This document shows positions 1 through 64,000 of a stretch of 64,000 bases of DNA, piece by piece. The translations under genes and the position numbers were made by a program. The stretch lies in the NCBI GenBank assembly GCA_001774495.1, contig MFAE01000014.1, positions 10,573 through 74,572 on the forward strand. The letters run 5' to 3'. The DNA is from Candidatus Campbellbacteria bacterium RIFOXYC2_FULL_35_25. Its GTDB lineage: Bacteria; Patescibacteriota; Minisyncoccia; Phycocordibacterales; UBA12079. Below the pieces are notes generated by a model, which was not told the DNA's origin, searched no databases, and saw nothing but the letters and a program-made list of their open reading frames with translations. Positions within the stretch are counted from its first letter, which is position 1. Each line of letters starts with the position of its first letter.

Positions 1-1
1 A

Positions 2-1966
2 AGAGCATTATTAAGAGAGCAGGGGATACAAGTTCCTGATGAAGTTAGAAAAATAACACAACAAAGTAAAAAATATTTTAAAAATCCTTTAGCTGAATTT
101 ATTTACTACCGTTCTTATTCACGTTGGAGAGAAAAAGACGGCAGAAGAGAGACTTGGATTGAAACTGTGGATAGATATATGGATTTTATGAAGGAAAATG
201 TCGGTAAGAAATTAAATGAAGGAGAATACAAAAAAGTAAGAGAATTTATTTTAACTCAAAAAACAATGCCATCCATGCGTTTAATGTGGAGTGCTGGTAC
301 TGCGGCAAGAAAGACAAATGTTTGTGGCTATAACTGTTCTTTCCTCGCAATTTCTGATCCTCAAGACTTCGGAGAAATCATGTATATCTCAATGTGTGGT
401 GGAGGAGTCGGTTTTAGTGTAGAAAGTCATAATGTTCAAAATCTCCCTCAAATAAAGAAACAAAATGGCGGAAAGATTAAAGCCCATGTCGTTGATGATA
501 GTAAAGAGGGCTGGGCAGATGCTTTTGTTTTAGGTATGAAAGCTTGGTTTGATGGAGGGGATGTTGAGTTTGATTATTCAAAACTTCGTGCTAAAGGAGC
601 AAAATTGAAGACTATGGGGGGGAAGAGTTCTGGACCTGATCCACTAATCGAATTAATGGGTTTTGTGAAGAGAAAGGTTTTAAATAGACAAGGGAAAAGA
701 CTTTCAAACTTGGATGTTCATGACATTGTTTGCAAGATAGGAGAAATCGTCGTGTCTGGTGGAGTAAGAAGAACAGCCTTAATCTCTTTGTCTGATTTAG
801 ATGACAGAGAAATGAGATCTGCGAAATTTGGTCAATTTTATATTACGGAACCTCAAAGAAGTATTGCGAATAATTCCGCTATTTATAATGAAAAGCCAAC
901 CAATCTTGAATTTATGGACGAATGGGTTGCTCTTATGAAGAGTGGTTCTGGAGAAAGAGGAATTTTTAATCGAGGCTCATTAGAAAAACAAATGCCAGAA
1001 AGAAGATGGGCAACTTTTAAGAAAGATTTAGATAGTTCAGGAGTAAATCCTTGCGGTGAAATTGTTTTAAAGTCAAAACAGTTTTGTAATCTATCAGAAA
1101 TAGTCGCGCGAGTAGACGATACCGAAAAAACACTTATTGAAAAAGCTAAAATTGCCGCGATTTTAGGAACATATCAATCAACCCTAACTAACTTTGGTTA
1201 TTTGTCTAAAGATTGGGAAAAGAATTGTAAGGAGGAAAGGTTGTTGGGAGTTTCGATTACTGGGCAATGGGATTGCAAGATTTTAAGAAACAATGATGCT
1301 TTGTTGAGAAAATTAAAAAATCAGATAATAAAAACAAACAGAGAATATGCAAAGAAGTTCGGGGTTAACGCTTCAACCGCCACTACTTGTGTTAAACCTT
1401 CAGGAACAGTTTCTCAACTAGTAGACTCTTCTTCAGGTATGCATCCAAGACACTCAGAATATTATATAAGAAGAGTTCGAATTTCATCTACGGACAGTTT
1501 GTTCGAAATGCTGAAAGACCAAGGAGTTCCTTATTACCCAGAAGTTGGGCAAAGTATGGAAACTGCAAATACCTATGTATTAGAGTTCCCAGTAAAGGCT
1601 CCACTTAAATCAGTTTTTAAAAATGACCTAACAGGTATTCAACAATTGGAACAATGGAAAGAGGTAAAGGTTAATTTTACAGAACACAATCCTTCGGTAA
1701 CGGTTTCTGTTGGGGAAAATGAATGGATAGAAGTAGGGAATTGGGTTTATGAAAATTGGGAAATTGTTGGAGGACTTTCATTTTTGCCTCGCTCCAACCA
1801 TGTTTACAAAATGGCTCCGTATGAAGAGATAGACAAGAAGACTTATGAAGAAATGTTAAAAAGATTCAAGAACATAGATTTCTCCAAGATTGTTACTTAC
1901 GAAAAAGAAGACGAGACCGAGGGAGCAAAAGAGATGGCTTGTGTAGCAGGGCTTTGTGAGGTGTAA
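2..1966 (+). CDS. nrdJ: Class II (adenosylcobalamin-dependent) ribonucleotide reductase, 5'-partial. The frame is open back to the window start, so the tool's start at 167 is internal.
   Basis: Frame is stop-free from nt 2; N-terminal FIYYRSYSRW..ETWIETVDR motif; active-site loop NPCGEI; C-terminal redox cysteines CVAGLC. Confidence 0.7.
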   Translation, partial: RALLREQGIQVPDEVRKITQQSKKYFKNPLAEFIYYRSYSRWREKDGRRETWIETVDRYMDFMKENVGKKLNEGEYKKVREFILTQKTMPSMRLMWSAGTAARKTNVCGYNCSFLAISDPQDFGEIMYISMCGGGVGFSVESHNVQNLPQIKKQNGGKIKAHVVDDSKEGWADAFVLGMKAWFDGGDVEFDYSKLRAKGAKLKTMGGKSSGPDPLIELMGFVKRKVLNRQGKRLSNLDVHDIVCKIGEIVVSGGVRRTALISLSDLDDREMRSAKFGQFYITEPQRSIANNSAIYNEKPTNLEFMDEWVALMKSGSGERGIFNRGSLEKQMPERRWATFKKDLDSSGVNPCGEIVLKSKQFCNLSEIVARVDDTEKTLIEKAKIAAILGTYQSTLTNFGYLSKDWEKNCKEERLLGVSITGQWDCKILRNNDALLRKLKNQIIKTNREYAKKFGVNASTATTCVKPSGTVSQLVDSSSGMHPRHSEYYIRRVRISSTDSLFEMLKDQGVPYYPEVGQSMETANTYVLEFPVKAPLKSVFKNDLTGIQQLEQWKEVKVNFTEHNPSVTVSVGENEWIEVGNWVYENWEIVGGLSFLPRSNHVYKMAPYEEIDKKTYEEMLKRFKNIDFSKIVTYEKEDETEGAKEMACVAGLCEV

Positions 1967-2002
1967 GTAAGATTTAAGATTTAAGATTTAGGAATAAAAA
2001 AC

Positions 2003-2047
2003 AAATGGCTCAAATTGCTTCGCAATTTGAGCCATTTGTTTTCTTTG
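2003..2047 (+). terminator. Rho-independent terminator after nrdJ
   Basis: Hairpin caaatggctcaaattgc/gcaatttgagccatttg followed by a T-run. Confidence 0.6.
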
Positions 2048-2134
2048 TGGAGGCAAGGTATGAAGTAATTTAGAGGTAAAGACTCCATTGAGAAGGTTCG
2101 TATAGGTAAGTTACTTAAATTTTAGCTATTTTGT

Positions 2135-2163
2135 TTGACAAATACTTTTGTTTGTTATATAAT
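2135..2163 (+). promoter_or_regulatory. Near-consensus sigma70-type promoter TTGACA-17-TATAAT
   Basis: TTGACA at 2135-2140 and TATAAT at 2158-2163 with a 17-nt spacer. Confidence 0.5.
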
Positions 2164-2169
2164 TAATAA

Positions 2170-2468
2170 TAGAAATAGAGTTGGCATAAGGCTGACTCTG
2201 AAAAATCACGGGGGTGATAAGATGGCTCGACAGGTTGTTATTATAGAAAAAAACGGAAGCAAGACTACCCAAAGGGTAATTTGGGTAGAAGAAGGCAGAA
2301 GGGCTTCTCAGGTGAGCGCCGAAACCTTCTTTTCAACTTCGGCTGGGAGGGGAAGTAACCCCAAACGACTTCGTCAATCTGCTCGTATTCGCTAGCGCTA
2401 ACATGAGCACAAAAAGCCCTGGGAGGATTCACATCTCCCGGGGCTTTCATTTTTATTTGATTTTTTTT
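2170..2468 (+). ncRNA. Candidate ~300-nt non-coding transcript, family unassigned. It is bounded by the consensus promoter and a 9-bp GC hairpin terminator at 2417-2443 plus a T-tract. An alternative reading is a 57-aa basic ORF at 2222..2395.
   Basis: GC-richer than its surroundings; no convincing long ORF (the 86-aa tool ORF starts inside the promoter); hairpin ccctgggag..ctcccgggg then tttcatttttatttgatttttttt. Confidence 0.3.
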
Positions 2469-2581
2469 AGAAATCGTGTAATATATAGTGATTATATGGA
2501 GCGAGCATATAATTACGTCACTCGGATTATATAAAAACACATTATTATCATAATCGTTTTTACAAATCCTCGCTAGAAATT

Positions 2582-2899
2582 ATGAAATTTGCAGTAATAG
2601 AAACAGGAGGAAAACAATATAAGGTATCAGAAGGTGATATCATTAAGATTGAGAAACTTTCCGATGAAAATAAAGTAGGAGATAAGATAACTTTTGATAA
2701 GGTGCTTCTTATTGATGATGGAAAAACAACAAAGATAGGTTCTCCTTATATAGCAAAAGCTGTTGTTTCCGCAACACTTGAAGAAGAAGGAAAAGACAAA
2801 AAAATTCACATCATAAAATTTAAATCAAAGAGTAACTATTCAAAGAAGATAGGACACCGACAACCTTTTAATAAGGTAAAAGTTGAGAAGATTGCTTAA
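2582..2899 (+). CDS. rplU: 50S ribosomal protein L21
   Basis: MKFAVIETGGKQYKVSEGD matches the L21 N-terminal signature; 105 aa. Confidence 0.9.
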   Translation: MKFAVIETGGKQYKVSEGDIIKIEKLSDENKVGDKITFDKVLLIDDGKTTKIGSPYIAKAVVSATLEEEGKDKKIHIIKFKSKSNYSKKIGHRQPFNKVKVEKIA

Positions 2900-2905
2900 A
2901 TGATA

Positions 2906-2929
2906 AAATCCCCGCAAGGGGATTTTTTA
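2906..2929 (+). terminator. Rho-independent terminator after rplU
   Basis: aaatccccgcaaggggattttttag. Confidence 0.7.
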
Positions 2930-3227
2930 GTAGGTTCTATGGAAAGTAAGTTTATTTCCTCGTCCTTATTATGAGAGGAAGTTTTGAAAAAAGATTTCTT
3001 TTGAGAGACTGCACTCTCCTGAATAATTTGCTAAAGTGAGATTTCTCCTTTAAAAAATTTTTACGTTCTTGGCGGGTGAAAGGAAATACTTTTCTTTTTG
3101 TAGGCATAGAACCTCCTCGTAAGTTGAAAGGACCATTATTTTTCTAAATAAACAATAGCAAAGGTATGTTTAGTTTACAAGTTTTTAGGTAGCAAAAGCG
3201 CTAGAATTTTTATCCTTTTTGTATTAT

Positions 3228-3331
3228 AATTGCGAGCGAGGATAAATAAGAATAAATCTAAATTTATTCTTATTATATCCGAGCGAAGGAATTATATGCT
3301 TCGCATATAATTGCGAGCGAGGATAAATAAG
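3228..3331 (+). repeat. Two direct copies of the 25-nt motif ATAATTGCGAGCGAGGATAAATAAG, separated by small hairpins, just upstream of tRNA-Cys
   Basis: Exact 25-mer at 3228-3252 and 3307-3331; related TATAATTGCGAGC at 20744-20756; the CGAGCGAG/CTCGCT motif also occurs near the rplU start. Confidence 0.6.
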
Positions 3332-3347
3332 GGGGAATCGGATAAAA

Positions 3348-3419
3348 GGCGTAGTGGCGAAGTGGTAACGCTGTGGTTTGCAAAACCACCATGCGCCGGT
3401 TCGATTCCGGCCTACGCCT
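3348..3419 (+). tRNA. tRNA-Cys (GCA)
   Basis: Acceptor GGCGTAG/CTACGCC, anticodon loop TTGCAAA, T-arm GCCGGTTCGATTCCGGC, discriminator T. Confidence 0.85.
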
Positions 3420-3436
3420 CAGTTGTTCTTTAAATT

Positions 3437-3518
3437 GCCTAGGTGGCGGAATTGGTATACGCGCACGACTTAAAATCGTGTCTCTCACGGGATGCGGGTT
3501 CGACTCCCGCCCTAGGCA
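3437..3518 (+). tRNA. tRNA-Leu (TAA)
   Basis: Acceptor GCCTAGG/CCTAGGC, anticodon loop CTTAAAA, long variable arm, T-arm GCGGGTTCGACTCCCGC. Confidence 0.85.
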
Positions 3519-3900
3519 CATTAGAAATACTAAATATAATTTATTAAAAATTATATTTAGTATTTCTAATTCGTAAGTTGAGGGAGTCGAACAGAACTTT
3601 TTAAAAGCAAATTTCTTTGCTTTTAAAAAGTCCGAGGCTTCGGAGGAAAAAATTTTGATGTCGTTTCACGACCAAAAATTTTTGGAGGAGAAGGACTCCC
3701 GCCCTAGGCACATTAGAAACATTGAATATATTTTTTGTGGGGTATATTCAATGTTTCTAATCCGTAGGTTGCGGGAGTCGAACAGAACTTTTTAAAAGCA
3801 AATTTTTTTGCTTTTAAAAAGTCCGAGGCTTCGGAGGAAAAAGTTTTCTTTATCGCTTTGCGATTGAAAACTTTTGAGGGAGAAGGACTCCCGCCCTAGG
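3519..3900 (+). repeat. Two tandem ~190-nt structured units (3519-3710 and 3711-3900). Each ends with a direct copy of the tRNA-Leu 3' end (GGACTCCCGCCCTAGG, followed by CA in the first unit).
   Basis: Each unit has a ~50-nt perfect palindrome (cattagaaatactaaatataatttattaaaaattatatttagtatttctaat), then tcgtaag, then gagggagtcgaacagaac (the reverse complement of the Leu T-arm), then small hairpins, then the tRNA 3' copy. Confidence 0.7.
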
Positions 3901-3914
3901 AAAATTAGAAATAT

Positions 3915-3987
3915 CCGTTCGTAGCTCAGTTGGTAGAGCAACCGGCTCTTAACCGGTAGGTCGAAGGTTCGAACCCTTCCGAGCGGA
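3915..3987 (+). tRNA. tRNA-Lys (CTT)
   Basis: Acceptor CCGTTCG/CGAGCGG with one G-U pair, anticodon loop CTCTTAA, T-arm GAAGGTTCGAACCCTTC. Confidence 0.85.
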
Positions 3988-4181
3988 CAAGTGAGCCCTT
4001 TTTGGGCGAGCGCGGAAGTTCGGAGAAAAGCAAACAATTTTGCTTTTCGTAAGGGTTCGAACGACGGAACATGTCGAGCAGAGCGAGACAGTGAGTCGCG
4101 TCCAGTAGTACTTAAATTTTTACGAGCGAAGCGAAGTAAAAAGTTTAGTAACTATGGGACGAACCCTTCCGAGCGGACAAG
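3988..4181 (+). repeat. ~190-nt tRNA-linked element ending with a direct copy of the tRNA-Lys 3' end (GGGACGAACCCTTCCGAGCGGACAAG at 4156-4181)
   Basis: Contains ttcgtaagGGTTCGAACgacggaacatg (reverse complement of the Lys T-arm) and a core related to the Trp- and Ala-linked elements. Confidence 0.65.
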
Positions 4182-4566
4182 CGAGTCTTTATTAGATGAG
4201 CATAAAAAAAGTACAAAAACATTTATAAATTAAAAAATAATAAGTATGTCACAAGATCAATTGATAAAACTAGCATGCCAGGATTGTAAAAGGATTAATT
4301 ACTGGAGCAGGAAAAACAAAAAACTTGTCACCAAAAAGATAGAACTTAAAAAGTTTTGTAAGTGGTGTAAGAAGCAGACTAATCACAAAGAAGTTAAGAA
4401 ATAAACTTAAATTTAGCGCAGGGCTTTGTCGGTTTCAGAAAAATTTGTTTCACCGTATTTGTAATACGTTTCAAAAAATTTTTCCTTACCTCCTCGCCCT
4501 GCATCTAAATTAAAATTTATTTAACGATTTTGTAATTTGGTGATTGAAATTTGTTATTTTAAACAC

Positions 4567-4638
4567 TGGGTCTATAGTTTCAATGGTAAAACATCGGTTT
4601 CCAAAACCGCAGTTCGAGGTTCGAGTCCTCGTGGACCC
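4567..4638 (+). tRNA. tRNA-Trp (CCA)
   Basis: Acceptor GGGTCTA/TGGACCC, anticodon loop TTCCAAA, T-arm CGAGGTTCGAGTCCTCG, discriminator G. Confidence 0.8.
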
Positions 4639-4682
4639 GCAAAATAAAAGCCCCCTAAGGGGGCTTTTATTTTGCGGGTCCA
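4630..4682 (+). terminator. Perfect 25-bp inverted repeat with a 3-nt loop that incorporates the tRNA-Trp 3' acceptor strand; probable intrinsic terminator
   Basis: gtggacccgcaaaataaaagccccc taa gggggcttttattttgcgggtccac. Confidence 0.6.
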
Positions 4683-4692
4683 CAGCAAAGTG

Positions 4693-4870
4693 CCTGCGCA
4701 CTTTGCGTGAGGACTCGAACGGCGGAGACATGTTTTGCAAAGCAAAACAGTCGAGCCGCGTCCAGCGATACTTTGTAAATTTTGAGGTACGAAAAAATTT
4801 ACTTAGTAATCGCGGGACGAGTCCTCGTGAAAGTGCCTGCGCACTTTGCGTGAGGGCTCGAACGGCGGAG
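4693..4870 (+). repeat. tRNA-Trp-linked element. It ends with a direct copy of the T-loop/T-stem (GGGACGAGTCCTCGTG, 4814-4829) and is followed by a second partial copy of its 5' part (4830-4870).
   Basis: aaagtgcctgcgcacttt hairpin, then gcgtgaGGACTCGAACggcggagacatgttttgcaaagcaaaacagtcgagccgcgtccag; the hairpin plus gagggctcgaacggcggag is repeated at 4830-4870. Confidence 0.65.
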
Positions 4871-4940
4871 CAGTTTTGTGAATATAAAAAAGAGGTGTGC
4901 CCATCACGAGCACACCTCCTTGTTCTTAAACCCAGAGCCA

Positions 4941-5504
4941 TTAGTTTGGCCATGCTTCAATCAAAGCTTCGAGAATTCTTGCCATTTCCATACTGCCACC
5001 ACATTGCCCAGTGACGATTGCTTCGTCGACAAACCCATGTTTTTTGAGGTTCTGTAGACTCGGAAATTTATCCTTAAGGCCACAATCGCAAGTTAGCGTC
5101 GCGATGTAAGCATCCGGGAAGTCATCCCTTAAGGACTCGGTAAAATGAGTGGCTTCAGAAAAGCCAGACAGCCCGAGGTAAATCATGAAAAATAGGTTCT
5201 CGTGCAGGACAACTTCTGGATGTTCCCCGAGCAAACATTGTTCTACGTTTTGCTGGCAAATACTGGCCCTCATCTCCATTTGTGAAGGAGATGACCATTC
5301 CGAAACTCGTTCTCTGTGTCCATTTTCCGTTTCGCTCGCCGAGTAAACACTCAAACCTTGTTTCCCCGTGTCCACTTGGCCCCTATAACCCTGAATGCTG
5401 TTATAGGAGGTGAAGACGGCCGATAATTGACTTTTGCCTTTAATAATTTCTGGTATCTTCGCAATAAAATCTTCGGGTTTGATTAGCATCTCGGATTCCT
5501 CCAC
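4941..5504 (-). CDS. Hypothetical protein with visibly higher GC than its neighbours
   Basis: 187-aa ORF containing CDCG and GQCGGS motifs; a hairpin terminator at 4893-4920 lies downstream on the minus strand; no family recognised. Confidence 0.45.
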   Translation of the reverse strand: MEESEMLIKPEDFIAKIPEIIKGKSQLSAVFTSYNSIQGYRGQVDTGKQGLSVYSASETENGHRERVSEWSSPSQMEMRASICQQNVEQCLLGEHPEVVLHENLFFMIYLGLSGFSEATHFTESLRDDFPDAYIATLTCDCGLKDKFPSLQNLKKHGFVDEAIVTGQCGGSMEMARILEALIEAWPN

Positions 5505-5606
5505 AGAGAAGATTAATATAAAAGACTACCTACTCGAAATCTACGGTAAAAGGTACCAGGAAAAAATATTTTTGTCAACAAAAAACCCCTTACGGGGTTC
5601 CTCAAA

Positions 5607-5936
5607 CTAAGACCGGCTTTCCTTAGATATTTCATCAATCCTTTGCCTATTTTTTTCTCCTTTATCTATTTCAAAATCAAAAAAGGGAACTGATTTCATC
5701 TTTAATTTACTCTTTGCAAAACTCTTGAAGTCTTTCCTTTTTCTCTTTACGAAATTTAGCGCCGATTCTTCTCCAGCAGTTGGATAAACTGTTATAAAAA
5801 TTGTAGCACGTTTTAAGTCTTTTGAAACATCCGCGCTTGTAACCGTAATCAAAGAAGTATAGTTAGATTCGTTCTGCAAAAACTGTGCCGCCAAGCTCTT
5901 TAATAATTCTGTTACTTTTTCTTGTCTTTGGGTCAT
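5607..5936 (-). CDS. rbfA: Ribosome-binding factor A
   Basis: 109 aa starting MTQRQEKVTELLKSLAAQFL, a typical RbfA N-terminus; sits upstream of infB in the usual operon order. Confidence 0.8.
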   Translation of the reverse strand: MTQRQEKVTELLKSLAAQFLQNESNYTSLITVTSADVSKDLKRATIFITVYPTAGEESALNFVKRKRKDFKSFAKSKLKMKSVPFFDFEIDKGEKNRQRIDEISKESRS

Positions 5937-6026
5937 AAATTAGTTTTTAGTCTATAGTTTTTAGTTTTTAGATTTGGGAATTAAATTAAATATTAATAAT
6001 TTGTATTCTTATTAGAAATTTATTTT

Positions 6027-7562
6027 CTATTCTTCAACTACGATAAATGCTTCTAGTATATCTCCTGGGGCAATTTCTTTTTTTGATTCAACTACCGAGC
6101 CAAATTCTTCTCCTTCTCTAACTTCTTTGGTTTCGATTTTTTGAGACTGTAAACCAAGAACCTTTCCTTCTCCTATTTCATGCTCTCTTCTTGATATTTT
6201 AACTTTTGCACCGACAGAGATGGTTCCTTCTAATATTTTTCCTCCAATCACTTGCTTGTCTTTTGTTTGGCTAAAAATTCTTATTATTTTCGCCTTACCT
6301 ATAACTTTATTTGTCTTTACCTTGGGAGTTTTTTCTTTTATTTTTTCTTCTAACCACTCAGTCAATTTATATATTATATTGAAAGTATTTGTTTGAATTT
6401 TCATTTTCTCTGAAGAATCCTTGGCCTCTCTGTCTATTTTTACATTGAATCCAACTACGATAGTATTTGGGTCTCCTCCCGCTGTTTGGATATCATTTTC
6501 TGTTACATTTCCGACTCCCGCTTTAATTATTTTTACTGTAACTCGTTCATTTTTGATTTTCTCTATTTCGTGTTGAATTGCCTCTAGGGTTCCGAGAACA
6601 TCCACTTTTATGATTATTGGGATTATGGCTTTTTCTCCAGTAAAATCTGTTTCAGTGGCTCCCTGTTCTTTTGTCCCTTTGTTTTCTTTTATTTCTTTAC
6701 TTGCTATATATTCAAGTGCTTTTTTTTCAGCATCTTTTTTGGAACTGAAAGAATAAAAAGGGGAACCCACGGTGGGGATCTCCTTAAACCCTGTGACTTT
6801 TATTGGGCTCGAGAAAGAAGCTTCTTTTATTGGTTCGCCCAAGAAATTATTCATTGTCCTGACTGGTGCATATTTATCTTCGCAAACAATGAAAGAACCT
6901 GTTTTTAATGTTCCATCTTTAACCACCAAAGTAACACAAACTCCTTTTTTGGAATCGTGGTTGGCTTCAAGAACAATCCCTTCAGCTAATTTACTCTCAT
7001 CACTCCTTAATTCTTCCATTTCTGCCATTAAAAGGACGTTATCAAGCAATTCAGACACTCCTTCTCCTGTCTTGGCTGATATCGGGTTGTAGGGGATATC
7101 CCCACCATAACCTTCCAAATATATTTCATTTTCAATTAAGTTCTGTTTTACTTTCTCAACATTGGCTCCGGGTCTGTCTATTTTATTAATAGCCACAATA
7201 AAAGGAATCCCGGCTTCTTTTATGGACTTCAGAGCCTCTAGTGTTTGTGGCTTTGGTCCTTCTTCGGCTGATATGATAAGAATAGCAATATCAGCTATAT
7301 TTGCCCCTCTTAGACGCATAGCAGTAAAGGCCGCGTGTCCTGGGGTGTCGAGAAAAGTTATTTTTTTATTTTTTCCATCCTTGGTTTTATGGACAACTTC
7401 ATAGGCTGAAATATGCTGGGTAATTCCTCCCGCTTCTCCCTCAACAATATTTGATTTTCTTATGTAGTCTAGGAGGGCAGATTTTCCATGGTCAATATGC
7501 CCCATAATAGCAATTACAGGCGGTCTCTCAACAGTATTGTTTTTTTCTGCATTTTTATCCAT
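6027..7562 (-). CDS. infB: Translation initiation factor IF-2, short form (511 aa)
   Basis: G-domain motifs GHIDHGKS, DTPGH and NKID. Confidence 0.9.
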   Translation of the reverse strand: MDKNAEKNNTVERPPVIAIMGHIDHGKSALLDYIRKSNIVEGEAGGITQHISAYEVVHKTKDGKNKKITFLDTPGHAAFTAMRLRGANIADIAILIISAEEGPKPQTLEALKSIKEAGIPFIVAINKIDRPGANVEKVKQNLIENEIYLEGYGGDIPYNPISAKTGEGVSELLDNVLLMAEMEELRSDESKLAEGIVLEANHDSKKGVCVTLVVKDGTLKTGSFIVCEDKYAPVRTMNNFLGEPIKEASFSSPIKVTGFKEIPTVGSPFYSFSSKKDAEKKALEYIASKEIKENKGTKEQGATETDFTGEKAIIPIIIKVDVLGTLEAIQHEIEKIKNERVTVKIIKAGVGNVTENDIQTAGGDPNTIVVGFNVKIDREAKDSSEKMKIQTNTFNIIYKLTEWLEEKIKEKTPKVKTNKVIGKAKIIRIFSQTKDKQVIGGKILEGTISVGAKVKISRREHEIGEGKVLGLQSQKIETKEVREGEEFGSVVESKKEIAPGDILEAFIVVEE

Positions 7563-7601
7563 ATTATTTTTTTTGAAATGTGAAGCCTCTTCATAAAAGT
7601 A

Positions 7602-8069
7602 TTACTTACCTTTATTCAATTTCACCTTTTGCAAAACCTCTTTTTCTTCTCCTGACAACTCATGTTCACAAAGCCAATTCTTTATTGGTTTCGCAAAAAC
7701 ACTGACCTTTTCTCTAGAATAAAGACTTGATATAACAACTCCGTTTCCATTGTTGTCGATCATGGCTGTAGCAAAGCTTTGATTTCCGCCGATGCCATCT
7801 CCTTTGAAAGGATTAAATCTTACTGTTTCAATTCCTTGAATAGATTTGTCTATTTCTACATCTATACTTTGAATTTTATTATTTGTGGCATTCTTAAATT
7901 CATTTAGAATATTTGTATTTTTTTGAAGAGCTCCAATTTGGTCATTCAAATTCTGATTATTTTTTACAGAAGGAATGTTCTTAATTTTTACTTCAAGTCG
8001 AATAATCCACAAAATCAGTAAAAAACTGATAGCAATTAGGGAATAAATCATTATTTCTTCTGTTGACAT
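7602..8069 (-). CDS. Hypothetical membrane-anchored protein, possibly DUF4446-like
   Basis: N-terminal TM helix, coiled-coil, RFNPF..GNQSF..GNGVVISSLY segment. Confidence 0.45.
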   Translation of the reverse strand: MSTEEIMIYSLIAISFLLILWIIRLEVKIKNIPSVKNNQNLNDQIGALQKNTNILNEFKNATNNKIQSIDVEIDKSIQGIETVRFNPFKGDGIGGNQSFATAMIDNNGNGVVISSLYSREKVSVFAKPIKNWLCEHELSGEEKEVLQKVKLNKGK

Positions 8070-8145
8070 AACTATAAAAATTAACTTATATACTTAAAGA
8101 TTATACATTTTTAATGCTTTTTTGCAATTTTATGTAATTTATAAT

Positions 8146-8910
8146 TTATATTACTTCGATTGTGTAATTATAATTTGCGAAATGTTTTTCAACCATTTTT
8201 CTGAAATTCGGAGAATCTTGGGAAATTATAAATTTTAGTTCACCATCTCCAACATTATTATTAAACTTTGAGAGAGCGGTTTCGGCTACAACAGAAGCTG
8301 GGTCAAAGATTTCAACTTTTCTCCCAATTTTTTTAAAAGATTGCTCAAATTTATCTAGGAAGAAAGGATAGTGAGTACAACATAAAATAACCTTATCAAA
8401 ATTATCTTGGGAGACCCCTGTTGTTGCCTCATCGATTATTCTTTCAATTTCATTTTCATCTGCTCCAAATTCAATTGCTCCAGCTAACTCGGCAATCGGA
8501 AATGTTTTTATTTCTACGTTATGTTTTCTAAAATTTTCTTGGTATGCCCCTGACTCTATTGTGGCTGGTGTAGCAAAGATCAAGATTTCCCCAGAATGAT
8601 TTTTAAATTCTGATACGGTTGGGTTTATCATCTCAACTATTCCAAACGGAACATCCGACAAGAGTCCAATTTCTTCAAGAACCATAAAAGCGGAAACACT
8701 ATTGCAAGCGCTTAAAATATTTGTTGCCCCATTTTCAAGAAGTTTTTTTACTCCAAGAGCGGTTAATATTTTTAAATCGTCTTGCGTTTTTATTCCATAA
8801 GGAGCATTTTTTATATCACCAAAATAAACCACATCTGTTTGCGGAGATTTTTCTTTGAGAGCTTTTAAAACAGTAAGCCCTCCGATTCCTGAATCAAAAA
8901 TACCAATCAT
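8146..8910 (-). CDS. murI: Glutamate racemase
   Basis: IGIFDSGIGGLTV N-terminus and CTHYP motif. Confidence 0.85.
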   Translation of the reverse strand: MIGIFDSGIGGLTVLKALKEKSPQTDVVYFGDIKNAPYGIKTQDDLKILTALGVKKLLENGATNILSACNSVSAFMVLEEIGLLSDVPFGIVEMINPTVSEFKNHSGEILIFATPATIESGAYQENFRKHNVEIKTFPIAELAGAIEFGADENEIERIIDEATTGVSQDNFDKVILCCTHYPFFLDKFEQSFKKIGRKVEIFDPASVVAETALSKFNNNVGDGELKFIISQDSPNFRKMVEKHFANYNYTIEVI

Positions 8911-8982
8911 GAGGATAATTATACTCTGAGAGTCAAAAAGTTAAAAGTTTAAGAGCTCTTTTTATGAAAAGAGAGGTTGAGG

Positions 8983-9537
8983 TTATTCTTGCGCTAAAAT
9001 AAGAATAATGTCATCAGAATTATATAAATTAAGACCTATTCCATCTGGACCGTATGATCCAAGAGCAACGGCGTTTTCTCCTGCTACAGTATAGTCCGTG
9101 TCGAGAAAATAAGGATGTCCCCATGGGTCAATTATATTTGCATTGATATAAGGTCCCCGCCATCCTGAGTAAGGAGTGATAGGGTCGTTAGCTGTTAGAC
9201 CAGCCGATGCAACTGTAATATCTTCTACCTCATTACTTCCACAGGCACCACAAACACTGTAGGGAGTCTGGTGCCCTGGCCATTCTCCAGTATCCATTTC
9301 CATTACTTCCATTGCTGTGCGTATATTACCAAGTTCAGCTATTGCTTTGGCAGTACGGGCTTTTGCTCGGGCACCATTTAAGGAAGCCATGACCACAGAG
9401 GATAAAATACCAATAATTGCGATAACCACTAGGAGTTCGATTAAAGTGAAACCAAAGTTATTTGATAGTTGATAGTTTTTAGTTTTTAGTAATAAAAATT
9501 TGCTACGTAAATTTTTATCTTTTTTATTCTTTAACAT
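8983..9537 (-). CDS. Type IV pilin / pseudopilin with a prepilin-type N-terminal cleavage-methylation domain
   Basis: G-FTLIELLVVIAIIGIL with G-1, F+1 and E+5; a long basic leader partly encoded by an AT-rich micro-repeat. Confidence 0.75.
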   Translation of the reverse strand: MLKNKKDKNLRSKFLLLKTKNYQLSNNFGFTLIELLVVIAIIGILSSVVMASLNGARAKARTAKAIAELGNIRTAMEVMEMDTGEWPGHQTPYSVCGACGSNEVEDITVASAGLTANDPITPYSGWRGPYINANIIDPWGHPYFLDTDYTVAGENAVALGSYGPDGIGLNLYNSDDIILILAQE

Positions 9538-9687
9538 TTTTTTATTATATCAATTTTTTTGTTTTTTGTTTTCAACAGAATAGAGGATTGTTCCTAATTC
9601 TTTATTTTTTGATTCGCGTATAGTTTTATGCGATAATGAATCTAATTATAACTCATTATGTTTAAAATAAGAAAAACAAGAATATTT

Positions 9688-10839
9688 ATGGACTATGCTA
9701 CATCTACTCCTATCAGAAAGGAGGTTTTGAAAGCGATGCAACCTTACTGGATCGAAAAATACGGTAATCCCGGAACCATTCATCAATTTGGGGTAGAAGC
9801 AAAAAAGGCACTGGATGATTCTCGAAAAAAAATATCTCAGATTTTGAAATGCCATTCTGATGAAATAATTTTTACTGCGAGCGGAACAGAATCAAATAGC
9901 ATGGCTATTTTCGGTGTAATAGAAAAATTAGCAGAAAAAGGGGCTGATTTAAATAAATTACACATGATAACAACTGTTATGGAGCACCCATCTATTTTGG
10001 AGTGGTTTGCTCGATATGAAAAAAAAGGAGTGAGAGTGAATTACATTGGAATAGACGAAGAGGGAATCATTGATTTAAAAGAATTGCGGAAAGTTCTTTG
10101 TCCAGAAACATTTTTTGTGTCTGTTATGTATGTAAATAATGAAATCGGAACAATTCAGCCTATTACAAAAATAGCCCATATAATAAAAGACCATAATAAA
10201 AAATTTACAGGCGTGAAGCGGTTACCAACTATTTTTCATACTGATGCGAGCCAAGCCCCTTTGTATCTACCTTTGGATATTCACAGCTTGGGGGTGGATA
10301 TGCTTACTATTGATGGACAAAAAATTTATGGGCCAAAAGGAGTGGGAGTTTTATTTAAGAAAAGGGAAGTAGAAATAAGTCCGTTGGTTGTAGGAGGGAG
10401 CCAAGAAGGAGGTTTGAGAGCGGGAACAGAAAATATTCCTCTTATTGTTGGGTTGGCAAAAGCATTAGAATTAGCTAATGAAGACAGGGAGAAAGAATCT
10501 GCCCGTCTTACAAAAATAAGAAATGGTTTTATAGATAGGGTTCTGAAAGAGATTTCTGGCTCCGTGTTAAACGGTAGTAGAGAAAAAAGATTACCCAACA
10601 GTGTTAACGTTTCAATCCCCAATATTGATACAGAATTTACCATTATAAAATTAGACAGTAAAGGAATCGCTTGTTCCTCAAAAAGTGCCTGTATGGGAAA
10701 ATCAAAAAAAGATTCTTACGTTGTAGAGGCTTTGGGAAATAATATGGGTAATTCTTTAAGATTTACTCTCGGGAGAAGCACCTCCAAAAAAGATGTAGAT
10801 TATGTGGTTGATATGATAAAGCGAAGTATTGGCAAATGA
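9688..10839 (+). CDS. Cysteine desulfurase (class V aminotransferase, IscS/NifS-like)
   Basis: MDYATSTP start, HTDASQA, TIDGQKIYGPKG PLP-lysine region; tool start at 9658 is probably upstream of the true start. Confidence 0.8.
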   Translation: MDYATSTPIRKEVLKAMQPYWIEKYGNPGTIHQFGVEAKKALDDSRKKISQILKCHSDEIIFTASGTESNSMAIFGVIEKLAEKGADLNKLHMITTVMEHPSILEWFARYEKKGVRVNYIGIDEEGIIDLKELRKVLCPETFFVSVMYVNNEIGTIQPITKIAHIIKDHNKKFTGVKRLPTIFHTDASQAPLYLPLDIHSLGVDMLTIDGQKIYGPKGVGVLFKKREVEISPLVVGGSQEGGLRAGTENIPLIVGLAKALELANEDREKESARLTKIRNGFIDRVLKEISGSVLNGSREKRLPNSVNVSIPNIDTEFTIIKLDSKGIACSSKSACMGKSKKDSYVVEALGNNMGNSLRFTLGRSTSKKDVDYVVDMIKRSIGK

Positions 10840-10846
10840 ATTTCAC

Positions 10847-11920
10847 ATGAAAAATTATCTTATAAACAAAAAAGAGAGATTGAAGGGACACTTCTCTACT
10901 TCAAAAAATTGGGTGGAAAAAAATGACAAATATTTATCACCCGCTTTTTTTATTGCTGGTTTTATCTTAGATAATTTGACTCTGACAAGGATTGATATGT
11001 TTTTTGATAATGCTATTCTTTTTGGTTATTTATCCTTAGTTGCTTTCAGCATAATTATGATGAGAGCAGTTAAGCGAGAGGGAATCGTTAAATATTTACC
11101 ATTTGTTTTGCAGTTTGCTTTTGGAGGTTTGTTCAGCGGTTATGTGATTTTTTATACAAAAAGCGCTTCTTTGGCATCAAGTTGGATTTTTCTCTTTCTT
11201 TTGTATGGGTTATTTTTAGGGAACGAAAGACTTAGGCATTATTATAAAAAATCAGATTTTCAGATAATAATTTTCTTTGTCGCAATTTTCTCTTTTATGA
11301 TTTTCTTTATTCCAGTTTTATTGAAGGAAATGGGCTGGCAAATCTTTATTCTTAGTGGACTCGTAAGTTTATTAGTTATTTATCTGTTCATTTTTTTCAC
11401 TTTAAAATTTTCTGAGGTTAGAGGAAAAAGAGACTTTAGAAATATATTGGTTGTTTACATTATTTTTAATATTCTTTATTTTACAAATATCATTCCTCCG
11501 GTACCATTATCTTTAAAAAACCTAGAACTTTATCATTCTGTTGAGAAAAGTTTTTCTGGAAATTATATCGTGCAAAAGGAAGTAGGGGCTTGGAGTTTGT
11601 TTAATAAATTCACAAAAACACAAAATAGTTCTATTTATGTTTATAGCTCTGTTTTTGCTCCCACTGATTTAAACATCGATGTTGTTAATGTTTGGCGAAA
11701 ATATGATGAGAAAAAAGGCGAGTGGGTGACGAGAGAAAGAATAACGTATTCAATAAAAGGGGGGAGGTCCGAAGGATACCGAGGTTACTCTTTCATTTCA
11801 AATGTTGAGACCGGAAAATGGAAGGTTAGTATCGAGACAGAAAGGGGGCAAACTTTGGGAGTAATAAAATTTAAAGTAATAGAAGGAAAACCAGAACTGG
11901 AAACAGAGGAAATAAGATAA
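10847..11920 (+). CDS. Hypothetical polytopic membrane protein
   Basis: Multiple hydrophobic segments; start ambiguous (TTG at 10829 or ATG at 10847). Confidence 0.45.
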   Translation: MKNYLINKKERLKGHFSTSKNWVEKNDKYLSPAFFIAGFILDNLTLTRIDMFFDNAILFGYLSLVAFSIIMMRAVKREGIVKYLPFVLQFAFGGLFSGYVIFYTKSASLASSWIFLFLLYGLFLGNERLRHYYKKSDFQIIIFFVAIFSFMIFFIPVLLKEMGWQIFILSGLVSLLVIYLFIFFTLKFSEVRGKRDFRNILVVYIIFNILYFTNIIPPVPLSLKNLELYHSVEKSFSGNYIVQKEVGAWSLFNKFTKTQNSSIYVYSSVFAPTDLNIDVVNVWRKYDEKKGEWVTRERITYSIKGGRSEGYRGYSFISNVETGKWKVSIETERGQTLGVIKFKVIEGKPELETEEIR

Positions 11921-12028
11921 AGAATAAAGAGTTAACTTAGGTGGTGTGGTTGACATCTGGCATAGTTTTGTTATCCTATCCTAGGAAATGTTACCATTTT
12001 TTTTAAATTTTAGAGTTGGAGGAGCAGA

Positions 12029-12448
12029 ATGATGAAGAGAGTGTGGAGTATTTGTTTGCTTATTGGGTTGATGTTGTGGTGTTCTACATCCACGGCTTCA
12101 ACCCTGACCCCCGCAGTTTCAGGTCTTTCATTTCACCAGGGTGAAACAGGAGACTTTGAATGGGAAATTTTAAAAAAAGGAGGGAAGGAACACAAGAGCG
12201 AATCAGTTCGCTTTGAGGACAAAAAAAATGAACGGGAGGGGTCTTTTTGGATGACGGGGGGGCATTATGGCGTCGACGATTTTAAAAAAGAAAAAATTCG
12301 TTTTGATAAAAAAGGAAAAGGTCATCACTACGGACGGGGAAAGAATCCCCCTCGTTGTGAAGTCCCTGCACCCTCGAGTATTCTTTTGCTCACCGCCGGC
12401 TTGGTTGGTCTAGCCAGTTTTGGGGCAATCTTAAAAAAGAAGGCGTAA
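12029..12448 (+). CDS. Small secreted protein with a PEP-CTERM-like C-terminal sorting signal (VPAPSS variant), in a GC-rich patch
   Basis: N-terminal signal peptide; C-terminus VPAPSSILLLTAGLVGLASFGAILKKKA. Confidence 0.5.
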   Translation: MMKRVWSICLLIGLMLWCSTSTASTLTPAVSGLSFHQGETGDFEWEILKKGGKEHKSESVRFEDKKNEREGSFWMTGGHYGVDDFKKEKIRFDKKGKGHHYGRGKNPPRCEVPAPSSILLLTAGLVGLASFGAILKKKA

Positions 12449-12633
12449 TTTTTTATGCACGCCTTCGCGCAATAACCTTGTCGTCTCTTTGTGAGATGAC
12501 GAGGTTATTTTTTTATTTGAAATCTATTGACAGACAGGCAATAAGAGTGTAAGTTTATAGAGAAATTTTGCAGTTCTTCGAAGTTTAGAGGGGGGCGTTT
12601 TGCCTAAAATTAAGAACACAAGGAGAGAACAGA

Positions 12634-13307
12634 TGCAACAAACGAAGAGGGTAAGTATGGCCGATTTTCTTGCCGGGATGGTTGGTAACGACGAATCGTT
12701 CATTTTTGGGGTACCCCGTGAGACGATGGCAAGGGAAAGCCCTAAAGATCGTCTTCTGCGAAAAGCAGTGACCGACGGAGAGGCTGCCAAACCGATTGAC
12801 CTCCTTTCTGTCCATGCGGAAACCGTTTCGGCCCTTGCCGCGGCCGACTATTTCCAGGAGCTCTTGGATCTGTCACTCGCGACGAGTGAAGATCTTCGAA
12901 ACAAACTCGAGGTGATGACTCATATCAAGAATGTTCAGGAGAAAAGGGCGAACTCTTTATTCAAAAGGCTGAAGGGGCTCTCTGAGGAAGAGCCTCTCAA
13001 GCAGGCGGTAGTCACGCGGATGAAGAGCCGGATAGCATCTCTGGAGGAGATCACAAACGCCCTTGCCGAGGAAAACGAGCTTCTTATGGAAGCTCTCGAC
13101 ACAATCTCTGCACTCATTGCCTCTCCTCCCAAGTGTTCCCCTCCGGCGAAGAAGGATCGGGTACCTTTAATCAAGCGGATTAAGGAAATCTCGGATGCCT
13201 TTGGTAGTTCCTTCATTCCGTTGGATCAGGCTCCTAAGCCAGGCTGGGTGGAACCGGAAAAAGATTGGCCTCGGTTGCCCATCGACAAACCGAAGTCCGA
13301 GTGTTAG
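12634..13307 (+). CDS. Hypothetical protein, GC-rich with atypical codon usage
   Basis: SD aaggagag 6 nt before the ATG at 12634; GC-rich stem-loop terminator at 13340-13385. Confidence 0.45.
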
Positions 13308-13513
13308 GGGAAATCCGGCTATAGCCGTTTTCCCAAGAGTTTCACGCCGCGCGCCCTTCACAGGGTTGCGCGGTGTTTTTTATTTAAAATCATCTTTTAT
13401 AAACTCACCCTTTTATTTTATCTGTTGATTTATAAAATTATTTATAATACAATAGTTCTTGCCTATATTTTGGGTTAGTTTCATTTTGAAATTAGTTGAT
13501 TTGTTTACGTTTT

Positions 13514-13587
13514 GGGCCAGTAGCTCAGTTGGCTAGAGCGCCTCATTTGCACTGAGGAGGTCGGGGGTTCGATTCCTCTCTGGTCCA
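13514..13587 (+). tRNA. tRNA-Ala (TGC)
   Basis: Acceptor GGGCCAG/CTGGTCC with the G3:U70 identity pair, anticodon loop TTTGCAC, T-loop TTCGATT. Confidence 0.85.
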
Positions 13588-13593
13588 CACAAC

Positions 13594-13632
13594 CAAAATA
13601 AAACACCATTTTTTTAGATGGTGTTTTATTTT
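13594..13632 (+). terminator. Palindromic rho-independent terminator after tRNA-Ala
   Basis: aaaataaaacaccat ttttttag atggtgttttatttt. Confidence 0.7.
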
Positions 13633-13639
13633 GTGTTGC

Positions 13640-13850
13640 TGTGCCAGAAGAAAGCAAACTGCTTTGCTTTCGTGAGGAATCGAAAGGCGGAATCATGTTT
13701 TGCGAAGCAAAACAGACGAGCCGGGGTCGCGAGCACTTAATAGATTTCGAGCCGAAGACGAAGAAATATATTTAGTGACTCGTGACCGATTCCTCTCTGG
13801 TCCATATTTTTACTTAGAACTGGGGACCGATTCCTCTCTGGTCCACCAAA
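13640..13850 (+). repeat. tRNA-Ala-linked element with two direct copies of the tRNA-Ala 3' end (GACCGATTCCTCTCTGGTCCA at 13784-13804 and 13825-13845)
   Basis: ctttcgtgaGGAATCGAAaggcggaatcatgttttgcgaagcaaaacagacgagccggggtcgcgagcactt; the core is homologous to the Trp-linked element. Confidence 0.65.
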
Positions 13851-14399
13851 ATCTAGACCCAAAAGCGACAGCTTTCGGGCCTAGATTTTGGTGGAATATT
13901 CTAGACTTTGCGCGAAATTATTTTGAGAACGAATGAAGCTTACGCTCCGATTTCTTCTAAACTTTAAACCGCCTGCTACGCCCCACTAAAGCGGAAGTTT
14001 CGGCGAAACGACTTGTCGCCTCCGTAAACTCTGGCGACAACCAACACCAAAAAAATTCTTTTCCTTTTCTCTCTAGGGTCTGTTCAAGATTTCACCGCAA
14101 ACATATATTATTTACTACTCTAAAGAGTAGAGTTTGCTTGTCGGCTAAAACTTCATAATTTTGGCTACAAATTTTTAAAATTTCGTCAGTATATCTTGAT
14201 ATACTTCTTCAATTTTTAAAATTTTCGCACAAAATTCTGAAGTTTTATCTCGACATGAAATCTTGAACAAACTCTTGAAATTTGGGGGGGGCGAAAAAAG
14301 AAAGGAAAAAACGCAAAGAAATTTTTTTGGGTTGGTTTCGAACTTATAGGCAGTATCTTAATACTTTAAGATGCTGCCCGCTTCTAGCCATTTTTTGTT

Positions 14400-14427
14400 C
14401 CAACGGCTCAACGACTTGAGCCGTTGG
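14400..14427. repeat. Copy 1 of the palindromic motif CAACGGCTCAACGA(C/G)TTGAGCCGTTG; further copies at 18387-18410 and 20755-20780
   Basis: Three near-identical 11-12 bp stem palindromes in intergenic positions: copy 1 ahead of the first island gene, copy 2 inside the island, copy 3 after the last. Confidence 0.7.
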
Positions 14428-14496
14428 TTTATCGACATACCGTTATATTATAATATAACATTGTGGTATACTATAACAAGCGATATACTGTTGATA

Positions 14497-14703
14497 ATGA
14501 ATGGTGAATCTGAAAAACTTGGTAAAAATTTAAATAAAATTAGAACAAGTAAAAAAATATCGCAAGGTGATATTGCTCGCTCGTTAGGAGTTAGCCGTGG
14601 TTTTATTAGTAACATAGAAAATGGTAAAACTAACCCTACACTTGCAACGATTAGTAAAATAGCAAAAGCTGTTGGTGTTTCTACTGACGAATTATTAAAA
14701 TAA
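14497..14703 (+). CDS. XRE-family HTH regulator, resembling a restriction-modification controller (C) protein
   Basis: ~68 aa; LGKNLNKIRTSKKISQGDIARSLGVSRGFISNIENGKTNPTLATISKIAKAVGVS. Confidence 0.65.
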   Translation: MNGESEKLGKNLNKIRTSKKISQGDIARSLGVSRGFISNIENGKTNPTLATISKIAKAVGVSTDELLK

Positions 14704-14705
14704 TT

Positions 14706-15776
14706 ATGAGTAAAGAAAAAACAAGTTCAAATAGTAACCTACATAAAGCTAATAGGGCAAAAAAAGACGAGTTTTATACTCAGCTTATTGATATTGAAAA
14801 GGAGTTAAAACACTACAAAGAACAATTTCGTGACAAGGTAGTATATTGTAACTGCGATGACCCCTTTGAAAGTAATTTTTTCAAATATTTTGCCTCAAAC
14901 TTTAATGTTCTGGGCTTAAAAAAACTCATTGCCACCAGTTACAAACCATCCCCAATTGCTAATACTCAATTAGGATTATTTGGTGATGACAAAAAACTCT
15001 CAAAATCAAAAGGTCGCCCAAAAACAACAGCTAATAAATTTATCATCAACGAAGCTAGTGATTTTGATGGTGATGGTGCATTTGACCTTCATGATATAGC
15101 AGAACAACTAAAGGCTAATAAAAATAATGAGTGGGCTCCTCTTAAAGGTGATGGGGATTTTAAAAGCCCAGAAAGTATAGAACTTTTAAAACAAGCAGAT
15201 ATTGTCGTAACTAATCCACCTTTTTCATTATTTAGGGAATATGTTGCTCAATTAGTTGAGTATGATAAAAAATTTTTAATATTAGGTCAGCAGGGAGCGG
15301 TGATCTATAAAGAATTTATTCCTCTAATCAAAGAAAATAAAGTTTGGCTCGGACATGATAATGGTGGAACAAAATGGTTTCAAGTTCCTATGGATTATGA
15401 CATCCCAACAGAATCAAGAAAAAAAAATGTTGACGGTGTAAAATATTTCAGCATGGGAAGTGTTAATTGGTATACAAATCTCGAAGTTGCTCGTCGCCAC
15501 AATGATCTTGTATTATATAAAAAATATAATCCTAAGGAATATTTTAAATATGATAATTATGATGGAATTAACGTAAATAGATATATCGATATCCCAATGG
15601 ATTATGAAGGAGTAATGGGTGTACCAATTACTTTTCTTAACTACCATAACCCTGATCAGTTTGAGATTATAGGATTAGATAGGTACACGGGAAAGAATGG
15701 AGATAAAGATTTTACTATTAACGGGAAAATGTTGTTTCGTCGTATATTAATTAAAAATAAAAGACCACAAAAATAA
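14706..15776 (+). CDS. N6-adenine (amino-class) DNA methyltransferase
   Basis: DEFYTQ (motif X-like), VYCNCDDPFESNFF (motif I-like), IVVTNPPFS (motif IV, NPPF). Confidence 0.65.
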   Translation: MSKEKTSSNSNLHKANRAKKDEFYTQLIDIEKELKHYKEQFRDKVVYCNCDDPFESNFFKYFASNFNVLGLKKLIATSYKPSPIANTQLGLFGDDKKLSKSKGRPKTTANKFIINEASDFDGDGAFDLHDIAEQLKANKNNEWAPLKGDGDFKSPESIELLKQADIVVTNPPFSLFREYVAQLVEYDKKFLILGQQGAVIYKEFIPLIKENKVWLGHDNGGTKWFQVPMDYDIPTESRKKNVDGVKYFSMGSVNWYTNLEVARRHNDLVLYKKYNPKEYFKYDNYDGINVNRYIDIPMDYEGVMGVPITFLNYHNPDQFEIIGLDRYTGKNGDKDFTINGKMLFRRILIKNKRPQK

Positions 15777-15780
15777 TGAT

Positions 15781-16884
15781 ATGATAATAAATTTACATAA
15801 GATTAAAATCTCTGAGATTGTAAAGGATTATAAGGACAGCGATGAAGAAGGGGTGTCTGCTTTTGGTGGTAAATTAGATATTCGTCCTAAGTATCAAAGA
15901 GAGTTTGTATATAGTGGTAAACAAAGAGATGAAGTGATCAGAACTGTCAAAAATGGTTTTCCTTTAAATGTTATGTATTGGGTGAAAAAAGAAGACAAAA
16001 ATTTTGAAGTACTTGATGGACAACAAAGGACAATTAGTATCGCCCAATTTGTAAATGGAGATTTTTCAATTGAATTTAACGGAAGAATCGCAATGTTTCA
16101 TAATCTAACTAAAGAAGAACAAGAGCAGATTATGAATTATGATCTTATGATTTATCACTGTGAAGGAACCGATAAGGAAAAGCTCGACTGGTTTAAGATT
16201 ATTAATATTGCTGGTGAGAAATTGTTTCCTCAAGAGCTACGAAATGCTGTGTATACTGGCCCATGGCTTTCAGATGCAAAGCTGAAGTTTAGTAAATCAA
16301 ATTGTGCGTCTTATTTGTTAGCAAATGACGGTGGTCAATTAATAACAGGTTCTCCTATAAGACAAGAGTATCTAGAAACTGCATTATCATGGATAAACAA
16401 TGATGAAATAGAACAATATATGGCACAACATCAACATGACAAAGATGCAGATGAGTTGTGGCAGTATTTTCAAAATGTAATCCATTGGGTACGGAAAACT
16501 TTTCCTCATTATAGAAAAGAGATGTCAGGCGTAAATTGGGGCGAACTCTATAACGCATTTAAAAACAAAAAACTTAATCCAGAAAAATTAGAGAAAGAAA
16601 TTAAAAGATTGATGCAAGATGAAGACGTCACAAAAAAATCTGGGATCTATTCATATATATTAACTCTCAAGGAGCGATACCTTTCTATACGGGCATTCAC
16701 ACCAAATATGAAACGTGAAGCATATGAAAGACAAAATGGTGTTTGCCCTGAATGTAATAAAGATTTTTCACTTTCAGAAATGGAAACGGATCATATTGAT
16801 CCGTGGCATGAAGGTGGAAGAACAATAGCAGAAAATTGCCAGATGTTATGCAAAGAATGTAATAGACGAAAATCTGGAAAATAA
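15781..16884 (+). CDS. DUF262 (ParB-like, DGQQR) plus C-terminal HNH nuclease fusion; GmrSD-like restriction-type nuclease
   Basis: LDGQQRT motif; C-terminus CPECN..HIDPWHEGGRT..NCQMLCKECNRRK. Confidence 0.65.
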   Translation: MIINLHKIKISEIVKDYKDSDEEGVSAFGGKLDIRPKYQREFVYSGKQRDEVIRTVKNGFPLNVMYWVKKEDKNFEVLDGQQRTISIAQFVNGDFSIEFNGRIAMFHNLTKEEQEQIMNYDLMIYHCEGTDKEKLDWFKIINIAGEKLFPQELRNAVYTGPWLSDAKLKFSKSNCASYLLANDGGQLITGSPIRQEYLETALSWINNDEIEQYMAQHQHDKDADELWQYFQNVIHWVRKTFPHYRKEMSGVNWGELYNAFKNKKLNPEKLEKEIKRLMQDEDVTKKSGIYSYILTLKERYLSIRAFTPNMKREAYERQNGVCPECNKDFSLSEMETDHIDPWHEGGRTIAENCQMLCKECNRRKSGK

Positions 16885-16888
16885 AATT

Positions 16889-17998
16889 ATGAAAAAAATC
16901 GAAGTAAAAATCACAGAAAAAGATAAGGGTACAAAAGACCTGTCCTTGCTTAACCTACGCGATGAAGTTGTTAATTTTCTATATAAAGATACCGTTGCTA
17001 ATTCAACAAAAACAGACATGCAATTCTTCGTTTTGCTTTTCTTTGCGTCTATTCAAGTTGAACAAAAGACCTTTTTGGAAAAAATTTTAGAAGACGGTGT
17101 GCCGAAATTCAAAAAGCTAAATGCAGTATTTTCAAACAGAAAAGGATATTTACATGCAGGAGAGTATAAAAAGATGGTTGACGAACATGGGCTTACTGAG
17201 TTGTTTAAAAACGATATTTTCTTTGTAATTATTGAAGCCGTTTTAAATATTGACGAAATAAAAAGTCGTTTCTCTGAGCTTTTTGAAAAACATAAAAAAT
17301 TAGGAGATTCCATAATTTCAATCGGAGAAAAATATTCAAGAGATTTAGAAGAAAGTTTCAAAGATTTCCAGACCTCAAGAATTCAGGACGATAGATACGA
17401 TGAGCACGGAAATTATCATGATTTAAGCAAAAGCGTATATAGGACTGTTAGGATGCGAAATTCTAGGAACCTTGATTTAAATCTTCAGCGATATACCTCA
17501 ATAAAGAAGATTACCAGTGAATCGCCAGTTGATTTAACCTTTCTTCAACATATTGATCCACAAATCATTTTTGATTTGTGGGATAAGTATCAAGTTGCTG
17601 AATACATGAAGTCAATGTGGAGTACAGCAAATAATAGCCCGATAATCGCTAATACAGTTGGGGGTATTTTTGGTGGATTGGTTGTGCTGTATGCTCAATG
17701 GAAACTTATCGACGGAAGAAAAAATAGAACAGAAAAAAAGAAAGCGAAGCAAAAATTCGAAAAATCAAAAACAGAGAACGGACATATTCTTGATGATCTT
17801 ACACTTAGGCTTGTTGATTCTGTGTTAAAGGCAAACGAAAGATTAGAAAAAGAGGTTGAGGTAAATAGAACAAAAGTTCGAGAACTTTCGAGTGAAAATC
17901 TCCTGATTCAAGATAAAGATAAAATAAAAAAGCTTGAAGAGCGAATTGCTCAACTTGAAAACTTATCTGTACAAGCAAAAGTTATTGACTATAAGTAG
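16889..17998 (+). CDS. Hypothetical protein with a C-terminal coiled coil
   Basis: 369-aa ORF tightly packed after the nuclease gene. Confidence 0.4.
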   Translation: MKKIEVKITEKDKGTKDLSLLNLRDEVVNFLYKDTVANSTKTDMQFFVLLFFASIQVEQKTFLEKILEDGVPKFKKLNAVFSNRKGYLHAGEYKKMVDEHGLTELFKNDIFFVIIEAVLNIDEIKSRFSELFEKHKKLGDSIISIGEKYSRDLEESFKDFQTSRIQDDRYDEHGNYHDLSKSVYRTVRMRNSRNLDLNLQRYTSIKKITSESPVDLTFLQHIDPQIIFDLWDKYQVAEYMKSMWSTANNSPIIANTVGGIFGGLVVLYAQWKLIDGRKNRTEKKKAKQKFEKSKTENGHILDDLTLRLVDSVLKANERLEKEVEVNRTKVRELSSENLLIQDKDKIKKLEERIAQLENLSVQAKVIDYK

Positions 17999-18081
17999 AT
18001 GATAGGGAGCCACGCTTGCGCGCTTATGAGCAGGTGAGGCAATCACAATATGATTTGTTTATGGTGTGTTAAAATAAACTT

Positions 18082-18372
18082 ATGAATTTTATACTTTTAA
18101 TAATAGTTGCAATAGCAGGAATAATTATCGGAAGTTATTTTGGTGTGAAAAAAGATGGTTTGATTTTTGGGCAAACGAAGAAAAAGAAAGAAAACAAGGA
18201 AAGAATATTGAAATTTTTGGAAACTAATGAAAAAGTGACAAATAATGATATTGAGAAATTATTAGGAGTATCTGATGCAACTGCAACAAGGTATCTAAAT
18301 GAATTAGAAAAAGAGCAAAAAATCAAACAAATCGGCACGGTCGGTCATGCCGTATATTATCGCTTAATGTAG
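18082..18372 (+). CDS. Small membrane-anchored protein with a C-terminal winged-HTH tail
   Basis: N-terminal TM helix; C-terminus ATATRYLNELEKEQKIKQIGTVGHAVYYRL. Confidence 0.45.
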   Translation: MNFILLIIVAIAGIIIGSYFGVKKDGLIFGQTKKKKENKERILKFLETNEKVTNNDIEKLLGVSDATATRYLNELEKEQKIKQIGTVGHAVYYRLM

Positions 18373-18408
18373 CCACGAAGTGGCTGAACGGCTCAACGAG
18401 TTGAGCCG

Positions 18409-20061
18409 TTGAAAAGATTTATGAAAGACAAAGAATATTATTCAAATTTTGAAAACCAGCGTGATGAACACACTCAGAATATTTTAGGTTCGGAAAGCAA
18501 AAATAAAATTATTCTTGCTGGACCAGGAACTGGAAAAAGTTATTTATTTCAACAAATATGTAAAAACAATATTGAAAATGATCTTAACAACAATTTGACT
18601 CTATCTTTTATCAACGAATTAGTTAATGATTTATCAAAAGATTTACACGGACTTTCTGATGTAAAAACATTACACAGTTTTGCCTTAAAAAACATCTCTA
18701 AAAATACTAATTTTTTTATGAATTTAGGTGATGTAATTCAAGAAGATTATAAAATTATAAAAAATAAAGAAGTTAGTTTTAAAGATATATTTTATAACCT
18801 TGAGGAAGAAAAAGAAGACGAATTAAATTTTTATTCAGAAAGGAGAAAATTTTATAATTTCTTTGGTCCAAACTGTTCTATATATACATTAATAAAAATA
18901 TTTGAAAATAATGAAGAAAAAATTCCAAAATATTCTCAAATTTTAATAGATGAATTTCAAGACTTTAATAAATTAGAAAGCCGCCTGATAGACTTATTGG
19001 CAGAAAAAAACTCAATGGTCATTGCTGGGGACGATGACCAATCATTATATTCTTTCAAAAATGCAAATCCTCAAGAAATAAGAGACAAACACAAATCAGA
19101 AGAATATACATCTTTTGAGTTACCTTTTTGTTCAAGATGTCCTGAAGTTATAATAAATTCTTTTCATAATATAGTCGACAAAGCTAAGGCAGAAGGTTTT
19201 TTGAAAGATAGAATTTCAAAAGAATACAAGTATTTTCCTTCAGTAGAAAAAGACCTACTATCATCGCAAAACCCTAAACTCATAATAAATAAAGGGGTAT
19301 ATCAAAACCAAATTGCTTTTAACATTGAAAAAGAAATAAAAAGCATATCTGATTCAGGAAAAAAAGATTTTTCTGTTTTAGTAATATGTTCTTTAAAATC
19401 ACAAATAAAAAGCTTAGAGAAAGCTTTGCGTAAAAAAGGCTTTAATAATATTGAATCACCTCAAGAAAAGAAAGGAGGTGATTTAATTGACGGGCTAAAA
19501 TTGTTACAAAAAGATAAAGAATGTAATTTAGGGTGGAGAATTGTCTCAAAAATAATTTTAGAAAATAATAATAAAGATATTAAAGATATTATTAAAAAAA
19601 GCCACTCTAATTTAAATAAAAAATTTTATGAATTATTAGATAAAAATGATGTTAAATATATAAAACAAGTACTCGCAATATTTAAAAAAGTTAATGAAAA
19701 TAAATCATTAAAAAAAGAAGAGTATCAAAAAATTTTAGATTGTTTCGGTTATAATCAAGAAAATATTGTGTTAGAAAAATTAAAAGAAGATTTTCAAGAT
19801 AACAATAATCAAAAAACAAATTACAAGAATATACCTATAAAAATAACAACCATTCTCGGCTCAAAAGGGCTGACCAATGATTATGTCTTTCTTGTCAATT
19901 TTGATGATGGATATCTTTTTGGAAAAGAGAAAAAAATAACTGATGAAAATATTTGTAAATTTTTAGTTGCGTTAACAAGAGCAAAGAAAAAAATCTATCT
20001 TTATGCAAACAACAACAAGTTACCTACTTTTGTAAATTGGATTGATAAAAATAATTATTAA
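18409..20061 (+). CDS. Superfamily 1 (UvrD/PcrA-like) helicase, short form
   Basis: Walker A AGPGTGKS, motif II ILIDEFQDF, C-terminal ILGSKGL...VALTRAKKKIYLY. Confidence 0.6.
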   Translation: MKRFMKDKEYYSNFENQRDEHTQNILGSESKNKIILAGPGTGKSYLFQQICKNNIENDLNNNLTLSFINELVNDLSKDLHGLSDVKTLHSFALKNISKNTNFFMNLGDVIQEDYKIIKNKEVSFKDIFYNLEEEKEDELNFYSERRKFYNFFGPNCSIYTLIKIFENNEEKIPKYSQILIDEFQDFNKLESRLIDLLAEKNSMVIAGDDDQSLYSFKNANPQEIRDKHKSEEYTSFELPFCSRCPEVIINSFHNIVDKAKAEGFLKDRISKEYKYFPSVEKDLLSSQNPKLIINKGVYQNQIAFNIEKEIKSISDSGKKDFSVLVICSLKSQIKSLEKALRKKGFNNIESPQEKKGGDLIDGLKLLQKDKECNLGWRIVSKIILENNNKDIKDIIKKSHSNLNKKFYELLDKNDVKYIKQVLAIFKKVNENKSLKKEEYQKILDCFGYNQENIVLEKLKEDFQDNNNQKTNYKNIPIKITTILGSKGLTNDYVFLVNFDDGYLFGKEKKITDENICKFLVALTRAKKKIYLYANNNKLPTFVNWIDKNNY

Positions 20062-20063
20062 AA

Positions 20064-20735
20064 ATGCCACCAGAAGAAAATCAAAAAAATACAGTTGAAG
20101 AAATTCCTGTTTCGGCTCCGCCGAAACAGGAAGTCGTTGAAAATGTTCCCGTTGTTGAAGAAACCCCTGCTCCAATTGAAACTCTTGTGGAAGAACAAAC
20201 TGAAAATATTGAAAATATTGAAAATGTTGAAACTGAAGTCGTTGAGCCAATAATAATTGAGTCTGTAACAGAAACGCCGATTATTGAAACGACTGAACCG
20301 ATAGAACAAATAGAAAACGAAGAAACTGGATTGCTTCACTTTGTTCGCAAAGACGAAGCTGTTGAAGAAATTCCACAAGTTGAAGAAGTGAAACAGTCTC
20401 AATCTGTTCAACAAGAACAACCTCAACCGCAGTCAGAACCTCAACCACAACAAACTCAAACTGTTGAAAAAATTATTTATCAAACTCCGCCTAATTTGAT
20501 TCAAAATCTCTTAACCAAAGCGAGAGCAAAAATTCAAGAAAGGAAAAATAAGAAGTTGAATAAAATAATGTCACTTTTTGAATCAAATTCAAATATTTCT
20601 AACTCGGATGTTCAAAAATTGCTACGAACTACTAAAAGAAGTGCAACAAGATATTTAAATATTCTTGAAAAAGAGCAAAAGATAATTCAAGTTGGAAATG
20701 CTGGCAGAGGTGTAAAATACATCAAAAAACCTTAA
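20064..20735 (+). CDS. Acidic low-complexity protein (ENIENIENVETEVVEP, QPQPQSEPQPQQ) carrying the same winged-HTH tail as the 18082 gene
   Basis: C-terminus SATRYLNILEKEQKIIQVGNAGRGVKYI. Confidence 0.45.
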   Translation: MPPEENQKNTVEEIPVSAPPKQEVVENVPVVEETPAPIETLVEEQTENIENIENVETEVVEPIIIESVTETPIIETTEPIEQIENEETGLLHFVRKDEAVEEIPQVEEVKQSQSVQQEQPQPQSEPQPQQTQTVEKIIYQTPPNLIQNLLTKARAKIQERKNKKLNKIMSLFESNSNISNSDVQKLLRTTKRSATRYLNILEKEQKIIQVGNAGRGVKYIKKP

Positions 20736-21036
20736 GATAGAATATAATTGCGAGCAACGGCTCAACGAGTTGAGCCGTTGATTTAAATCAATTTTATATT
20801 TTTTAACATCATATAGATTAAATTTGCACAATCTGTTTTCTTAATATAAAATCTACCTTAGATTTGTTCTCGAAATTTGAATAGTTGTAAAAACTAAAAC
20901 CGAAAGCAATAACCGTTTTTACGGTTTTTTAATTTTACTGAAAAAAGGAGGTGATTAAATTGGTGTAATTAACGAAGTACCTGACAAGAAATAGGAAGTT
21001 CAGCATGACAAACAAAAAAGACCTAAGGAGGTCAAG

Positions 21037-22245
21037 ATGAAAAGACTGATTTTTCTTTCTCTAATTTTGTTGGGAATAACATTTTCCCAGCATGTGTTCG
21101 CTTCAACTGTAAACTACCAGCCGACACCATATCCTCTTTTGGATAAAAACGGGGATTCAATGTCTCAAGATTTGGACAAGGTTCACCTCTGGGACGGATG
21201 GCTTCCAAGTTACTACTATAACCAAGAGTTTACTCGCGACGATAAACTGCAACTCGGTGGTTGGGGTGACCAGTATCGTATTTATGTCAAATTTGATATT
21301 GAAGGACTTCCTTACGATCCCGATGACGTAATTATGTTTATGAAATCGTTTGACCGTGGAGATTCTTCAACGGCTACACCTTTTGCTTTTTGCCAGGCGA
21401 GTAGTTCGTGGGATTTGTCGTTAACGTGGAATACTCAACCCTCGTTTTCTGGATGTTGGGGTTGGTATAGCGCACCTACACCAGGCGATTGGTGGGGGCG
21501 GTATATAACACCAATGTACTCTGATTGGAAAGATGGGACATCGACAAATTATGGAGTAATGATGTATCCTCAAAACACAAATAATAACTTTAACGTGTTT
21601 AGGAGCTCTCGGTATTCAACCGCAAGTTATCGCCCTGTTTTGCAATTTGTTTTTACTCCAACGATTGAACTCAAAATGCCACTTCCTGGAAATCACACAT
21701 GGTTGGTAACAACCGAAACTGGTGGTTGGGATTGTATGGGTGATTACGACCAATATCATGACGGCACGAATTATTTCTCTCTAGATTTTTCTTGGAGAAA
21801 CCAAGCTGATGCTGGAGCGGCAGTGTATGACGAATCAACTGATGATATTCCTATTCTCGCCGCTGGTGGAGGAAAGGTCTACCAAGCAACGTACTCATCA
21901 GCAAATGGCTATTACGTTGTGATTGATCATGACGGAGACGGTAATATTAACACAGGAGTGTCTACCAGATATCTTCATCTTAAATATTCCCCCTCCGTAA
22001 CAGCTGGTAATACCGTTCAGCAAGGAGCTCTCATCGGTTATATGGGAGATACCGGCTTAAGTAATGGTGTTCATCTTCATTTTGGGGTTCGCTATCAAGA
22101 TAGTGGTTCATCGAGTGTTAACCAGCTTAGTAAAGTAACCGTGGATGGTCAAATTCTGAAAGGATACCAGACAAAATGCTCGGAGAGCAACGGCATCCCA
22201 ACAGATTGGATTCGTTATTATCGTTCTTACAACACAGCTTATTAG
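21037..22245 (+). CDS. Secreted M23-family (LytM-like) metallopeptidase
   Basis: Signal peptide; YVVIDHDGD and GVHLHFGVRY zinc-ligand motifs; SD cctaaggaggt. Confidence 0.75.
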   Translation: MKRLIFLSLILLGITFSQHVFASTVNYQPTPYPLLDKNGDSMSQDLDKVHLWDGWLPSYYYNQEFTRDDKLQLGGWGDQYRIYVKFDIEGLPYDPDDVIMFMKSFDRGDSSTATPFAFCQASSSWDLSLTWNTQPSFSGCWGWYSAPTPGDWWGRYITPMYSDWKDGTSTNYGVMMYPQNTNNNFNVFRSSRYSTASYRPVLQFVFTPTIELKMPLPGNHTWLVTTETGGWDCMGDYDQYHDGTNYFSLDFSWRNQADAGAAVYDESTDDIPILAAGGGKVYQATYSSANGYYVVIDHDGDGNINTGVSTRYLHLKYSPSVTAGNTVQQGALIGYMGDTGLSNGVHLHFGVRYQDSGSSSVNQLSKVTVDGQILKGYQTKCSESNGIPTDWIRYYRSYNTAY

Positions 22246-22334
22246 ATTTAATCTCGTAAGTTTTACACAGCGGGGCTTTTTGCCTCGCTGTTTTTGTATT
22301 GGAATTATTTAAATTTAATATATAATAATAGATT

Positions 22335-22874
22335 ATGAAAAACAAAAAAATTCTTTTAATTCTTATTATTATCTTAATAATCTTAGGTTTCTTTTATTTT
22401 ACAAAATACGATAAAAATAATAGCGAAGTAATTATTTTGAATGACAACCAAGATGGAACAAAACATCTTGAAACTTATTCAAACGAGAAATATGGTTTTA
22501 TTTTTTCTTACCCTCAAGATTGGAATGCTAAAGCAGAAAATTCTGAATTGATACAACTTTATAATTATTCAAAAATAGGAGACCAAACACTTTCTGAAAA
22601 TGTTTTAAATAAAGTTGAAGTTGTTATTATTGAAGAAATAAATTATGAAGAATCCAGCGATTATCCAGAAGAAAATAAATCTATATCTGATACAGTCATC
22701 GGAGGACAAAATGCGAAGAAAGTTGAGGTAGAACTTATTGGGGGAGAAAAAATTAACTCTTATTATGTTCAAATTCCTTCAATAAACAAATATATTTCTT
22801 TGAGTATTTACGGAGATTCAAAGAATTTCTATGTTCTCGATAATATAGCCAATAGTTTGAGATGGACAAAATAA
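22335..22874 (+). CDS. Hypothetical membrane-anchored protein
   Basis: N-terminal TM helix (ILLILIIILIILGFFYF). Confidence 0.4.
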   Translation: MKNKKILLILIIILIILGFFYFTKYDKNNSEVIILNDNQDGTKHLETYSNEKYGFIFSYPQDWNAKAENSELIQLYNYSKIGDQTLSENVLNKVEVVIIEEINYEESSDYPEENKSISDTVIGGQNAKKVEVELIGGEKINSYYVQIPSINKYISLSIYGDSKNFYVLDNIANSLRWTK

Positions 22875-23040
22875 TTTAATAAATCTACAAAGCCAAAAGG
22901 GACAAATACACCATTTGTCCCTTTTATCATACAAAACCACACGAAGTGTGGTTTTGGTTGTTTAGGGAGCTTTTTTGTGTGCGCTGGGAGGGTTGGGGCA
23001 AACACAAGATAGAAAGCGTTTTAGTTTTGTTTTGTTTTTC

Positions 23041-23157
23041 TTTGGAGCATATTATAAGGCAATAAAAGAAGAAAGATTGTTAACAAAACATTTTTCTAAT
23101 GAATATTCTGAATATAAAAAACAAGTAAGGGCTTTAATTCCTTTTATTTTCTAGCTC
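23041..23157 (+). pseudogene. 3' remnant of an isoprenylcysteine-carboxyl/phospholipid methyltransferase-family gene
   Basis: Translates FGAYYKAIKEERLLTKHFSNEYSEYKKQVRALIPFIF*, the typical C-terminus of ICMT/PEMT-family enzymes; no upstream body. Confidence 0.45.
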
Positions 23158-23401
23158 AAAAGAAGAAATAATTTACAGCAACTTTAACTTATTGGTTATT
23201 TGGTTTAGGCCTATTCTAGTTATCCACAATTCATCTAAAAAAGCTTGCTTTTTTTTCTGAGTTTAGTATACTAATTAAAGTACTTATTATTTAGCTTGCT
23301 ACTTAATAGGTACTATGAAAGAAATCGCTTCGGCGGTTTTTTTCATATCTACTGAAGCCATTTTGAGTAGAGGTGAAAAAAACTGACGGTGGTTTAAAAA
23401 C

Positions 23402-23637
23402 AAAAATCCACAGTAGCCAGGCTACTGTGGATTTTTGTTTAGTAACTAAAAACTATCGACTATAAACTATAAACTAAAAACTATTCTTTCTCCTCTTTCA
23501 ACTGTACAAAGAATGTTGAACCTTTTCCTTCTCCTTCCGATTCTGCCCCTATCTTAACATCCTTTTCGGATGTTCGGGCGAACATTTTACCACTAAAACA
23601 ATTTATAAAATTGTTTTAGTGGTAAAATGTTTTAGCC
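23402..23637. repeat. Copy A of a repeat family derived from the 3' end and terminator of the histidine-kinase gene at 36506..38092; copy A also carries a ~115-nt hairpin insertion
   Basis: Hairpin aaaatccacagtagccaggctactgtggattttt; micro-repeat ctatcgactataaactataaactaaaaacta; antisense of ...AESEGEGKGSTFFVQLKEEKE*. Confidence 0.75.
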
Positions 23638-23713
23638 AAATTGTTCCAGGTTCAGTGTTGAATTCAAGATTTATGTTTATAGAAACTTGTTTTTGGGGTA
23701 TAATGATAAAATT

Positions 23714-25003
23714 ATGAAAAAACATATTATTATTGCCACCTATGATGGAATCGGTACTTATTATTCAGGAGTGGGGACCATTGCAAAAAATATCGTTGAT
23801 TCACTTACCATTCTTTCAGATAAAATAGACATAAAAGTCAGTATTGCTTATGTGAGTATGGATAAACAATCAGATGTTTTTAATAAAGGATGTTTTGATA
23901 CAGCAAATAATCTAACCATAAAAACTGGAGGTAAAATGATTCCTTTGTGTAACACCACAAAAGGTCAGAGTGAATGGGATATGTGGAGGAGTTTTGATGA
24001 ATGGAGATTTACTTGTGTGTCACTTGTAACTGCTTTAAACCTTATATTAGATGAGAAAGATGACAATATCATTATTCTTAATGACACGCCATTTTTATTT
24101 TTTTCTAAGTATAAAGACTTGGTTTTAGACAAAAATTTAAAATGTTTCTATTTCCCTTTGAGTACCGGGAAAAATCATGCTTTTGGCGATGAAGATTGGA
24201 GAAATCATAGAATTAAAGCCGAAGAAAGGTGTTTCGAAATAGTTCAAAAGGATCCAAATTCAAAAGTAATATCTTTGGGTGAAAAATTTGCTGAGAGAAT
24301 GAATCAAGATTATGGGTTGAAGTTTGGAGAAGTTGACTATTTGCAAAATGGCTTATGTTTTGATAAATATAAAGATTTTCTTGATACTAAGTTTTCTAAT
24401 AAAGATTTACAAAAATATGGGATTAAAATAGAAGAAGACAAAAAAATAATTTTTGCTTGGGGTAGATGTTCTATCGCAAAAGGATTTAAGGAACTTGCAT
24501 TGGCTTGGGTTAAAGCACATAATTTTTTACCAAATCATTATTTACTTTTACAAATACCAAATAATTCAGGCGAGACTGATTACTTCGATGAGATTAAAGG
24601 AATTCTGAAGAATATTCCTAGGGTTATTATTTTAGACAATTTTAATCCAAATATTTGGAAAACAGTTTTAAGGTCAGTAAATACTGAAATTGTTTGCATC
24701 CCCTCATTAATGGACCCTTTTCCTCACACTTCTATAGAAGCAAAACTTTTCTCAAAAGGAATGAATTATATCACTTTAATTAGCGATATCGACGGAGCCG
24801 TAGACGCTTTCCACGAAGATGAGTGTATATATGTTGATCCTAGGGATACAAAAACTTTTACTGATAAAATTATCGAAGTAGCTAATTTAGATAATTCACA
24901 AAAGAGAGAAATGATTGATAAAAACATTCAGACAATTCAAAATTTCAATTTTCCTAAAATCCTTGAAAAATTTATAAATTCGAATTTATTTAAAAGCAAA
25001 TAG
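23714..25003 (+). CDS. GT-B fold glycosyltransferase (GT4-like)
   Basis: DGIGTYYSGVGT N-terminal motif; C-terminal E..K....G......D.DG motif; preceded by the extended -10 tggggTATAAT. Confidence 0.6.
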   Translation: MKKHIIIATYDGIGTYYSGVGTIAKNIVDSLTILSDKIDIKVSIAYVSMDKQSDVFNKGCFDTANNLTIKTGGKMIPLCNTTKGQSEWDMWRSFDEWRFTCVSLVTALNLILDEKDDNIIILNDTPFLFFSKYKDLVLDKNLKCFYFPLSTGKNHAFGDEDWRNHRIKAEERCFEIVQKDPNSKVISLGEKFAERMNQDYGLKFGEVDYLQNGLCFDKYKDFLDTKFSNKDLQKYGIKIEEDKKIIFAWGRCSIAKGFKELALAWVKAHNFLPNHYLLLQIPNNSGETDYFDEIKGILKNIPRVIILDNFNPNIWKTVLRSVNTEIVCIPSLMDPFPHTSIEAKLFSKGMNYITLISDIDGAVDAFHEDECIYVDPRDTKTFTDKIIEVANLDNSQKREMIDKNIQTIQNFNFPKILEKFINSNLFKSK

Positions 25004-25024
25004 ATATTATTTTAAATTATAAGT

Positions 25025-25777
25025 ATGATATTTAGATGGACAATATGGGGGGAATATAAATTAAAAAATATTGAATTATTAAAATATAGTATTCTTTCAT
25101 TTAAAAAACAATTTGGTGAGAGTCATAATTATGTAGTTTATACAGATGATGAAAAAACTCTTAAAGAGAATCTTAGAGGAATTGCTGAAATTTTTAATAT
25201 TAACTCTTGTGTTGAAAATAAATACAACATTAAATCCAAGGCTACTTGGATGAAATGGTGCCCTTTGGTTAAATTAGATATTGATAAAACTGAGATTTAT
25301 GTTGATTCTGATGTTTTTTTGTTAAAATATCCCATTGAAATTGAAAATTTCATTACTAATCCTAAATTAAAATTTGCAATTATGGATGAGTTTTACGGTC
25401 AGCCATGGCAACATGGAGCTATGCAAAAAAGGGCAACAAAAGTTACTCCTTTTGTTAATGCTGGCCTTTTTATTCAAAAAGCTGGATATAGTATTTCCGG
25501 TGAACTTTCGGAAGAATTTGATTGGTGGGTACAAAATATTTCAAAAGATGAACAGACTCATCATGATGAACAGGGAGCACTGGCAGTAGCCTTAACTAAT
25601 TATTTAGAAAAACAAGAGTTATATATTTTACCTAAAGATAAATATATGTTAATTGGTCCAAACGAGAACAAAGGTATAAAAGATCTAGAGCAAGTTATAT
25701 TATTTCATGCGGTTTATCCTGATCACCCAGCTTTTTATAAATTTAAAGATTATCTCGATAAAATACTTAATTTATAA
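25025..25777 (+). CDS. Hypothetical protein, possibly a GT-A-like glycosyltransferase with a DxD motif
   Basis: YVDSDVFLL motif. Confidence 0.35.
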   Translation: MIFRWTIWGEYKLKNIELLKYSILSFKKQFGESHNYVVYTDDEKTLKENLRGIAEIFNINSCVENKYNIKSKATWMKWCPLVKLDIDKTEIYVDSDVFLLKYPIEIENFITNPKLKFAIMDEFYGQPWQHGAMQKRATKVTPFVNAGLFIQKAGYSISGELSEEFDWWVQNISKDEQTHHDEQGALAVALTNYLEKQELYILPKDKYMLIGPNENKGIKDLEQVILFHAVYPDHPAFYKFKDYLDKILNL

Positions 25778-25806
25778 GTAAAGGTTGTAAATGATATAAT
25801 GTAAAT

Positions 25807-27507
25807 ATGAAAAATAAGTCTAAAGTTGCAATTTTAATGTCTGTAAGAAATGAAGAGATTTTGGTTGATTTTAATATTGCATACCATTTAGATTTAGGTT
25901 TCGACTATATTTTTGTTGCAAACCATTGCTCCACTGATCAAACTAATGAGATTTTAAATTCTTACAAGGATAATCCTCGGGTTGTTGTTATTAATGAAGT
26001 TAACCATGTTTTTGATCATGCTAAAATAATCAATAAACTTTTGAATTTTGCAAATAAAAACTTTAAGATTGATTGGCTCGCTTTTTTGGATGTGGATGAA
26101 TTTCTTTCTATTAAAGAGAAAAACATTCATGAATTTGTTGCAAGGTTAGATTCAAAAAGAATTCCTTATGCGACAATAGGATGGGCAAATGCACTATTCG
26201 ATTATACTCATTCAGATTACACATGTTCTCCTGTGAATAAAATAGATACATTAAAATTTTATTATCCTTGGCCAGAAAAAAACTGGCAAGAATATGGACA
26301 TTTCAGAAAGACGATTGTTAAAAACCATAAAAATATTGAAGTAGTTGCTGGAGGTCACTACGTAAAAACTGAAAATAATCTGAGTTTTTTTGGTGAATTT
26401 GATTGGAATCCTTTCGCTATTCCTTTTGAAGAAGCAAAATTATTACATTTTGAATTTAGAGATACCGCGGAAGCTTTATATGAAAAGTGGCAAAAACTCG
26501 CAGAATTTGAAAATGACACTACCTCAAGTAATAGTGCCCCTTGGTTAGAAAGAATTCAGACAATAAGAAAGTATGTAAAATATTATAAAGATGACATTGA
26601 GAGTATAAATAAAAAATGGTTTTATAATCACAGTACTTTTTGGGGGACTACTATCCCAGAAAATAAAATAATTTATGATAATACTTTAGCTTTATGGTAT
26701 GGTAAATATTTAAGAAATAAAATAAAAAAAGGAAAAATAAAATCTTTGTGTTTATTGCGAAGTGGTAATCTGGGGGATGTTATAATGACTGAACCAATTG
26801 CCAGATTTTTATTAAAATATGTTGACGAAATAGTGCTGGCAACTGATGTAGTAAATTTTAATTTAATCAATAAGACTTATAAAAAAATCATTCCGTTTAA
26901 AAGTGCCTTTATAAATAATAGCTTTGACGCAACAATAAGGCTTGCTTATGAATTCAGTGATAATCAAAAAACATATATTCAAGGATTTATGGAGTCTATA
27001 GGTTTCGGAGATATTGTGATTAATGATATCCCTAGTTTGAATAATAATTTTGAGAATATTGTTAATGAAAAATATGTATTAATTGCTCCTCATATTAGTA
27101 GTTGGGAGGATAAGAAGCGAAATTGGGGTTACTTAAAATTTATTGAGTTAGCTGATCTTATCGAAAAAAATTTAAACATTAAAACCATTATTTTAGAAAA
27201 CACCCATACTTTTAAGGAAATGTTATCTTTGATCTATCATTGTGAATACTTTATAGGAAACGATTCTGGCCCAGGAATAATTTCTCAAAGTTTTAATAAA
27301 AAATCTTTTTTAATTTTTGGAGCAACTCACCCTAAATATTTGCATTTATTAAAATCTACTGTATATATATATGATAAGAATAGACACGCTTTATGCCAAC
27401 ATAAAACACGTCAAGAAGAAATTGATTGCTGCGAATCGTTTTGTATGGATAAATTAAGGGTTAATAGAGTATTTGAAATAATAAAAAACAATTATGAACA
27501 AAAATAA
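25807..27507 (+). CDS. Bifunctional glycosyltransferase: N-terminal GT2 domain and C-terminal heptosyltransferase-like (GT9) domain
   Basis: AILMSVRNEE...DQTNEIL (GT2); LLRSGNLGDVIMTEPIARFL and the C-terminal GT9-like region. Confidence 0.6.
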   Translation: MKNKSKVAILMSVRNEEILVDFNIAYHLDLGFDYIFVANHCSTDQTNEILNSYKDNPRVVVINEVNHVFDHAKIINKLLNFANKNFKIDWLAFLDVDEFLSIKEKNIHEFVARLDSKRIPYATIGWANALFDYTHSDYTCSPVNKIDTLKFYYPWPEKNWQEYGHFRKTIVKNHKNIEVVAGGHYVKTENNLSFFGEFDWNPFAIPFEEAKLLHFEFRDTAEALYEKWQKLAEFENDTTSSNSAPWLERIQTIRKYVKYYKDDIESINKKWFYNHSTFWGTTIPENKIIYDNTLALWYGKYLRNKIKKGKIKSLCLLRSGNLGDVIMTEPIARFLLKYVDEIVLATDVVNFNLINKTYKKIIPFKSAFINNSFDATIRLAYEFSDNQKTYIQGFMESIGFGDIVINDIPSLNNNFENIVNEKYVLIAPHISSWEDKKRNWGYLKFIELADLIEKNLNIKTIILENTHTFKEMLSLIYHCEYFIGNDSGPGIISQSFNKKSFLIFGATHPKYLHLLKSTVYIYDKNRHALCQHKTRQEEIDCCESFCMDKLRVNRVFEIIKNNYEQK

Positions 27508-28519
27508 TTTTAAAATAAAACTTTCTTTTGTTAAAGGTTTAAACAAAATTGTTGTAAAAGAAGTCAAAGAAAAAACATCTTATAAAATACTTGAACAAGG
27601 TGTTGATTTTGTTTATTTAAATTTTGATAAAAACTTTGGAAAATTATTTGTTTTAAAAAGTATAGGGTCAGTGAGTATCGTATTAAATGATTTATTGTAT
27701 AATCCTGCGTATTTGTCAAAGCACAAATCTATTTTGAAAGAAGTAATTGATGAAATAATAAATAAAAAGATAGATAAATTTTCTACTTTTAAAGTTTCTT
27801 GCGCTGGTTTAGATTCTCCAGAGGTAAAAAGTATTTCAAAATATATTGGAGATGAGTTTAAATTAAAGGAAAATGTAGAAGCAGATTTAAAAATTAATAT
27901 CGCTAAGGTTAACGATTTATGGGAAGTATCTGTTCAAGCCACAAGAAGGCCACTTTCTTTTAGAAGCTATAAAATTGTTAATATGAGTGGAGCCATGGAT
28001 CCTACAATCGCCTATGCTCTGAATGAGTATTGTAATGTAAAGAAAAAGAAAACATATCTGAATGCTTTTTCTGGAAGTGCGACTTTGTTGATTGAAGCTG
28101 GGTTAAGTAGCCAAGATTTAGAAACTTTAGTTGGTTTCGATAATGATAAATCACATTTGACATTGGCTTATCAAAATATAAAACAAGCAGGTTTAATTAG
28201 AAGGATAAAACTTCTTGAGCATGATATATATGAACAGCCAAAAATAGGGAAATTTGATGTTATCGTAGCAGATTTACCCTTTGGTATGGTTATTTCAAAA
28301 AATGAAGACTTGGAAAAAATGTATACCGCTTTTGTAAATTTTGCCGAAAATTCTTTAGAGGAGAAGGGTGTCTTAGGGGTTTATACTAATGAGTATAGGT
28401 TGTTTAAAGAGGTGTTAGATTTATCTAAATGGAAAATTATCGAAGAAGTTGACTTAAAGCTACCAACAAATGTTAATTCATATTTATATCCAAAAATATT
28501 CGTATGCAAGAAAATATAA
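27494..28519 (+). CDS. Class I SAM-dependent methyltransferase (UPF0020/RlmL-like, DLPFG motif)
   Basis: AFSGSATLLIEAG and VIVADLPFGMV. Confidence 0.5.
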   Translation: MNKNNFKIKLSFVKGLNKIVVKEVKEKTSYKILEQGVDFVYLNFDKNFGKLFVLKSIGSVSIVLNDLLYNPAYLSKHKSILKEVIDEIINKKIDKFSTFKVSCAGLDSPEVKSISKYIGDEFKLKENVEADLKINIAKVNDLWEVSVQATRRPLSFRSYKIVNMSGAMDPTIAYALNEYCNVKKKKTYLNAFSGSATLLIEAGLSSQDLETLVGFDNDKSHLTLAYQNIKQAGLIRRIKLLEHDIYEQPKIGKFDVIVADLPFGMVISKNEDLEKMYTAFVNFAENSLEEKGVLGVYTNEYRLFKEVLDLSKWKIIEEVDLKLPTNVNSYLYPKIFVCKKI

Positions 28520-29844
28520 TCGAATTAGATTTAAAAAAATACTTATTGCAATTTTCAGATAGCAAGGTTGATTTTTATCGTTTCCCTGGAAATTATGGAG
28601 ATTCTTTGATTTATCACGGAACAAAAACTTTATTAGATGAGTTAAATATAGGCATTGATCTTGTTGAAATAGATTCTGATGTTATTAATGATATTTTATT
28701 TATCGATGGTGGAGGGAATTTTGTGGATGAGTATGACGATGTTTATAATTTTCTAGTTAAAAAACACAGAATGTATAAAAAAATCGTATTATTACCTCAT
28801 ACAATTAGAGGAGAAAAAGAAGCTAGACTTATTCAGTCTTTGGATTCGAATGCAACTATTTTTTGTAGGGAAAAAATCACCTATGAATTTGTTAAAAAGA
28901 ATGCAAAAAAAGCAGAGTATTATCTTTGGAGTGATTGTGCTTTTTACAACGATTTAATAAATTACTTAGAAGTTGGTGAGGGAATTTTAAATTCTTTTAG
29001 AGTAGATGTTGAATCAAGCAAAAAAGAATTACCTGCTGATAATGAAGATATCTCATATGACGGATGGTGTATGAAGCCTTTGAAAGACTTTCTTGGAAAA
29101 ATACAAAAATATGAAGAGATTAGAACTGATAGATTACATGTTGCTATAGCTAGTGCTATGCTCGGTAAGAGAGTATTGTTTTATTCTAACTCGTATTATA
29201 AAAATAAGGCAGTTTACGAGTATTCGCTAAAAAAATACCCACAAGTCATATTTGTATATGAAAATGATTATAATCTAATTTCCTATAATCAAATCCGTTC
29301 TGTATTTTTGGAACATCTTAATAGTGAGACTGTTAAAACAAAAGATAATGTTTTGGATTTATTTAGTGAATTAATTTCTATAAACCATAAATTATGGCAC
29401 TTTGAGGACCTAGCAAGAAATTTAGAATCAACTGATAAATTAGTGAGAGAAATTAAAAAAAATATTGATAAATCAAATCAATCAAGAAATGATCTTATCA
29501 GAAAAATTGATTTTAATTTAATTGATCTACTAAACAACAAAGAGAGTAAGGATATAGAAAAGTTTATCTCTGAAAGTCCTGCTGTATTTATAGATAGGCT
29601 TTCAATTATGTTTATAAGAAAGTTTGAGATAGAAAGGCTTGTGTTTTGTATAAATGATAATCAAAATTTGAATGATATTTATATTCAAAAATTAGATGTA
29701 ATTAATAGTCAGATTAATTTTAATGGCAAGTTTTTAGAATCTCTTTTTAATAAGATAAGATTAGGAACAATATTTTTCAAAATATTTAATCCTGTAAAAA
29801 TATATAATGATCATAGAATCCAAAAATATATAGCTAAAACATAA
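28504..29844 (+). CDS. Polysaccharide pyruvyl transferase family protein
   Basis: FPGNYGDSLIYHG motif. Confidence 0.55.
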   Translation: MQENIIELDLKKYLLQFSDSKVDFYRFPGNYGDSLIYHGTKTLLDELNIGIDLVEIDSDVINDILFIDGGGNFVDEYDDVYNFLVKKHRMYKKIVLLPHTIRGEKEARLIQSLDSNATIFCREKITYEFVKKNAKKAEYYLWSDCAFYNDLINYLEVGEGILNSFRVDVESSKKELPADNEDISYDGWCMKPLKDFLGKIQKYEEIRTDRLHVAIASAMLGKRVLFYSNSYYKNKAVYEYSLKKYPQVIFVYENDYNLISYNQIRSVFLEHLNSETVKTKDNVLDLFSELISINHKLWHFEDLARNLESTDKLVREIKKNIDKSNQSRNDLIRKIDFNLIDLLNNKESKDIEKFISESPAVFIDRLSIMFIRKFEIERLVFCINDNQNLNDIYIQKLDVINSQINFNGKFLESLFNKIRLGTIFFKIFNPVKIYNDHRIQKYIAKT

Positions 29845-30130
29845 AAAGAGGGTAGACCTAAGGCACAAAGCATTTTTTACAGATAAAATAAGAGTTGATG
29901 AAAACAAACCTCAATTATATGGGGCACAAGTTAGAAAAAAAGAAAACGGAGAAATAGAATTAATTGAAATAGAAGACAGAGAAAATGTAAATAAAAGGAG
30001 AAAGGAACTTGGGATGGAATCGCTAGAGAAGTATTTGGAACAATTTGGTGTTAAGTAAAAAATTAATAGAAATTCTATTTTTAATTAGATTTATTTAAAA
30101 GTAACTTAAAATTTTAATAATCTCCTACAC

Positions 30131-30385
30131 CTGTGGATTTTTATTTAGTAACTATCGACTATAAACTATAAACTAAAAACTATTCTTTCTCCTCTTTCAA
30201 CTGCACAAAGAAAGTAGAACCTTTTCCTTCTCCTTCCGATTCTGCCCAAACTTTTCCTCCGTGAGCTTTTACGATTTCTTTTATATTTTAACATAATTTT
30301 AAAAATTTTTAGTTTTTTATTGACATTTTTATTGACAGTTACAAGACTTTTGCTTGACAAAATAGTTTAGGTTGTTATTATTTAA
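30131..30385. repeat. Copy B of the HK-3'-end-derived repeat, fused to a module carrying three TTGACA boxes
   Basis: ~100 nt near-identical to the antisense of the HK C-terminal codons, then ttttatattttaacataattttaaaaatttttagttttttattgacatttttattgacag...cttgacaa. Confidence 0.75.
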
Positions 30386-30442
30386 GTAAACACAGTTCTT
30401 TATGGTAAAGTAGTCTTAATTTAAGAAAATAAGGAGAATGCA

Positions 30443-30529
30443 ATGAATACAGAGATGACAATCGAAGAAGTTTTTAAAAAGGAACGTCGCGGGCCAAAGG
30501 GTGGTTGTTCTAACGGAATCGCGGTGTAA
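30443..30529 (+). CDS. 28-aa small peptide MNTEMTIEEVFKKERRGPKGGCSNGIAV; candidate precursor peptide
   Basis: SD aaggagaatgcaATG; own promoter upstream; hairpin terminator gaggtgacgcaagtcacctc downstream; ATP-grasp gene follows. Confidence 0.4.
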   Translation: MNTEMTIEEVFKKERRGPKGGCSNGIAV

Positions 30530-30616
30530 TAACACCAAGCTCTTTTTTAGCAGAGAGGTGACGCAAGTCACCTCTTAACTTTTTTAGAAATCAGATTTTA
30601 ACAAAAGGAGCTTAGA

Positions 30617-31576
30617 ATGTTATTAATATTTTCTAGTACCTTGTCAAAGAAAAGTTTTCAACTCCAATTATTTGTAGAGGAAATGAAAAGAAGAGGTCTT
30701 CCTTGTGTTGTTGTTGATGTTCATGACATCGCTACTAATACAAAATTCTCAATTCAGCATAGTAATGATGGTGCATTTTTGTTTGAAGATGGTCAAAAAA
30801 TAATATCACCCCAAAAAGTTTATGTCATGAATGTTTGGAGAACTGATTCAATTATACGTTTACCCCCAGATTTTGATAAACCTCAATTGATTAGAAACAG
30901 AGTCTCTCAATTCGTAAATGATATTCGTTTTATTTTTGAAGATTGCATGTGGGTTCCTGGGAGAATTGAGGATATTGAGCGGGCTGATTCAAAAATGAGG
31001 CTATTCAAAGAAGCAGTTAGTTGTGGCCTCAATGTTCCTCGTTTTACAATCGATTCGCCTCATTACGATGGTAAGTTTGGAATTCCCGTCTATAAAAAAA
31101 GTCTTGGGTACCCATTTTCTATTTCTTACTCTAAGCAAAAGAAAAAAGAGGTTGCAGTTATTACGACAAATCTTCTTGTTGACAAGGAAAGTGATTCTGT
31201 GGGAGATGGTTTATTGTGGCAGTGGCAAGCTCCAATTTTGTCGAGCAAACAGATTCGGTGTCATGTTGTTGGAAACAAAATTTGGTCGGTAATGTGGGAT
31301 CGTGGTGTTTGTGGCGTTGAAGATTACAGGCATACATCCAACATAAAAAATGAAGTCATCAATTGGAAGCCCCACTCTCTTCCGGCGGAGATTTCTTCTC
31401 AAATTTTAAAATTAATGAAAAACCTTTCTGTGTGTATGGCAAGCCCAGAGTTTCTCGTTGATAAAAACGGGGATTACATATTAATTGACCTTAATCCTTG
31501 TGGTGATTGGTATGGGTTCTTCTCTAAAATTCAACGCAAAGAAATTTTGGACTCGATTATCCAGTTGTGTTGTTAG
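30617..31576 (+). CDS. ATP-grasp ligase (RimK/MdnC-like)
   Basis: FGIPVYKKSLGYPFS, RCHVVGNKIW, and C-terminal EFLVDKNGDYILIDLNPCGDW resembling the ATP-grasp DxNxxP region. Confidence 0.55.
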   Translation: MLLIFSSTLSKKSFQLQLFVEEMKRRGLPCVVVDVHDIATNTKFSIQHSNDGAFLFEDGQKIISPQKVYVMNVWRTDSIIRLPPDFDKPQLIRNRVSQFVNDIRFIFEDCMWVPGRIEDIERADSKMRLFKEAVSCGLNVPRFTIDSPHYDGKFGIPVYKKSLGYPFSISYSKQKKKEVAVITTNLLVDKESDSVGDGLLWQWQAPILSSKQIRCHVVGNKIWSVMWDRGVCGVEDYRHTSNIKNEVINWKPHSLPAEISSQILKLMKNLSVCMASPEFLVDKNGDYILIDLNPCGDWYGFFSKIQRKEILDSIIQLCC

Positions 31577-31631
31577 GGAAAAATTTTTGTTCGAAACTTG
31601 TTGTAACCAGATAAAGGTTGCAACAAGTTTT

Positions 31632-32195
31632 TTAAAAATATTTTTTAACTTTTTCCGTATAATTTGGGTCTGATATATTGTGGTTAACATCGGGAATTAT
31701 AAAAATCTCTTTTTTAGGAGCAATGATTTTTTTGTAAGAAATTTTTGAACGACGAATTGTTAGTGGCCATTCATTACTACCAACTAAAAAAGTTGTTTTT
31801 GCAGATATTTGTTTTGGAAGTCTTGTAGATTTAAATTCCAACATTCTTCTTTTGCCAAGTATTTTAAAAGCCAAATCTGGTAATTTATTAATATCATCTT
31901 CAAAATAAGGGGATAAAGAGCAAGATATAATTTTGTCTATTTTCGTCTTTTCACTTGCTAATAATGCAATGAAAGCACCAAAAGAAAAACCTATCACTGT
32001 TGTATTTTGATGACTAGAACCAACTTTTTTTGAAAAATCACTCACCCAATCAGACATTTTTTTGTATTTCCATTCGGGTTCCCAAAAAACAACATCGTAC
32101 CCCTTTTCTTTTCCAGATTTTATTAGTTGTTTGTATCCTAGATTTTTTGGGGATTCATGATACCCAGGAATTATATATAATTTTTCTTTTTGCAT
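31632..32195 (-). CDS. Small alpha/beta hydrolase (Ser_hydrolase/YdeN-like); paralog 1 of 4
   Basis: LYIIPGYHES N-terminus and GFSFGA nucleophile elbow. Confidence 0.5.
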   Translation of the reverse strand: MQKEKLYIIPGYHESPKNLGYKQLIKSGKEKGYDVVFWEPEWKYKKMSDWVSDFSKKVGSSHQNTTVIGFSFGAFIALLASEKTKIDKIISCSLSPYFEDDINKLPDLAFKILGKRRMLEFKSTRLPKQISAKTTFLVGSNEWPLTIRRSKISYKKIIAPKKEIFIIPDVNHNISDPNYTEKVKKYF

Positions 32196-32242
32196 AATAA
32201 TTACTACTTACTACTTAATACCCAATACTTGATACTTGATAC

Positions 32243-32560
32243 TATTCTTTCTCCTCCTTCAACTGTACAAAGAATGTTGAACCTTTTCCTTCTCCTTCCG
32301 ATTCTGACCCTATCTTAACATCCTTTTCGGATGTTCGGGCGAACATTTTACAACTAAAACAATTTATAAAATTGTTTTAGTGGTAAAATGTTTTAGCCAA
32401 ACCTTTCCTCCAGGGGCTTTTACTATTTCCTTTATATTTTAACATAATTTTAAAAATTTTTAGTTTTTTATTGACAGTATGCTTAAACGAGAGTAGCATT
32501 CAAGCGTAAGAGTTTGTATAGGATAAACTCTGTTCTTTGAGTATTTTTCAGATGGAAACT
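32243..32560. repeat. Copy C of the HK-derived repeat, with the same ~115-nt hairpin insertion as copy A plus the TTGACA promoter module and a palindromic leader
   Basis: ttattgacagtatgcttaaacgagagtagcat then caagcgtaagagtttgtataggataaactct. Confidence 0.75.
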
Positions 32561-32580
32561 TGTTTTAAGGAGGTTTCGTT

Positions 32581-32796
32581 ATGTCAAAGTGGACAGACAA
32601 GGATACGTCGGATTATTCGGGGGATTCCCCGAGTAAGGTTTCATCAGCAGAACATCAGGCTCGCGACGATGCCGAAAGGGCTGGATTATTTGAACGTGGT
32701 AATTCTGAGAAAAACAGGGAGCGTTTCAGCCACACAGATGAATCTGGTAAGGAGGCGACAAGTTTTTGGGAATCCATTTTCGGATCCAAAAAATAA
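32581..32796 (+). CDS. 71-aa hydrophilic small protein, GC-richer than its surroundings
   Basis: SD aaggaggtttcgttATG; terminator ggcgggcaaatggaaaaaatgcccgcc downstream. Confidence 0.45.
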   Translation: MSKWTDKDTSDYSGDSPSKVSSAEHQARDDAERAGLFERGNSEKNRERFSHTDESGKEATSFWESIFGSKK

Positions 32797-32974
32797 GAAG
32801 TGTGGTGTTGATTTACGGCGGGCAAATGGAAAAAATGCCCGCCACTTTTAATTTATCTTGTTTTTGTTGTATTATATTAAGATAAATCATGAACCATAAA
32901 ATGGTTTCTTATAATTAATTTAATGGCGAATAAGTTAAAATTACAAATCATTTTTATAATTTAAAGCAATTAAT

Positions 32975-33511
32975 ATGAATAGAATTTATAATATAAAATA
33001 TACAGATGCCTATTATATTGATTTATCTTACGGGCATAACAAAAAATTACATAAGACAAAATTATCAGAGCATGAGGCTTATGGGTATGCAGAAAAATAT
33101 GGTAATAATATCGTAATTGCTTTTATAAAAGAAGAAAAAGACGATAGAAAAATCTCAGATAAAATAAAAAGAAAGGAGCATCTCATTAAAGGGATTATTG
33201 TTCCGGATACATCCATTCTATCTAAATTAACAAGTTTTAAAAGAAATATTTTCAAAAATATTCCTTTGGGATCAGAGGTGGTTGTTAATTGGAGAGATAT
33301 AGTTATTGTTGCAAATCAATCAAGATATGACTGTTCCACTATGTATACAGAGGGAGTATTTTTTAGAAACGAAGAAGATCATATTGTTTTAAAAAATCCA
33401 GAAACTATTCGTACCTATCCGACACCAGTTACAAATCATCCGATGGAAAAACCTCTTTTTTATGTTATTCCGAAGTCGTTTATCGTTGATATTTCTCCTG
33501 TAAATAATTAG
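32975..33511 (+). CDS. Hypothetical protein
   Basis: 178-aa ORF with local codon usage; no recognisable motifs. Confidence 0.35.
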   Translation: MNRIYNIKYTDAYYIDLSYGHNKKLHKTKLSEHEAYGYAEKYGNNIVIAFIKEEKDDRKISDKIKRKEHLIKGIIVPDTSILSKLTSFKRNIFKNIPLGSEVVVNWRDIVIVANQSRYDCSTMYTEGVFFRNEEDHIVLKNPETIRTYPTPVTNHPMEKPLFYVIPKSFIVDISPVNN

Positions 33512-33512
33512 A

Positions 33513-33758
33513 ATGGAAAAAAATAATTTAAAAAAAGAGAGAGAAGAAAACCAAATTGTAGAAATTATTCTGCACGATGATTCAAATACAATAAAAAAGT
33601 ATAAATGTGTTGGTGTTCTGATGAAAGAAAATGAAAAAACGTTAAGAATTGGATTTAACGCTGTTGAAAATGTTGTTAAAGATTATTTAGATATTAAGAA
33701 AAAAAATATAGTGGATATAAAAACAATTAATCCGAAAGAAATTTCTTCTTTATTTTGA
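33513..33758 (+). CDS. Hypothetical small protein
   Basis: 81-aa ORF immediately following the previous one. Confidence 0.3.
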   Translation: MEKNNLKKEREENQIVEIILHDDSNTIKKYKCVGVLMKENEKTLRIGFNAVENVVKDYLDIKKKNIVDIKTINPKEISSLF

Positions 33759-33785
33759 GGTTAAATTTATTTCTATCAATGCCTA

Positions 33786-34080
33786 AAAAATCCACAGTAG
33801 CCAGGCTACTGTGGATTTTTGTTTAGTAACTAAAAACTATCGACTATAAACTATAAACTAAAAACTATTCTTTCTCTTCCTTCAACTGCACAAAGAAAGT
33901 AGAACCTTTTCCTTCTCCTTCCGATTCTGCCCAAACTTTTCCTCCATGAGCTTTTACGATTTCTTTTATATTTTAACATAATTTTAAAAATTTTTAGTTT
34001 TTTTATTGACAGTATACTTAAATGAGGGTAATATTTAAGTGTAAAAGTTTGTATAGTACAAACTTTGTTCTTTGAGTAGC
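33786..34080. repeat. Copy D of the HK-derived repeat with promoter TTGACA-17-TAATAT and a palindromic leader
   Basis: Full hairpin, micro-repeat, ~100-nt HK 3' antisense, tttttattgacagtatacttaaatgagggtaatat, agtttgtatagtacaaact. Confidence 0.75.
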
Positions 34081-34123
34081 TTTTACTCTAAATTTTTTTG
34101 TGCCAAAAAAGGAGGTGGGAGAA

Positions 34124-34237
34124 TTGGGCAAAGATATTATTGAGAAGATTATTCGTGATTCCTGTTATTTGGATAATTATTGTGACACACCGGGATATAA
34201 TGATCATTCCGGAAGTGATGAACATAACAAAAATTGA
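34124..34237 (+). CDS. 37-aa small peptide (TTG start) MGKDIIEKIIRDSCYLDNYCDTPGYNDHSGSDEHNKN; candidate precursor peptide
   Basis: SD aaggaggtg 5 nt upstream of TTG; hairpin terminator ggagggtgtggtaaaaacaccctcc; radical-SAM gene 74 nt downstream. Confidence 0.4.
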   Translation: MGKDIIEKIIRDSCYLDNYCDTPGYNDHSGSDEHNKN

Positions 34238-34310
34238 TGGAGGAAAAGTTGAAGGAGGGTGTGGTAAAAACACCCTCCTTCTTTAATAAAAAAGGTAATG
34301 AGGTGTTACC

Positions 34311-35399
34311 ATGTTTTATCCGACGCTTAAAGTTGTTTCTAGTAATTGTAATTTAAGATGCGTTTATTGTTATTACAAAGGAATTCACAGAAAAAAACCA
34401 ATAAGGATGAATGATATAACTTTAAAGAGCATAATTCAAAAATTATTAGCACTTAGCGGCGAAGAGAAAGAAGTTCATTTTTACTGGCACGGAGGAGAGC
34501 CTCTTTTAGCCGGAATAGATTTTTATCAAAAGATTATTTTACTGGAAAATGAATTAAATGTGTATGGTAAGAAAATCTGTAACCATATTCAAACAAATGC
34601 CACTTTGTTAACCGATAATTGGGTAGATTTTTTAGTGGGCAATGATTTTAATGTTGGAATTAGTCTTGATGGTCCAAAAGAAATTCAAGACGTCAATCGG
34701 CCAACTATTTCTGGGGGAGGGAGTTTTGATTCTGTGATGAAAGGTTTGAAACTTTTTCAAGAAAGAGAAAAATTTCCTAGTATCATTTCGGTTGTAACCA
34801 ACGAATCCCTCGGTAATGCTAACAAAATCTTTGATTTTTTTGTTGAAAACAAAATTAAAAGATTTTTACCAAAGGATTGCTGTGAAAGAGATGAAACTGG
34901 TAAATTTCTTCCTTTTTCAACAACTCCCGATGAGTATGTTGATTTTTTGATTGAATTATTTGAGTGTTGGATGAGTAAAAACGATCCAACTATCGAAATT
35001 AGAAATCTCTACCAAATAATCAGGGGTGTTGTTGGAGGGAAGACAACCCTTTGTGAGTATAGTGGGAGGTGCCATTTGTTCTTGACGATTGAGTATGATG
35101 GAACAATTGGCGGTTGTGACAGTTTCCCTGTAAAAAATTATCCAATGGGGAACATAAATGATTCCGCTGTTAGCAGTATTTTCGGGAGTCATGGTTATAA
35201 ATCTTTTTTAAGGGATATGGAATCAACAAGATTAGACTGTCACCATTGTGAGTGGTTTGGCAATGTTTGTGGTGGTGGGTGTTTGGGTCATTCCTATTCC
35301 GAACAAAATTCTGCTTGGGGGAAAAATATTTTTTGTACTCCCAAAAAGAGACTCTTTGAATATATAAAAAGAAGAGTCTCCGAAATACAAAATAATTGA
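34311..35399 (+). CDS. Radical SAM enzyme with C-terminal SPASM domain (anSME-like peptide/protein maturase)
   Basis: CNLRCVYC radical-SAM cluster, WHGGEPLL, auxiliary clusters CEYSGRCH and CHHCEWFGNVCGGGC. Confidence 0.8.
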   Translation: MFYPTLKVVSSNCNLRCVYCYYKGIHRKKPIRMNDITLKSIIQKLLALSGEEKEVHFYWHGGEPLLAGIDFYQKIILLENELNVYGKKICNHIQTNATLLTDNWVDFLVGNDFNVGISLDGPKEIQDVNRPTISGGGSFDSVMKGLKLFQEREKFPSIISVVTNESLGNANKIFDFFVENKIKRFLPKDCCERDETGKFLPFSTTPDEYVDFLIELFECWMSKNDPTIEIRNLYQIIRGVVGGKTTLCEYSGRCHLFLTIEYDGTIGGCDSFPVKNYPMGNINDSAVSSIFGSHGYKSFLRDMESTRLDCHHCEWFGNVCGGGCLGHSYSEQNSAWGKNIFCTPKKRLFEYIKRRVSEIQNN

Positions 35400-35453
35400 G
35401 TGAAACGGCAGGTAAACACATTGTTGCCTGTCGTTTTTTAATAAGATTTTAAA

Positions 35454-36434
35454 TTACCTTATTATTTTAATAATTTCACTTATAAAGTGTTTATCTATTT
35501 TTTTATTATCGTTTAAATATTCTTTGATCAGAGGATGTAGGTTTATCGCTATAAAAAAGTACACACCTATTTCATCATTTCTAGTTATGTTGCTTTTGTT
35601 ATTTTTAACAGATATAAAAGTATTTTTGTATTTTTTGAGATTTGAAGACGTTGTTTCTTTCGGGTGTTTGTAAAAATATTTATTTGACAAAAATCCGTGG
35701 TAAGAAAACAAAGAATGAACGACAATTTCTTCCATGGTATTTCTCAGGTCACGATAGGGTATTATTTTACTCTTCCCATTCTCTTCATAGAAATGACTGC
35801 TAATTATTCTAATTTTTTTTCCAAATAGCATGTGTAAAAATTCATGGTAAACAACAGATATTGCGTTGTTCAAAATCTCTTTTCCTGTCTCTGAAAGGTC
35901 GTTGCATTCAATTGTTATCCCTTTGTTTTTTAAGTTAGCTCCACCAGATACAATCTTATTTTTGTAAGGGTGTTGCAGTAGATAAATATCAAATTTTCTT
36001 CTTCTAATTTTACCGAATAAAGTTTCTAAAGCATTTATTATTTTTGGTAAAGTCTTATTAATTTCTTTTGTTAATATTTTAATATTTTTTTCTAAAATCT
36101 GGGAATTCCAGATTTCTTTGAATTTATCTTCAAAAATATCAAAAATTTCTTTTAATTCTCCTAGCTCTGTTTTTGTGACAATCTTTGAAAGATTTTTCCA
36201 AACCTTTTTTTCTTTACTTGTGATAAAAAATAATCCTAAATAATTTGCAAAATTATATTTTTGTAAAATTTTTTTAAATTGTTCTAGTGAATTTTTTTCT
36301 TTTTTTGATAAATCGCCGATTTTATTCAGCCAAACTTCATTATAATTTTTTCTGCAAGAAAAATGCCATTCTGTTAAATTTGAAACAAAGAAAAATTTAT
36401 TACCCATTCTGCTATATTTAATATTAAATTGCAT
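35454..36434 (-). CDS. Hypothetical protein
   Basis: 326-aa ORF, AT-rich and lysine-rich, no motifs recognised. Confidence 0.4.
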   Translation of the reverse strand: MQFNIKYSRMGNKFFFVSNLTEWHFSCRKNYNEVWLNKIGDLSKKEKNSLEQFKKILQKYNFANYLGLFFITSKEKKVWKNLSKIVTKTELGELKEIFDIFEDKFKEIWNSQILEKNIKILTKEINKTLPKIINALETLFGKIRRRKFDIYLLQHPYKNKIVSGGANLKNKGITIECNDLSETGKEILNNAISVVYHEFLHMLFGKKIRIISSHFYEENGKSKIIPYRDLRNTMEEIVVHSLFSYHGFLSNKYFYKHPKETTSSNLKKYKNTFISVKNNKSNITRNDEIGVYFFIAINLHPLIKEYLNDNKKIDKHFISEIIKIIR

Positions 36435-36505
36435 ATCTATACCTGTGGATTTTTATTTAGTAACTACAAACTAAAAACTATCGACTATAAACTATAAACT
36501 AAAAA

Positions 36506-38092
36506 CTATTCTTTCTCCTCTTTCAACTGCACAAAGAAAGTTGAACCTTTTCCTTCTCCTTCCGATTCTGCCCAAACTTTTCCTCCGTGTGCTTTTACGA
36601 TTTCTTTTACTAAATAGAGACCCAAGCCCGTTCCCATCACACTAACGCTGTTGGCATTTTCGAGTCTGATAAATTTCTTGAAGATTTTGTGAGCTTCCTT
36701 CTTTGGTAATCCGATACCAGTATCTTGTATTTTTAATAGTATTTTATGAGCTTTTTTTGATAGGCTAATATGAATAGAACCCTTCGGAGTATATTTGATT
36801 GAATTATCAATCAAATTGGTGACAATTTGTCTTATTTTTTCTGGGTCAATTTGTGAAAAGAATATTCCTTCTTGTAATTCAAATTTCATTTTTAGGCCTT
36901 TTTCTTCAATAACATGTTTCATGTCATTAACGACTTCTTGAACTATGGGTTTAATATCGGCTTTAACAAAATTAAATTCAATTTTACCTCTCTCTATCCT
37001 TGAAAGGTTAAGGAAGTCGTCTACGATAAAAGCTAGATTGCTACTTGATTGAAAAATTCTTTTAATTATTTCAGAAATTTTTTCAGATGTCGGTCCGTAT
37101 GATCCTTCCATCACCATTGAAGAGTAGCCCTTTATGGAAGCAATAGGGGCTCTTAATTGGTGAGAGGCAACGGAAACAAAATCAGATTTTTGTTGGTCAA
37201 GTTTTTTAAGTCTAATATTCGCTTTTTCAAGTTCCTCTGCAAGTAATTCGATTTTTCTTTTCGCTTGTATTTCTTTGAAAATACTTCTGTTCAGGAGAAC
37301 CACAAAAATGACCATCATGACAAATAAGGCAAAATTTATCATCCATTCATCTACCGAATTCGTTGGCTTCAAAAAATTAAACAAGAAGATTAAGGCCATT
37401 GCTCCAGAAAAAAGTTGAGCAGAGATTATTTTTGTATTTAAAAATTTGTATTTAAGGATAGCGTAACTTACAAAAAATACATATAAGATTATAAAATAAT
37501 TTCCAAAAGGATAAATATTGAAAAGTTGAGGAAAAAAGTTTGTAATTCCCCCACTGAAACCAATAAATCCAGCAATTATTTGGTTTCTTATCTGCCCACG
37601 GTAAAGATAATCTTTTTTATTTTTTAAGTATGTTTTTATTAGATACAGTAAAGAGATTATTATTATAATTATAAAAAAGGTCGGAAATAAAAAATAATAT
37701 TTTCCGGGATCTACCCAATAAAAATCAAAAGTTTTTACCACTCCTAGTTTGAACAATGGAGAAAAACTAAAAATTGCTAATAATCCAGTGAGAAAAAGGA
37801 CAGCTTTTTTAAAATTAGTTTTTTTTATTTCTAAAAAATTAAAAATAAAATTAAGATATAGAATAGGAATAAAAATTGCTGTAAAGTCTAAGCAATATAA
37901 CCATAATAAAGCTGAATTTTCTGTTTGGGAGTAAGCCCCTTTGTAAAGAAAAATGCTCCAAAAAGCAATAAATATAGATAAAATTAACCAAGATTTATTT
38001 AGTTTTGATCTTCTGTTGCTAGAGTATACAATTAAACCAAAACCGATACTGGTAAAAAAAGTTATAATACTTGTTATTCCAAATAATGTCAT
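36506..38092 (-). CDS. Sensor histidine kinase (polytopic N-terminal membrane domain, HisKA and HATPase_c)
   Basis: SHQLRAPIASIKGY H-box; GTGLGLYLVKEIVKAHGGKVWAESEGEGKGSTFF G-box region; its 3' end is the source of the repeat family. Confidence 0.8.
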   Translation of the reverse strand: MTLFGITSIITFFTSIGFGLIVYSSNRRSKLNKSWLILSIFIAFWSIFLYKGAYSQTENSALLWLYCLDFTAIFIPILYLNFIFNFLEIKKTNFKKAVLFLTGLLAIFSFSPLFKLGVVKTFDFYWVDPGKYYFLFPTFFIIIIIISLLYLIKTYLKNKKDYLYRGQIRNQIIAGFIGFSGGITNFFPQLFNIYPFGNYFIILYVFFVSYAILKYKFLNTKIISAQLFSGAMALIFLFNFLKPTNSVDEWMINFALFVMMVIFVVLLNRSIFKEIQAKRKIELLAEELEKANIRLKKLDQQKSDFVSVASHQLRAPIASIKGYSSMVMEGSYGPTSEKISEIIKRIFQSSSNLAFIVDDFLNLSRIERGKIEFNFVKADIKPIVQEVVNDMKHVIEEKGLKMKFELQEGIFFSQIDPEKIRQIVTNLIDNSIKYTPKGSIHISLSKKAHKILLKIQDTGIGLPKKEAHKIFKKFIRLENANSVSVMGTGLGLYLVKEIVKAHGGKVWAESEGEGKGSTFFVQLKEEKE

Positions 38093-38769
38093 TTTATTTT
38101 TTTAAATTCTAATATTTGCCAACCTCTTTTTTTTGCTTCTTTTTTTAATTTTGTGCTCGGGTTAACAATAAAAGGATATTTAACTAATTCTAGCACAAAA
38201 ATATCTGAAAAATGATCACCGTATCCCCAACTTTCTTGGTCTTCTAAAGAGATACCTTTTTCCTGTAAGAAATCTAGCATTTTTTTTACTTTATTTTTGC
38301 CATATGTGACATTTCCACTTATTTTTCCTGTAAAAAAACCATCTTTTGTTTCTAGTTTTGTGCAAATATAATCATTAATAGTTAGATGGTTGGCCACTTC
38401 TTTGATTATAATCTCAATAGCGTTGGAGAGTAAAATTATTCTTCTTCCTTTTTCTTTATGTTCTTTTAGTAAGTTCAAAGCCTCTTCGTAGAAATATTTA
38501 GATAGATTATTATCAAAAAAATCTTTGGAAATTTTTTCTATATCGCTCACATTTTTATCTTTAAATAACTCGAAAGAGTATTCGGCAATTTTTTGAGGAT
38601 CACTAACAAAACCTAGTTTATAAAAAATAAACCAAATCATTATTTTAAAATATTTAAGATAAGATAAAAGACCTTTTTTGAGAAGGTATTTTATAAATAA
38701 TTGCTGACTCTGAGTTTTAATCAAAGTATCATCAACATCTAAGATAACTATGCCGTTATTGATTCCCAT
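38089..38769 (-). CDS. HAD-superfamily hydrolase (HAD-IB/SerB-like)
   Basis: ILDVDDTL motif I. Confidence 0.55.
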   Translation of the reverse strand: MGINNGIVILDVDDTLIKTQSQQLFIKYLLKKGLLSYLKYFKIMIWFIFYKLGFVSDPQKIAEYSFELFKDKNVSDIEKISKDFFDNNLSKYFYEEALNLLKEHKEKGRRIILLSNAIEIIIKEVANHLTINDYICTKLETKDGFFTGKISGNVTYGKNKVKKMLDFLQEKGISLEDQESWGYGDHFSDIFVLELVKYPFIVNPSTKLKKEAKKRGWQILEFKKIK

Positions 38770-39491
38770 TTTTCTCTGTGTGGATAAGGTTTATCTGATA
38801 ATTTTTCTATTCTGAGCATTATTTTTGTGGTCAATGTTCTTAATGCTTTTTTATTTAATTTTGCTTTCTCAGTATATGATGAAAGGTGAAGAGGTTCTCC
38901 AATATGTATTTCAATAATTTTTTTAAACTTTGGTTTCTTGTCATATCTAGTCATAACTTTTTCCGCATGCTTAATCCCCACAGGAACAACAGGAATATTG
39001 TTGAGTGTCGCATATTTTGCCACCCCAGTAAAAGCTTTTATCATTTGTGTTTCATCTGGGTTCCTTGTTCCCTCTGGGAAAATGCCGATCATAAATCCTC
39101 TGCTCAGGTGTTCGCTTACTAGGTTGTGAACCTCTCTTTTATCTTTACTTGTTCTCTTCACTTCGATTTGTCCCGTTATTCGCATTAGAGGAAGCCAAAA
39201 TCTATTTGTGAAAAATTTTTCGGCAGATAAGTAATGAATATTTCTAGGAGAGATAGCAATAAAACAGATAAAATCAAAATAGCTTTGATGGTTAAAGGCA
39301 ATAAGAACCGCTCCTTTTTTTGGTATATTTTCTAACCCGGTTATTTTTTTAACCCAAATTAATCTAACAATAGGGCCAAATATTTTTCTGATAAGGAAGT
39401 AAGAAAATTTAACAAAAGTAGTGTCACTTTTACAATTTATATGGGTATTTTTTTTCTGTTTATCGTTCTCGTCCGCTATATTTTCTTTCAT
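38748..39491 (-). CDS. plsC: 1-acyl-sn-glycerol-3-phosphate acyltransferase
   Basis: NHQSYFD (HX4D) and FPEGTR motifs. Confidence 0.7.
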   Translation of the reverse strand: MKENIADENDKQKKNTHINCKSDTTFVKFSYFLIRKIFGPIVRLIWVKKITGLENIPKKGAVLIAFNHQSYFDFICFIAISPRNIHYLSAEKFFTNRFWLPLMRITGQIEVKRTSKDKREVHNLVSEHLSRGFMIGIFPEGTRNPDETQMIKAFTGVAKYATLNNIPVVPVGIKHAEKVMTRYDKKPKFKKIIEIHIGEPLHLSSYTEKAKLNKKALRTLTTKIMLRIEKLSDKPYPHREKWESITA

Positions 39492-39552
39492 ATTTAAAAT
39501 TATACCCCAAAATTTGATATTAAAAAGTATTATAAAAAATTAGAAACAATTA

Positions 39553-40725
39553 TTATATTATTTCAAAACCTTCTATTGTATTATTCTCAATTTTTGATAT
39601 AGACTTATCTTTTTTAGGATATATATGAAGTCCGTTAGGTATTGATCTACCAGGTGCCACAATACATCCTGACCCGAGATAAACTCCGTTACCCAAACAA
39701 CTTCCTAAAAATATGTTTCCCGTATCAATTAAATGATTATCTTTTTTTGTTAAAACATTCTTATTATCAAGCCGAAGGTCGGTTAATATAACGCCAGCCC
39801 CAATAAAGACATCTTTCCCGATGATACTTGCTGATATCATTTGGTTTGCAATTTGTGCGTTTGAATAAATAGTTGAATAAAGAATATGTCCATCAACTAT
39901 TGTGCAGTTATTTCCTATAACTGAATATTCGATGGTTATTCCATTTCCAATAAATGAATCATTCCCGATTACAGATTCCCTTATTATCGTTCCGGCTCCT
40001 ATTGTTACATTATCACCTATGACGCTACATTCAACGATGGCTGTTGGGTGTATATCACATTTTTTTCCTATTTTGTTTAATGAACCTGCTATTTTCCATC
40101 TATTGAAAGAAAAATTTTTAATTGCAAGTAGCAATAAAAGTATTTTATTAGTTTTATTTGCTTGCTCAATTATTGTTATAACAAAAGCAAGATTTGCCGC
40201 CCATAGGTTACTCCAATGATCTATTTGTATGATCGATTTGGTCGTTAATGGTATAAAATATTTACCACTTTTTGATAAATGTTTAGGTAATGGCAAATAC
40301 TCAAATTTTTGGTTTAAATCAAAAATAATTTTTTTTGTTTCGCCCCTTAATTCTTTTGGTGGAAAATAAAATAAATTATAATTAAAATAATCTTTTTTAT
40401 TTTCAACATTTTGCAAATTAATGAAAGTTCTTTCTGTAAAAATTCCTTTTTTCATAGAACATACAGTATTAGATTTAATTTTTTTGGAATTCTGAATAAA
40501 CTCTTTCAAAAGTTCATATTCAAAATATATGTTGTCGTTTATTACCAGATGTTCCTCCTCATCTCTGATTTCAGATAAATTATCAACAATAACGGGGTTT
40601 AGATTAAGTTTCAAGAAATTATCATTCTGTATCTCGTTCAATTTTCTGTTTCCAATTTTTAAATCTTTAGACAACTTTTGAAAAGGTTCTATTAATTCCT
40701 GTTTTTTTATTACATAAATTTTCAT
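39553..40725 (-). CDS. Left-handed beta-helix (hexapeptide-repeat) transferase family protein
   Basis: Run of [LIV]GxxxxI hexapeptide repeats in the C-terminal half. Confidence 0.5.
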   Translation of the reverse strand: MKIYVIKKQELIEPFQKLSKDLKIGNRKLNEIQNDNFLKLNLNPVIVDNLSEIRDEEEHLVINDNIYFEYELLKEFIQNSKKIKSNTVCSMKKGIFTERTFINLQNVENKKDYFNYNLFYFPPKELRGETKKIIFDLNQKFEYLPLPKHLSKSGKYFIPLTTKSIIQIDHWSNLWAANLAFVITIIEQANKTNKILLLLLAIKNFSFNRWKIAGSLNKIGKKCDIHPTAIVECSVIGDNVTIGAGTIIRESVIGNDSFIGNGITIEYSVIGNNCTIVDGHILYSTIYSNAQIANQMISASIIGKDVFIGAGVILTDLRLDNKNVLTKKDNHLIDTGNIFLGSCLGNGVYLGSGCIVAPGRSIPNGLHIYPKKDKSISKIENNTIEGFEII

Positions 40726-40847
40726 ACTAAAATTATACCTTAAAACCTTTTATCGTAGAATGTTAAAGAGGGGATATTTATTAATTTTTTATCTGTTTTC
40801 GAAACAAAACCCCAAAAACCTTTGTTGAATTAAATTTTCTTTTATTT

Positions 40848-40977
40848 AAAAAAATGTTTAGCTGGAGCGGGGGATTAAAGAGAAAACCGTTGACATACAG
40901 GTCTGTTCTGTTACCATTAAGTCGATAGTTCTTAGGTAGTTTGCCTGTAATCTTTGGAAAAAAAGGAGGTGGTAAAA
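40848..40977 (+). promoter_or_regulatory. Promoter/leader cassette P1: G-rich box, TTGACA-16-TACCAT, conserved ~45-nt leader, SD AGGAGGTGGTAA
   Basis: tgtttagctggagcgggggattaaagagaaaaccgTTGACAtacaggtctgttctgtTACCATtaagtcgatagttcttaggtagtttgcctgtaatctttgg..aaggaggtggtaa. Confidence 0.6.
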
Positions 40978-41139
40978 GTGAAAGAGTTGTTGGGTAACAA
41001 CGGAGAAAGAGGAACCCCTTTCCTGTTAGGGTTTCTTGAGAAGATTGAGGTTCCACCAACTGGCTCAGCAAATTGCGCCACATATGTTGGAGCCACCCCA
41101 ACTCCAAGCGGAGACGCTTACGATTACGATCAAGATTAA
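40978..41139 (+). CDS. 53-aa small protein (GTG start) KELLGNNGERGTPFLLGFLEKIEVPPTGSANCATYVGATPTPSGDAYDYDQD
   Basis: Driven by cassette P1; SD 6 nt upstream; bidirectional terminator at ~41165-41215. Confidence 0.4.
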   Translation: MKELLGNNGERGTPFLLGFLEKIEVPPTGSANCATYVGATPTPSGDAYDYDQD

Positions 41140-41196
41140 TCGTCTTTCTAACCCGCGCAAAGGAAAAGATGCTGGTACACCGCCGGCATCTCTTTA

Positions 41197-41844
41197 TTAT
41201 TTATTTTTCAAGATTTTACGCATCGATTTGCTTTCCAAGCTATCCCCTAGAATGAGTTTTAATGTTTGATTTTTATATACTTCTGCTTTTCCATTTTCAC
41301 CAATTTTTTTATAGAAATTTGATAAACCCTGTTTTGCTAAAATTAATTCGTCTTTATTTTTTTTATCAGAAATTTTTTCTGTGTTTTTATACCACCAGAG
41401 TGCTTTATTGTTTTGGTTAAGTCTATCGTATATGTCAGCTAATCTATTTGAAGTTACTGGGTTTTTTTTAATTTTGTAATTTTCCTTTCCTAATTTTATG
41501 GCTTTTTTACTGTTGTTCAAAATAGCATATATTTGTGCTAGGTAAATTCGAGAGTTGAAGGTGATCGAATTTTTTATTTGGGGATCTTTTTTAATTATTT
41601 TTTCTAAAATTTTAATTGATTCGTTAAAATAATCTTTGATATTTCCGGTTTCCTTTTTGCTTTTCTTGTTTTGATATAATCGTTGGGTGGCATCATGATA
41701 CAGAAAAAAAGCTAATTGAAGCATAAGAGTATCTGCCGGAGGGTTTTTTTCTAGATATTTTCTTATAAGAAGAATAGCTCCTGACCGGTCACCCGACATA
41801 TTTAATTTTTTAAGTTTTTTCTCTAATTGGTTTGTTTTTTTCAT
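41197..41844 (-). CDS. TPR-like repeat protein
   Basis: Helical repeat composition (AQIYAILNN.KKAIKL, ALWWYKN). Confidence 0.4.
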   Translation of the reverse strand: MKKTNQLEKKLKKLNMSGDRSGAILLIRKYLEKNPPADTLMLQLAFFLYHDATQRLYQNKKSKKETGNIKDYFNESIKILEKIIKKDPQIKNSITFNSRIYLAQIYAILNNSKKAIKLGKENYKIKKNPVTSNRLADIYDRLNQNNKALWWYKNTEKISDKKNKDELILAKQGLSNFYKKIGENGKAEVYKNQTLKLILGDSLESKSMRKILKNK

Positions 41845-41847
41845 ATG

Positions 41848-42279
41848 CTAATTTATTAAATTTAAGCCGTTTTTTATTGATTCTTTTTCTTGTTCAAAAG
41901 CCAAATATGAATCAACTAAATCAAAAGAAACCCATTCTGCTTTTTCTATTGTAAAACCACCTTCGTTTTTAGAGTCTACTTTAATTTCATCATTTTTTGT
42001 ATTTTCAACAAGAAAAACTCGTACTTTATGTAATATTTCTCCAGCTTGGTACGAATATTTCTCTAATTCATCCATCAAAAGTAAATTTTCCAAACCTGTT
42101 TCCTCTTTTATTTCTCGTATAATAGTTTCCTCAGGTATCTCTCCTGTTTCTATTCCACCTTTTACCAAACGGTAATCAGTTCTGTCTCGCTCTTCGTCAT
42201 ATCTTTTCAATAGTAAAAATTCTACACGTCCTGTGTTTTTTTTAAAAATGACAGCTTGGGCATCTTTACTTATTTCCAT
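41848..42279 (-). CDS. NUDIX hydrolase
   Basis: Nudix box GGIETGEIPEETIIREIKEETGL. Confidence 0.75.
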   Translation of the reverse strand: MEISKDAQAVIFKKNTGRVEFLLLKRYDEERDRTDYRLVKGGIETGEIPEETIIREIKEETGLENLLLMDELEKYSYQAGEILHKVRVFLVENTKNDEIKVDSKNEGGFTIEKAEWVSFDLVDSYLAFEQEKESIKNGLNLIN

Positions 42280-42334
42280 AATATTTTTAATTTAAATATA
42301 ACTTTCTAAATAATAACACATAGGATGCCGTTCT

Positions 42335-43651
42335 TTGATTTTAAAACAAAATGTTAGTATTATTATAACAATGAGTATTTTAAATACATTTAATGTAGTT
42401 CGCTTTGAGAAAAAGCTTAGAAATGGCATTAAGGTTGTTTTATTTTACCGTCCCGGATCTCCCATTACAACACATGCTGTGCTTAATTCTGGCTCAAGAT
42501 TTGACCCTGTAGGTATGTTTGGGGTTGCTCATTTTTTGGAACATCTTGTGGTTGGAGGGTCAGCAGAATTTCCTACTAAAGATTTACTTGCTGAACACAT
42601 CGAATCAATCGGGGGGAGTTTTGGAGCAAGGACAGGTCAGGACTCTTTAATTATTGCAACAGAGGTTCCAGACAAATCTGATTATGGCAGGGTAGTCGAC
42701 ATCTTTAAAGCAACTCTTTGTGAGCCATTGATAGATAAAAAATTTTTTGAAAATGAAAAAAAGGTTGTTGTAAAAGAAGTTAATAGAAGTAATTCAAATC
42801 CTGCTCAGGTTTTAATTAAGACCTGCCGAGATTTATTTTTTAAGGGAACTTCTTTTTCACACGAGGTTCTCGGTGATGCGGAGAGTATTCAGGAACTTGA
42901 TTATGAAAAAGTTGTTGCTATCCATAAAAGAATGTTTGATAAAACAAGGATTACTTTTATCGTATCAGGAGATATTTCTATTGAAGAGCTTGTTTTAAAT
43001 TTAGAAAAACTTAATTTTTTAGAAGGGAATGATTTTTTTGAAAAAAGTTATGAACCTAAGGTTATTTATGAAAAGAGGATTTCATCTTCCCCCCTTGATA
43101 TTCCTCAAACATATATCTGTTTTGGGATTCCGGCACCTAAGCTGTTTAGCAAAGAGTTAGTCCATTTGAATCTAGCGGGAGACATACTAGCCGGTGGTCG
43201 CTCTTCTCGGTTAACAAAGCGTCTTCGTTATGATAAAGGGCTTGTTTACGGTGTAAGATACGGCAGAGTTGGTGGTTTAGAGCTTGGTTTTTGGGGATTT
43301 TTTACTGACACAGCAAGCGAGAATGTTAATGATTTGATGAGTGAAATTTCTGAGGAAATAAAAAATATTAGAACTAATGGAATTAAAGCCTCTGAATTAG
43401 AGTTTGTAAAAAACAAAAATATAAAGTCTCTTAAACGGACGATGCAAACATCAAATAGTTGGGTAGATTTTCATAATCTTTCAGAAGCGTTTTCATCAGA
43501 ACCTTATGATATAGATAATTTCGCAAAATATATTGAGGAAGCAACAGTAGAAGATATTGAAAATATTATTAATAAATACTTTCAAACAAACAATTGGAGA
43601 TTAGCTACTTGTGGGAAAACAGAAGAAGAATCCGTGATTTATAAAATATAG
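42335..43651 (+). CDS. M16-family (pitrilysin-like) zinc peptidase
   Basis: Inverted zinc motif HFLEH (HxxEH). Confidence 0.65.
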   Translation: MILKQNVSIIITMSILNTFNVVRFEKKLRNGIKVVLFYRPGSPITTHAVLNSGSRFDPVGMFGVAHFLEHLVVGGSAEFPTKDLLAEHIESIGGSFGARTGQDSLIIATEVPDKSDYGRVVDIFKATLCEPLIDKKFFENEKKVVVKEVNRSNSNPAQVLIKTCRDLFFKGTSFSHEVLGDAESIQELDYEKVVAIHKRMFDKTRITFIVSGDISIEELVLNLEKLNFLEGNDFFEKSYEPKVIYEKRISSSPLDIPQTYICFGIPAPKLFSKELVHLNLAGDILAGGRSSRLTKRLRYDKGLVYGVRYGRVGGLELGFWGFFTDTASENVNDLMSEISEEIKNIRTNGIKASELEFVKNKNIKSLKRTMQTSNSWVDFHNLSEAFSSEPYDIDNFAKYIEEATVEDIENIINKYFQTNNWRLATCGKTEEESVIYKI

Positions 43652-43682
43652 AGAAATAATTTAAGAAAATAAAAACTCAAAA

Positions 43683-43814
43683 ATCTGGTGGGGTCGATTT
43701 TACTTGACGAAACGCTTGAGGGGGGTAAAATATAGATGAAAGTTTACTTTATGTGAACTTAGTCCTTGGGCGATATTGTCCGTAAAATTCACTAACTACT
43801 AAGGAGGTAGAAAA
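43683..43814 (+). promoter_or_regulatory. Promoter region with G-rich box (tggtggggtcgatt) and TTGACG -35
   Basis: Shares the G-rich box with cassettes P1, P3, P4 and P5. Confidence 0.4.
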
Positions 43815-44027
43815 GTGAAGCATAAAAAGAATTTTGCAGTTAATGATGGGGATTTTAAAAAATCATCTTGGTCAAAGAATAACCCCAAAACCTGTGTCAT
43901 GGTTGCTGTTAAACCGGAGGGGGTTGCTGTTCGGGATAGTAAAGATCCGGCTAAACAGACATTATTTTTTGATCATGATGAGTGGACCGCCTTTGTTAAG
44001 GGCGTGGAAGGTGGTGAATTCCGCTGA
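43815..44027 (+). CDS. DUF397-like small protein (GTG start)
   Basis: CVMVAVKPEGVAVRDSKDPAKQTLFFDHDEWTAFVKGVEGGEF matches the DUF397 pattern; SD aaggaggtag. Confidence 0.45.
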   Translation: MKHKKNFAVNDGDFKKSSWSKNNPKTCVMVAVKPEGVAVRDSKDPAKQTLFFDHDEWTAFVKGVEGGEFR

Positions 44028-44102
44028 GTTCTGCATCATCACTGTTGTCGAGACGGATAGGTGTTAAATCTATCCGTCTTTTATTAGATAAAATATAGTA
44101 TT

Positions 44103-44585
44103 ATGGAAAAAACTTTATATATTATTCCAGGGCTTGGAGAAACTTGTCGGCGTAAACCATATCAATTATTAGCAAAAAAAGCCAAAGAGAAGGGTTATGA
44201 AGTAATCTTTAAGAATGTAGATTGGAATCAAAAATTATCTTTACAAACTTTTTCTGTATCCAAAGACGACATAATTTTTGGTTTTTCTTTGGGGGCTGTT
44301 TTGGCATGGTTGGTAGCACAGGATTATAAATGTAGACACATAATTTTAGCTTCAATGACACCTCATTATTCTTGGAAAGATAAAGAAATAAAAAAAGCAC
44401 TAATTGATTTATTAGGCTTAAAATTTGTAAATGATGTTATAAAAAAACTTGATTCAAAACATCAGGCCAAAAGACAAACAATAATGTATGGGGATCTTGA
44501 GAATGAAAAAGGTGATATTATTGTATCTAAAACAGAGCATGAATTAACTGAAAATTATCTTAAGGAAATTGAGCAAATAATTTAA
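44103..44585 (+). CDS. Small alpha/beta hydrolase, paralog 2
   Basis: LYIIPGLGET and GFSLGA. Confidence 0.5.
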   Translation: MEKTLYIIPGLGETCRRKPYQLLAKKAKEKGYEVIFKNVDWNQKLSLQTFSVSKDDIIFGFSLGAVLAWLVAQDYKCRHIILASMTPHYSWKDKEIKKALIDLLGLKFVNDVIKKLDSKHQAKRQTIMYGDLENEKGDIIVSKTEHELTENYLKEIEQII

Positions 44586-44588
44586 GAA

Positions 44589-45404
44589 ATGAAAATTAAA
44601 GACTTAACACAAAATTATATAACAAACATTTTAGAGAAAGATAATTTGGACTTATATAAAAAAAGTATGCCCGAGTTATTTTCTCATTATTTTGAGTATT
44701 GGGCTTTGGAAGATTACTTTCATAAATCGTTAAAAATAAAAGAAGAAGTTGAAGAAAAAACGGATTTGATAAAATCTCGTTTAGATTTTATTGAAGAAAA
44801 ACTTAAAGATTTTGGTTTTGATACTTCTGATGTAGAAATACTTTTGTTTGTTGGGCAAAACTGCACAAACGGACACGCTTTTGAAAAAGATGGAAAGTTT
44901 ATTGTCTGGCTACCGATTGAGGCTTATGAGAGTAAAGAAGATATTGATATTTTTGTAACCCACGAGATAATCCATGCTTTGCATTATTCTGTAAACCCCG
45001 ATTTTTATTTCAAAACAAAAGAAGAAAAAATGAATGTTGGTAGACAAATAATAACCGAGGGCCTTGCAACTTATCTTACATCAAAAGTTTTGAATATAAA
45101 CGAAGGAAAAGCCTTGTGGGCGGATTTTCTTAATAAAGATGAATTGAAAAATTGGTTTGATAGTTGTGAAGATAAACGATATGAGTTATATGATTTTGTT
45201 TTGAAAAATTTTAATTTTTCAAATAAAGATATTCAGATTTTTTGGGCAAATGATCCAAAAGACGTCTATAAGTATAGAGCGGGTTACTTTGTGGGGTCAG
45301 AATTAATAAAAGATTTTATAAAAAACAATAAGATAGAAGATAAGGACTTATTGTCTTTAGATAGGGTAAAATTTGAAAAAAAAATTACTGAGATGTTGAA
45401 ATAA
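44589..45404 (+). CDS. HExxH motif protein (putative zinc-dependent peptidase)
   Basis: VTHEIIHALHYS. Confidence 0.4.
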   Translation: MKIKDLTQNYITNILEKDNLDLYKKSMPELFSHYFEYWALEDYFHKSLKIKEEVEEKTDLIKSRLDFIEEKLKDFGFDTSDVEILLFVGQNCTNGHAFEKDGKFIVWLPIEAYESKEDIDIFVTHEIIHALHYSVNPDFYFKTKEEKMNVGRQIITEGLATYLTSKVLNINEGKALWADFLNKDELKNWFDSCEDKRYELYDFVLKNFNFSNKDIQIFWANDPKDVYKYRAGYFVGSELIKDFIKNNKIEDKDLLSLDRVKFEKKITEMLK

Positions 45405-45502
45405 AACCCCCAAAAACTGTTGTTGGTTTAGAGCTTATTTTATTTTAAAAGGCAAATAAAGAGGGCTGTTCTGCAGTCCTCTTTAAATATATAATAATAA
45501 TT

Positions 45503-46030
45503 ATGGAAAAAATCATTTATATCATTCCAGGATTGGGAGAAAATTGTAATTTGTTAAGATATAAAAAGTTAGCAGAGGCTTTACAATTTAGTGGTTACAA
45601 AGTGAATTGTGTTAACCCTGATTGGTACATGCCTATTTCTGGACAAGTTTTCAAAATCGAAAAAGAAGCTATTTTGCTCGGTTTTTCTTTCGGTGCCATT
45701 CTCGCTTACCTTGTTGCACAAAAATATCCTTGTAAAAAGGTTATTTTTGCTTCTATGTCACCAATACAGAAGTTTTCTTTTAAAGAACTCGAAAAAGATT
45801 TTAGGAGAGATATTGCCCCTAAGTTAGGAAAAAAGCTTGCTAAGGAAAGAGGGACTGAGTTGGCCAGAGATATAAAAAATATAAAAATTTCCTTGAAGGA
45901 ATTACAGACACCTTTTATTACATTAGTAGGAGAAAAAGAAGAGGAAATGATGCCCGCTGATTTTATTGTTCCACAAACAGGACATATTATGACGAATAGG
46001 TATATAAAATGTATTCAAAAATTAGTTTAA
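45503..46030 (+). CDS. Small alpha/beta hydrolase, paralog 3
   Basis: IYIIPGLGEN and GFSFGA. Confidence 0.5.
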   Translation: MEKIIYIIPGLGENCNLLRYKKLAEALQFSGYKVNCVNPDWYMPISGQVFKIEKEAILLGFSFGAILAYLVAQKYPCKKVIFASMSPIQKFSFKELEKDFRRDIAPKLGKKLAKERGTELARDIKNIKISLKELQTPFITLVGEKEEEMMPADFIVPQTGHIMTNRYIKCIQKLV

Positions 46031-46060
46031 ATTTTATCAAATAATTTTAAAATAAACCCA

Positions 46061-46549
46061 ATGACTAAATTTTATATTATCCCTGGACTGGGGGAAAAGA
46101 GAGAAAACTATCGGTGGCTAATATCAGAGGCAAAAAAGAAATATGATGTAGAATTTCTTAATTTACAACTAAAAAATAATTCTTTTTTAAAACTCACTCA
46201 AACAAAAATAGAACCAAATTCAGTAGTGTTTGGTTTTTCTGTGGGTGCACTTATCGCATATAAATTAAAAACTTATATACAGAAAGGAATTTATTGCTCA
46301 ATGTCTGATTTTTTGGGCAGTGATAGCAAGAAAGTGTTTAAAGATTTGGTTGATTTTTTTGGTGAAGAAACTGCTAATGAATTAAAAAAATTGAGGTATG
46401 GAAAACCAAAAGCAAAAGAAGTTTTTTTGTTTTGTGGAGATAGAGAGATGAGTGAAAGGATGAATAAGATCGGTGGTGTTAAAATTATTAAAAACACAGA
46501 ACACAAATTTACAAAGAACTATAAAAAAGCTGTTCTAGATGTTATTTGA
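46061..46549 (+). CDS. Small alpha/beta hydrolase, paralog 4
   Basis: FYIIPGLGEK and GFSVGA. Confidence 0.5.
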   Translation: MTKFYIIPGLGEKRENYRWLISEAKKKYDVEFLNLQLKNNSFLKLTQTKIEPNSVVFGFSVGALIAYKLKTYIQKGIYCSMSDFLGSDSKKVFKDLVDFFGEETANELKKLRYGKPKAKEVFLFCGDREMSERMNKIGGVKIIKNTEHKFTKNYKKAVLDVI

Positions 46550-46781
46550 ATTAAGAAAAAATAAATAAAAATTGTTTTTAAATTATAACATTATAATTTA
46601 AAAAACTAAAAAAAAGCAGGGGATTAGGGGTTATTTGGTTTCTAACTCCCAAAAACTGTTGTTGGTTTAGATTTCCTTTTATTTTAAAAAATTTCGGTTG
46701 GGGTGGGGTTATTGACTTTTCGCTTATAAAAGAGCATTTTCTAATTAGGTTGAACCTTTAATAATAGAGAGGAGGTTGGTG

Positions 46782-47423
46782 ATGTCACTAAAGGGAATAT
46801 TCATTGTAAGACATGCTGAGTCAGATGAAGATATTAATCCTAATTTAAATGGCGAAGTGGTAGACTCGGAGATATCTATCACCACGCTTGGTCAAAAGCA
46901 GGCTTTCGAAATAAAATCTCAACTCCAAAAAATCCTTCCAGTATTCAGAGGGTTGAGGGTTATTGTCTCTACGTCGAATCGAGCAATTGAAACAGCTAGA
47001 ATTTTAACTGAAGGATTTGTTGATGAGGGGAATAAGTATTATTCTTTCGAAAATTCGATACGGAACCTTAATTGGGGAGATGTTAATCAAACTAATGTTA
47101 GACAGATAGAAAAGGAGAGATATGAAGTGGGAGTTTTATTCTATAGTTTCCTTGGTGGGGACCATACTCCTGAGTATGTGAAAAACATCCAGTCTTTTAC
47201 CGACAGATGTCTAAAGGAAGGTTTGCAATCCAATCATCCAGAAGCATTACTGATTGTTGCTCATGGTTTTTCCATGAGAGTCATTGTGAAATGCTTTCTA
47301 GGTATGAGCGATGATGAATTCAAATGGCTAGCAAATCCCCACAACTGTTTTATTGTAAATCTTGCAGTGGATGGTGAACACATTAACCTTAAGACAAAGA
47401 TGCCTATCTATAAAGCAAGATAA
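46782..47423 (+). CDS. Histidine phosphatase superfamily (phosphoglycerate-mutase-like) protein
   Basis: IVRHAES (RHG-type) motif; preceded by the G-rich box ggttggggtggggttaTTGACT and SD gagaggagg. Confidence 0.65.
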   Translation: MSLKGIFIVRHAESDEDINPNLNGEVVDSEISITTLGQKQAFEIKSQLQKILPVFRGLRVIVSTSNRAIETARILTEGFVDEGNKYYSFENSIRNLNWGDVNQTNVRQIEKERYEVGVLFYSFLGGDHTPEYVKNIQSFTDRCLKEGLQSNHPEALLIVAHGFSMRVIVKCFLGMSDDEFKWLANPHNCFIVNLAVDGEHINLKTKMPIYKAR

Positions 47424-47484
47424 ATAATGGCGAAAAGCCTGTCTCTGGTTTCATTTAGAGCAGGCTTTTGTTATAATAATTTGT

Positions 47485-48015
47485 ATGAATAAATTAGATT
47501 TAGTACTTACAGACTTGTTAATATTTCCCACAAAAGAATATCCTAATCCAGAAAAATACGAAGAAAGAGTAACAGTAAAAGCGATTGTTGAGAACGGAGA
47601 AGGTAAAATTGCATTTGTTACAAATCCAGTACATGGATTTTATATTTTGCCTGGGGGTGGTGCCGAGTCAGACAATTTGATTGAAGAGGTTAAAAGAGAA
47701 TGTGATGAAGAAATAAATTGGGAAGTTGCTGAAGTTGCTGAAGTTGCAAGCATAGAAGAGTTTAGAAATAGAAATGCTAAACATTACATGACATATTGTT
47801 ATAGTGCAAAACCTACTAAAGAACTTCCTAGTGACACAAGAACTGATGACGAAAAAGAAAATGGACTTGAGGTTGTTTGGTTAGAAAAAAATGAGGCTAT
47901 TAAAAAATTATTGTCACAGACAGAATCTCTTAAAAGAGGTGAGGTAGAATTTTATAATACAGGATTTAACATACTTAGAGATTGCATGTTTCTACAGAAG
48001 TACTTAGATAATTAA
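47485..48015 (+). CDS. NUDIX hydrolase
   Basis: Nudix box GGGAESDNLIEEVKRECDEEI. Confidence 0.7.
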   Translation: MNKLDLVLTDLLIFPTKEYPNPEKYEERVTVKAIVENGEGKIAFVTNPVHGFYILPGGGAESDNLIEEVKRECDEEINWEVAEVAEVASIEEFRNRNAKHYMTYCYSAKPTKELPSDTRTDDEKENGLEVVWLEKNEAIKKLLSQTESLKRGEVEFYNTGFNILRDCMFLQKYLDN

Positions 48016-48016
48016 T

Positions 48017-49033
48017 TTATTTTTTGATAAAGTCTATAATAGTTTTAGTGACCTCTCTCTCTAAGTCTGGTTTTTCGTAAACTCTTTTCCAAGAGCTGTT
48101 GTTTTGTTTGTAGTGAAAGCTAGATTTTTCTAGAGTATATTGCCCTAGACATAAACATTGGAATTCAAATAAGTAAAACTTGCCATCTCTATAGCCAATA
48201 TCTAAAGACATAAACGGGGTGTTAAATTTCTCATATATTTTCTTTGAATAGTCCAACAAACCTTTTGGTGGAGTTATTTCAAAATTTAATTTACCACTCC
48301 CACTAGCTCTGAAATCATCTTTTCTATTTTCTCTGTACACACAGTAATATTTATCTCCATAGGCTAAAATCCTATAATCACCTTTTAAATCTGGTATAAA
48401 ATTTTGAATAATAAATTTACATCGATTATTAGACATAGGAGTGTATCTTCTACCTGTTTTAATTTTGGAGACCCACAATTTAAAATTTTCAAAAGTAAAA
48501 GACCTCGATATTTTATGGGCATATTTTCTCTTTTTTGATTGAGTATTTAGAAGTTCGATATTAGAACTTCTTGTTCCAGATCCAGGTTTAATTATTGTTA
48601 ATTTATTGGATTTGAATAGGTCACTTTTAGAATATTCTTCAAAGGTACCAAAACCTCGTGATTGTATATTTTTAATTTCATCAATATTCATAGAATCGCG
48701 AAGTATCTCCATAAAAACCTTGTTATGATGTGCTCTAAAATATGGAAAATTTGGAATAAGTTTTGCACCCTGTAATTCTAGAGCTAATACAATATCTTCT
48801 ATGTAACTTTTATATAGTAGATTAGGATCTTCTGACGATTGGTATAGTACCCATTCATTAGTGTAATTCTCTGTTCGGAAGTTTATTTCATGGAAATTTT
48901 TAATAATTAGGTCAAAACCAGCTTTTTTGAAATTAGCTTTAAGTTTATTAATATCTATACAAGCACCACGATATCGAGTTGAGAAATAAAACTGATCTCG
49001 GTAGTCTATTAGTAAGTAAATTTTATTATTCAT
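48017..49033 (-). CDS. ATP-grasp fold ligase-like protein
   Basis: LTIIKPGSGTRSSNIEL, FIIQNFIPDLKGDYRILAYGDKYYCV, FMSLDIGYRDGKFYLFEFQ. Confidence 0.45.
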   Translation of the reverse strand: MNNKIYLLIDYRDQFYFSTRYRGACIDINKLKANFKKAGFDLIIKNFHEINFRTENYTNEWVLYQSSEDPNLLYKSYIEDIVLALELQGAKLIPNFPYFRAHHNKVFMEILRDSMNIDEIKNIQSRGFGTFEEYSKSDLFKSNKLTIIKPGSGTRSSNIELLNTQSKKRKYAHKISRSFTFENFKLWVSKIKTGRRYTPMSNNRCKFIIQNFIPDLKGDYRILAYGDKYYCVYRENRKDDFRASGSGKLNFEITPPKGLLDYSKKIYEKFNTPFMSLDIGYRDGKFYLFEFQCLCLGQYTLEKSSFHYKQNNSSWKRVYEKPDLEREVTKTIIDFIKK

Positions 49034-49069
49034 ATGAATAATAAAACTTTACCCATAATAAAGCTCTTT

Positions 49070-49171
49070 GTCTAGTAAAATCGTTGACAGATTAAGCAAC
49101 TTTGTTACTATTAAGTTGATAGCTCTTAGGTAGTTTGTCTGTAATCTTTTGAAAGAAAGGAGGTGGTAAGA
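49070..49171 (+). promoter_or_regulatory. Promoter/leader cassette P2 (TTGACA, conserved leader, AGGAGGTGGTAA)
   Basis: tcgTTGACAgattaagcaactttgttactattaagttgatagctcttaggtagtttgtctgtaatcttttg..aggaggtggtaag. Confidence 0.55.
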
Positions 49172-49240
49172 ATGTCTGGTAACGGTGGAAACCATCAAGG
49201 TGGTGGAACTGGAGGGGGCGGCGGCGGCCGGAAGCAGTAA
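49172..49240 (+). CDS. 22-aa glycine-rich peptide MSGNGGNHQGGGTGGGGGGRKQ
   Basis: ATG 7 nt after the cassette SD; hairpin and T-run downstream; C39-like peptidase gene follows. Confidence 0.35.
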   Translation: MSGNGGNHQGGGTGGGGGGRKQ

Positions 49241-49298
49241 CCTTCGGTTTTTTCTAAAAGGGGTGGCTGTTGCCACTCCCTTTTTATATAATAAAGAC

Positions 49299-49940
49299 AT
49301 GAAAAAAATACCATTTTATTCTAATTTAAAAGATAATAATCATTGCATCCAAGCTTGTTTGAAGATGGTTATTAAGTATTACTTTCCAGCAAAAAATTAC
49401 TCTTTTAAAGAGTTAGACAAAATGTCAAAACATAAAAAAGGAATGTGGACTTGGCAGGGAGCTTCTTTGCTCGCTCTCGCAGATATGGGTCTTGAAGTTG
49501 TAAATATTGAAAATATAGATTACAAAAAATTTGCTGAGCAGGGGGAAATGTATTTACAAAATATTTGGAGTGAAGAGGTTTTTGCAACACAAGATAAATA
49601 TTCAGATTTAAAGCAAGAAAAGAAAATTGCACAAAAAATGGTTGAGAGTAAAAAAATGAAATTGGCAAATAGGGATGCAAAATTTTCTGATGTTGAGGGT
49701 TATTTTGCCAAGGATTATTTGGTTTTAGTTTCTGTGAATCCTTGTGTTTTTGAAAATAAAAAGTGTTATTGGAGTCACATTGTTTTAATTACCGATATAA
49801 ATGACCGCTGGGTCACATTTCATGATGTCGGTTTACCTCCTGTCGAAAATAGAAAAATCAGTAGAAAAATTTTTGAAAAAGCGATGACTAAACCTTGGAA
49901 AGAGGACACTAATGTCATTGCTTTAAAATATGAAAAATAA
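49299..49940 (+). CDS. Papain-like cysteine peptidase, C39-like (bacteriocin-processing type) domain protein
   Basis: NNHCIQACLKMVIKYY (Cys nucleophile context) and HIVLITDINDRWVTFHDVG (His context); tool start at 49185 lies upstream of the likely ATG at 49299. Confidence 0.45.
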   Translation: MKKIPFYSNLKDNNHCIQACLKMVIKYYFPAKNYSFKELDKMSKHKKGMWTWQGASLLALADMGLEVVNIENIDYKKFAEQGEMYLQNIWSEEVFATQDKYSDLKQEKKIAQKMVESKKMKLANRDAKFSDVEGYFAKDYLVLVSVNPCVFENKKCYWSHIVLITDINDRWVTFHDVGLPPVENRKISRKIFEKAMTKPWKEDTNVIALKYEK

Positions 49941-49982
49941 AAACTGTTGTTGGTTTAGATTTTTTTTATTTTAATTATATTT

Positions 49983-50110
49983 AAAAAATGTTTAGCTAGG
50001 GTGGGTGATTATGCAAAACCGTTGACATACAGGTCTGTTCTGTTACCATTAAGTCGATAGTTCTTGGGCAGTTTTCTTTAATCTCTTGTGAAGAAAAGGA
50101 GGTGGTAATA
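49983..50110 (+). promoter_or_regulatory. Promoter/leader cassette P3 (G-rich box, TTGACA-16-TACCAT, leader, SD)
   Basis: tgtttagctagggtgggtgatt..ccgTTGACAtacaggtctgttctgtTACCATtaagtcgatagttcttgggcag..aaggaggtggtaa. Confidence 0.6.
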
Positions 50111-50302
50111 GTGGGTTGGTTTACTGGAAACAGTGACGATGGATCAAAGGTGAAGGTTACGGATTCTGGGGATACTCACAAGACGGAAAAGATATCTTCC
50201 TCTGACCGTCCTCATTCTCATGACATCGTGAAGATTGATAAGCCCTCAGGATCTGTGAAGGAAATAAGTATTGGGCCTAATGCTTCACGAAGAGGCAAGT
50301 AA
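50111..50302 (+). CDS. 63-aa hydrophilic small protein (GTG start)
   Basis: Driven by cassette P3; hairpin terminator gacacagccctcacggctgtgtt. Confidence 0.35.
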   Translation: MGWFTGNSDDGSKVKVTDSGDTHKTEKISSSDRPHSHDIVKIDKPSGSVKEISIGPNASRRGK

Positions 50303-50410
50303 GCTTTTTATGTGGCAAGACACAGCCCTCACGGCTGTGTTTCATTTTATATTTATTCTATAATATAAAATGTAAGAAATTTAATTTTTTAGTAATATTT
50401 ATATAAATAA

Positions 50411-51637
50411 ATGAAAGCCCCATTCCAAAAAAAAGACAATGACTTATATGTCGTTAATTTCCCTCAAAAAACCAAGGATATTTTTTTTGATATTTATCTG
50501 AGAACTGGTTATTCTGAAGAATCAAATAATGAGTTTGGTATTGGCCATTTGCTAGAACATTATTTGGTAGAATCTCTAACTGATAATATGAAATTTGTTA
50601 ATGGTTCTACTGGACAAGATTTTACCAATTATTATTTACAGTCAGATTCTAAAAGAATAGTAAAAGATGTTAAAATTTTTTTGAATACTATTTTAAATTC
50701 AAATTTTAGCGACGAGAAATTATTTAAAAGAGAAAAAGAAGTAATTGAAAATGAAATTCGCAACAAAAAAAATATTAAAGAAGAATCTCTTAATTTTATT
50801 TTAAAAAAATTTTTTGGTAGTAATTTCCCCTACGCTAGAGAAAAAGTAAATCAAATTTCAAATATTAAAAAATTCAAATTTGGCGATATTAAGAAACACC
50901 ATAATAAGATTTTTTGTAGCGGAAATATTTTTTTTGTTCTTTCTGGTTTTAATATTGATGGGAAAATGGAAAATAATATTTTAAATATTATTAAAGAACA
51001 TAAACTTGCTAAAATTAAAAAAAATAAAAGAATAGAGTATTCTTTTTCGGGGGAAAAGTTTGTTAAAAACTCAAAATATTACTGGAATGACGAATTGATA
51101 GTTAATGTTTCTTTTGATTTTTCGAAGAAAATTAGAAAAAATACAAAAAACATAAAAGCTATAAACATGCTTAGAAAATATTTTGAAGATTTAGATTTTT
51201 ATTGTGCAAAAAATATGAGAGATTTGGGGATCTACTCTAGTTCTTTCGAATGGATGATTTGGGATAACGCGGGAATAGTTATTTTGTCTTCTATGTTAAA
51301 TGGAGGGAAGGCGAATATTATTTTGGGAGAGTTTTTAAAATTTTTAGAAAAAGTTAAAAAAGATGGAATTTCAAATGGCGATTTAGTCAAATTGAGGAGA
51401 AAAGAAAAAGAGGGGCTTACCAAAGCCTTCGGGAATAATGCAAGAAGATTAAGTTGGGTTGTAAATGATTTGCTCTCCTATGGCGATGTGACTTTATTAA
51501 AAGATGATATTAAAGAATTAAAGAGTATTGATTCCAATTATATAAAAAAAATTGCTAAAAAACTTTTTGATTTTGATAAGATGAATATAACTATCTTAGG
51601 AAAGGATGCTGGAAAGACTAAAATTAAACTGGACTAA
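50411..51637 (+). CDS. M16-family zinc peptidase
   Basis: HLLEH (HxxEH). Confidence 0.6.
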   Translation: MKAPFQKKDNDLYVVNFPQKTKDIFFDIYLRTGYSEESNNEFGIGHLLEHYLVESLTDNMKFVNGSTGQDFTNYYLQSDSKRIVKDVKIFLNTILNSNFSDEKLFKREKEVIENEIRNKKNIKEESLNFILKKFFGSNFPYAREKVNQISNIKKFKFGDIKKHHNKIFCSGNIFFVLSGFNIDGKMENNILNIIKEHKLAKIKKNKRIEYSFSGEKFVKNSKYYWNDELIVNVSFDFSKKIRKNTKNIKAINMLRKYFEDLDFYCAKNMRDLGIYSSSFEWMIWDNAGIVILSSMLNGGKANIILGEFLKFLEKVKKDGISNGDLVKLRRKEKEGLTKAFGNNARRLSWVVNDLLSYGDVTLLKDDIKELKSIDSNYIKKIAKKLFDFDKMNITILGKDAGKTKIKLD

Positions 51638-51654
51638 ATAATTTTAATTATATT

Positions 51655-51796
51655 TTTAAAAATGCTTGGTTGGAGTGGGGTATTAAAGAGAAAACCGTTG
51701 ACACAAGTAGTCGTTTTGTTATTATTAATGGGATAGTACTTTGTTTTTCGGTTCTAATTTTACAATTGGATATTTCCAAAAAAGGAGGTGGTGATC
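51655..51796 (+). promoter_or_regulatory. Promoter/leader cassette P4 (G-rich box, TTGACA, longer leader, SD aaggaggtggtga)
   Basis: tgcttggttggagtggggtattaaagagaaaaccgTTGACAcaagtag... Confidence 0.55.
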
Positions 51797-51959
51797 TGTG
51801 AATATCCCCGAAATAATGGTAACGGGTATTAACCCAGGTAAAAAACCCACTGGCTTTTATCTTGATGTTTCGCAAGGTTATAATGAATGTGAAAATGATA
51901 ATTGCGGTGGCGGTTTTGGGGATTGCTCTGATTGTGGAGCTGATCCAGATCCAAACTAA
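51797..51959 (+). pseudogene. Cysteine-rich small peptide gene with an apparent frameshift at the A-run at 51899-51901. The GTG-initiated frame stops at 51929-51931; the Cys-rich end (NCGGGFGDCSDCGADPDPN) is in the adjacent frame.
   Basis: Removing one A from gataaattgc would give the continuous 53-aa product NIPEIMVTGINPGKKPTGFYLDVSQGYNECENDNCGGGFGDCSDCGADPDPN; a sequencing error or a genuine frameshift. Confidence 0.3.
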
Positions 51960-52072
51960 TTATCAAATTGTTTTTAAGCACCTTATCCCTGATACAATTG
52001 GGGATGAGGTGTTTTTTGTGGTAATATACTTAATAATATAATGTCTAAAGTTAATAATTTTTAAATAAAAAT

Positions 52073-52696
52073 ATGAAATTTAATATATATTATTCCATTG
52101 ATTTTGATGTTGATCGGGTCTTAGAAACTATAAATAAATTTGAATGGTTTAAATCCAATAATTATAGTGTAATTTTACCTAAATACCTTGATTTATCTGA
52201 TATAAAAAAAATAACAAAAGAGGATGTCAAAAAAGTAATACTAAAAGAATATAACGAGCAAGATTATTTAAAACAAAAAGAGTATTTAGAAAATAATTTA
52301 GAAAAGTTGATATTAAATGAAAATATTGAAGAAAAAATTAAAAGCACAACCCTTGTTTTATCAAAAGACTATAATATCTATTTTACAAAATATGGTGTTG
52401 GTGGGAGTTACCATTTGCCAAATAAAATAGTAATAAACATAAATCGTTGTTTCGAATTTGGTTTACTTAGGACGATAATTCATGAAATTATTCATCTCTC
52501 AATCCAGCTTTTTGTTGAAAAATATAATATTAATCATTGGACAAAAGAAAGATTGGTTGATTTGTTATTTGATAAATTTGCTCCCAAAATAAATAAAATT
52601 CAAACGATTTCTATTGATACAAATTTAATTGATGAAAGTTTTGAAAAAAATTATCCAAATGTAGAAAAAATAATAAGTGAGATAAGAGAAAAATAG
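52073..52696 (+). CDS. HExxH motif protein (putative metallopeptidase)
   Basis: RTIIHEIIHLSIQ. Confidence 0.4.
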   Translation: MKFNIYYSIDFDVDRVLETINKFEWFKSNNYSVILPKYLDLSDIKKITKEDVKKVILKEYNEQDYLKQKEYLENNLEKLILNENIEEKIKSTTLVLSKDYNIYFTKYGVGGSYHLPNKIVININRCFEFGLLRTIIHEIIHLSIQLFVEKYNINHWTKERLVDLLFDKFAPKINKIQTISIDTNLIDESFEKNYPNVEKIISEIREK

Positions 52697-52861
52697 TATT
52701 GTTCGGTGAAATTTATTTTTTTTAACTCTTTCCTTGACTCTTATTAGTGTTTTTTGATATCCTTTTCTAGGAGGTATGGTGATGTTTATATTTTAGTTCT
52801 TTAAAATAAAACTCATTAATTAAGCAATATACAAAGATTTACAGACAAAAGGAGATAAGCA

Positions 52862-53908
52862 ATGACTGCTATAAGAAAAGTAGATCAAAACAATGAAATT
52901 ATTCCCCGCTCCGCTTGGATAACAGTTAATCGTGCTTGCAATTTTCGTTGTAGCGGATGCTATGCTAAAAATACAGGGTATGGTTTAAAGCAAAGCATGA
53001 GTTTTGAACTTTCAAAAAAGATCGCAAACCTTGTTTCATCGTTAGGGATTTCAAGAATTACAATAATTGGAGGAGAACCTACTTTATGGAATAATTTATC
53101 TAATTTCAATAAATTTTGTATAGATAAAGGTTTGCAAACTAGAATTGTTACAAATGCAATGAGATTTGGAGATGATAATTTTTGGTTAGATTATACAAAA
53201 AGCCCAAATACAAGAGCCGGAGTATCTATAAAAGCTTTTGATAAGAAAAGCTTAAAGGATATTACGGGAATTGATTCATTTGAATTTGTTAAAAAAGGTT
53301 TGCAGAGAGCTATTTCACATTTTAAATGTGGGGTTAGCACTGTTTATTCTACAACTTCGGCTAGTCATATACTTAATATTACTAAATTCGCTATGGATTG
53401 TGGGGCAAAAAGTATAAGTATAAGCCCTTGTACGCCAAGATTTTGTAATGGAAAAGTAGACGGCGCTTATGTTGTAGAGCCAGTAGCAATGACAAAACAT
53501 CTTATTAAAATCTATCCAAAACTTGTTGAGATCACTAATGGTAATATTGTATTTTTAATGAAATTACCTCTGTGTTTGTGGCCGGATGATTTTGTTAAAA
53601 ATCTAATAGAGGAAAATCAAATTAACACTATTTGCCAATTACAACATAGGAGTGGCATTATTTTTGATGTTGATGGAAAACTTATGTTATGTAATAGTCT
53701 TTTCGATTACCCTGTTGGTAAATATGGGGTTGATTTTTTTAACAAAAAATCGTTAATTGCTTTATTAAACAACCGGAAGACTCTTGATGTTTATGATAGG
53801 TTAACATCTTATCCATCAAAAAAATGTATGAATTGTAATCGTTACGATGTTTGTGCCGGTGGATGTCCTTTATTTTGGGCTCTTTTTGACCCAGAAAGTT
53901 TAATTTAA
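52862..53908 (+). CDS. Radical SAM enzyme with C-terminal SPASM-like cysteine cluster
   Basis: CNFRCSGCY, IIGGEPTL, C-terminal CMNCNRYDVCAGGCP. Confidence 0.75.
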   Translation: MTAIRKVDQNNEIIPRSAWITVNRACNFRCSGCYAKNTGYGLKQSMSFELSKKIANLVSSLGISRITIIGGEPTLWNNLSNFNKFCIDKGLQTRIVTNAMRFGDDNFWLDYTKSPNTRAGVSIKAFDKKSLKDITGIDSFEFVKKGLQRAISHFKCGVSTVYSTTSASHILNITKFAMDCGAKSISISPCTPRFCNGKVDGAYVVEPVAMTKHLIKIYPKLVEITNGNIVFLMKLPLCLWPDDFVKNLIEENQINTICQLQHRSGIIFDVDGKLMLCNSLFDYPVGKYGVDFFNKKSLIALLNNRKTLDVYDRLTSYPSKKCMNCNRYDVCAGGCPLFWALFDPESLI

Positions 53909-54011
53909 TTTTTTTAACACGAAAAAATTACTGATCAAAAATAAAGAAGGGTGGCTTTTGCTACCCTTCTTATTTTTTATACATTTTTATGTATAATATA
54001 CTCACAAAAAC

Positions 54012-56288
54012 ATGTCAGATAAAAATATTTTTAGAATAGGGAAGGGGCTTGTTGGGCTTTGGATAATCATAACCGTTGTTTTTTCTTTTTTTGTGATGAT
54101 GGGTTTTTTTGTAAGTATTCCCCAAGCTTCGATGGATCCTAAACACGAGATATTTGTCGCTCAGGAAAGAATAGATAAAGAGTTTCCTAATTCCGTCCAT
54201 CCTATACCTTTTGTGATATTAGGGGAAAATGGGGAAGACGTGCTTACAAAAGATGTTTTAGCAGAACTATACGAGAAGAGTCAGTCTTTAAGAGTCTCTG
54301 AATTAGGAAAAGAATATTTAAATGATTTTGCTCTTCCATTTTTGGGGAACACAGGGACTTTGGGATTATTTTCTCTCGCAGATATCACAGAATCTTTTTT
54401 AAACAAACAAGGTTCTTCATTAAAAGAAGCCACAGACGGTGAGGTAAAAAATGCTATTAGCATTTTGTTGGAAGACCCTCAGTACGGGAGTTTTCTTCAA
54501 GCTCAATTATCGAGTGAGGCTGAGTTTAAAAACGGAGAATGGCTTTCTCCCACTCTCGCTTTTTTTGTTAGTGCTAATAATGAGAAATTGGGTGGAGGGG
54601 TTTTTAGACGGACAGTTGGTGGTGACGAGGTCATGTTAGAAAAAGAAGAGTTTAACAGAAAGATAGAAGCTTCTCTCCAAGGAGAAAATTATAAACTTTT
54701 AGGGATCGGGATTGATCTCAATATTGAATCTGAAGAAGAGGGATATTCTCCTTCAATTTTAATTTTAATTTCTACGCTTTTGTTTACCTTGGCTATTTTT
54801 ACAGGCGTTCTATTTTCATCATTTCGTCTATTTTTACTCACTATGTTTGGTTTGCTCAGTGTTTTCATTTGGGTGAGAGGTTTTCCTCTTGCTACCTTTG
54901 GTTTGGTGAAGCCGTCTCTGACTACTGATGTAATTCTTCCAATCGCATTTATGTCGTTTGGTGTTGATTTTTTAATTCATGTCGTTCACCAGTACAAAGA
55001 AAAGTTAAAAACTTCTAGCCAGGGTTTTGAAAAATCTTTTATAGAGTCGTTTAGAAAAGTAAATCTAGCCCTTTTCTTGGCGATGTTTACTACCGCGATA
55101 GCTTTTGCTGCTAATTATGTTTCTAGTGTTGAGGCGGTTAAGGCTTTTGCGATAACGGGTTTCTTTGCTTCATTTGCTTCTTATTTCATTATGGGAATGA
55201 TTATTCCTTTTTTGTTTGCACTTTGGGAAAAAGATAAAACAAGCTCTAAAAGCTATCAACTAAAAACTAAAAACTATTTTAATATGGGAGCTTTAATGAA
55301 CTCTGTAATAAAAAATAAAAGCTTTGTCGTTATTTTATTATTTATAGCAACAGTTTTCTTTGGTTCAAATGTGTTCTTGGTAGAAAAAAGTCTTGATCCT
55401 ATAGATTTCATAAATTCAGAATCTAATTTTGTCGTCAGCTTAGACCAGCGTGATATTCATTATGGTGATACTCGGGGGGAAGAGGCTTCAATTTATATTA
55501 AAGGAAATTTCACTGATGCCAAGGTTCAAAGAGCGTTAGAAGATATTTTGGTTTTATTAAACAATAATTCTTATTTAGCTCATACTAAAGAAGGACAGTT
55601 GGTTTTGCCTTATGGTCTTCCAGAGGTCAACAAAATTGATGAGGAAACCTATTCTGAGAGAATTATTTTTGAAGTTATAGGAACAAGAGAGCAAAAGACA
55701 GTGAAGGAAGCTTTTGCAAGTTTAGAGTCAGACTTAAAAGTCTTTGACGGGATTGCTTCTTACGAGATAGTCGGGTCTCCATTTACAAGAGACGCCAGCT
55801 TAGAGGCTGTTACTGATTCATTGATAAGTACAATTATTACAGCATTGTTAATAATCTTTCTCGTTCTTTTGATTGTATTTCGCTCTTTCTTCTACGCCAT
55901 TATTACTCTTATTCCTATGCTTTTGGTTGTTGTTTGGATTTATGGATTAATGGGAATTTTTAATCTTTCACTCAATTTTATTACAGCCACCGTCGCAGCG
56001 GTTTCTTTGGGAGTGGGGATTGATTATTCAGTTCACCTCGTTCAGAGATTCAGACAAGAATACAAAAAAGAGATTTCTTTTGAAGAGACCCTAATGAGAG
56101 TTGGAAAGACAACAGGGTTTGCTCTTTTTGTTTCCGCTTTATCTAGTACTATTGGCTTTATGTTTCTTGCTCAAGCTCAAATGCCACTTTTTGCAACTTA
56201 TGGATTATTAGCAACTGCGATGATAATTTTTTCTTTCTTTGCTACTTTTTTTGTTCTCCCTCTTCTCCTCGCTTTAAAAAAGAAATAA
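54012..56288 (+). CDS. MMPL/RND-superfamily membrane transporter (two 6-TM bundles, 758 aa)
   Basis: Duplicated polytopic hydrophobic blocks separated by large soluble loops. Confidence 0.55.
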   Translation: MSDKNIFRIGKGLVGLWIIITVVFSFFVMMGFFVSIPQASMDPKHEIFVAQERIDKEFPNSVHPIPFVILGENGEDVLTKDVLAELYEKSQSLRVSELGKEYLNDFALPFLGNTGTLGLFSLADITESFLNKQGSSLKEATDGEVKNAISILLEDPQYGSFLQAQLSSEAEFKNGEWLSPTLAFFVSANNEKLGGGVFRRTVGGDEVMLEKEEFNRKIEASLQGENYKLLGIGIDLNIESEEEGYSPSILILISTLLFTLAIFTGVLFSSFRLFLLTMFGLLSVFIWVRGFPLATFGLVKPSLTTDVILPIAFMSFGVDFLIHVVHQYKEKLKTSSQGFEKSFIESFRKVNLALFLAMFTTAIAFAANYVSSVEAVKAFAITGFFASFASYFIMGMIIPFLFALWEKDKTSSKSYQLKTKNYFNMGALMNSVIKNKSFVVILLFIATVFFGSNVFLVEKSLDPIDFINSESNFVVSLDQRDIHYGDTRGEEASIYIKGNFTDAKVQRALEDILVLLNNNSYLAHTKEGQLVLPYGLPEVNKIDEETYSERIIFEVIGTREQKTVKEAFASLESDLKVFDGIASYEIVGSPFTRDASLEAVTDSLISTIITALLIIFLVLLIVFRSFFYAIITLIPMLLVVVWIYGLMGIFNLSLNFITATVAAVSLGVGIDYSVHLVQRFRQEYKKEISFEETLMRVGKTTGFALFVSALSSTIGFMFLAQAQMPLFATYGLLATAMIIFSFFATFFVLPLLLALKKK

Positions 56289-56401
56289 TTTAAAAATAAA
56301 AACCCAAAAATCTATGGAGTAGTGGATTAAATTAAAAAAGTTCCCCATATGCATACTACATACAATAGAGAACTTTACTCTTGTCTGCTTCTTAGGGGCA
56401 T

Positions 56402-56653
56402 TCAATGCCCAGCAGTACATTTCAGCGGGCAATTATTACTCTTAGGGAAGATGCTCCCACATTTGATGCACTGCAACTTGTTTCCTGGACTTAGCAGATT
56501 CCTCCCGTCGGTTCTTCCTTTTTTGCATACTGGGCAAAAAGCTTGTTCTGCTTTTATTCCAGAAAAAGTTAGACGACAATGAGGACAAAAAATCCTCTCT
56601 AAACTACTAGGCCATTCGCCGATTATTCTTATTGTTGTTCCTGTCACAACCAT
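56402..56653 (-). CDS. Small zinc-ribbon protein (4x CxxC) in a GC-richer patch
   Basis: CPHC..CPVC..CIKC..CPLKC; SD aaggaggtagcaaATG. Confidence 0.45.
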   Translation of the reverse strand: MVVTGTTIRIIGEWPSSLERIFCPHCRLTFSGIKAEQAFCPVCKKGRTDGRNLLSPGNKLQCIKCGSIFPKSNNCPLKCTAGH

Positions 56654-56923
56654 TTGCTACCTCCTTTTTCTAGGGCGCATAGTGATTAATAAGAAGATAA
56701 AGCATCAGCATTTCTTTTTACATATTATGTAAAAAACACCACACTGTCAATTCTTTTTTGATTCTTTTTGAAATTGACTTCTTTTGAACATTATGTGAAA
56801 ATACAAGTATATGAGAAGCAAAATAAATTCATCTTGGTGGTCTATTTTTTAAGGATTGTTAAGTCTGAAGTTTTTTATTTTGTTTTTTGAAATCTCTGAC
56901 TTAACAGGGGTTTTTTAATTATT

Positions 56924-57886
56924 ATGAAGATACCAAATAACATATATCATATAAAAGGAAATAACGGCGGGCCTAATGTTATGGTCTTGGGGGGGACTCA
57001 TGGAGATGAGGTTGTTGGTGTTGAGGTGGTTAGAAAACTTCTTGATTTTTTTGGGGTTAAAGGAGAGTCTGGAAAAACTTACGAAAATGAAATTATTTCT
57101 GGAAATTTGTATCTTGGTTTTGGTAATCCAGAGGCCATCAAGAAGGGGACTCGGGGGGCTGGTGTCGGTCCTGACCTAAATAGGTCTTTTCAAATTGATG
57201 AATTGAATACTCCTGCCTCTGAAGACGATAGGTATGATTTAGTAAGAGCCAGAGAACTTTTCCCACTTCTTGAAAATATGGATTATCTTTTTGATTTGCA
57301 TAGCACTTATACCCCGTCAGAACCTTTTATCTGTATGGGTAATTATAATTCTGAGAATCAAAATTTATATAATGTTGTTCCTTCAAAATATATTTTGGCT
57401 GACCCCGATAATGTTTTACCAAAAGATTTTAATAAAAAAGAATTGGGTACTACTGATTATGTTGTGAATACCAGCGGGGGAAGTGATTGGAGTGTTAAAA
57501 AATATGGAAAAAGAAAAGGGGTTGCTTTTGCATATGAGTCTGGCTCAAAGGAAGATTTGGGTAAAAGCGATAAGGTTTTTGAGACAGTGTTATTATTGCT
57601 GGGAGAAATTTCTTTGTTAAATAATAAAAGAGATTTGGCTGAAAATAATAAGCAGGAAGTGTACAAACTTTCTAAAATAATAAAAGCAAATAATACAGGC
57701 AAGTTTTCTTTTTATGATGAATTTAAAGATGGTTGGGTAGCTGTTAAGAAGGGTGATGCTATAGGTTTTTATTCTGAAAGTAATCAAAAAGAGATAGCCC
57801 CTTGTGAAGGTAGATTATTATTTCAAAAAGAAAAAGATGGCTTTGATAAAGGGGAGTCTCTCTGTTATTTAGCTACTTTGTTGTAA
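56924..57886 (+). CDS. Succinylglutamate desuccinylase/aspartoacylase (AstE/AspA) family zinc hydrolase
   Basis: VLGGTHGDEVVG motif. Confidence 0.65.
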   Translation: MKIPNNIYHIKGNNGGPNVMVLGGTHGDEVVGVEVVRKLLDFFGVKGESGKTYENEIISGNLYLGFGNPEAIKKGTRGAGVGPDLNRSFQIDELNTPASEDDRYDLVRARELFPLLENMDYLFDLHSTYTPSEPFICMGNYNSENQNLYNVVPSKYILADPDNVLPKDFNKKELGTTDYVVNTSGGSDWSVKKYGKRKGVAFAYESGSKEDLGKSDKVFETVLLLLGEISLLNNKRDLAENNKQEVYKLSKIIKANNTGKFSFYDEFKDGWVAVKKGDAIGFYSESNQKEIAPCEGRLLFQKEKDGFDKGESLCYLATLL

Positions 57887-57983
57887 TGTTTTTATCCTCT
57901 TGACTCATTTTTTTTAAAAAAGTACTATTAAGGAAACTGAGTCCTTTTTTAAATTGATGGTAAAAACAAAGGAGGTTCGAATC

Positions 57984-58679
57984 GTGAGAATTCAAAAAGT
58001 TCCATGGCAATGGCCCCAAAGGAGGAAAGGACAAATCAACATCAGTATTTTGGATGACCCACAGAAGCAACTCTCTCTCTACGAAGGTTTTTTTGACCAA
58101 GTGGTAGAGCAGGCAGACGATGTCGTCAGTAGGAGTTTCGGCTCATGCCTGAAGGGGTGCGATAGCACAAGAGAACATTTGTTAAATGTCGACTTGATCG
58201 CTATTGCGTATTCAGACAAAATTTTAGGTTTTGTCTCAGCTAAGATTTTTAAACCTCACAATCTGCTTTATATCCACGGTGTGGTAGTTGACCCTAGTGT
58301 CAAAGGAAAAGGAGTTTGTCGATTTTTGATTGATTCCTTGATTAAGAAAGAAGGTGTTGACTGGTTGTCTTTTACAACACAAAACCCAGTAATGTTTAAG
58401 GTATTAAATTCTTTTTGTGGCGAAGAAGTTTATCCTTCTCCAAACTCTTCTGCCCCATCTTCACTGGAAGGCTTAGCAAAAAACATAATCCAAGGTAGGG
58501 AAGGAACCTTCGATGCTCAAACTTTTGTTGTCAGCAACTTATATCAAGAATGCCTGTACGACAGCATTCCTTCTGTCACGGACCAAGATTTACACCAATG
58601 GTTTAACGATTCTCTTTGTATTGATGAGCTTAGAAAAAGTAATCATGGATTTTTATTTTTTGGAAAAATTTACCATTGA
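57984..58679 (+). CDS. GNAT-family N-acetyltransferase
   Basis: IHGVVVDPSVKGKGVCRFLIDSL acetyl-CoA binding motif; GTG start after SD aaggagg. Confidence 0.55.
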   Translation: MRIQKVPWQWPQRRKGQINISILDDPQKQLSLYEGFFDQVVEQADDVVSRSFGSCLKGCDSTREHLLNVDLIAIAYSDKILGFVSAKIFKPHNLLYIHGVVVDPSVKGKGVCRFLIDSLIKKEGVDWLSFTTQNPVMFKVLNSFCGEEVYPSPNSSAPSSLEGLAKNIIQGREGTFDAQTFVVSNLYQECLYDSIPSVTDQDLHQWFNDSLCIDELRKSNHGFLFFGKIYH

Positions 58680-58800
58680 AATTTCGGAACCCGCACTCTG
58701 CTGTTTTAAAGAGGCGGGTTTTTTAGTATCGCAAGAAATCTTTACAATTAAAGAAACAAACTCTTGCTTGTTACCATTAAGTAGATATAATTAATTTATT

Positions 58801-60219
58801 ATGCAGAGAATTTATATTAAAGATTTAAAAGAACATATAGGGAAAGAAGTTACTATTAAAGGTTGGGTTGATACGGTTAGACACCAAGGGAAGATGGCAT
58901 TTTTTGATTTTCGAGACACAACCGGAAAAATTCAAGGAGTAGTTTTTGGCAAGCCAGAAGTGTTAGAAAAAACAAAAGAAATGAGAGACGAATTTGTTGT
59001 TGAGGTATCAGGAATTGTTAATGAACGACCTGAAAAATCAAGAACAGAAGCTCAAAATGGCAGTATTGAATTGGAGGTTACTAATATAGAAGTTTTAAAT
59101 AAAGCCGAGACCCCTGTTTTTGATACAAAGGAAGATACTCGAAAAATAAGTGAGGAGGTTCGTTTAAAGAACCGTTATTTAGATTTGCGTTCCGAAAGAA
59201 TGCAAAAAAATCTTATTAATAGACATAAAGTAATTAAATTTATTCGCGACTTTTTAGATAAAGAAAATTTTATTGAAGTTGAAACTCCGATGCTTACGAA
59301 ATCAACTCCCGAAGGGGCAAGAGATTATCTTGTGCCTTCCCGATTGTATCCCGGAAGATTTTTTGCTCTTCCACAATCACCACAACAATACAAACAACTG
59401 TTGATGGCATCTGGTGTTGAAAAATATTTTCAAATTGCCCGATGTATGCGAGATGAAGACATGAGAGGGGACAGACAGCCAGAATTTACTCAATTAGATA
59501 TGGAAATGGCTTTTGTTAAAGAAGAAGATGTCTTGCAACTAAACGAAAAACTTTTAATCGAGATTGTTGAAAAATTGTATCCAGAAAAAAGAATTCAGCA
59601 AGTTCCTTTTCCTAGGATCACTTATAAAGAGTCGATGGAAAAACATGGAAATGATAGGCCGGATATAAGGGAAGATAAAGAAGATAAAAATTTATTAGCT
59701 TTTTGTTGGGTAGTAGATTTTCCATTTTTTGAAAAAACAGCAAATTCTGATGACCCCCAAGCAAAAGGGGAATGGACTTTTACCCACAATCCTTTTTCTC
59801 TCGCAAAAACAGAGGATATTGAAAAGTTAAAGAATGGGGAAGAGATTGGTTCTATTACAGCGGCTCAATATGATATTGCTTTGAATGGTTCTGAAATCGG
59901 GGGTGGAAGTATTAGAGCCCATGACCCAGAGATTTTAAAATCTATCTTGGGTATCTTGGGGCATTCTGAAGAAAAGATTGAAGAAAATTTTGGTCATATG
60001 CTGAAAGCTTTGGGTTCCGGGACACCACCACATGGGGGGATCGCTTGGGGCTTGGACAGGCTCTTAACTATTCTACAAGGGGAAGAAAGTATTAGAGAGG
60101 TAATCGCTTTTCCAAAGACTCGAGAAGCTCGGGATCTATTAATGGAAGCACCTGCAGAAGTTTCATCAGAACAACTTAACGAATTAGGGATTACGATAAA
60201 AAAAGATTCTAAAAAATAA
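58801..60219 (+). CDS. aspS: Aspartyl-tRNA synthetase, short form (472 aa) lacking the bacterial insertion domain
   Basis: Class II motifs FRDEDMRGDRQPEFTQLD and GGGSIR; N-terminal OB fold. Confidence 0.85.
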   Translation: MQRIYIKDLKEHIGKEVTIKGWVDTVRHQGKMAFFDFRDTTGKIQGVVFGKPEVLEKTKEMRDEFVVEVSGIVNERPEKSRTEAQNGSIELEVTNIEVLNKAETPVFDTKEDTRKISEEVRLKNRYLDLRSERMQKNLINRHKVIKFIRDFLDKENFIEVETPMLTKSTPEGARDYLVPSRLYPGRFFALPQSPQQYKQLLMASGVEKYFQIARCMRDEDMRGDRQPEFTQLDMEMAFVKEEDVLQLNEKLLIEIVEKLYPEKRIQQVPFPRITYKESMEKHGNDRPDIREDKEDKNLLAFCWVVDFPFFEKTANSDDPQAKGEWTFTHNPFSLAKTEDIEKLKNGEEIGSITAAQYDIALNGSEIGGGSIRAHDPEILKSILGILGHSEEKIEENFGHMLKALGSGTPPHGGIAWGLDRLLTILQGEESIREVIAFPKTREARDLLMEAPAEVSSEQLNELGITIKKDSKK

Positions 60220-60364
60220 TAATTGAAAAAAAACAAACTATACTAAAATTTATGCGGTCGCATAAATTTTAGTATAGTTTCTTTTTTATGTTTCTTTTCT
60301 ATAAAAAAACTCCCCAGTCGACGTGAGTTGACTGAAGAGTTTGTACAGGGGAGGGGGAAAGCTT

Positions 60365-60700
60365 TTAGTATCTCCCGTGAGGTTTGGGGACAAGTCTCCC
60401 TCCTCGGTATGGCCGGTCTTGATGCCTTACATTGCAAGGCCGGTGGTTGTAGTAAACCATGCGTGGCTGGTAGTAAACTACCGGCGGTGCATAGTAGACA
60501 GGGGGCACAGGTCGTTCATAGTAGTCACCGTTGCTGACTACCATCGGGGCTATCATCGGCCGACCGGTGATGATGGTCGTCAATGCATTGATTCCGAAAA
60601 CCCCGAGGATGACGGCTCCTGCATCGGATGCCTGACTCTTGGGAGCACTGGCTCCCAAAATTGCCATAACCATTACTGCAATTACCAGAATCCGTTTCAT
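60365..60700 (-). CDS. Small secreted Tyr/Pro-rich protein in a GC-rich patch
   Basis: Signal peptide MKRILVIAVMVMAILGASA; SD ataaggaggaagctATG. Confidence 0.45.
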   Translation of the reverse strand: MKRILVIAVMVMAILGASAPKSQASDAGAVILGVFGINALTTIITGRPMIAPMVVSNGDYYERPVPPVYYAPPVVYYQPRMVYYNHRPCNVRHQDRPYRGGRLVPKPHGRY

Positions 60701-61020
60701 AGCTTCCTCCTTATTGTGGGTGCTTGACCCACTTTTTTTGTTTTGATGAACTCCTAACTCCTATATAAATATTATACCATTTTATGATATTTGTCAAGAC
60801 TTATAGATTGGTTAATTTTAAAAATATTACACCTTAAGAAAGTAACTGTTTTTATCTTGTCTATCAACTAAAAACTACAAACTATAAACTACAAACCACA
60901 AACCACAAACCCTATTTTGGCTTTGATAAAACAACGCTTTGTTGTTAACTGTAAGCTGTCAGCTGTGAGCTTTTTTAATAACTATTGCTTAATATTCCGT
61001 CTTTTGTTAGTATATTGACT

Positions 61021-61536
61021 ATGTTGAAAATACGATTACAAAGAGTTGGGAGAAAGCACGATCCTTCATTCAGGGTTGTTTTAACTGATTCAAAAAATGG
61101 ACCTAAAAGTGGAAAGTTTTTAGAGGTACTTGGAAATTATGATCCTAAGAAAGATGTCAGAAAAGTGAATGGTGAAAGAGTAAAAGAATTAATGTCTCAG
61201 GGAGCTCAAATATCTGATACCCTTCATAATATTTTGGTAAGTGAAAAAGTAATTATTGGAAAGAAAATAAACGTTCTTCCTAAAAAATCTCCAGTGGTGA
61301 ATGAAAAAGCAGTAGCAGAAGCTAAAGCCAAAGAAGAAGCTGAAGCAAAAGCTAAGGCTGAAGCAAAGATAAGAGAAGAAGGAGAAGCTAAGGAAAAAGC
61401 TGAAGAAGAAAACAAAGAAACTGAAGAACAAAAGAACATAGAAACAAAGACGGAAGAAAAGATTGAAGAAACTCCAGTAGTAGAAGTTGAAGAAATCGCA
61501 AAAACAGAAGAAGCTCCTGTTGAAGAAGTTAAATAA
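61021..61536 (+). CDS. rpsP: 30S ribosomal protein S16 with a Lys/Glu/Ala-rich C-terminal extension
   Basis: MLKIRLQRVGRKHDPSFRVVLTDS; tool start at 60985 lies upstream of the conserved N-terminus. Confidence 0.85.
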   Translation: MLKIRLQRVGRKHDPSFRVVLTDSKNGPKSGKFLEVLGNYDPKKDVRKVNGERVKELMSQGAQISDTLHNILVSEKVIIGKKINVLPKKSPVVNEKAVAEAKAKEEAEAKAKAEAKIREEGEAKEKAEEENKETEEQKNIETKTEEKIEETPVVEVEEIAKTEEAPVEEVK

Positions 61537-61550
61537 TAAAATCAAAATTA

Positions 61551-61590
61551 AAAATCCACAGTAGCCTTGCTACTGTGGATTTTTAATTTC
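61551..61590 (+). terminator. Rho-independent terminator (another copy of the aaaatccacagtagcc..gctactgtggatttt hairpin)
   Basis: aaaatccacagtagccttgctactgtggatttttaatttctttttt. Confidence 0.7.
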
Positions 61591-61998
61591 TTTTTTAAGC
61601 TGTAGGCTGTCAGCTGTAAACTGTAAACTTTTTTTACCACTTACTACTTACTACTTATTACTGAATAACCCAGTTTAACCTTAACCCTTGTTAAGCTGGG
61701 TTATCCACAATTGACAAAACGGCCTGTTGACAAACTATTTTGTTTAGTATAAACTTTCCCTTAATCGTATATAGGAATTTGTTTTTGGCAACAAATTCTT
61801 TTTTCTGTTATATATTAGTTGCTGTTGAATTCTGAATAGATTATTTTTTAATAGTTAAGATGTCATCGAAATGGTCATAAAAAAGATGATATTAAATTTT
61901 TTGTTTGAATACAACAATAAAAAATAATTAAAAATTAAGGAAGACCTACTTTTTTGTGTGGTTTTTTTGTTTTTTAATTTTAATTTATTTAAATCAAT

Positions 61999-64000
61999 AT
62001 GAGTAATATGAATAACACACCTATAGAAAAGAAGTATTTTGGTAAATTCAAAGAACCTTTGGCAGATTTGCCTAACTTAATTGAAGCACAAACAACTTCC
62101 AATAAATGGTTTCTTGAGGAGGGTATAAAAGAAGTTTTAAAAGAATTTGGTCCTATTAGGGATTATTCTGAAAAGAAATTCGAATTAGAGTTTAAAGGCT
62201 TTAGTCTTGCAAAACCTGAGCACGATGAGTTTTATGCAAAAGAAAATAAACTAACTTATGACGCTTCTTTAAAAGTAAAAGTAAAACTAAAGAACATAAC
62301 ATTAAACTCAGAGAAGGAACAGGATATTTTCTTTCTTGATTTGCCTTTGATGACTGACCACGGAACATTTATCATAAATGGAGTTGAAAGAGTTGTTGTC
62401 CCACAGTTAACCCGTTCTTTCGGTGTTTTCTTTACATCCCAAGAAATTAAAGGGAAAAAATATTTTGGTTCAAAAATAATTCCTCAAAGAGGTGCTTGGA
62501 TAGAGTTTGAATCAGACTCAGATGGAGTGATTTATGTAAGAATAGATAGAAAGAGAAAATTCCCAGTAACTTCGTTATTGCGAATCATAACTAATTCAGA
62601 TGATTTGAAATCAGTAATCAGTGATAAAAATATTAAAGCTATTTTAGAACCTTCTTTTGCAAAAGACCCAGCTAAGACATTGAATGAGTCTTATGTTGAA
62701 GTTTACAGAAGATTGAGAGACGGCGGAATGGTAGCTCCTAGTCATGCTAGAGAGTTTGTTGATTCTGTTTTTAGTTCTGAAAAGTATGACTTGTCTGAGG
62801 TAGGAAGATACAATTTCAATAATAGATTTAAAAGATCTTTAGAAAAGAAGGATCTTGCCCTACGATTGATAACCGAAGAAGATATTAAAATTATTATTGA
62901 GAGGATTGTTAAGTTAAACAGTACTCCTAATTCTGTTGAGGATGATATCGACCACTTGGGAATGAGAAGAGTTAGATATTATGGAGAAATGATTCAACAA
63001 AAGTTTCGAGTTGGAATGTTGCAAATGAAAAGAAATATTCAGGACAGAATGTCTATCATTGATGCTGAATCTGTTTTGCCTGTTCAATTTATAAGTGCGA
63101 GACCTCTTCAAGCAAGAATTAAAGAATTCTTTACGACTAACCAGTTGTCTCAGTTCATGCCACAAGATAACATTTTGTATGAGCTAGAAAGTTTGAGAAC
63201 CGTTTCCGCTCTTGGCCCCGGTGGTCTTGTTAGAGAAAGAGCCAGCTTCGAAGTTCGAGACGTTCACACTTCTCACTATGGAAGATTGTGTCCAATCCAG
63301 ACTCCAGAAGGACCAAACATCGGTCTTATTCTAAGATTGGCTAGTTATGCTAGAGTAAATCCTTACGGGATGATTGAAACTCCTTTTGCAAAAGTAAAAA
63401 ATGGTAAAATAACAAATGAAATCGTTTTCCTAAATGCTTTGGAAGAAGAAGAAAAAAATATTGCTCACTCTGCGATTGGCTATGATAAAAATGGTGTGAT
63501 TTTGGATAAATTCGTTGAAGTAAGAAACACCGGGAAACCAGCTTTGGTTGATAAAAATGATGTTGATTACATCGACGTCGCAACTAACCAAGCCTTTTCT
63601 ATCGGAACCACAATGATTCCTTTCGTGAACCACGATGATGCCAACAGAGCTTTGATGGGTTCAAACATGCAGAAACAAGCAGTTCCTTGTCTTATCCCAG
63701 AGGCTCCTTTGGTAGCTACCGGTATAGAAGAAAAGGCTGCAAAAGATGTAGGAAGACTTGTCTTCGCTAAAGAAGGAGGAGTTGTTTCATATGTTGACGC
63801 TAAAAAAATAAAAGTAAAAAATTCTTCAGGTAAAGAAGACGAATATAACCTTGTTAACTTTTCTAGAACTAACAATTTTTCAGCCTTCCACCAAAGACCT
63901 TCTGTTGATTTAGATCAAAAAGTAAAGAAAGGGGATGTGTTAGCTGATGTTACATCTAGTGATAAAGGACAGATCGCCGTTGGGCAAAATATGTTGGTAG
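61999..64000 (+). CDS. rpoB: DNA-directed RNA polymerase subunit beta, 3'-partial (runs off the window end)
   Basis: GTFIINGVERVVV, HTSHYGRLCPIQTPEGPNIGL, NHDDANRALMGSNMQKQAVP; not in the ORF track because there is no stop within the window. Confidence 0.9.
   Translation, partial: MSNMNNTPIEKKYFGKFKEPLADLPNLIEAQTTSNKWFLEEGIKEVLKEFGPIRDYSEKKFELEFKGFSLAKPEHDEFYAKENKLTYDASLKVKVKLKNITLNSEKEQDIFFLDLPLMTDHGTFIINGVERVVVPQLTRSFGVFFTSQEIKGKKYFGSKIIPQRGAWIEFESDSDGVIYVRIDRKRKFPVTSLLRIITNSDDLKSVISDKNIKAILEPSFAKDPAKTLNESYVEVYRRLRDGGMVAPSHAREFVDSVFSSEKYDLSEVGRYNFNNRFKRSLEKKDLALRLITEEDIKIIIERIVKLNSTPNSVEDDIDHLGMRRVRYYGEMIQQKFRVGMLQMKRNIQDRMSIIDAESVLPVQFISARPLQARIKEFFTTNQLSQFMPQDNILYELESLRTVSALGPGGLVRERASFEVRDVHTSHYGRLCPIQTPEGPNIGLILRLASYARVNPYGMIETPFAKVKNGKITNEIVFLNALEEEEKNIAHSAIGYDKNGVILDKFVEVRNTGKPALVDKNDVDYIDVATNQAFSIGTTMIPFVNHDDANRALMGSNMQKQAVPCLIPEAPLVATGIEEKAAKDVGRLVFAKEGGVVSYVDAKKIKVKNSSGKEDEYNLVNFSRTNNFSAFHQRPSVDLDQKVKKGDVLADVTSSDKGQIAVGQNMLV

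Follow-up and report, generated by a model that had tools for sequence, protein, structure and literature searches.

Direct repeats of a tRNA 3' end that begin in the T-loop are the classical mark left when an integrase inserts an element into a tRNA gene. In tRNA-targeting integrative elements, which use tyrosine-integrase att sites, the insert is flanked by a direct repeat of the tRNA segment that starts in the T-loop and reaches the 3' end or further, the functional 3' end comes from the element, repeated events lead to tandem arrays, and the sites are rearrangement hot spots. The locus described here, behind a tRNA-Trp gene in a 64-kb stretch of DNA (the window, meaning the whole of the sequence analysed), appears to share these properties. 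However, its unit is a cassette of 150–200 bp with no integrase or other protein, and it has an extra inverted copy of the tRNA arm, a covarying RNA-like structure and a repeat whose 5' limit depends on the core type.

MITEs, REP/BIME, Correia and RUP repeats and Rickettsia palindromic elements are also short, non-coding, multi-copy, hairpin-rich and intergenic, often lie by terminators and vary among strains. The cassette forms hairpins and is similarly repeated (at four window loci and, beyond the window, with 89 hits over 66 loci). MITE/REP-type families have fixed terminal sequences, whereas the arms of the cassette are rewritten for each host tRNA (16 species), and we saw no parent transposon with which it has terminal inverted repeats of constant sequence in common. 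The cassette also differs in having one defined position relative to tRNA genes and no known parent transposon.

Archaeal non-canonical tRNA introns and split tRNAs and the group I introns of CPR bacteria resemble the cassette in being insertions in a tRNA gene (for the cassette, in the T-loop of a predicted alternative fold) and in carrying exon-complementary sequence, and CPR genomes tolerate many RNA insertions. The group I introns that CPR tRNA genes carry lie in the anticodon loop, at position 35/36 (PMC13011429). At our locus, in contrast, a complete, uninterrupted tRNA lies upstream of the unit, no splicing is needed, and there was no Intron_gpI hit. RNA ends that imitate a tRNA acceptor/T-arm helix, beside or co-transcribed with a tRNA, are known from plant viral TLS, transcripts of the Neurospora Mauriceville retroplasmid, mascRNA and plant tRNA-snoRNA dicistrons. 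The cassette differs in that the T-loop is fully paired and the mimic is an exact copy of the neighbouring tRNA.

Integron attC sites are imperfect palindromes with 5' RYYYAAC ... GTTRRRY 3' boxes, extrahelical bases and an IntI integrase. The arm of the cassette ends in ...CTCGAAC and the distal copy of some cores starts with GTTCGAG, which is like the AAC/GTT boxes of attC, but the fourth base does not fit. Tandem structured non-coding units with CPR bacteria among their hosts, and carrying segments that complement either strand of a DNA target, are also seen in TIGR arrays and IS110 bridge RNAs. The guides of IS110 bridge RNAs lie in internal loops, and the recombinase gene is adjacent. TIGR arrays are a source of 36-nt tigRNAs, and genes for Nop-domain Tas proteins lie beside them (PMC12045711). 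In the cassette, the two arms instead cover one and the same stretch and are paired to each other, and there is no gene of this kind alongside; the units are 150–200 bp long and form a three-way junction, and none of the ten window ORFs searched against Pfam matched a Nop domain.

Anatomy of the tRNA-Trp locus

The locus comprises the following features.

4568–4639, plus strand: tRNA-Trp (CCA anticodon), without an encoded CCA (ARAGORN; Rfam tRNA model, 58.9 bits)
4631–4683, plus strand: perfect palindrome, 26-nt arms, 100% complementary (repeat search)
4685–4706, plus strand: small hairpin P0, with a 9-bp stem and a CTGC loop, between the anti-acceptor and anti-T segments (sequence, folds)
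4707–4720, plus strand: antisense arm, reverse complement of tRNA-Trp positions 53–64 (exact at 4709–4720) and 5' strand of the closing helix P1
4720–4758, plus strand: P2, with base CGGC/GCCG, one bulged G, tandem G·A/A·G and a variable hairpin (covariation; covariance-model hit, 98.5 bits)
4760–4818, plus strand: P3, with GUCC...GGAC closing pairs, an A·G mismatch, a conserved bulged A, a U·U mismatch and an AT-rich apex (pairing and covariation)
4818–4829, plus strand: distal sense arm, exact copy of tRNA-Trp positions 56–67 (CGAGTCCTCGTG) and 3' strand of P1 (repeat search)
4830–4873, plus strand: truncated second unit, with a P0 copy, antisense arm (GAGGGCTCGAAC), GGCGGAGCAG and a breakpoint (repeats; covariance model, 15.8 bits)
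4886–4924, minus strand: terminator-like hairpin of the convergent minus-strand gene (4941–5504), outside the cassette (inverted repeat and terminator scoring)

The palindrome arms (4631–4656 and 4658–4683) are separated by a 1-nt spacer. A first-pass annotation, made from the sequence, had reported a perfect 25-bp inverted repeat at 4630–4682; the repeat is real but slightly larger. As that annotation also held, the tRNA 3' end lies in the left arm, which consists of tRNA-Trp positions 65–73 (GTGGACCCG, with the discriminator at 4639) and 17 nt of trailer. The right arm ends in CGGGTCCAC (4675–4683), the antisense of the acceptor 3' strand. At the centre (~4650–4664) is GCCCCC-TAA-GGGGGC, followed by TTTTATTTT, giving the GC-rich stem, short loop and 3' T run of an intrinsic terminator. 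A terminator had been proposed here, and the inner GC stem with TTTTATTTT could plausibly act as one; a pattern scanner made no call because the stem extends through the T run. It is not a free-standing terminator overlapping the tRNA by chance, however: the palindrome is the junction of the tRNA 3' part with its inverted copy, and such junctions are found again behind roughly half of the tRNAs sampled. In the predicted MFE fold of a transcript of tRNA-Trp plus element, the acceptor/T-arm 3' strand is trapped in the palindrome hairpin, consistent with the earlier suggestion that the acceptor strand may be sequestered in the precursor.

The 3' part of tRNA-Trp from the T-loop on (4619–4639) is also the first sense arm of the array. 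The apex of P0 (GTGCCTGCGCAC) is shared with other genomes, with homologues in L020, L036, L057 and L124. The antisense arm terminates in TCGAAC, and its 4709–4720 segment (GAGGACTCGAAC) is the exact 12-nt reverse complement of 4619–4630; the exactness claimed for this T-arm complement holds over these 12 nt, but the 16-mer originally quoted (GCGTGAGGACTCGAAC) matches at only 13 of 16 positions. The same applies to the direct copy, where CGAGTCCTCGTG at 4818–4829 equals 4622–4633 exactly over 12 nt (85% over 20 nt), but the quoted 16-mer does so at 14 of 16. The two copies of CGAGTCCTCGTG are 196 bp apart, start to start, and between them are only mechanical ORFs overlapping the tRNA and palindrome, with no integrase gene and no kilobase-scale cargo. 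The variable hairpin of P2 reads TGTTTTGC-AAA-GCAAAACA.

The distal sense arm is shortened by the start of the next unit, in which 4830–4855 is identical to 4687–4712, GAGGGCTCGAACGGCGGAG lies at 4852–4870, and the copy stops after 4873. The partial second copy of the first-pass annotation is thus borne out, as is its run into the minus-strand terminator, since the hairpin at 4886–4924 scores as one; the overall order, from the palindrome through the small hairpin, inverted T-arm, core and direct T-arm to the partial repeat, was read correctly. The palindrome, arm and second-copy patterns did not occur in 100 dinucleotide shuffles of the window, and the core folds with z = −8.65 relative to shuffles. 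ARAGORN and the Rfam tRNA and tmRNA models made no call over 4641–4925. The earlier caution that this could be an RNA or a DNA-level element was apt.

Occurrence of the cassette in Patescibacteria

The best explanation for the region 4630–4925 is one and a half copies of a ~150–200-bp non-coding cassette that, in Patescibacteria (CPR bacteria), forms variable tandem arrays behind tRNA genes. Each unit opens with a sense copy of host tRNA sequence that starts in the T-loop and stops a few bases beyond the discriminator, followed by a hairpin that is either terminator-like or capped with a GNRA tetraloop. Next come the reverse complement of that tRNA stretch, at times split by a small hairpin, and a conserved two-hairpin core. 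This core is closed into a three-way junction by pairing of the antisense arm with the next unit's sense copy or with the tRNA's original 3' end, now displaced.

The element had been described as a peculiarity of tRNA-Trp. It is instead a repeat family, found also behind tRNA-Leu, -Lys and -Ala in the window and across Patescibacteria. Four of the five tRNAs in the window (Leu, Lys, Trp, Ala) carry units, and in each case the arms fit the unit's own tRNA. The other three loci are as follows.

3520–3900, plus strand: a tandem pair of ~192-bp units after tRNA-Leu, built on the same logic around another core ('type C') (sequence, folds)
3989–4182, plus strand: type A unit behind tRNA-Lys (sequence; covariance-model hit 4041–4176, 93.3 bits)
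13589–13845, plus strand: unit behind tRNA-Ala, with the variant core GAGCCGGGGTCGCGAG...CTCGTGAC (covariance-model hit 13664–13803, 47 bits)

The tRNA-Leu units are 84% alike (blastn), with antisense arms at 3580–3592 and 3772–3783 and sense copies of the tRNA-Leu 3' end at 3694–3710 and 3886–3900. In the tRNA-Lys unit, the antisense arm (4051–4062) is followed by the core, with GGGAC at 4156–4160, and by a sense copy that runs from 4160 past the tRNA end into the trailer. In the tRNA-Ala array, a sense copy at 13787–13804 is followed by a remnant that lacks its 5' part (TTACTTAGAACTGGGGAC) and by another sense copy at 13828–13845, and an orthologous array is present in L047.

A strict core pattern was found in 65 DNA stretches, from MAGs nearly all of which are Patescibacteria. 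A covariance model, R1, gave 89 hits in 66 loci plus 4 in the window, the type C units behind tRNA-Leu being unmatched by it. Of these 93 hits, 52 begin 29–80 nt past a same-strand tRNA, representing 16 tRNA species, and another 16 are later units of arrays; units are also present away from detectable tRNAs. In viral contigs, the type A core pattern had no match, and two matches of a type C motif were discarded as chance hits in GC-rich coding repeats. No recombinase, transposase or reverse transcriptase was linked to the units, and scans of genomes and viral contigs revealed neither an autonomous protein-coding version nor a parent element. An NYN/LabA-like gene lies next to several tRNA-Trp arrays and was considered as a partner; since it does so in just a few of the loci fetched, which are mostly close relatives of one another, it probably reflects local synteny rather than a general partnership. 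Among the ten window ORFs searched with Pfam, eight belong to translation, metabolic or pilin-type families or to DUF4446, and the ORF at 4941–5504, near the tRNA-Trp array, had no Pfam match.

The family is apparently undescribed. An E-value scan of positions 3000–6000 against Rfam 15 returned tRNAs and chance miRNA-like hairpin hits only, and a gathering-threshold scan of 18 loci returned tRNAs only. There was no Rfam 15 match to hammerhead, twister, pistol, hatchet or HDV-like ribozymes, group I or II introns, tmRNA, HEARO or IS605-orfB RNAs, or any other model, and our literature search found no description of such an element.

Host-matched arms and core structure

The arms follow the tRNA beside which they lie. 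Antisense sequence to a tRNA's own positions 53–65 occurs within 160 nt downstream of 54 of 98 tRNAs, compared with 4 of 98 in the upstream control, and a sense copy is found downstream of 49 of 98 (upstream control, 6 of 98). The identity of the sense copy extends from C56 through, mostly, positions 73–77. Its 5' limit varies with core type (G53, T55 or C56), so that there is no single crossover point. Of 14 positions that distinguish the tRNA from the distal copy, the antisense arm complements the tRNA at 13, and its match to the true tRNA is 2 nt longer (AA opposite T54 T55) than its match to the distal copy. P1 contains 43 G·U and 35 A·C pairs, so that its arms seem to have been copied and then to decay, rather than to be selected as RNA. 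Such host-matched arms imply either that a copying mechanism writes its target both ways round or that some function depends on exact complementarity to a tRNA; either would be new biology, and might be of interest for the programmable recognition of nucleic acids. Another idea considered, that tRNAs cleaved in the T-loop are repaired with the antisense arm as template, is disfavoured by the small hairpin inserted in that arm.

Covariation supports a three-way junction for the core, on the tRNA strand. Pairing is found in 90.4% of cells, versus 30–45% in slid controls, and the covariation score was equalled in 0 of 500 shuffles. The base of P2 covaries between CGGC/GCCG and CGAC/GTCG with 100% pairing in 57 sequences. 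In P3, 94.7% of cells are paired and four pairs have changed on both sides, with G·U present and few A·C. P2 and P3 together have 24 G·U versus 6 A·C, which indicates the tRNA strand, and many linker hairpins have GNRA loops on the plus strand. The core recurs, with compensatory base changes, in ~60 genomes. The junction nucleotides (GAA, C, GGGAC) are invariant, an invariance that is built in for TCGAA and most of the core's middle block, as the search pattern itself fixes these. In L012, there is no terminator between the tRNA and the unit, and one follows the sense copy. A minus-strand tRNA or pseudo-tRNA had come into question through a 33-nt stretch with 73% similarity to the anticodon-to-T-arm part of tRNA-Trp; it was rejected, as the same core hairpin lies behind tRNA-Ala (by inspection) and the candidate T-stem is unpaired. 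A hammerhead-like junction was likewise rejected by eye against the hammerhead consensus, as the strand lengths do not fit and there is no CUGANGA.

Turnover at one tRNA and possible origins

The first-pass annotation had proposed looking at metagenome variation at the tRNA-Trp locus. Among 43 metagenome contexts with an identical tRNA-Trp 3' end, 16 have no unit, 8 partial units and 19 full units, and at least six different cores (by inspection) lie behind this one end. A perfect 154-bp tandem array is present in L077. L122, a close relative 98% identical to the window, has 45 nt extra at the distal sense arm, comprising a remnant and a sense copy, and its junction relative to the window falls within a CGAGTCCTC repeat. 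L005 carries the second unit in full, with another P2 (626–761, 46.5 bits), at the point where the window copy is truncated; the two copies in L070 have 100% identical cores with a different hairpin and P0. L091/L115 and L103/L105 have flanks in common and differ by replacement, not simple insertion, and there was no clean pair of an empty and a filled site in which both flanks are conserved. Loss of a unit by repeat recombination is seen, and both the presence of units and their cores turn over at one tRNA. The tRNA 3' ends at these loci are rearrangement breakpoints.

Our preferred reading, to which we give a probability of roughly 45%, is that the cassette is a non-autonomous element that gets into tRNA genes, or multiplies there, at the T-loop/3' part, supplies a new 3' end and hairpin, displaces the old 3' end and encodes a structured read-through RNA. 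We infer that a cassette would enter, or be duplicated, at this part of the gene with its own replacement 3' end and hairpin, because of which the tRNA would stay intact and most tRNA transcripts could still end there; the old 3' end, shifted downstream, would become the direct copy. Arrays would grow, shrink and rearrange through recombination between the repeated sense copies, and cores would be swapped between slots via conserved borders. The core would be made as tRNA-strand RNA by read-through, or, in some loci, with no terminator in between, and its fold would be under selection, most likely as needed by a trans-acting protein or for the cassette's own propagation. Against this reading stand the absence of a linked recombinase, transposase or reverse transcriptase, of an autonomous version and of viral-contig hits, as well as the lack of one crossover point and of a clean empty/filled pair. 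Arms for 16 tRNA species would also require many tRNA-specific lineages, or a re-targeting that writes inverted and direct copies, for which there is no known transposition chemistry.

A host function would be compatible, too, with how strongly the core is conserved across distant CPR classes. The units might be host-serving small RNAs, protein-binding or regulatory, that are co-transcribed from tRNA promoters and released by tRNA-processing enzymes, with arrays varying by duplication and deletion; we regard this as rather doubtful. Release could be pictured because the acceptor-like helix and P1 mimic the acceptor/T-arm stack of the neighbouring tRNA, and RNase Z and CCA addition could act on the closing helix because its 3' strand has the same sequence as the tRNA 3' end up to the discriminator. 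Covariation, the plus-strand G·U bias and loci such as L012, where nothing terminates between tRNA and unit, agree with such RNAs, and the tandem G·A motifs, GNA/GNRA loops, conserved bulge and U·U mismatch suggest a protein-binding surface. However, any helix would serve, and the need for the adjacent tRNA's sequence is left unexplained; P1 has no wobble bias and looks neutral, truncated remnants are common, a terminator-like hairpin precedes the module in many loci, and behind the same tRNA-Trp end some contexts (16 of 43) are unit-free while others carry six unrelated-looking cores. Facultative presence among related organisms also weighs against a cis-acting switch, in which the antisense arm would compete with the tRNA body for the tRNA's 3' strand, read-through transcripts would form a cloverleaf whose 3' half comes from the distal sense copy, and a signal-sensing core would set the amount of tRNA. 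The predicted MFE structure of tRNA plus unit is this alternative fold, 7–20 kcal/mol better than the two folded separately, and the antisense arm favours the true tRNA over the distal copy both in its 2-nt extension and at 13 of the 14 differing positions. But the energy model ignores tertiary contacts, the tRNA folds ahead of transcription of the antisense arm, stacked units and remnants have no role in a switch, and units occur away from detectable tRNAs; we consider the switch quite unlikely.

Leftover DNA of phage or island integration, the direct repeats being attL/attR-type duplications left by tyrosine-integrase elements with functionless sequence between them, would account for repeats that start in the T-loop and for breakpoints at tRNA 3' ends. 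This explanation is highly improbable and largely refuted by covariation. One core recurs in ~60 genomes with compensatory changes, the units are just 150–200 bp without an ORF, the inverted tRNA-arm copy is foreign to any att architecture, and there is no viral-contig hit. An RNA-level mobile unit or new ribozyme, a T-loop intron of sorts with a spare 3' exon, is a long shot. Cleavage at T55/C56 of the tRNA and at A/C56 before the distal copy would yield a unit-length, possibly circular RNA and an intact tRNA, with the 12–20-nt antisense arm as the guide for reinsertion. The predicted MFE fold sets the whole unit in the T-loop of an otherwise normal cloverleaf, the junction nucleotides are invariant (in part fixed by the search pattern), the compact three-way junction with a zero-length P3–P1 joint is reminiscent of small ribozyme cores, and self-splicing introns abound in CPR tRNA genes (PMC13011429). 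Several unrelated cores in one slot would be odd for a catalytic core, however, the guide is broken by a small hairpin in many copies, and no Rfam ribozyme or intron model matched. We think it similarly improbable that the units are a new nucleic-acid-guided mobile element, in which the 12–20-nt arm of the RNA, or of single-stranded DNA, would find the T-arm/acceptor 3' strand of a tRNA, and the three-way-junction core (as a new small ribozyme) or tRNA repair or processing enzymes would cleave and ligate two equivalent junctions to excise the unit and reinsert it at the T-loop; the spare 3' end would make insertion harmless, and the arms would be rewritten by target copying.

If confirmed, the cassettes would represent a widespread, CPR-specific class of genome element and a conserved RNA fold that is new, with no entry in Rfam 15 or the searchable literature. 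In very small genomes, they sit at those genes that are most conserved and fill a visible share of the intergenic DNA (four of five tRNA loci in the 64-kb window). They offer a concrete candidate for how a selfish or regulatory RNA could persist in reduced genomes without harm to essential tRNAs, and their arrays mark rearrangement breakpoints. Several short contigs of the window organism stop inside or next to arrays, which fits assembly breaks at repeats.

Units behind the tRNA genes of the window

The unit behind tRNA-Trp and the tandem array behind tRNA-Leu have the following parts.

Features of the tRNA-Trp and tRNA-Leu loci
3520-3900: two tandem ~192-bp units behind tRNA-Leu, with a different core; the tRNA-Leu 3' end occurs three times
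4568-4639, + strand: tRNA-Trp (CCA), CCA not encoded
4631-4656 and 4658-4683: inverted repeat, arms of 26 nt each, 100% complementary, 1-nt gap
4685-4706: hairpin with a 9-bp stem and CTGC loop, directly after the inverted repeat
4709-4720: antisense arm GAGGACTCGAAC, exact reverse complement of 4619-4630 (tRNA-Trp positions 53-64)
4818-4829: distal sense arm CGAGTCCTCGTG, after the core, identical to 4622-4633
From 4830, ending after 4873: truncated second unit, in which the hairpin, inverted arm and GGCGGAG recur
4886-4924: terminator-like hairpin belonging to the convergent gene

The left arm of the inverted repeat adds 17 nt of trailer to tRNA-Trp positions 65-73, and the centre reads GCCCCC-TAA-GGGGGC, followed by TTTTATTTT. 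The first-pass annotation had placed here a perfect 25-bp palindrome overlapping the tRNA 3' end, which is present with 26-nt arms, and a partial second copy running into the terminator of the minus-strand gene, which is likewise found. Its 'exact' 16-nt copies of the T-arm are exact over 12 nt, and across their full length match at only 13/16 and 14/16. The motifs of the tRNA-Trp locus were all absent from shuffled versions of the window. What had been taken for a peculiarity of tRNA-Trp turned out to be a family, as the same layout is found at the tRNA-Lys, -Ala and -Leu genes of the window.

Behind tRNA-Lys, the antisense arm AAGGGTTCGAAC is followed by a related core, GGGAC, and then the tRNA-Lys 3' end with its trailer. 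The tRNA-Ala unit has GAGGAATCGAA, a variant core and the tRNA-Ala 3' end twice. The tRNA-Leu core (GTCCGAGGCTTCGGAGG and AT-rich hairpins) is unrelated in sequence to this Trp/Lys/Ala type (type A) and shares the logic of antisense and sense arms; matches to its motif were confined to the window organism's own contigs. In each unit of the window the arms agree with the unit's own host tRNA, and all of these units are predicted to fold as a three-way junction closed by the two arms. The tRNA-Cys gene has no unit because tRNA-Leu comes immediately after it.

Upstream of tRNA-Cys lies an exact 26-nt direct repeat, ataattgcgagcgaggataaataag (3226-3250 and 3307-3331), and between its copies are GAGCGAAG/GAGCGAGG-type hairpin motifs resembling the apex of core helix P3. 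All five tRNA genes of the window lack an encoded CCA and carry CA right after the discriminator (3420, 3519, 3988, 4640, 13588), as seen also in many of the fetched CPR loci; this CA may be an incomplete CCA or serve as a signal for processing. Directly upstream of tRNA-Ala, the segment 12001-14000 has a GC content of 0.45, vs. about 0.27-0.37 over most of the window, and contains long open stretches.

Core structure, distribution and tie to host tRNAs

A structural alignment was made from 57 non-identical cores. P1 is formed by the paired antisense and sense arms, and the junction J by two unpaired A. P2 has a CGGC/GCCG base, a single bulged G, tandem G.A/A.G and a variable hairpin on top. 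One C separates it from P3 (GUCC-A-GCAGU-ACUUA ... UUAGU-A-ACUGC-G-GGAC), which has a bulged A, a U.U mismatch and the apex UGA-GC-GNA-GC-GAA. The alignment is 90.4% paired, vs. 30-45% when partners are slid by 1-3 columns, and the observed covariation score was reached by none of 500 shuffles. The search pattern had fixed part of the core's 5' and middle sequence but none of the covarying pairs (24-78, 29-74, 30-73, 88-147, 89-146, 90-145 and 92-142). The window core folds with a z of -8.65; the opposite strand folds nearly as well, as expected of any helix set, so the strandedness of the core rests on wobble counts. P2 and P3 together hold 24 G.U vs. 6 A.C pairs, which identifies the tRNA strand as the one that folds; in many loci, linker hairpins with GNRA caps likewise indicate the + strand. 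P1, with 43 G.U vs. 35 A.C pairs, looks like the product of neutral decay from originally perfect copies.

Scanning 185,579 species genomes for TCGAAMGRCGGA-N(20-50)-GAGYCGCGTCCAG returned 65 stretches of DNA. Their sources are all Patescibacteria (Saccharibacteria, Paceibacteria/Parcubacteria, Kaiser-, Campbell-, Nomura-, Woese- and Yonathbacteria, Minisyncoccia, Elulimicrobium), except for two contigs from a MAG labelled Flavobacteriaceae; of these, at least L008 (labelled Patiriisocius) looks like a mis-binned CPR contig. The pattern had no match among 2.9 million viral contigs. Sequence identical to that of the window organism occurs in several ENA/JGI metagenomes. A covariance model of the core scored 98.5 bits for the first Trp unit, 93.3 for Lys, 47.0 for Ala and 15.8 for the truncated second Trp unit, and found 89 copies in 66 loci.

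Most model matches (52/93) begin 29-80 nt past the 3' end of a same-strand tRNA, representing 16 tRNA species; a further 16 stand second or later in an array, and the remainder lie at contig ends or after decayed tRNA-like ends. We also scored the tRNAs of the fetched loci independently of any core. An antisense copy of the tRNA's own positions 53-65 (≤2 mismatches) was found ≤160 nt downstream of 54/98 tRNAs (upstream control, 4), and a sense copy of positions 56-65 downstream of 49/98 (upstream control, 6); the fractions are biased upward because the loci were selected for having a unit, while the upstream/downstream asymmetry is unbiased. The sense copy extends from C56 to mostly positions 73-77. 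The tRNA and the distal copy disagree at 14 positions, and at 13 of these the antisense arm complements the tRNA. In L008, several units occupy a 2-kb stretch behind a tRNA-Trp whose CCA is encoded, and there arm complementarity is restricted to CCCG-CCA-trailer.

Units with no adjacent detectable tRNA occur in L008 (640-2700, minus strand), L033, L064, L070 and L069. They start with a conserved, decayed T-loop-like end (AG|TTCTAAC...CGCCCA), and both their arms, antisense and distal sense, retain a match to a canonical His-like tRNA, as though entire units might have been copied elsewhere along with the tRNA 3' part.

Turnover at tRNA ends and its interpretation

Population variation at tRNA-Trp, a check proposed in the first-pass annotation, was examined by scanning metagenome contigs for the 22-nt tRNA-Trp 3' end, which gave 59 loci in 43 non-redundant contexts. 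These vary from no unit to full units: 16/43 have a plain trailer or terminator only, 8/43 partial units and 19/43 one or two full units. In two loci with no unit (L075, L097), ~30 nt of tRNA body upstream of the match are identical to the window's. By inspection of the sequences, no fewer than six different cores occur in the slot behind this one tRNA-Trp end, always between the same antisense and sense arms, and the start of sense identity (G53, T55 or C56) depends on the core. One locus (L077) is built of perfect tandem repeats with a period of 154, and another (L070) has two copies with identical cores and different linker hairpins. At the place of the window's truncation, L005 continues into a full second Trp unit whose P2 differs. 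L122, at 98% identity to the window, has an extra 45 nt separating the first and second units, consisting of what is left of a different core, truncated at its 5' end, and a sense copy; the window junction falls within the CGAGTCCTC repeat, and a unit was therefore lost via recombination between sense copies. In a Campbellbacteria genome, the orthologous array behind tRNA-Ala exceeds the window's by one unit and shares its truncated remnant. Contigs identical in the tRNA and the DNA upstream of it can differ entirely downstream (L091, L115). Related contigs that share the window's tRNA-Trp likewise have nothing in common past it, so a synteny breakpoint falls at the cassette array.

In the tRNA-Glu array of L049 (256-880, minus strand), type A cores alternate with a second family, type B, which has a long hairpin (AGGTTGT...ACAACCT) and a short GUAA-capped one; L059 (720-810) holds a related piece in reversed orientation.

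A facultative cassette that gets into tRNA 3' ends or multiplies there is favoured by the high turnover at a single tRNA, the way different cores are stacked, the remnants and breakpoints, and the neutral look of the arms; the same observations argue against a device required for tRNA production. We put somewhat below even odds (about 0.45) on a non-autonomous cassette whose structured RNA would be required in its own propagation or bound by a trans-acting factor. The main weakness of this reading is mechanism: it has no known enzyme, and we know of no process that would copy a new target in both the inverted and the direct orientation. Elements integrating into tRNA genes are alike in layout, with a sense tRNA 3' copy opening every unit and a displaced copy after the last, the gene being restored. 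However, the present units are small, lack any gene, and add an inverted arm and a covarying core, and we regard mere integration scars as very improbable.

The folded core could instead belong to small RNAs that serve the host and are freed by tRNA-processing enzymes, which seems unlikely to us, if worth serious attention. A cis switch acting on tRNA maturation, against which the turnover speaks, is a distinctly poorer prospect. When tRNA and unit are folded together, the predicted MFE structure differs from that of a tRNA followed by a unit: the antisense arm captures the T-arm/acceptor 3' strand, lengthening the palindrome, and the distal sense copy pairs with the tRNA 5' strands. The resulting cloverleaf, with the entire unit within its T-loop, lies 7-20 kcal/mol below the separate folds in an energy model that leaves out co-transcriptional order, tertiary contacts and hairpin termination. 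This prediction supports the earlier suggestion that the palindrome could sequester the acceptor strand. An RNA-level mobile unit or a new ribozyme seems about as doubtful as the switch.

The units match no Rfam 15 family, and a full-text literature search of incomplete coverage found no description of them. The closest items published for CPR bacteria, group I introns at anticodon position 35/36 of tRNAs (PMC13011429) and TIGR arrays (PMC12045711), are both distinct from the units. We rate the units as outside known kinds, and as less new should they turn out to be copies of a small RNA gene made by ordinary repeat-mediated duplication.

Neighbourhood of the arrays and assembly breaks

In many bacteria rpmG-tRNA-Trp is followed by secE-nusG; in the window (4246-5936) a convergent block follows instead, with an ORF without Pfam match, rbfA and infB. 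Next to tRNA-Trp arrays in L008 (995-1510) and in related contigs (L131, L082, L108, L115, L094) lies a 171-aa gene that its sequence suggests is NYN/LabA-like; local synteny is the probable reason. Several short contigs of the window organism (L004, L006, L007) stop inside the arrays of tRNA-Leu, -Lys and -Trp or next to them, and after position 657 of L005 a different continuation begins inside a unit; the cassettes may thus fragment or chimerise assemblies.

Follow-up and report, generated by a model that had tools for sequence, protein, structure and literature searches.

The tRNA-Ala locus

The DNA analyzed here is a 64-kb stretch, referred to as the window, in which an intact tRNA-Ala(UGC) gene lies on the + strand at 13514..13588 according to ARAGORN (the Rfam tRNA model gives 13514-13587). 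Nucleotides (nt) 56-73 of this tRNA form the 18-mer CGATTCCTCTCTGGTCCA, which occurs three times in the window, each time on the + strand: as sense copy a inside the gene (13570-13587) and as sense copies b (13787-13804) and c (13828-13845) downstream of it. An earlier note on this DNA had reported direct copies of the tRNA-Ala 3' end at this place, and they are real. No fourth match was found in the 64 kb even with three mismatches permitted, the number of matches expected by chance is 0.05, and three or more were obtained in 0 of 100 shuffles. The repeat had been described as a 21-mer, of which 18 nt are indeed tRNA-Ala sequence; the leading GAC does not come from the tRNA and is the element's own 3' end, common to both downstream copies.

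Between the gene and copy b, on the + strand, lies the element. A terminator-like palindromic hairpin brought by the element (A-tract, stem, loop, stem, T-tract; 13590..13638) had already been noted; it is almost identical in the orthologous locus L172, and homologous hairpins head other copies of the family described below. It is followed by a lead or anti-acceptor segment (13639..13649), whose GCCAGA is base-paired in the fold to the TCTGGT in the 3' copy, and by the hairpin P1 (GAAAGCAAA-CTGC-TTTGCTTTC; 13650..13671), which interrupts the antisense guide. The core sequence quoted in the earlier note is present, starting at 13668. The guide GAGGAATCGAA (13674..13684) is antisense without a mismatch to tRNA-Ala TTCGATTCCTC, that is, to nt 54-64, comprising the T-loop and the 3' strand of the T-stem. 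A conserved three-way-junction strand with the P2 hairpin (AG-GCGGAAUCAUG-hairpin-CAGACGAGCC; 13685..13722) leads to the P3 stem, which has a bulged A, and the hypervariable distal hairpin P4 (13723..13786); the final GAC of this part adjoins copy b (13787..13804), the duplicate of tRNA-Ala nt 56-73, which pairs with the guide and closes the junction. The boundary between element and target is located exactly at the three-way junction, with zero unpaired nucleotides, and it is there that the best-conserved unpaired bases are concentrated.

The second downstream copy had been regarded as another end of one element, but it terminates an older element that has lost its 5' part. What remains of that element is its final ~23 nt (...TTAGAACTGGGGAC; 13805..13827, + strand), which have an orthologous remnant in L172, and copy c with the CCA that follows it (13828..13848, + strand) is probably the displaced original 3' end of tRNA-Ala. 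The hairpin reported behind this copy (aaaatctagaccc...gggcctagatttt; 13848..13892, + strand) is present, has a diverged counterpart in L172 and is probably the original terminator of tRNA-Ala. Two copies of a small structured element therefore lie at the tRNA-Ala locus, one of them complete, the other older and 5'-truncated.

The suggestion that tRNA-Ala is a recombination hotspot beside an island holds insofar as the neighborhood is plastic. Upstream, the reported GC-rich patch at 12.0-13.5 kb has 44-47% GC versus about 30%, and in a synteny comparison Campbellbacteria CP011215 lacks it between tRNA-Ala and the orthologous DUF2914 gene. Downstream, Pfam supports the restriction or defense cluster (HTH, EcoRI-type methylase, GmrSD/HNH nuclease, wHTH and UvrD-like helicase). 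The repeats, however, are not attL/attR of this island: an att-like repeat predicted at its far end (~20.8 kb) is absent, there being no further 18-mer anywhere in the window. The downstream copies enclose just the 216-nt element and the 23-nt remnant, and the identical architecture was found again at tRNAs without any island. The tRNA-Ala repeats belong to a family of small structured elements and are not an island att scar.

The element family

Four of the five tRNAs in the window carry an element, and tRNA-Cys is empty here. Same-family elements, all on the + strand, lie behind tRNA-Lys(CUU) (3989..4179; antisense AAGGGTTCGAA, sense copy 4160-4179) and behind tRNA-Trp (4641..4829), where the antisense GAGGACTCGAA stands opposite tRNA-Trp TTCGAGTCCTC and the 3' copy is cut off at CGAGTCCTCGTG; a decayed second Trp copy (4830..4890) retains its 5' part alone, consisting of P1, the antisense and GGCGGAG. 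The earlier reading of the tRNA-Ala element as the core of the Trp element with a changed T-arm complement was right, GAGGAATCGAA and GAGGACTCGAA each fitting the local tRNA, and the same retargeting to the local tRNA is seen in 50+ copies from other genomes. Behind tRNA-Leu(UAA), two copies stand in tandem on the + strand: copy a (3520..3712), with a hairpin, a contiguous antisense GAGGGAGTCGAAC, a three-hairpin core and a sense copy at 3694-3712, and copy b (3713..3901), with the antisense GCGGGAGTCGAAC and a sense copy at about 3886-3901. These Leu-type copies represent a second structural class, which has another core and a guide not split by a hairpin, so that at least two unrelated cores are built on one shared design. 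Fold z-scores range from -5 to -9.

A covariance model, R1, built from three window copies detected 82 copies in 60 loci (about 60 genomes), 58 of which are labelled Patescibacteria, while 19 of the 20 non-CPR loci that match the core pattern have no R1 copy. Conservation of the core is partly ascertainment, as 19 bases of the core are fixed in the pattern by which loci were collected. A same-strand tRNA lies upstream of 65 copies, mostly 4-55 nt off, and most of the copies without an upstream tRNA call follow tmRNA genes, group-I-intron tRNAs, or tRNAs and arrays at contig edges. Nearly all copies directly follow the 3' end of a gene for a tRNA (with or without an intron) or a tmRNA and share its strand. 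A terminator stands between the tRNA and the element in about half of the copies and is absent in the other half. The elements are ~150-220 nt long, encode no protein and are strongly folded. Across the family, 92% of cells are paired versus 36-41% in slid controls, and compensatory double changes occur at 52 of 53 base pairs, which was matched by none of 500 shuffles; P1 (helix 1) is 97.8% paired with covariation at 9/9 pairs. Outside two junction columns, G.U pairs exceed A.C pairs (117 vs 36), which favors the tRNA-sense strand.

The guide is the complement of T-loop and T-stem nt 54-64 of the element's own tRNA and often of the acceptor 3' strand as well. At nt 59-64, which the search pattern left free, only 18 of 312 positions of this complement fail to match the neighboring tRNA, in 52 copies covering about 14 tRNA species. 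The corresponding figures for the 3' duplicate are 47/312 and 100/468, and the guide is still perfect in copies with a decayed sense copy. Identity of the duplicate with the tRNA starts abruptly at C56 and ends at nt 73-75 in about 14 tRNA species, and the last element base before it is C or A. A repeat from nt 56 onward follows 52 of the 147 tRNA or tmRNA genes of the CPR loci (about one third), in all except four cases 60-400 nt downstream of the gene. The anti-acceptor has the Watson-Crick partners of the tRNA 3' strand and does not copy the 5' strand. Mimicry of the tRNA (aminoacylation) through a copied 5' acceptor strand was rejected, since at G.U or mismatched acceptor pairs the element is usually Watson-Crick; G3.U70 is kept in only two of three independent Ala lineages, with the window and its L172 orthologue counted once.

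Rfam 15 at the gathering threshold yielded tRNAs alone from the window, and E<=10 added only hairpin noise. The best omega-RNA match, IS605-orfB-I on a Leu-type copy, scored 17.5 bits (E=0.59) against a gathering score of 94.2. RF00028 gave no match on the elements even at E<=10, although true introns were detected in L120 and L125. By eye, H/ACA-, C/D- and k-turn-like motifs, integron attC R-boxes and a TaqI-like T^CGA cut at 55|56 gave no consistent fit. A viral origin was also rejected: of the 92 IMG/VR stretches with the core pattern, 80 were examined and none matched R1, so that they are attributed to chance. A literature search that included sequence strings found no description of the family, and an intron paper (PMC13011429) and a meeting report (PMC10714607) deal with other subjects. 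The elements apparently form an undescribed family of tRNA/tmRNA-linked structured elements across Patescibacteria.

Several observations point to mobility. Tandem arrays and 5'-truncated and 3'-truncated copies are common, and occupancy varies: tRNA-Leu(UAA) is empty in L220 and carries 1.5 copies in L219 and two in the window; tRNA-Cys, empty in the window, is filled in L222, L224 and L226; an Arg/Gly/yraN/Pro/Gly cluster is occupied differently among relatives; and some tRNAs never carry an element. Within one genome, different tRNAs can be followed by identical cores, with each 3' duplicate fitting its own tRNA, and one copy in L135 retains the guide of the previous tRNA. Cores behind tRNA-Gly and tRNA-Lys in different CPR lineages show three differences over the common P2 and P3 block, and the window element is about 99% identical outside P4 to that of Campbellbacteria CP011215, versus 67% for the neighboring gene. 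That cores so nearly identical turn up in distant genomes and behind different tRNAs indicates horizontal spread. The left modules (P1 and the anti-acceptor) are locus-specific and apparently long resident, and exchanged tracts stop at T-loop-derived sequences; the identical-core cases may represent gene conversion between resident copies rather than fresh insertions. Within a genome, the majority of copies are old and diverged, and yet structure and guide have been kept. Given that the guide also fits the tRNA better than the duplicate does, this maintenance looks like long-term purifying selection, which could reflect a host function.

Contig look-ups by exact protein returned the same contig or contig breaks and no clean empty/filled pair with common flanks; among relatives at 48-67% IF2 identity, presence or absence of the element differs and the spacers are not alignable. 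Pfam found no integrase, transposase or reverse transcriptase among 50 scanned ORFs of the window. When 847 ORFs from about 60 loci were clustered all against all and the top clusters were compared with Pfam, no linked enzyme family was enriched beyond synteny: YraN, CCA-adding enzyme, ExoIII, RbfA and LepA recur near the copies solely through conserved synteny with particular tRNAs. Because neither an enzyme, an excised form nor a clean empty/filled pair was found, transposition is only inferred. L108 contains the sole qualifying long-range repeat with cargo, 2.1 kb long (IMPase and a 2H/LigT-like gene); a second candidate, in L171, was rejected as a second tRNA-Gly gene.

Candidate explanations and their bearing

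The explanation that we propose, and to which we give about an even chance, is that these are protein-less, base-pairing-guided, non-autonomous insertion elements with a specificity for the 3' ends of CPR tRNA and tmRNA genes. The unit consists, in order, of a terminator hairpin that it often brings itself, the antisense guide, the conserved multi-helix junction and, directly abutting the junction, the duplicate of nt 56 to about 74, leaving the host tRNA intact. The guide is complementary to the acceptor 3' strand and to T-stem and T-loop nt 54-64, split by P1 in the Ala/Lys/Trp class. The element may move as a single-stranded nucleic acid of tRNA-sense polarity, with the guide pairing with the sense strand of the tRNA gene and the 3' sense segment able to pair with the complementary strand. 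Strands would be joined near nt 74 and at the T55|C56 boundary set by the junction, and the 3' duplicate would accordingly be derived from, or matched to, the target. An enzyme of the host, or one encoded in trans, could carry out the chemistry; the candidates include a recombinase of the HUH/Y1 or tyrosine type that works on folded ssDNA and, alternatively, nick-primed copying of an RNA or DNA template. A terminator before the element in about half of the copies argues against an RNA intermediate produced by read-through. Moving to another tRNA would require just a few guide substitutions, and after arrival the copies may swap modules by recombination at common T-loop-derived sequences. A bolder version, which we regard as possible but doubtful, is that of a reprogrammable nucleic-acid-guided DNA insertion system, in which an 11-20-nt guide in a ~200-nt protein-less scaffold would be the whole specificity module. 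Here the folded strand would grip both target strands, with its antisense bound to the sense strand and its 3' sense segment to the complementary one, insertion would depend on a host or trans enzyme or on the element's own catalysis, and the elements would be a new, CPR-wide class of guided mobile element.

The main rival, which we think unlikely, is a host-beneficial, tRNA-linked non-coding RNA, produced as a 3' trailer or by read-through. Its antisense would pair with the T-arm and acceptor 3' strand of its own (pre-)tRNA or tRNA gene, the sense copy would be an intramolecular lid, and the RNA would control tRNA folding, 3'-end processing, termination, modification or turnover. Such a role would suit the strong structural selection over deep CPR lineages, the guide that outlasts the sense copy in its fit to the tRNA, the constant position on the same strand just behind the tRNA, the lack of an intervening terminator in about half of the copies, the locus-specific and apparently long-resident P1 and anti-acceptor, and the occupation of four of five window tRNAs. 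It fits poorly with patchy occupancy at orthologous tRNAs and with tRNAs that are never occupied, with frequent tandem, 5'-truncated and 3'-truncated copies, with the terminators that many copies bring upstream of themselves, with horizontal spread and with one design realized in at least two unrelated cores; moreover, one RNA per tRNA would be expensive for reduced genomes. Direct repeats of a tRNA 3' end beside an intact tRNA are the hallmark of classical integration, and the repeats might be read as attL/attR remnants of tyrosine-integrase islands or prophages (CIME-like), with tRNA-Ala a mere hotspot. The use of tmRNA genes, arrays that look like accretion, the island-like defense cluster and indel flanking tRNA-Ala, and a classical-looking displaced tRNA-Lys 3' fragment in L220 agree with this reading, as do insertion at tRNA/tmRNA 3' ends and regeneration of the tRNA. 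We nevertheless judge it very improbable. Neither the window nor about 60 loci yielded an integrase, the island has no repeat at its far end, and the repeats enclose only 150-220 nt without cargo, either functional or decayed and unstructured. Island decay cannot yield a covarying structure with an internal antisense matched to the tRNA, and here one scaffold is retargeted to about 14 tRNA species with the identity block always starting at C56.

An orphan guide RNA, in the manner of omega-RNA or bridge RNA, would have a scaffold binding a nuclease or recombinase encoded elsewhere, with either the 3' 18-19 nt (nt 56-74, next to the universal G53-T54-T55 as a motif) or the internal antisense as the guide. 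The scaffold is indeed retained while the target-matching part varies, the variable 18-19-nt 3' segment starts right after the T-loop GTT, and the presence of sense and antisense to one site loosely resembles systems that read both DNA strands. This reading is improbable in our judgment: no TnpB, IscB, IS110-type or Cas-like gene was found in the window or near the 82 copies, no omega-RNA match in Rfam was significant, the putative 3' guide is locked in a helix and decayed in many copies, and an 18-19-nt duplication is unlike IS110 (2-nt core) or IS200/IS605 (none). A self-inserting, ribozyme-like (intron-like) RNA would use the antisense as an internal guide sequence aligning T54-T55|C56 where the element's ...GAC-3' abuts C56, and would enter tRNA transcripts or DNA by a reverse-splicing-type transesterification followed by DNA fixation. 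Group I guide sequences have a P1/P10 pairing order about the splice boundary, and the element's guide, which pairs with 2 nt before the boundary and about 9 nt after it, follows that order; the coincidence of the boundary with the three-way junction and its conserved unpaired bases, the richness of CPR genomes in group I introns, also in tRNAs (PMC13011429), and, anecdotally, the 2H/LigT-type RNA-ligase-family genes flanking one cargo-bearing copy point the same way. We consider it quite improbable, since no Rfam ribozyme or intron was matched while true introns in the collected loci were detected, there is neither a terminal G nor a U.G at the boundary, the tRNA is uninterrupted, the core is small, the second class has a different core, and DNA fixation needs a reverse transcriptase, none of which is linked.

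Base-pairing-targeted mobile DNA has so far comprised group II introns, IS200/IS605, IS110 bridge RNAs and CRISPR-associated transposons. If the elements are guide-bearing insertion elements, they would add a new principle: a minimal protein-less package retargeted by evolution to at least 14 tRNA species and tmRNA, with targeting rules readable from natural variants and the missing enzyme as a concrete search target. If they are host RNAs, they would reveal an unrecognized layer of tRNA biology in a phylum that has very reduced genomes and makes up a large share of bacterial diversity. Either way, they account for much of the "extra" DNA behind CPR tRNA genes and are relevant to the annotation of tRNA 3' flanks, terminators and supposed att sites in metagenome-assembled genomes.

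Comparison with known mobile elements

IS200/IS605 elements move as single strands by "peel and paste", reading the target through a guide beside a subterminal hairpin. The present elements resemble them and their non-autonomous PATE derivatives in being strand-specific, hairpin-rich and, as in non-autonomous forms, protein-less, in the proposed choice of target through a guide flanking a hairpin (P1), in their position directly 3' of the recognized sequence and in the equivalence of guide change and retargeting. They differ in guide length (11-20 nt versus 4-5 nt), in ending with a full target copy, in having one guide-flanked hairpin where IS200/IS605 has two similar ends, and in lacking an omega-RNA match; neither Y1 TnpA nor TnpB was found in the window or the collected loci. 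With the bridge (seek) RNAs of IS110/IS1111 they share a structured RNA of ~150-200 nt in a mobile element, with short programmable segments matching the site. Separate donor and target loops are not evident, however, as there is a single guide region; the duplication is 18-19 nt where IS110 duplicates a core of 2 nt, the sense and antisense segments span one and the same stretch of target, and no DEDD/RuvC-like recombinase ORF adjoins the copies in the window or in about 60 loci. Casposons of Aciduliprofundum and Methanosarcina integrate at tRNA 3' ends with target duplication (14-15 bp), and a fixed-length duplication at the 3' end of a tRNA gene, in the style of a staggered cut, is the extent of the resemblance: our elements are far smaller, have an internal guide, and show no Cas1 casposase or TIRs.

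Group I introns of Patescibacteria tRNA genes (PMC13011429) are also small and structured, spread among tRNA genes and have a tRNA-complementary guide, and the mobile tRNA introns of Thermoproteales (cited in PMC10714607) are likewise small structured elements spreading among tRNA genes. Unlike group I introns, the present elements lie outside the mature tRNA, leave the upstream tRNA complete, carry a 3'-end duplicate and have neither an RF00028 core (P3-P9) nor a terminal G. The primer-binding sites of LTR retroelements are complementary to roughly the final 18-20 nt of one particular tRNA, as is the guide; here the complement is split by P1 and does not extend to CCA, the element adjoins its cognate tRNA gene, and no RT or LTRs are present. 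Finally, the element does not resemble a MITE, its ends (CACAACC... and ...CTCGTGAC) not being inverted repeats of each other; the inverted repeat that it does contain is that of the target copy and the internal guide.

The tRNA-Ala locus and its relatives in the window

The 3' end of tRNA-Ala(UGC) (13514-13588) recurs twice downstream of the gene: CGATTCCTCTCTGGTCCA, which corresponds to nt 56-73 of the tRNA, is repeated at 13787-13804 and 13828-13845. It has no further match in the 64-kb window, even when three mismatches are allowed (chance expectation, 0.05 matches), in agreement with the earlier note, which had read the two copies as a tRNA-specific duplication rather than a generic repeat. 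The stretch from the tRNA gene to the first repeat begins with a palindromic terminator-like hairpin (13590-13638), after which come, one after another, a short lead capable of pairing with the acceptor 3' strand (anti-acceptor), hairpin P1, an antisense segment (guide), and a three-way junction with hairpin P2 and the long stem P3/P4. The guide, GAGGAATCGAA, is the exact reverse complement of tRNA-Ala nt 54-64 (T-loop and T-stem 3' strand), and in the predicted fold (-67.5 kcal/mol, z = -6.5) the junction is closed by pairing of the 3' repeat with this segment. An older, 5'-truncated copy accounts for the 23 nt separating the two repeats, since these are similar to the final 23 nt of the element. 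CCA and then a hairpin come directly after the second repeat; they are probably the tRNA end and terminator of the original gene. The palindromic terminator, the T-arm complement fitted to tRNA-Ala and the hairpin after the second repeat had all been noticed before, and we confirmed their presence. In all five tRNA genes in the window (3348-4640, 13514-13588) the continuation is N73-CA and neither CCA nor an unrelated base, an ending also seen at many CPR loci; CCA occurs only after the displaced third Ala copy (13828-13848).

The elements behind tRNA-Lys (3989-4179) and tRNA-Trp (4641-4829) align to the Ala element with 76% column identity and adopt the same fold (z = -5.0 and -9.2, respectively), the core shared by Ala and Trp having been pointed out in the earlier note; a decayed partial copy is also present at tRNA-Trp. 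Compensatory changes occur in 24 of the 53 predicted pairs of this three-sequence alignment. Downstream of tRNA-Leu(UAA) are two tandem copies of a second, "Leu-type" class (3520-3901), which has a different core and the same design: a hairpin, a contiguous antisense of 13 nt, a core of three hairpins including the conserved UCCGAGGCUUCGGAGG, and then the sense copy. Antisense and 3' copy correspond to the local tRNA in all window elements. Rfam 15 gave no matching family for them, whether the cut-off was the gathering score or a relaxed E ≤ 10.

The earlier note had also regarded tRNA-Ala as a recombination hotspot between a GC-rich patch and a restriction-modification-like island. The patch is present at 12000-13500 (GC 44-47% vs ~30%), with two ORFs without Pfam matches (12029-12448, 12600-13307). 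It is an indel adjoining tRNA-Ala, because it is missing from the orthologous interval between the DUF2914 gene and tRNA-Ala in Campbellbacteria CP011215 (L172 among our sampled loci from other genomes, all designated L plus a number). As for the island, a defence-like cluster (14371-20735) does lie immediately 3' of the tRNA-Ala array and encodes an HTH protein, an EcoRI-type adenine methylase, a GmrSD-N/HNH nuclease, a 369-aa unknown protein, a wHTH protein, a UvrD-like helicase and a 223-aa unknown protein; it contains no integrase, and the att-like repeat expected at its far end was not found.

Distribution and conserved structure

The host, a metagenomic CPR bacterium, has a short IF2; an identical contig was found in groundwater assemblies. 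We scanned GTDB, with each species represented by one genome, for a degenerate core pattern and obtained more than 118 stretches, of which 80 loci were listed. Among these listed matches, 59 of the 80 loci are labelled Patescibacteria (including Yonath-, Kaiser-, Vogel-, Nomura-, Woese-, Uhr-, Campbell- and Taylorbacteria, Paceibacterota and many Saccharibacteria), and R1, a covariance model built from the Ala, Lys and Trp copies, detected 82 copies in 60 of the 80. R1 copies were absent from 19 of the 20 non-CPR loci among the matches listed, which fits expected chance pattern matches; the sole exception is a weak match in an Endomicrobiales MAG. Viral contigs gave only chance matches to the core pattern.

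A same-strand tRNA gene (Ala, Arg, Asn, Cys, Glu, Gly, Ile, Leu, Lys, Met, Phe, Pro, Ser, Thr or Tyr) lies upstream of 65 of the 82 R1 copies, mostly 4-55 nt away. Most remaining copies follow tmRNA genes (L157, L163, L176), tRNAs with a group I intron (L120, L125), or tRNAs and arrays that the end of a contig cuts short, and four are apparent orphans (L100, L118, L155, L158). Counted without a model, nt 56-72 are repeated downstream of 52 of the 147 tRNA/tmRNA genes in the CPR loci, at 60-400 nt from the gene in all but four cases. Likewise, the Leu-type model (R2) matches other genomes and other tRNAs (L219, L102, L149, L105). At L102 (4489-4876), a Leu-type-like (R2) copy is followed by an R1-type copy behind one tRNA, so that different classes stack. 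Group I introns (RF00028) lie inside element-bearing tRNAs at L120 (5708-5986) and L125 (6188-6428), and therefore both kinds of small structured element can share one tRNA gene. A third, shorter class (L229 1538-1680, L098 ~2217-2437, L131 ~1868-2035) has a sense copy that takes in T54-T55 and is preceded by the small hairpin GAAGCTGTAAGCTTCGA.

The element structure is under selection. Standard pairs occupy 92.1% of cells in the 82-sequence alignment, compared with 36-41% after shifting the partners by 1-3 columns, and 52 of the 53 pairs show changes on both sides; the alignment is model-fitted, which somewhat inflates pairing, and the covariation far exceeds such inflation. None of 500 shuffles reached the observed pairing or covariation values. 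G.U outnumbers A.C by 117 to 36 when two junction columns, which carry conserved A.G/A.C combinations, are left out; the folded strand is therefore tRNA-sense, as RNA or ssDNA. The best-conserved unpaired bases border the junction (CGT-[guide]-AA(A/C)G-(G/A)CGGAG-N-CATG ... CAG-N-CGAG), a conservation partly imposed by the search pattern. A purine-rich motif, GAGCG(A/G)AGCGAAG, is found repeatedly both in the hypervariable terminal loop of P4 (at 13748-13766 and 4112-4128 of the window, for example) and in the tRNA-element linker of terminator-less copies (L175, L139, L099, L129), and could be a protein-binding or tertiary-contact site.

Taken together, these elements form a new CPR-wide structured family at tRNA/tmRNA 3' ends, combining a tRNA-matched antisense with a duplicate of nt 56-~74.

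Turnover, recombination and horizontal spread

The family undergoes turnover, recombination and horizontal spread. Arrays and fragments are frequent in the window (two copies at Leu, one plus a 5' part at Trp, one plus a 3' remnant at Ala); elsewhere, two copies and two remnants follow tRNA-Ala in L172, a full copy precedes a 5'-part-only copy in L157, L115, L145 and L219, and just a terminator and a 12-nt anti-acceptor are left behind tRNA-Trp in L220. Occupancy at orthologous tRNAs is patchy among relatives with 48-67% IF2 identity, also within the conserved Arg-Gly-yraN-Pro-Gly cluster.

Two sets of copies are recent intragenomic events. Three copies in the Saccharibacteria MAG CAYUDP, at tRNA-Gly(CCC), Arg(CCU) and Arg(GCG), share a ~120-150-nt core that is identical between Gly(CCC) and Arg(GCG) and differs by 2 nt in the P2 loop of Arg(CCU); every 3' copy matches its own tRNA at 19/19 positions, and the Arg(GCG) copy retains the Gly-type guide GGAG. 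In Vogelbacteria JBJHBV, the Gly(GCC) and Pro(UGG) copies are identical from the anti-T-loop (GAATCGAA) through the sense T-loop (CGATTC) and differ in P1, the anti-acceptor and the T-stem part of the guide. A horizontal signal is seen across genomes: the P2+P3 blocks of a tRNA-Gly copy (L171) and a Woesebacterium tRNA-Lys copy (L139) have only three differences and share an unusual G57 deletion. The window Ala element with its terminator is ~99% identical to that of CP011215 outside P4, compared with 67% identity for the adjoining DUF2914 gene; divergence is also greater in the remnant and in the hairpin downstream than in the element. A Nomurabacteria tRNA-Lys element is ~90% identical to the Ala element, with the one needed base of the guide changed (GAGG to TAGG). 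As a counter-signal, copies inside one genome are mostly old and diverged.

Other repeats occur at the same loci. A 41-nt fragment after tRNA-Lys in L220 (4130-4170, minus strand) contains a displaced whole T-arm plus acceptor 3' strand derived from a different tRNA-Lys allele; unlike the elements, it is an attR-like scar of the classical kind, and L219 has nothing at the orthologous site. A separate short REP-like family, GGATTGCTTCGC...GCTCGCAATGACG, lies in both orientations in intergenic regions of these relatives (L219 8125-8165; L220 ~3500-3540, 2815-2850 and 2920-2960).

Proposed guided insertion and its alternatives

The tRNA-identical block always starts at C56, immediately after T54-T55, in place of which the elements have GAC, GGGA or CCC, and ends at nt 73-75. 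We infer that the elements insert non-autonomously and that the internal guide selects the site through base pairing. Given their size of 200 nt, a single-stranded intermediate is favoured over a double-stranded circle. Strand joining or nick-primed copying would begin at the T55|C56 boundary; such a start fits because this boundary is flush with the junction, 3' copies are target-matched in identical-core sets, 5'-truncated remnants are flush with the sense copy, and identity tracts have a common right end in the sense T-loop. Gene conversion among resident copies could produce the same identity tracts. As candidate chemistries, an HUH/Y1 enzyme or tyrosine recombinase could act on folded ssDNA, an RNA or DNA template could be copied in a target-primed reaction, or the element could be self-catalytic.

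The main rival explanation is that the element RNA serves the host by acting on its own tRNA. In its favour, the guide is better conserved than the 3' copy: in 52 copies compared with the adjacent tRNA, the complement of nt 59-64, which the search pattern leaves free, has 18/312 mismatches, against 47/312 for nt 59-64 and 100/468 for nt 65-73 of the 3' copy. The apparently long residence of the left modules (P1 and anti-acceptor) favours it as well. However, patchy occupancy, arrays, element-borne terminators and near-identity across lineages speak against this explanation. A simple tRNA-mimic reading is ruled out, since the anti-acceptor, instead of copying the 5' strand of the tRNA, is complementary to its 3' strand by Watson-Crick pairing.

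Guide-using single-strand transposons, the IS200/IS605 PATEs, are the closest likeness in working, and tRNA-targeting integrative elements are alike in outcome, but the elements lack the defining features of both, as well as those of IS110 bridge RNAs, group I introns, MITEs, casposons and retroelement primer-binding sites. The group I introns of Patescibacteria tRNAs are located at position 35/36 (PMC13011429) and are different from the 3'-end elements. Such elements were not found described in the literature searched. We therefore rate the tRNA-3'-end element as a real feature, new in kind, and its insertion mechanism as a proposal.

A protein partner in cis was not seen: no integrase, transposase, reverse transcriptase or RNA-guided nuclease is encoded by the 50 window ORFs scanned, and when 847 ORFs of the sampled loci were clustered, the neighbours were all housekeeping genes accounted for by synteny. 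In one locus (L108 560-3320), 2.1 kb encoding an inositol-monophosphatase-family (IMPase) protein and a 2'-5' RNA ligase (2H/LigT) superfamily protein separates tRNA-Met from an R1-type element with a perfect 17-nt repeat of the tRNA-Met 3' end, and a second 2H gene adjoins the element just beyond; this arrangement, seen in this locus only, may represent a cargo-carrying relative or a coincidence.

Follow-up and report, generated by a model that had tools for sequence, protein, structure and literature searches.

Tandem accretion of integrative elements and CIMEs is known at the 3' ends of protein-coding genes, as for ICESt1, ICESt3 and a CIME at fda and for composite SCC islands at rlmH/orfX. 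DNA also enters genomes by Campbell-type single-crossover integration, and the minimal mobile elements of Neisseria are exchanged by homologous recombination between conserved flanks. In the bacteriocin regulons of lactobacilli (the pln and spp loci) the same promoter precedes each operon, under the control of a kinase and a response regulator together with a peptide, and in systems of the pilS/pilE type silent partial gene copies serve gene conversion.

Here we analyse a 64-kb window (64,000 nucleotides) of the genome of an uncultured groundwater bacterium of Candidatus Campbellbacteria, in which the 13 kb downstream of a histidine kinase (HK) gene comprise four gene blocks with a copy of the HK 3' end at each border. 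As in ICE, CIME and SCC accretions, an intact target gene lies at one end, direct repeats of its 3' end lie at all borders, and cargo blocks follow in series, some lacking a recombinase. The locus differs from them in having no recombinase in the window, in repeats that extend over 100-180 nt and vary at their inner ends in place of a short fixed core, in cassettes of just 1.5-6.7 kb, three with a common outward promoter fused to the repeat, and in its CPR host, with neither excision nor polymorphism observed. On the reading favoured below it would resemble Campbell integration and minimal mobile elements in the duplication of an arm on insertion by homology to a conserved resident gene, in needing no dedicated enzyme and in its mosaics of donor and recipient alleles; minimal mobile elements, however, replace each other between two different flanking genes and leave no arrays of partial gene copies, whereas here it is a single short arm, the HK tail, that recurs, with a promoter of its own per cassette. 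As in the pln and spp regulons, a near-identical promoter and upstream region precedes several peptide operons and a histidine kinase sits at the locus edge, but neither a response regulator nor an inducer-peptide gene was found here, the kinase is the final gene of an acyltransferase-HAD-HK operon that is kept in relatives, including those without peptide cassettes, and the repeats include dead kinase coding sequence. The promoterless 3' partial copies, nearby and in direct orientation, with signs of sequence exchange, recall pilS/pilE; here, however, they encode the expressed gene's own amino acids, so they could not yield protein variants in pilS/pilE style.

The ATP-grasp loci of CPR bacteria are reported to occur together with genes for SPASM enzymes, zincins and alpha/beta hydrolases (Makarova et al. 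2022, PMC8939145). Our locus shares with these clusters the host group, the set of enzyme types and small, poorly conserved precursors beside maturases, but its 28-aa peptide lacks the TxxxT...D..D core signature and its ATP-grasp falls far under the family cut-offs; the abstract, section 6 and conclusions of that paper mention neither repeated kinase-gene tails nor shared promoter modules.

Results

The five repeat copies (A to E; Table 1) are all direct and in one orientation, with the intact HK gene at one end of the array. Their source type is the last 34 codons of that gene, and a 28-nt core, GAACCTTTTCCTTCTCCTTCCGATTCTG, recurs exactly in each (at 23518, 30217, 32279, 33902 and 36543), with 0 occurrences expected from shuffles. 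The first-pass annotation had described such a five-copy family, and the family stands, with corrections to its anatomy. The last ~35 HK codons that it saw in each copy are present as 34 codons plus stop in B, C, D and E, and A holds 23 codons and a 12-nt stub. A 31-nt micro-repeat is exact in four copies (23453, 30152, 33837 and 36478); copy C has neither this ACTAWAA micro-repeat nor the terminator hairpin, which is complete in A and D and reduced to its HK-proximal arm in B and E. Copies A and C additionally carry an 87-89-nt hairpin insert that the first-pass annotation does not mention; it is placed precisely at W|A, where GG is duplicated, and its presence in both demands an extra duplication or a site-specific insertion. 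Fragments B and D lack a start codon and open on an in-frame stop, so they are under no coding selection at their present location.

Table 1. Features of the HK 3'-end array and its cassettes (window positions).
Feature	Position	Strand	Details
Copy A	23398..23650	-	full hairpin 23398-23440; micro-repeat; HK codons -23 to stop (23481-23548); insert about 23549-23637; 12-nt HK stub
Cassette A cargo: glycosyltransferase, methyltransferase, pyruvyl-transferase cluster	23715..29844	+	
Copy B	30125..30283	-	half hairpin; shortest micro-repeat version; dead HK fragment 30180-30283
Promoter arm and leader B	30284..30442	+	best predicted pair 30354-30359 with TATTAT 30376-30381
28-aa peptide gene MNTEMTIEEVFKKERRGPKGGCSNGIAV	30443..30529	+	strong hairpin after gene at 30553-30576
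319-aa distant MvdC/MvdD-type ATP-grasp peptide maturase	30617..31576	+	NCBIfam E 6e-19 (under family cut-offs); PDB ATP-grasp ligases E 5e-8
187-aa serine-hydrolase-like protein	31632..32195	-	HK-oriented, directly downstream of dead copy C
Copy C	32242..32434	-	dead HK fragment interrupted by hairpin insert: k1 32242-32309, insert about 32310-32398, k2 32399-32434
Promoter arm and leader C	32435..32580	+	predicted -35 32471-32476, -10 TAGCAT 32494-32499; 5' hairpin with compensatory G-C outer pair
71-aa hydrophilic protein	32581..32796	+	68% identical to L069 protein; then hairpin 32818-32845
178-aa and 81-aa proteins, function unassigned	32975..33758	+	L069 homologues in same order
Copy D	33786..33968	-	full hairpin 33786-33824; micro-repeat to 33864; dead HK fragment 33865-33968, 34 codons plus stop, in-frame stop at junction
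Promoter arm and leader D	33969..34123	+	predicted -35 TTGACA 34006-34011, -10 TAATAT 34029-34034; 5' hairpin AAGTTTGTATAGTACAAACTT; Shine-Dalgarno GGAGGTGG
37-aa precursor-type peptide	34124..34237	+	TTG start; conserved C-terminal PGYNDHSGSDEHNKN; then hairpin 34251-34281 (z-score -5.75)
Radical SAM/SPASM peptide maturase	34311..35399	+	best family matches anSME, DynA, GrrM types, all under equivalog cut-offs
326-aa protein, conserved family	35454..36434	-	invariant HExxH plus E (alignment of family)
Copy E	36437..36609	-	HK-proximal terminator half-hairpin; longest heptamer micro-repeat; HK codons -34 to stop (36506-36609)
Intact histidine kinase	36506..38092	-	7TM-HisKA-HATPase_c (Pfam)

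Copies B, C and D are joined at an identical nucleotide to one TTGACA promoter and leader, the arms of B and C matching at 41/41 positions and that of D having one additional T, in agreement with the fusion first described; copy A, upstream of the glycosyltransferase cluster as noted at the outset, has no such arm. The 17-nt distance to the -10 region holds for C and D, and B has three TTGACA motifs through a 12-nt tandem duplication, its best pair having a 16-nt spacer. Likewise, the leader palindrome reported for C and D is perfect in D and imperfect in C, though with a compensatory outer pair. The small open reading frames at 30443, 32581 and 34124 are present with their Shine-Dalgarno sequences. 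We infer promoter and attenuator activity at these predicted elements, and the hairpin after each peptide gene would probably reduce read-through into the enzyme genes.

Judged by these predictions, three of the four blocks would make modified peptides, a RiPP-like cargo, from one common promoter. Of the small-peptide genes of the first-pass annotation, two have identifiable RiPP maturases, and the 37-aa PGYNDHSG peptide of cassette D has homologues in other loci (L023, L039, L040 and L041). The 326-aa protein has no Pfam, NCBIfam or PDB match; its gene is convergent with the radical SAM gene at all related loci, and here it lies directly downstream of the HK gene, whose own terminator is truncated.

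Which way did the copying run? The HK C-terminus is a native HATPase_c G2 box, conserved among homologues, and the hairpin that accompanies the copies is orthologous to the HK/AspS terminator of Campbellbacteria-like relatives, which have no repeats; the copies thus stem from an HK gene, and the direction of copying is outward from a functional gene of HK type. This comparison of C-termini had been proposed as the check on direction, and it corrects the suggestion that the cassette supplied the HK's present C-terminus: a cassette may have swapped the present tail, but only for an equivalent one, and did not invent it. The HK 3' flank is different in each relative examined.

The HK copies vary at 13 sites, and at 11 of these the changes are synonymous and fall in third codon positions (P 5e-6 to 9e-5 against a neutral expectation of about 25% synonymous substitutions), and all copies encode the HK's own amino acids. 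This excess indicates that the fragments diverged while they belonged to working HK genes and not through in-place decay; the source could be a second HK paralogue elsewhere in the genome rather than other strains. Neighbouring segments group the copies in conflicting ways, A being identical to D (100%) in the hairpin and micro-repeat, A~C standing against B~D~E in k1, C being the outlier (81-86%) in k2 and B being identical to C (100%) in the promoter arm, which points to crossovers within the repeat. In a second population four SNPs were found over 17 kb, three of them in copies B and D, and each of these three is a change to another copy's variant.

Two further groundwater contigs, from other organisms, likewise have HK-tail fragments at the borders of cassettes. 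L058 carries three to four such fragments, spaced at about 2.5 kb, which separate a Cys-rich peptide with a radical SAM gene, a NUDIX/NTPase pair, and a SPASM remnant with a 326-aa-family gene, and the two fragment types differ mostly at synonymous sites; in L070, an HK tail lies between a promoter and a 326-aa-family gene. We assume an HK origin for these fragments, the intact HK being absent from both contigs. L024 presents a mirror image: there it is the acyltransferase gene of the HK operon whose 5' end recurs, four times and with its divergent promoter, around radical SAM operons. Promoter-leader modules are duplicated also without any gene fragment, in a second family of this window (four copies, 40.8-51.7 kb), in L041 and in L069, so that promoter copying alone does occur in these loci.

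Discussion

We favour, with a probability of about 0.45, a series of insertions at the HK 3' end, anchored by homology (Campbell- or att-like), of cassettes that bring promoters with them; the island downstream of HK would then consist of four cassettes bordered by direct copies of that end. Short HK-tail homology would allow insertion by recombination, either of an incoming circle through one crossover or of linear DNA whose arms are a dead HK copy and the HK body; either route would restore the kinase on one side of the insert and leave a dead tail on the other, and successive rounds would build the array, with exactly the border pattern observed. Three cassettes would form one family, with an outward sigma-70-type promoter and 5' leader joined to the HK arm and driving a peptide operon. 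The recombination would be homologous (RecA-type) rather than the work of a dedicated recombinase, and the repeats look like its scars or anchors. Recombination anchored on the HK 3' end, as first proposed, is the best-supported origin because the segments are mosaic and the divergence is almost wholly synonymous; the accompanying notion of a recombining promoter cassette survives as to its HK-derived sequence and shared promoter, but not as simple in-place copying. The invariant 28-nt core, the SNP exchanges between copies, the fragments of L058 and L070, the mirror image in L024 and the variable HK 3' flank of relatives speak for this reading too. The HK-tail repeats bear on gene gain by these tiny genomes.

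We give almost no credence to collapse or chimeric joining during assembly. Several contigs end near the cassettes and SNPs fall within the copies, but every copy is flanked by unique sequence and can be told apart by variants of its own, and order and junctions are identical in contigs from 12 independent assemblies (MEGAHIT, SPAdes, IDBA, JGI), several covering three to five copies at 99.9-100% identity, which answers the concern over assembly duplication. More serious, though doubtful, is the idea that an insulated promoter module (terminator, HK tail, promoter and leader) was duplicated in place and selected for co-regulation within one multi-operon peptide cluster, the HK tail being a passive hitch-hiker that a single initial accident had brought in. 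The single fixed HK/promoter junction of B, C and D is what such duplication would give, near-identical promoter-leader modules before different operons are common (the second family here, L041, L069 and L024), intergenic repeats occur in at least 14 of about 32 related loci, and B to D could be one cluster given the ATP-grasp co-occurrence reported for CPR (PMC8939145). Yet neutral divergence would then be expected, and B, C and D alone show about 10 synonymous to 2 non-synonymous changes; copy A is an HK tail without the promoter arm, the groupings are incongruent between segments, and no homologue of the ATP-grasp gene was found in the roughly 32 loci with the 326-aa family.

It is unlikely that the cassettes are present or former site-specific integrative elements, their repeats being the attL and attR of a tandem, recombinase-less (CIME-like) accretion, although the anatomy is classical, the target gene being intact at one extremity and direct repeats of its 3' end marking each border. 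The conserved G2-box coding sequence of HK would be the target, either of a tyrosine or serine recombinase encoded elsewhere or of a Xer-type enzyme of the host, and the core is indeed invariant (0/9 codons variable against 11/25 outside it; Fisher p = 0.017), the L058 and L070 fragments begin at nearly identical codons (K-I/V-W|A-E-S), and the insert of A and C sits at the same W|A. Against this, no integrase, transposase or other recombinase domain was found in the 64-kb window, nor a recombinase gene in L058, the repeats are long and their inner boundary is not the same in A, in B-D and in the L058 copies, the repeated 5' end and promoter of L024 are not what an integrase restoring a 3' end leaves behind, and no relatives were found on viral contigs. 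The favoured reading, too, has against it that no recombinase domain was found in the window, as well as the hairpin insert shared by A and C and the copying of promoters alone; moreover, neither presence/absence polymorphism nor a circular junction was seen in the 12 assemblies, which come from a near-clonal population.

That the HK fragments are themselves functional, as antisense RNA against the HK mRNA 3' end made by read-through from upstream operons, as a 34-aa small protein (copies A and C) or as gene-conversion donors for the HK tail, seems to us very improbable. Gene finders call an ATG-started 34-aa open reading frame in the HK frame in A and C, the incomplete terminators of B and E would permit read-through, and SNPs are swapped between copies; but conversion between copies with the HK's amino acids yields no variants, the 34-aa frame has no Shine-Dalgarno sequence and no homologue other than itself among 5.8 billion proteins, and the common promoters face away from the fragments.

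Under serial insertion at the HK 3' end we infer the order of insertion events; the allele types along the array (A~C, B~D~E) give no simple time series. The left flank of copy B (30093-30124) is similar to the 3' end of the 326-aa gene.

A five-copy repeat built from the end of a histidine-kinase gene

The last gene of an acyltransferase-HAD-HK operon, a histidine kinase (HK; 36506..38092, minus strand), forms the right end of an array of five direct repeats of its own 3' end: copy E is the end of the intact gene, and copies A-D are dead fragments that border four gene blocks, cassettes A-D. A 28-nt core, GAACCTTTTCCTTCTCCTTCCGATTCTG, is exact at all five sites and had no match in shuffled sequence, which bears out the repeat family proposed in the first-pass annotation. 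Its further statement that every copy brings along the HK terminator and a micro-repeat holds only in part, since exact copies of the 31-nt micro-repeat are found at four sites and copy C has neither micro-repeat nor hairpin. Copies B, C and D are joined at one identical junction nucleotide to ATTTTAACATAATTTTAAAAATTTTTAGTTTTTTATTGACA, and this arm is the same in B and C (41/41) and differs in D by one additional T (one indel), so that the predicted fusion of three copies to a TTGACA promoter arm stands. The possibility that the repeats are assembly duplications can be dismissed, because twelve independent assemblies, made with different assemblers, agree on order and junctions at 99.9-100% identity, and contigs from several of them cover three to five copies each.

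Positions of the HK-derived repeats and other features of the window (copies A-E from gapped alignment, plus strand)
Feature	Position	28-nt core	Content or context
Copy A	23398-23650	23518	full hairpin, micro-repeat, HK stop + 23 codons, 87-89-nt hairpin insert, 12-nt HK stub
Copy B	30125-30283	30217	HK-proximal hairpin arm only, micro-repeat, HK stop + 34 codons
Copy C	32242-32434	32279	HK stop + 34 codons, interrupted by copy-A-type insert; neither hairpin nor micro-repeat
Copy D	33786-33968	33902	full hairpin, micro-repeat, HK stop + 34 codons
Copy E	36437-36609	36543	half hairpin, micro-repeat, continuing into intact HK
Hairpin insert	23549-23637 (copy A); 32310-32398 (copy C)		51-nt perfect palindrome
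Terminator-hairpin / heptamer micro-repeat features	32196-32241; 60868-60905; 61550-61584; 61600-61665		
AspS gene	58801-60219		
Second promoter-leader family, full copy	40830-40985		ahead of 53-aa ORF (40979-41139)
Second family, full copy	49960-50115		ahead of 63-aa ORF (50112-50303)
Second family, partial copy	49103-49169		just upstream of C39-like gene (49185-49940)
Second family, partial copy	51639-51741		just after M16-like gene (50411-51637)
Radical SAM gene	52862-53908		downstream of second family
MMPL exporter gene	54012-56288		downstream of second family
tRNA-Ala 3' end	13564-13588		repeated at 13822-13846
Palindromes near the tRNA	13579-13648; 13842-13895; 14131-14263		within 13514-14263
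Defence-like block	14371-20061		HTH regulator; EcoRI-type adenine methyltransferase (14706-15776); GmrSD/HNH nuclease (15781-16884); winged-helix protein; UvrD-like helicase
25-31-nt motif	14401-14431; 18387-18411; 20755-20785		defence-block region

The 87-89-nt insert of copies A and C is MITE-like and lies at the same position in both, where it parts the W codon of the kinase fragment from the A codon, with a GG duplication; no further copies were found in the window or in the fetched loci, and a homologue search with the 34-aa ORF that both copies contain matched nothing but that ORF. The terminator hairpin, CCACAGTAGCC…GCTACTGTGG, is found 3' of the S16 gene too, and several intergenic regions contain heptamer micro-repeats of the ACTAWAA, ACTTACT and GCTGTAA types, so hairpin and micro-repeat are genome-wide spacer features rather than kinase-specific ones.

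The copies derive from a kinase gene and its terminator

The population represented by the window is known here from groundwater metagenomes only. Its closest HK homologues (65-67% identity) come from organisms named Candidatus Campbellbacteria by the sources, the next closest from Patescibacteria, which places the window in a CPR bacterium; a protein scan of species-representative genomes returned only distant kinases, at no more than 39% identity. The acyltransferase-HAD-HK operon is kept in relatives. The HATPase_c G2 box makes up the HK tail (…VKEIVKAHGGKVWAESEGEGKGSTFFVQLKEEKE), which can be aligned with the tails of homologues. Campbellbacteria have a hairpin 3' of HK, AAAAAAT(G/T)(C/T)CCAGTAGC…GCTACTGG…TTTTTT, with a convergent AspS gene beyond it; copies A and D carry the orthologue of this post-HK hairpin, and no HK-tail repeats were found in those relatives. 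Together these observations indicate that the copies come from an HK-type gene with its native terminator and not the reverse. The comparison of C-termini in relatives that had been suggested as a check on the direction of copying thus points from HK to the copies, and the earlier alternative, in which the cassette supplied the kinase with its C-terminus, is rejected.

What follows the kinase differs among relatives: AspS in loci L013-L020, KsgA in locus L071, and in the window the gene of a 326-aa protein with an HExxH motif (35454..36434, minus strand). Relatives at 63-67% HK identity, with AspS or KsgA at the HK 3' end, have no cassettes, and a same-species variant was not found. AspS here lies 21 kb off, beyond the other side of the kinase operon, so that a rearrangement breakpoint coincides with the kinase 3' end. 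One JGI assembly (3300025088; loci L021 and L036) has an 11-bp deletion at 36944-36954 that breaks the kinase up into ORFs of 384 and 154 aa; this may be a sub-population whose kinase is broken, or an error of assembly; the truncated HK protein cluster P0001 is this deletion in one assembly, and its reading as a rearrangement was rejected.

Fragments that diverged inside working kinases

If the fragments had been copied in place and left to decay, about 21-27% of the differences among them should be synonymous. Over 34 codons, 11 of the 13 real variable sites are instead synonymous third-position changes (P 5e-6 to 9e-5), and both non-synonymous sites belong to copy C. In fragments B and D the first codon is an in-frame stop and a start codon is lacking, so that neither is under coding selection where it now stands. 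Could the resident kinase have refreshed its dead copies? This does not explain the pattern, because the synonymous share expected under refreshing is only about 37% (our own estimate, not the output of a tool) and because C and D carry synonymous variants absent from the resident HK. The excess of synonymous changes thus shows that the fragments diverged inside working kinase genes, which were either alleles of other lineages or a paralogue.

The repeats are also mosaic. In the hairpin and micro-repeat segment A equals D (62/62) and B is similar to E; in the last 23 codons (k1) A groups with C (97%) against B, D and E (96-99%); in the next 11 codons (k2) C is the outlier (81-86%); and in the promoter arm B equals C (100%). 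Such incongruent grouping of neighbouring segments requires crossovers within the repeat. No codon of the 28-nt core varies (0 of 9), whereas 11 of the 25 other codons do (Fisher p = 0.017). Of the four SNPs that a second population (ANAN16-1 assemblies) shows over 17 kb, three fall in copies B and D, each toward the variant of another copy. The left flank of B (30093-30124) is similar to the end of the 326-aa gene, which implies that B formerly had an E-like flank. A simple series from oldest to youngest copy was rejected, as the allele types alternate.

A common putative promoter and leader

The three TTGACA sites are spaced by 16-17 nt from TATTAT, TAGCAT and TAATAT and are among the region's best consensus matches. 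Because promoter-like sites are no more frequent in the region than in shuffles (86 against 80 expected), the call draws on conservation and position rather than on the scan. C and D have about 100 nt of leader in common, with a 5' hairpin at the same place; the outer pair of this hairpin, A-U in D, is replaced by G-C in C, a compensatory change; B has the -10 region and parts of the leader in common with them, is without the 5' hairpin, and carries a 12-nt tandem duplication that adds TTGACA motifs. A hairpin follows each peptide gene (z-scores -4.8, -1.9 and -5.8). A hairpin between precursor and enzyme genes is the usual layout for making more precursor than enzyme transcript, and we infer from the sequence that the module has promoter and attenuator activity. 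Repeat, promoter arm and leader had no Rfam match at gathering score, the hairpins drawing only chance-level microRNA hits (E 0.03-1). Outside the repeats, strain variation has a local hot spot between 32822, where several contigs end, and 32850, with three SNPs (32827, 32836, 32850) in the hairpin after the 71-aa gene of cassette C.

A second, unrelated promoter-leader family (TTGACA, conserved leader, GGAGGTGGTAA) has four copies in the window, two of them partial. With the radical SAM and exporter genes downstream, its surroundings look like a second peptide-production region, in which kinase fragments are absent.

Cargo of the cassettes

Cassette A holds a cluster of glycosyltransferase, methyltransferase and pyruvyl-transferase genes. 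In cassette B the gene of a 28-aa peptide and a strong hairpin precede the gene of a 319-aa protein, toward which a serine-hydrolase-like gene converges. Over its whole length this protein resembles MvdC/MvdD-type ATP-grasp peptide maturases (E 6e-19), though at 68 bits it stays far under the family cut-offs of 350-475, and it also matches ATP-grasp ligases in the PDB (E 5e-8). The 28-aa peptide, considered as a possible graspetide (ATP-grasp RiPP) precursor, contains T, E and K residues and lacks the TxxxT...D..D signature given in PMC8939145, where CPR ATP-grasp loci are described as accompanied by SPASM enzymes, zincins and alpha/beta hydrolases; no homologue of the peptide was found in the fetched loci. 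Cassette C encodes a hydrophilic 71-aa protein and proteins of 178 and 81 aa, whose homologues (68%, 53% and 47% identity) lie in the same order on a Hainich groundwater contig, L069. There they are bracketed by a perfect 50-nt direct repeat (195-244, 1393-1442), each copy just upstream of a putative promoter, the second of which precedes a DUF397 protein gene.

Cassette D combines a 37-aa peptide, a strong hairpin, a radical SAM (rSAM)/SPASM enzyme and the convergent 326-aa protein. The enzyme carries both domains (PF04055 and PF13186) beside the small conserved precursor gene, as expected of a radical SAM/SPASM RiPP gene cluster, and its best matches are of the anSME, DynA and GrrM types. 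Peptides ending PGYNDHSG(S/D)(D/P)(E/D)H(N/T)K lie upstream of rSAM homologues in loci L039-L041, and a related peptide with a common N-terminal part, lacking the PGYNDHSG motif, occurs in L023; the cassette D peptide gene is thus genuine. A 535-aa rSAM 'fusion' (cluster P0123) sits on a coverage-2 contig with unrelated genes. In the loci of the closest rSAM homologues (L023, L024, L039-L041) the 326-aa family is likewise convergent with the rSAM gene. Its members have invariant HExxH plus E, EWHFSCR and GGANL motifs; the protein had no match in Pfam, NCBIfam or the PDB, as single sequence or profile, and its single-sequence structure model reached a pLDDT of 38. The invariant HExxH plus E is the sole basis on which we suggest a metallopeptidase. 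The PGYNDHSG-ending peptide family, the rSAM/SPASM enzyme and the HExxH partner are thereby defined as one conserved item, and the common promoter and leader as another that might serve in studies of gene regulation in these organisms.

Recurrence in related loci

Searching metagenome contigs for the 326-aa family gave 29 loci. On one Hainich groundwater contig (L058), HK-tail fragments recur in one orientation at 250-318, 2725-2811 and 5288-5344, and a further, shorter fragment lies at 3886-3915. The genes that they set apart are those of a Cys-rich peptide together with an rSAM enzyme and a HELTH-motif protein, of a NUDIX/NTPase pair, and of a SPASM remnant together with a member of the 326-aa family. 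The fragments are of two types that by our reading differ at 6 synonymous and 3 non-synonymous codons. On L070 an HK tail lies between a putative promoter and a gene of the 326-aa family, the start of that gene overlapping with the HK stop; the intact kinases of both organisms are not on these contigs. A more distant relative, L024, presents the mirror case: here it is the acyltransferase gene of the HK operon whose 5' end (first ~50 codons, 97-99% identity), with its divergent promoter, is found four times around two rSAM operons (7333-7653, 9634-9950, 12458-12599, 14439-14576). Near-identical intergenic modules without gene fragments are frequent, as in the window's second family, L041, L069 and at least 14 of about 32 related loci. 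An exact DNA scan with a 25-nt core found nothing in genome or metagenome contigs, nor did a degenerate core pattern and the 326-aa family in viral contigs.

How the array may have arisen

How did the end of one kinase gene come to border four blocks of unrelated genes? An intact gene at one end, 3' fragments in the same orientation at each border, the signature of functional alleles, mosaic repeats, and one fixed promoter junction common to three cassettes of unrelated cargo together fit insertion by recombination through the kinase tail. Each insertion would rebuild the kinase gene and leave a dead tail behind, and successive rounds would yield the array. As for the mechanism, we favour ordinary homologous recombination, with a probability of roughly 45%, because no recombinase domain occurs in any ORF of at least 90 aa in the 64-kb window, the repeats are long, their inner ends vary, and L024 repeats a 5' end. 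Features of Campbell-type integration are present in that the mosaic repeat is part of a conserved gene resident at the site, the dead copies go back to functional alleles (11 synonymous against 2 non-synonymous changes, P ~1e-5) and variants are swapped between copies in the second population; presence/absence polymorphism and a circle junction were not found, the 12 assemblies of a near-clonal population (>=99.9%) having one arrangement.

A site-specific recombinase, encoded elsewhere and acting in trans, is a less likely alternative; it has in its favour that the core never varies and that breakpoints coincide near K(I/V)W|AES. Yet copy A and copies B-D do not have the same inner boundary, nor do the L058 copies. 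Pure duplication of the promoter module in place would fit the general habit of related loci, but it is at odds with the synonymous pattern and with copy A, and we regard it as doubtful. That the HK fragments have a function of their own finds no support and seems very improbable. Beyond homologous recombination in this one array, we entertain with considerable reserve a CPR cassette family that has no recombinase of its own, and homes to the conserved G2-box end of HK. Each of these small cassettes would comprise a replacement tail, maintained in working order by selection, joined to an outward promoter; on insertion the kinase would be restored, a dead tail would stay behind, and a peptide operon ready for expression would be put in place. 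Were this so, it would amount to promoter-bearing, integron-like gene capture driven by homology or a host enzyme.

Several known systems resemble parts of the locus. Integrative-element arrays (accretion, CIME, SCC) likewise have direct repeats of a target gene's 3' end at their borders and the intact target at one end, but at least one of their elements carries a tyrosine or serine recombinase, whereas the window has no recombinase domain in its ORFs of 90 aa or more. Bacteriocin regulons of kinase, regulator and peptide genes share with operons B, C and D a common promoter ahead of each operon; they include a response regulator gene, whereas no Response_reg or LytTR domain was found in the window ORFs scanned. 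Variation of the pilS type was rejected, because silent pilS copies encode variant protein segments whereas those here translate to the residues of the HK tail and so encode the same protein.

CPR bacteria have very small genomes with, to our knowledge, few described mobile elements, and their acquisition of accessory genes such as peptide-antibiotic-like clusters is accordingly poorly understood. The locus offers a concrete case in which a conserved kinase tail appears to have served repeatedly as landing site or homology arm for cassettes, leaving tails that, to judge from their substitutions, come from working kinase genes and have counterparts on two other groundwater contigs.

Other features of the window

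The 3' end of a tRNA-Ala gene is repeated nearby among three palindromes, and this region (13514-14263) looks like integration remnants at the tRNA, just before a defence-type island. The defence-like block runs from the HTH regulator to the UvrD-like helicase, and a 25-31-nt motif occurs three times in its region.
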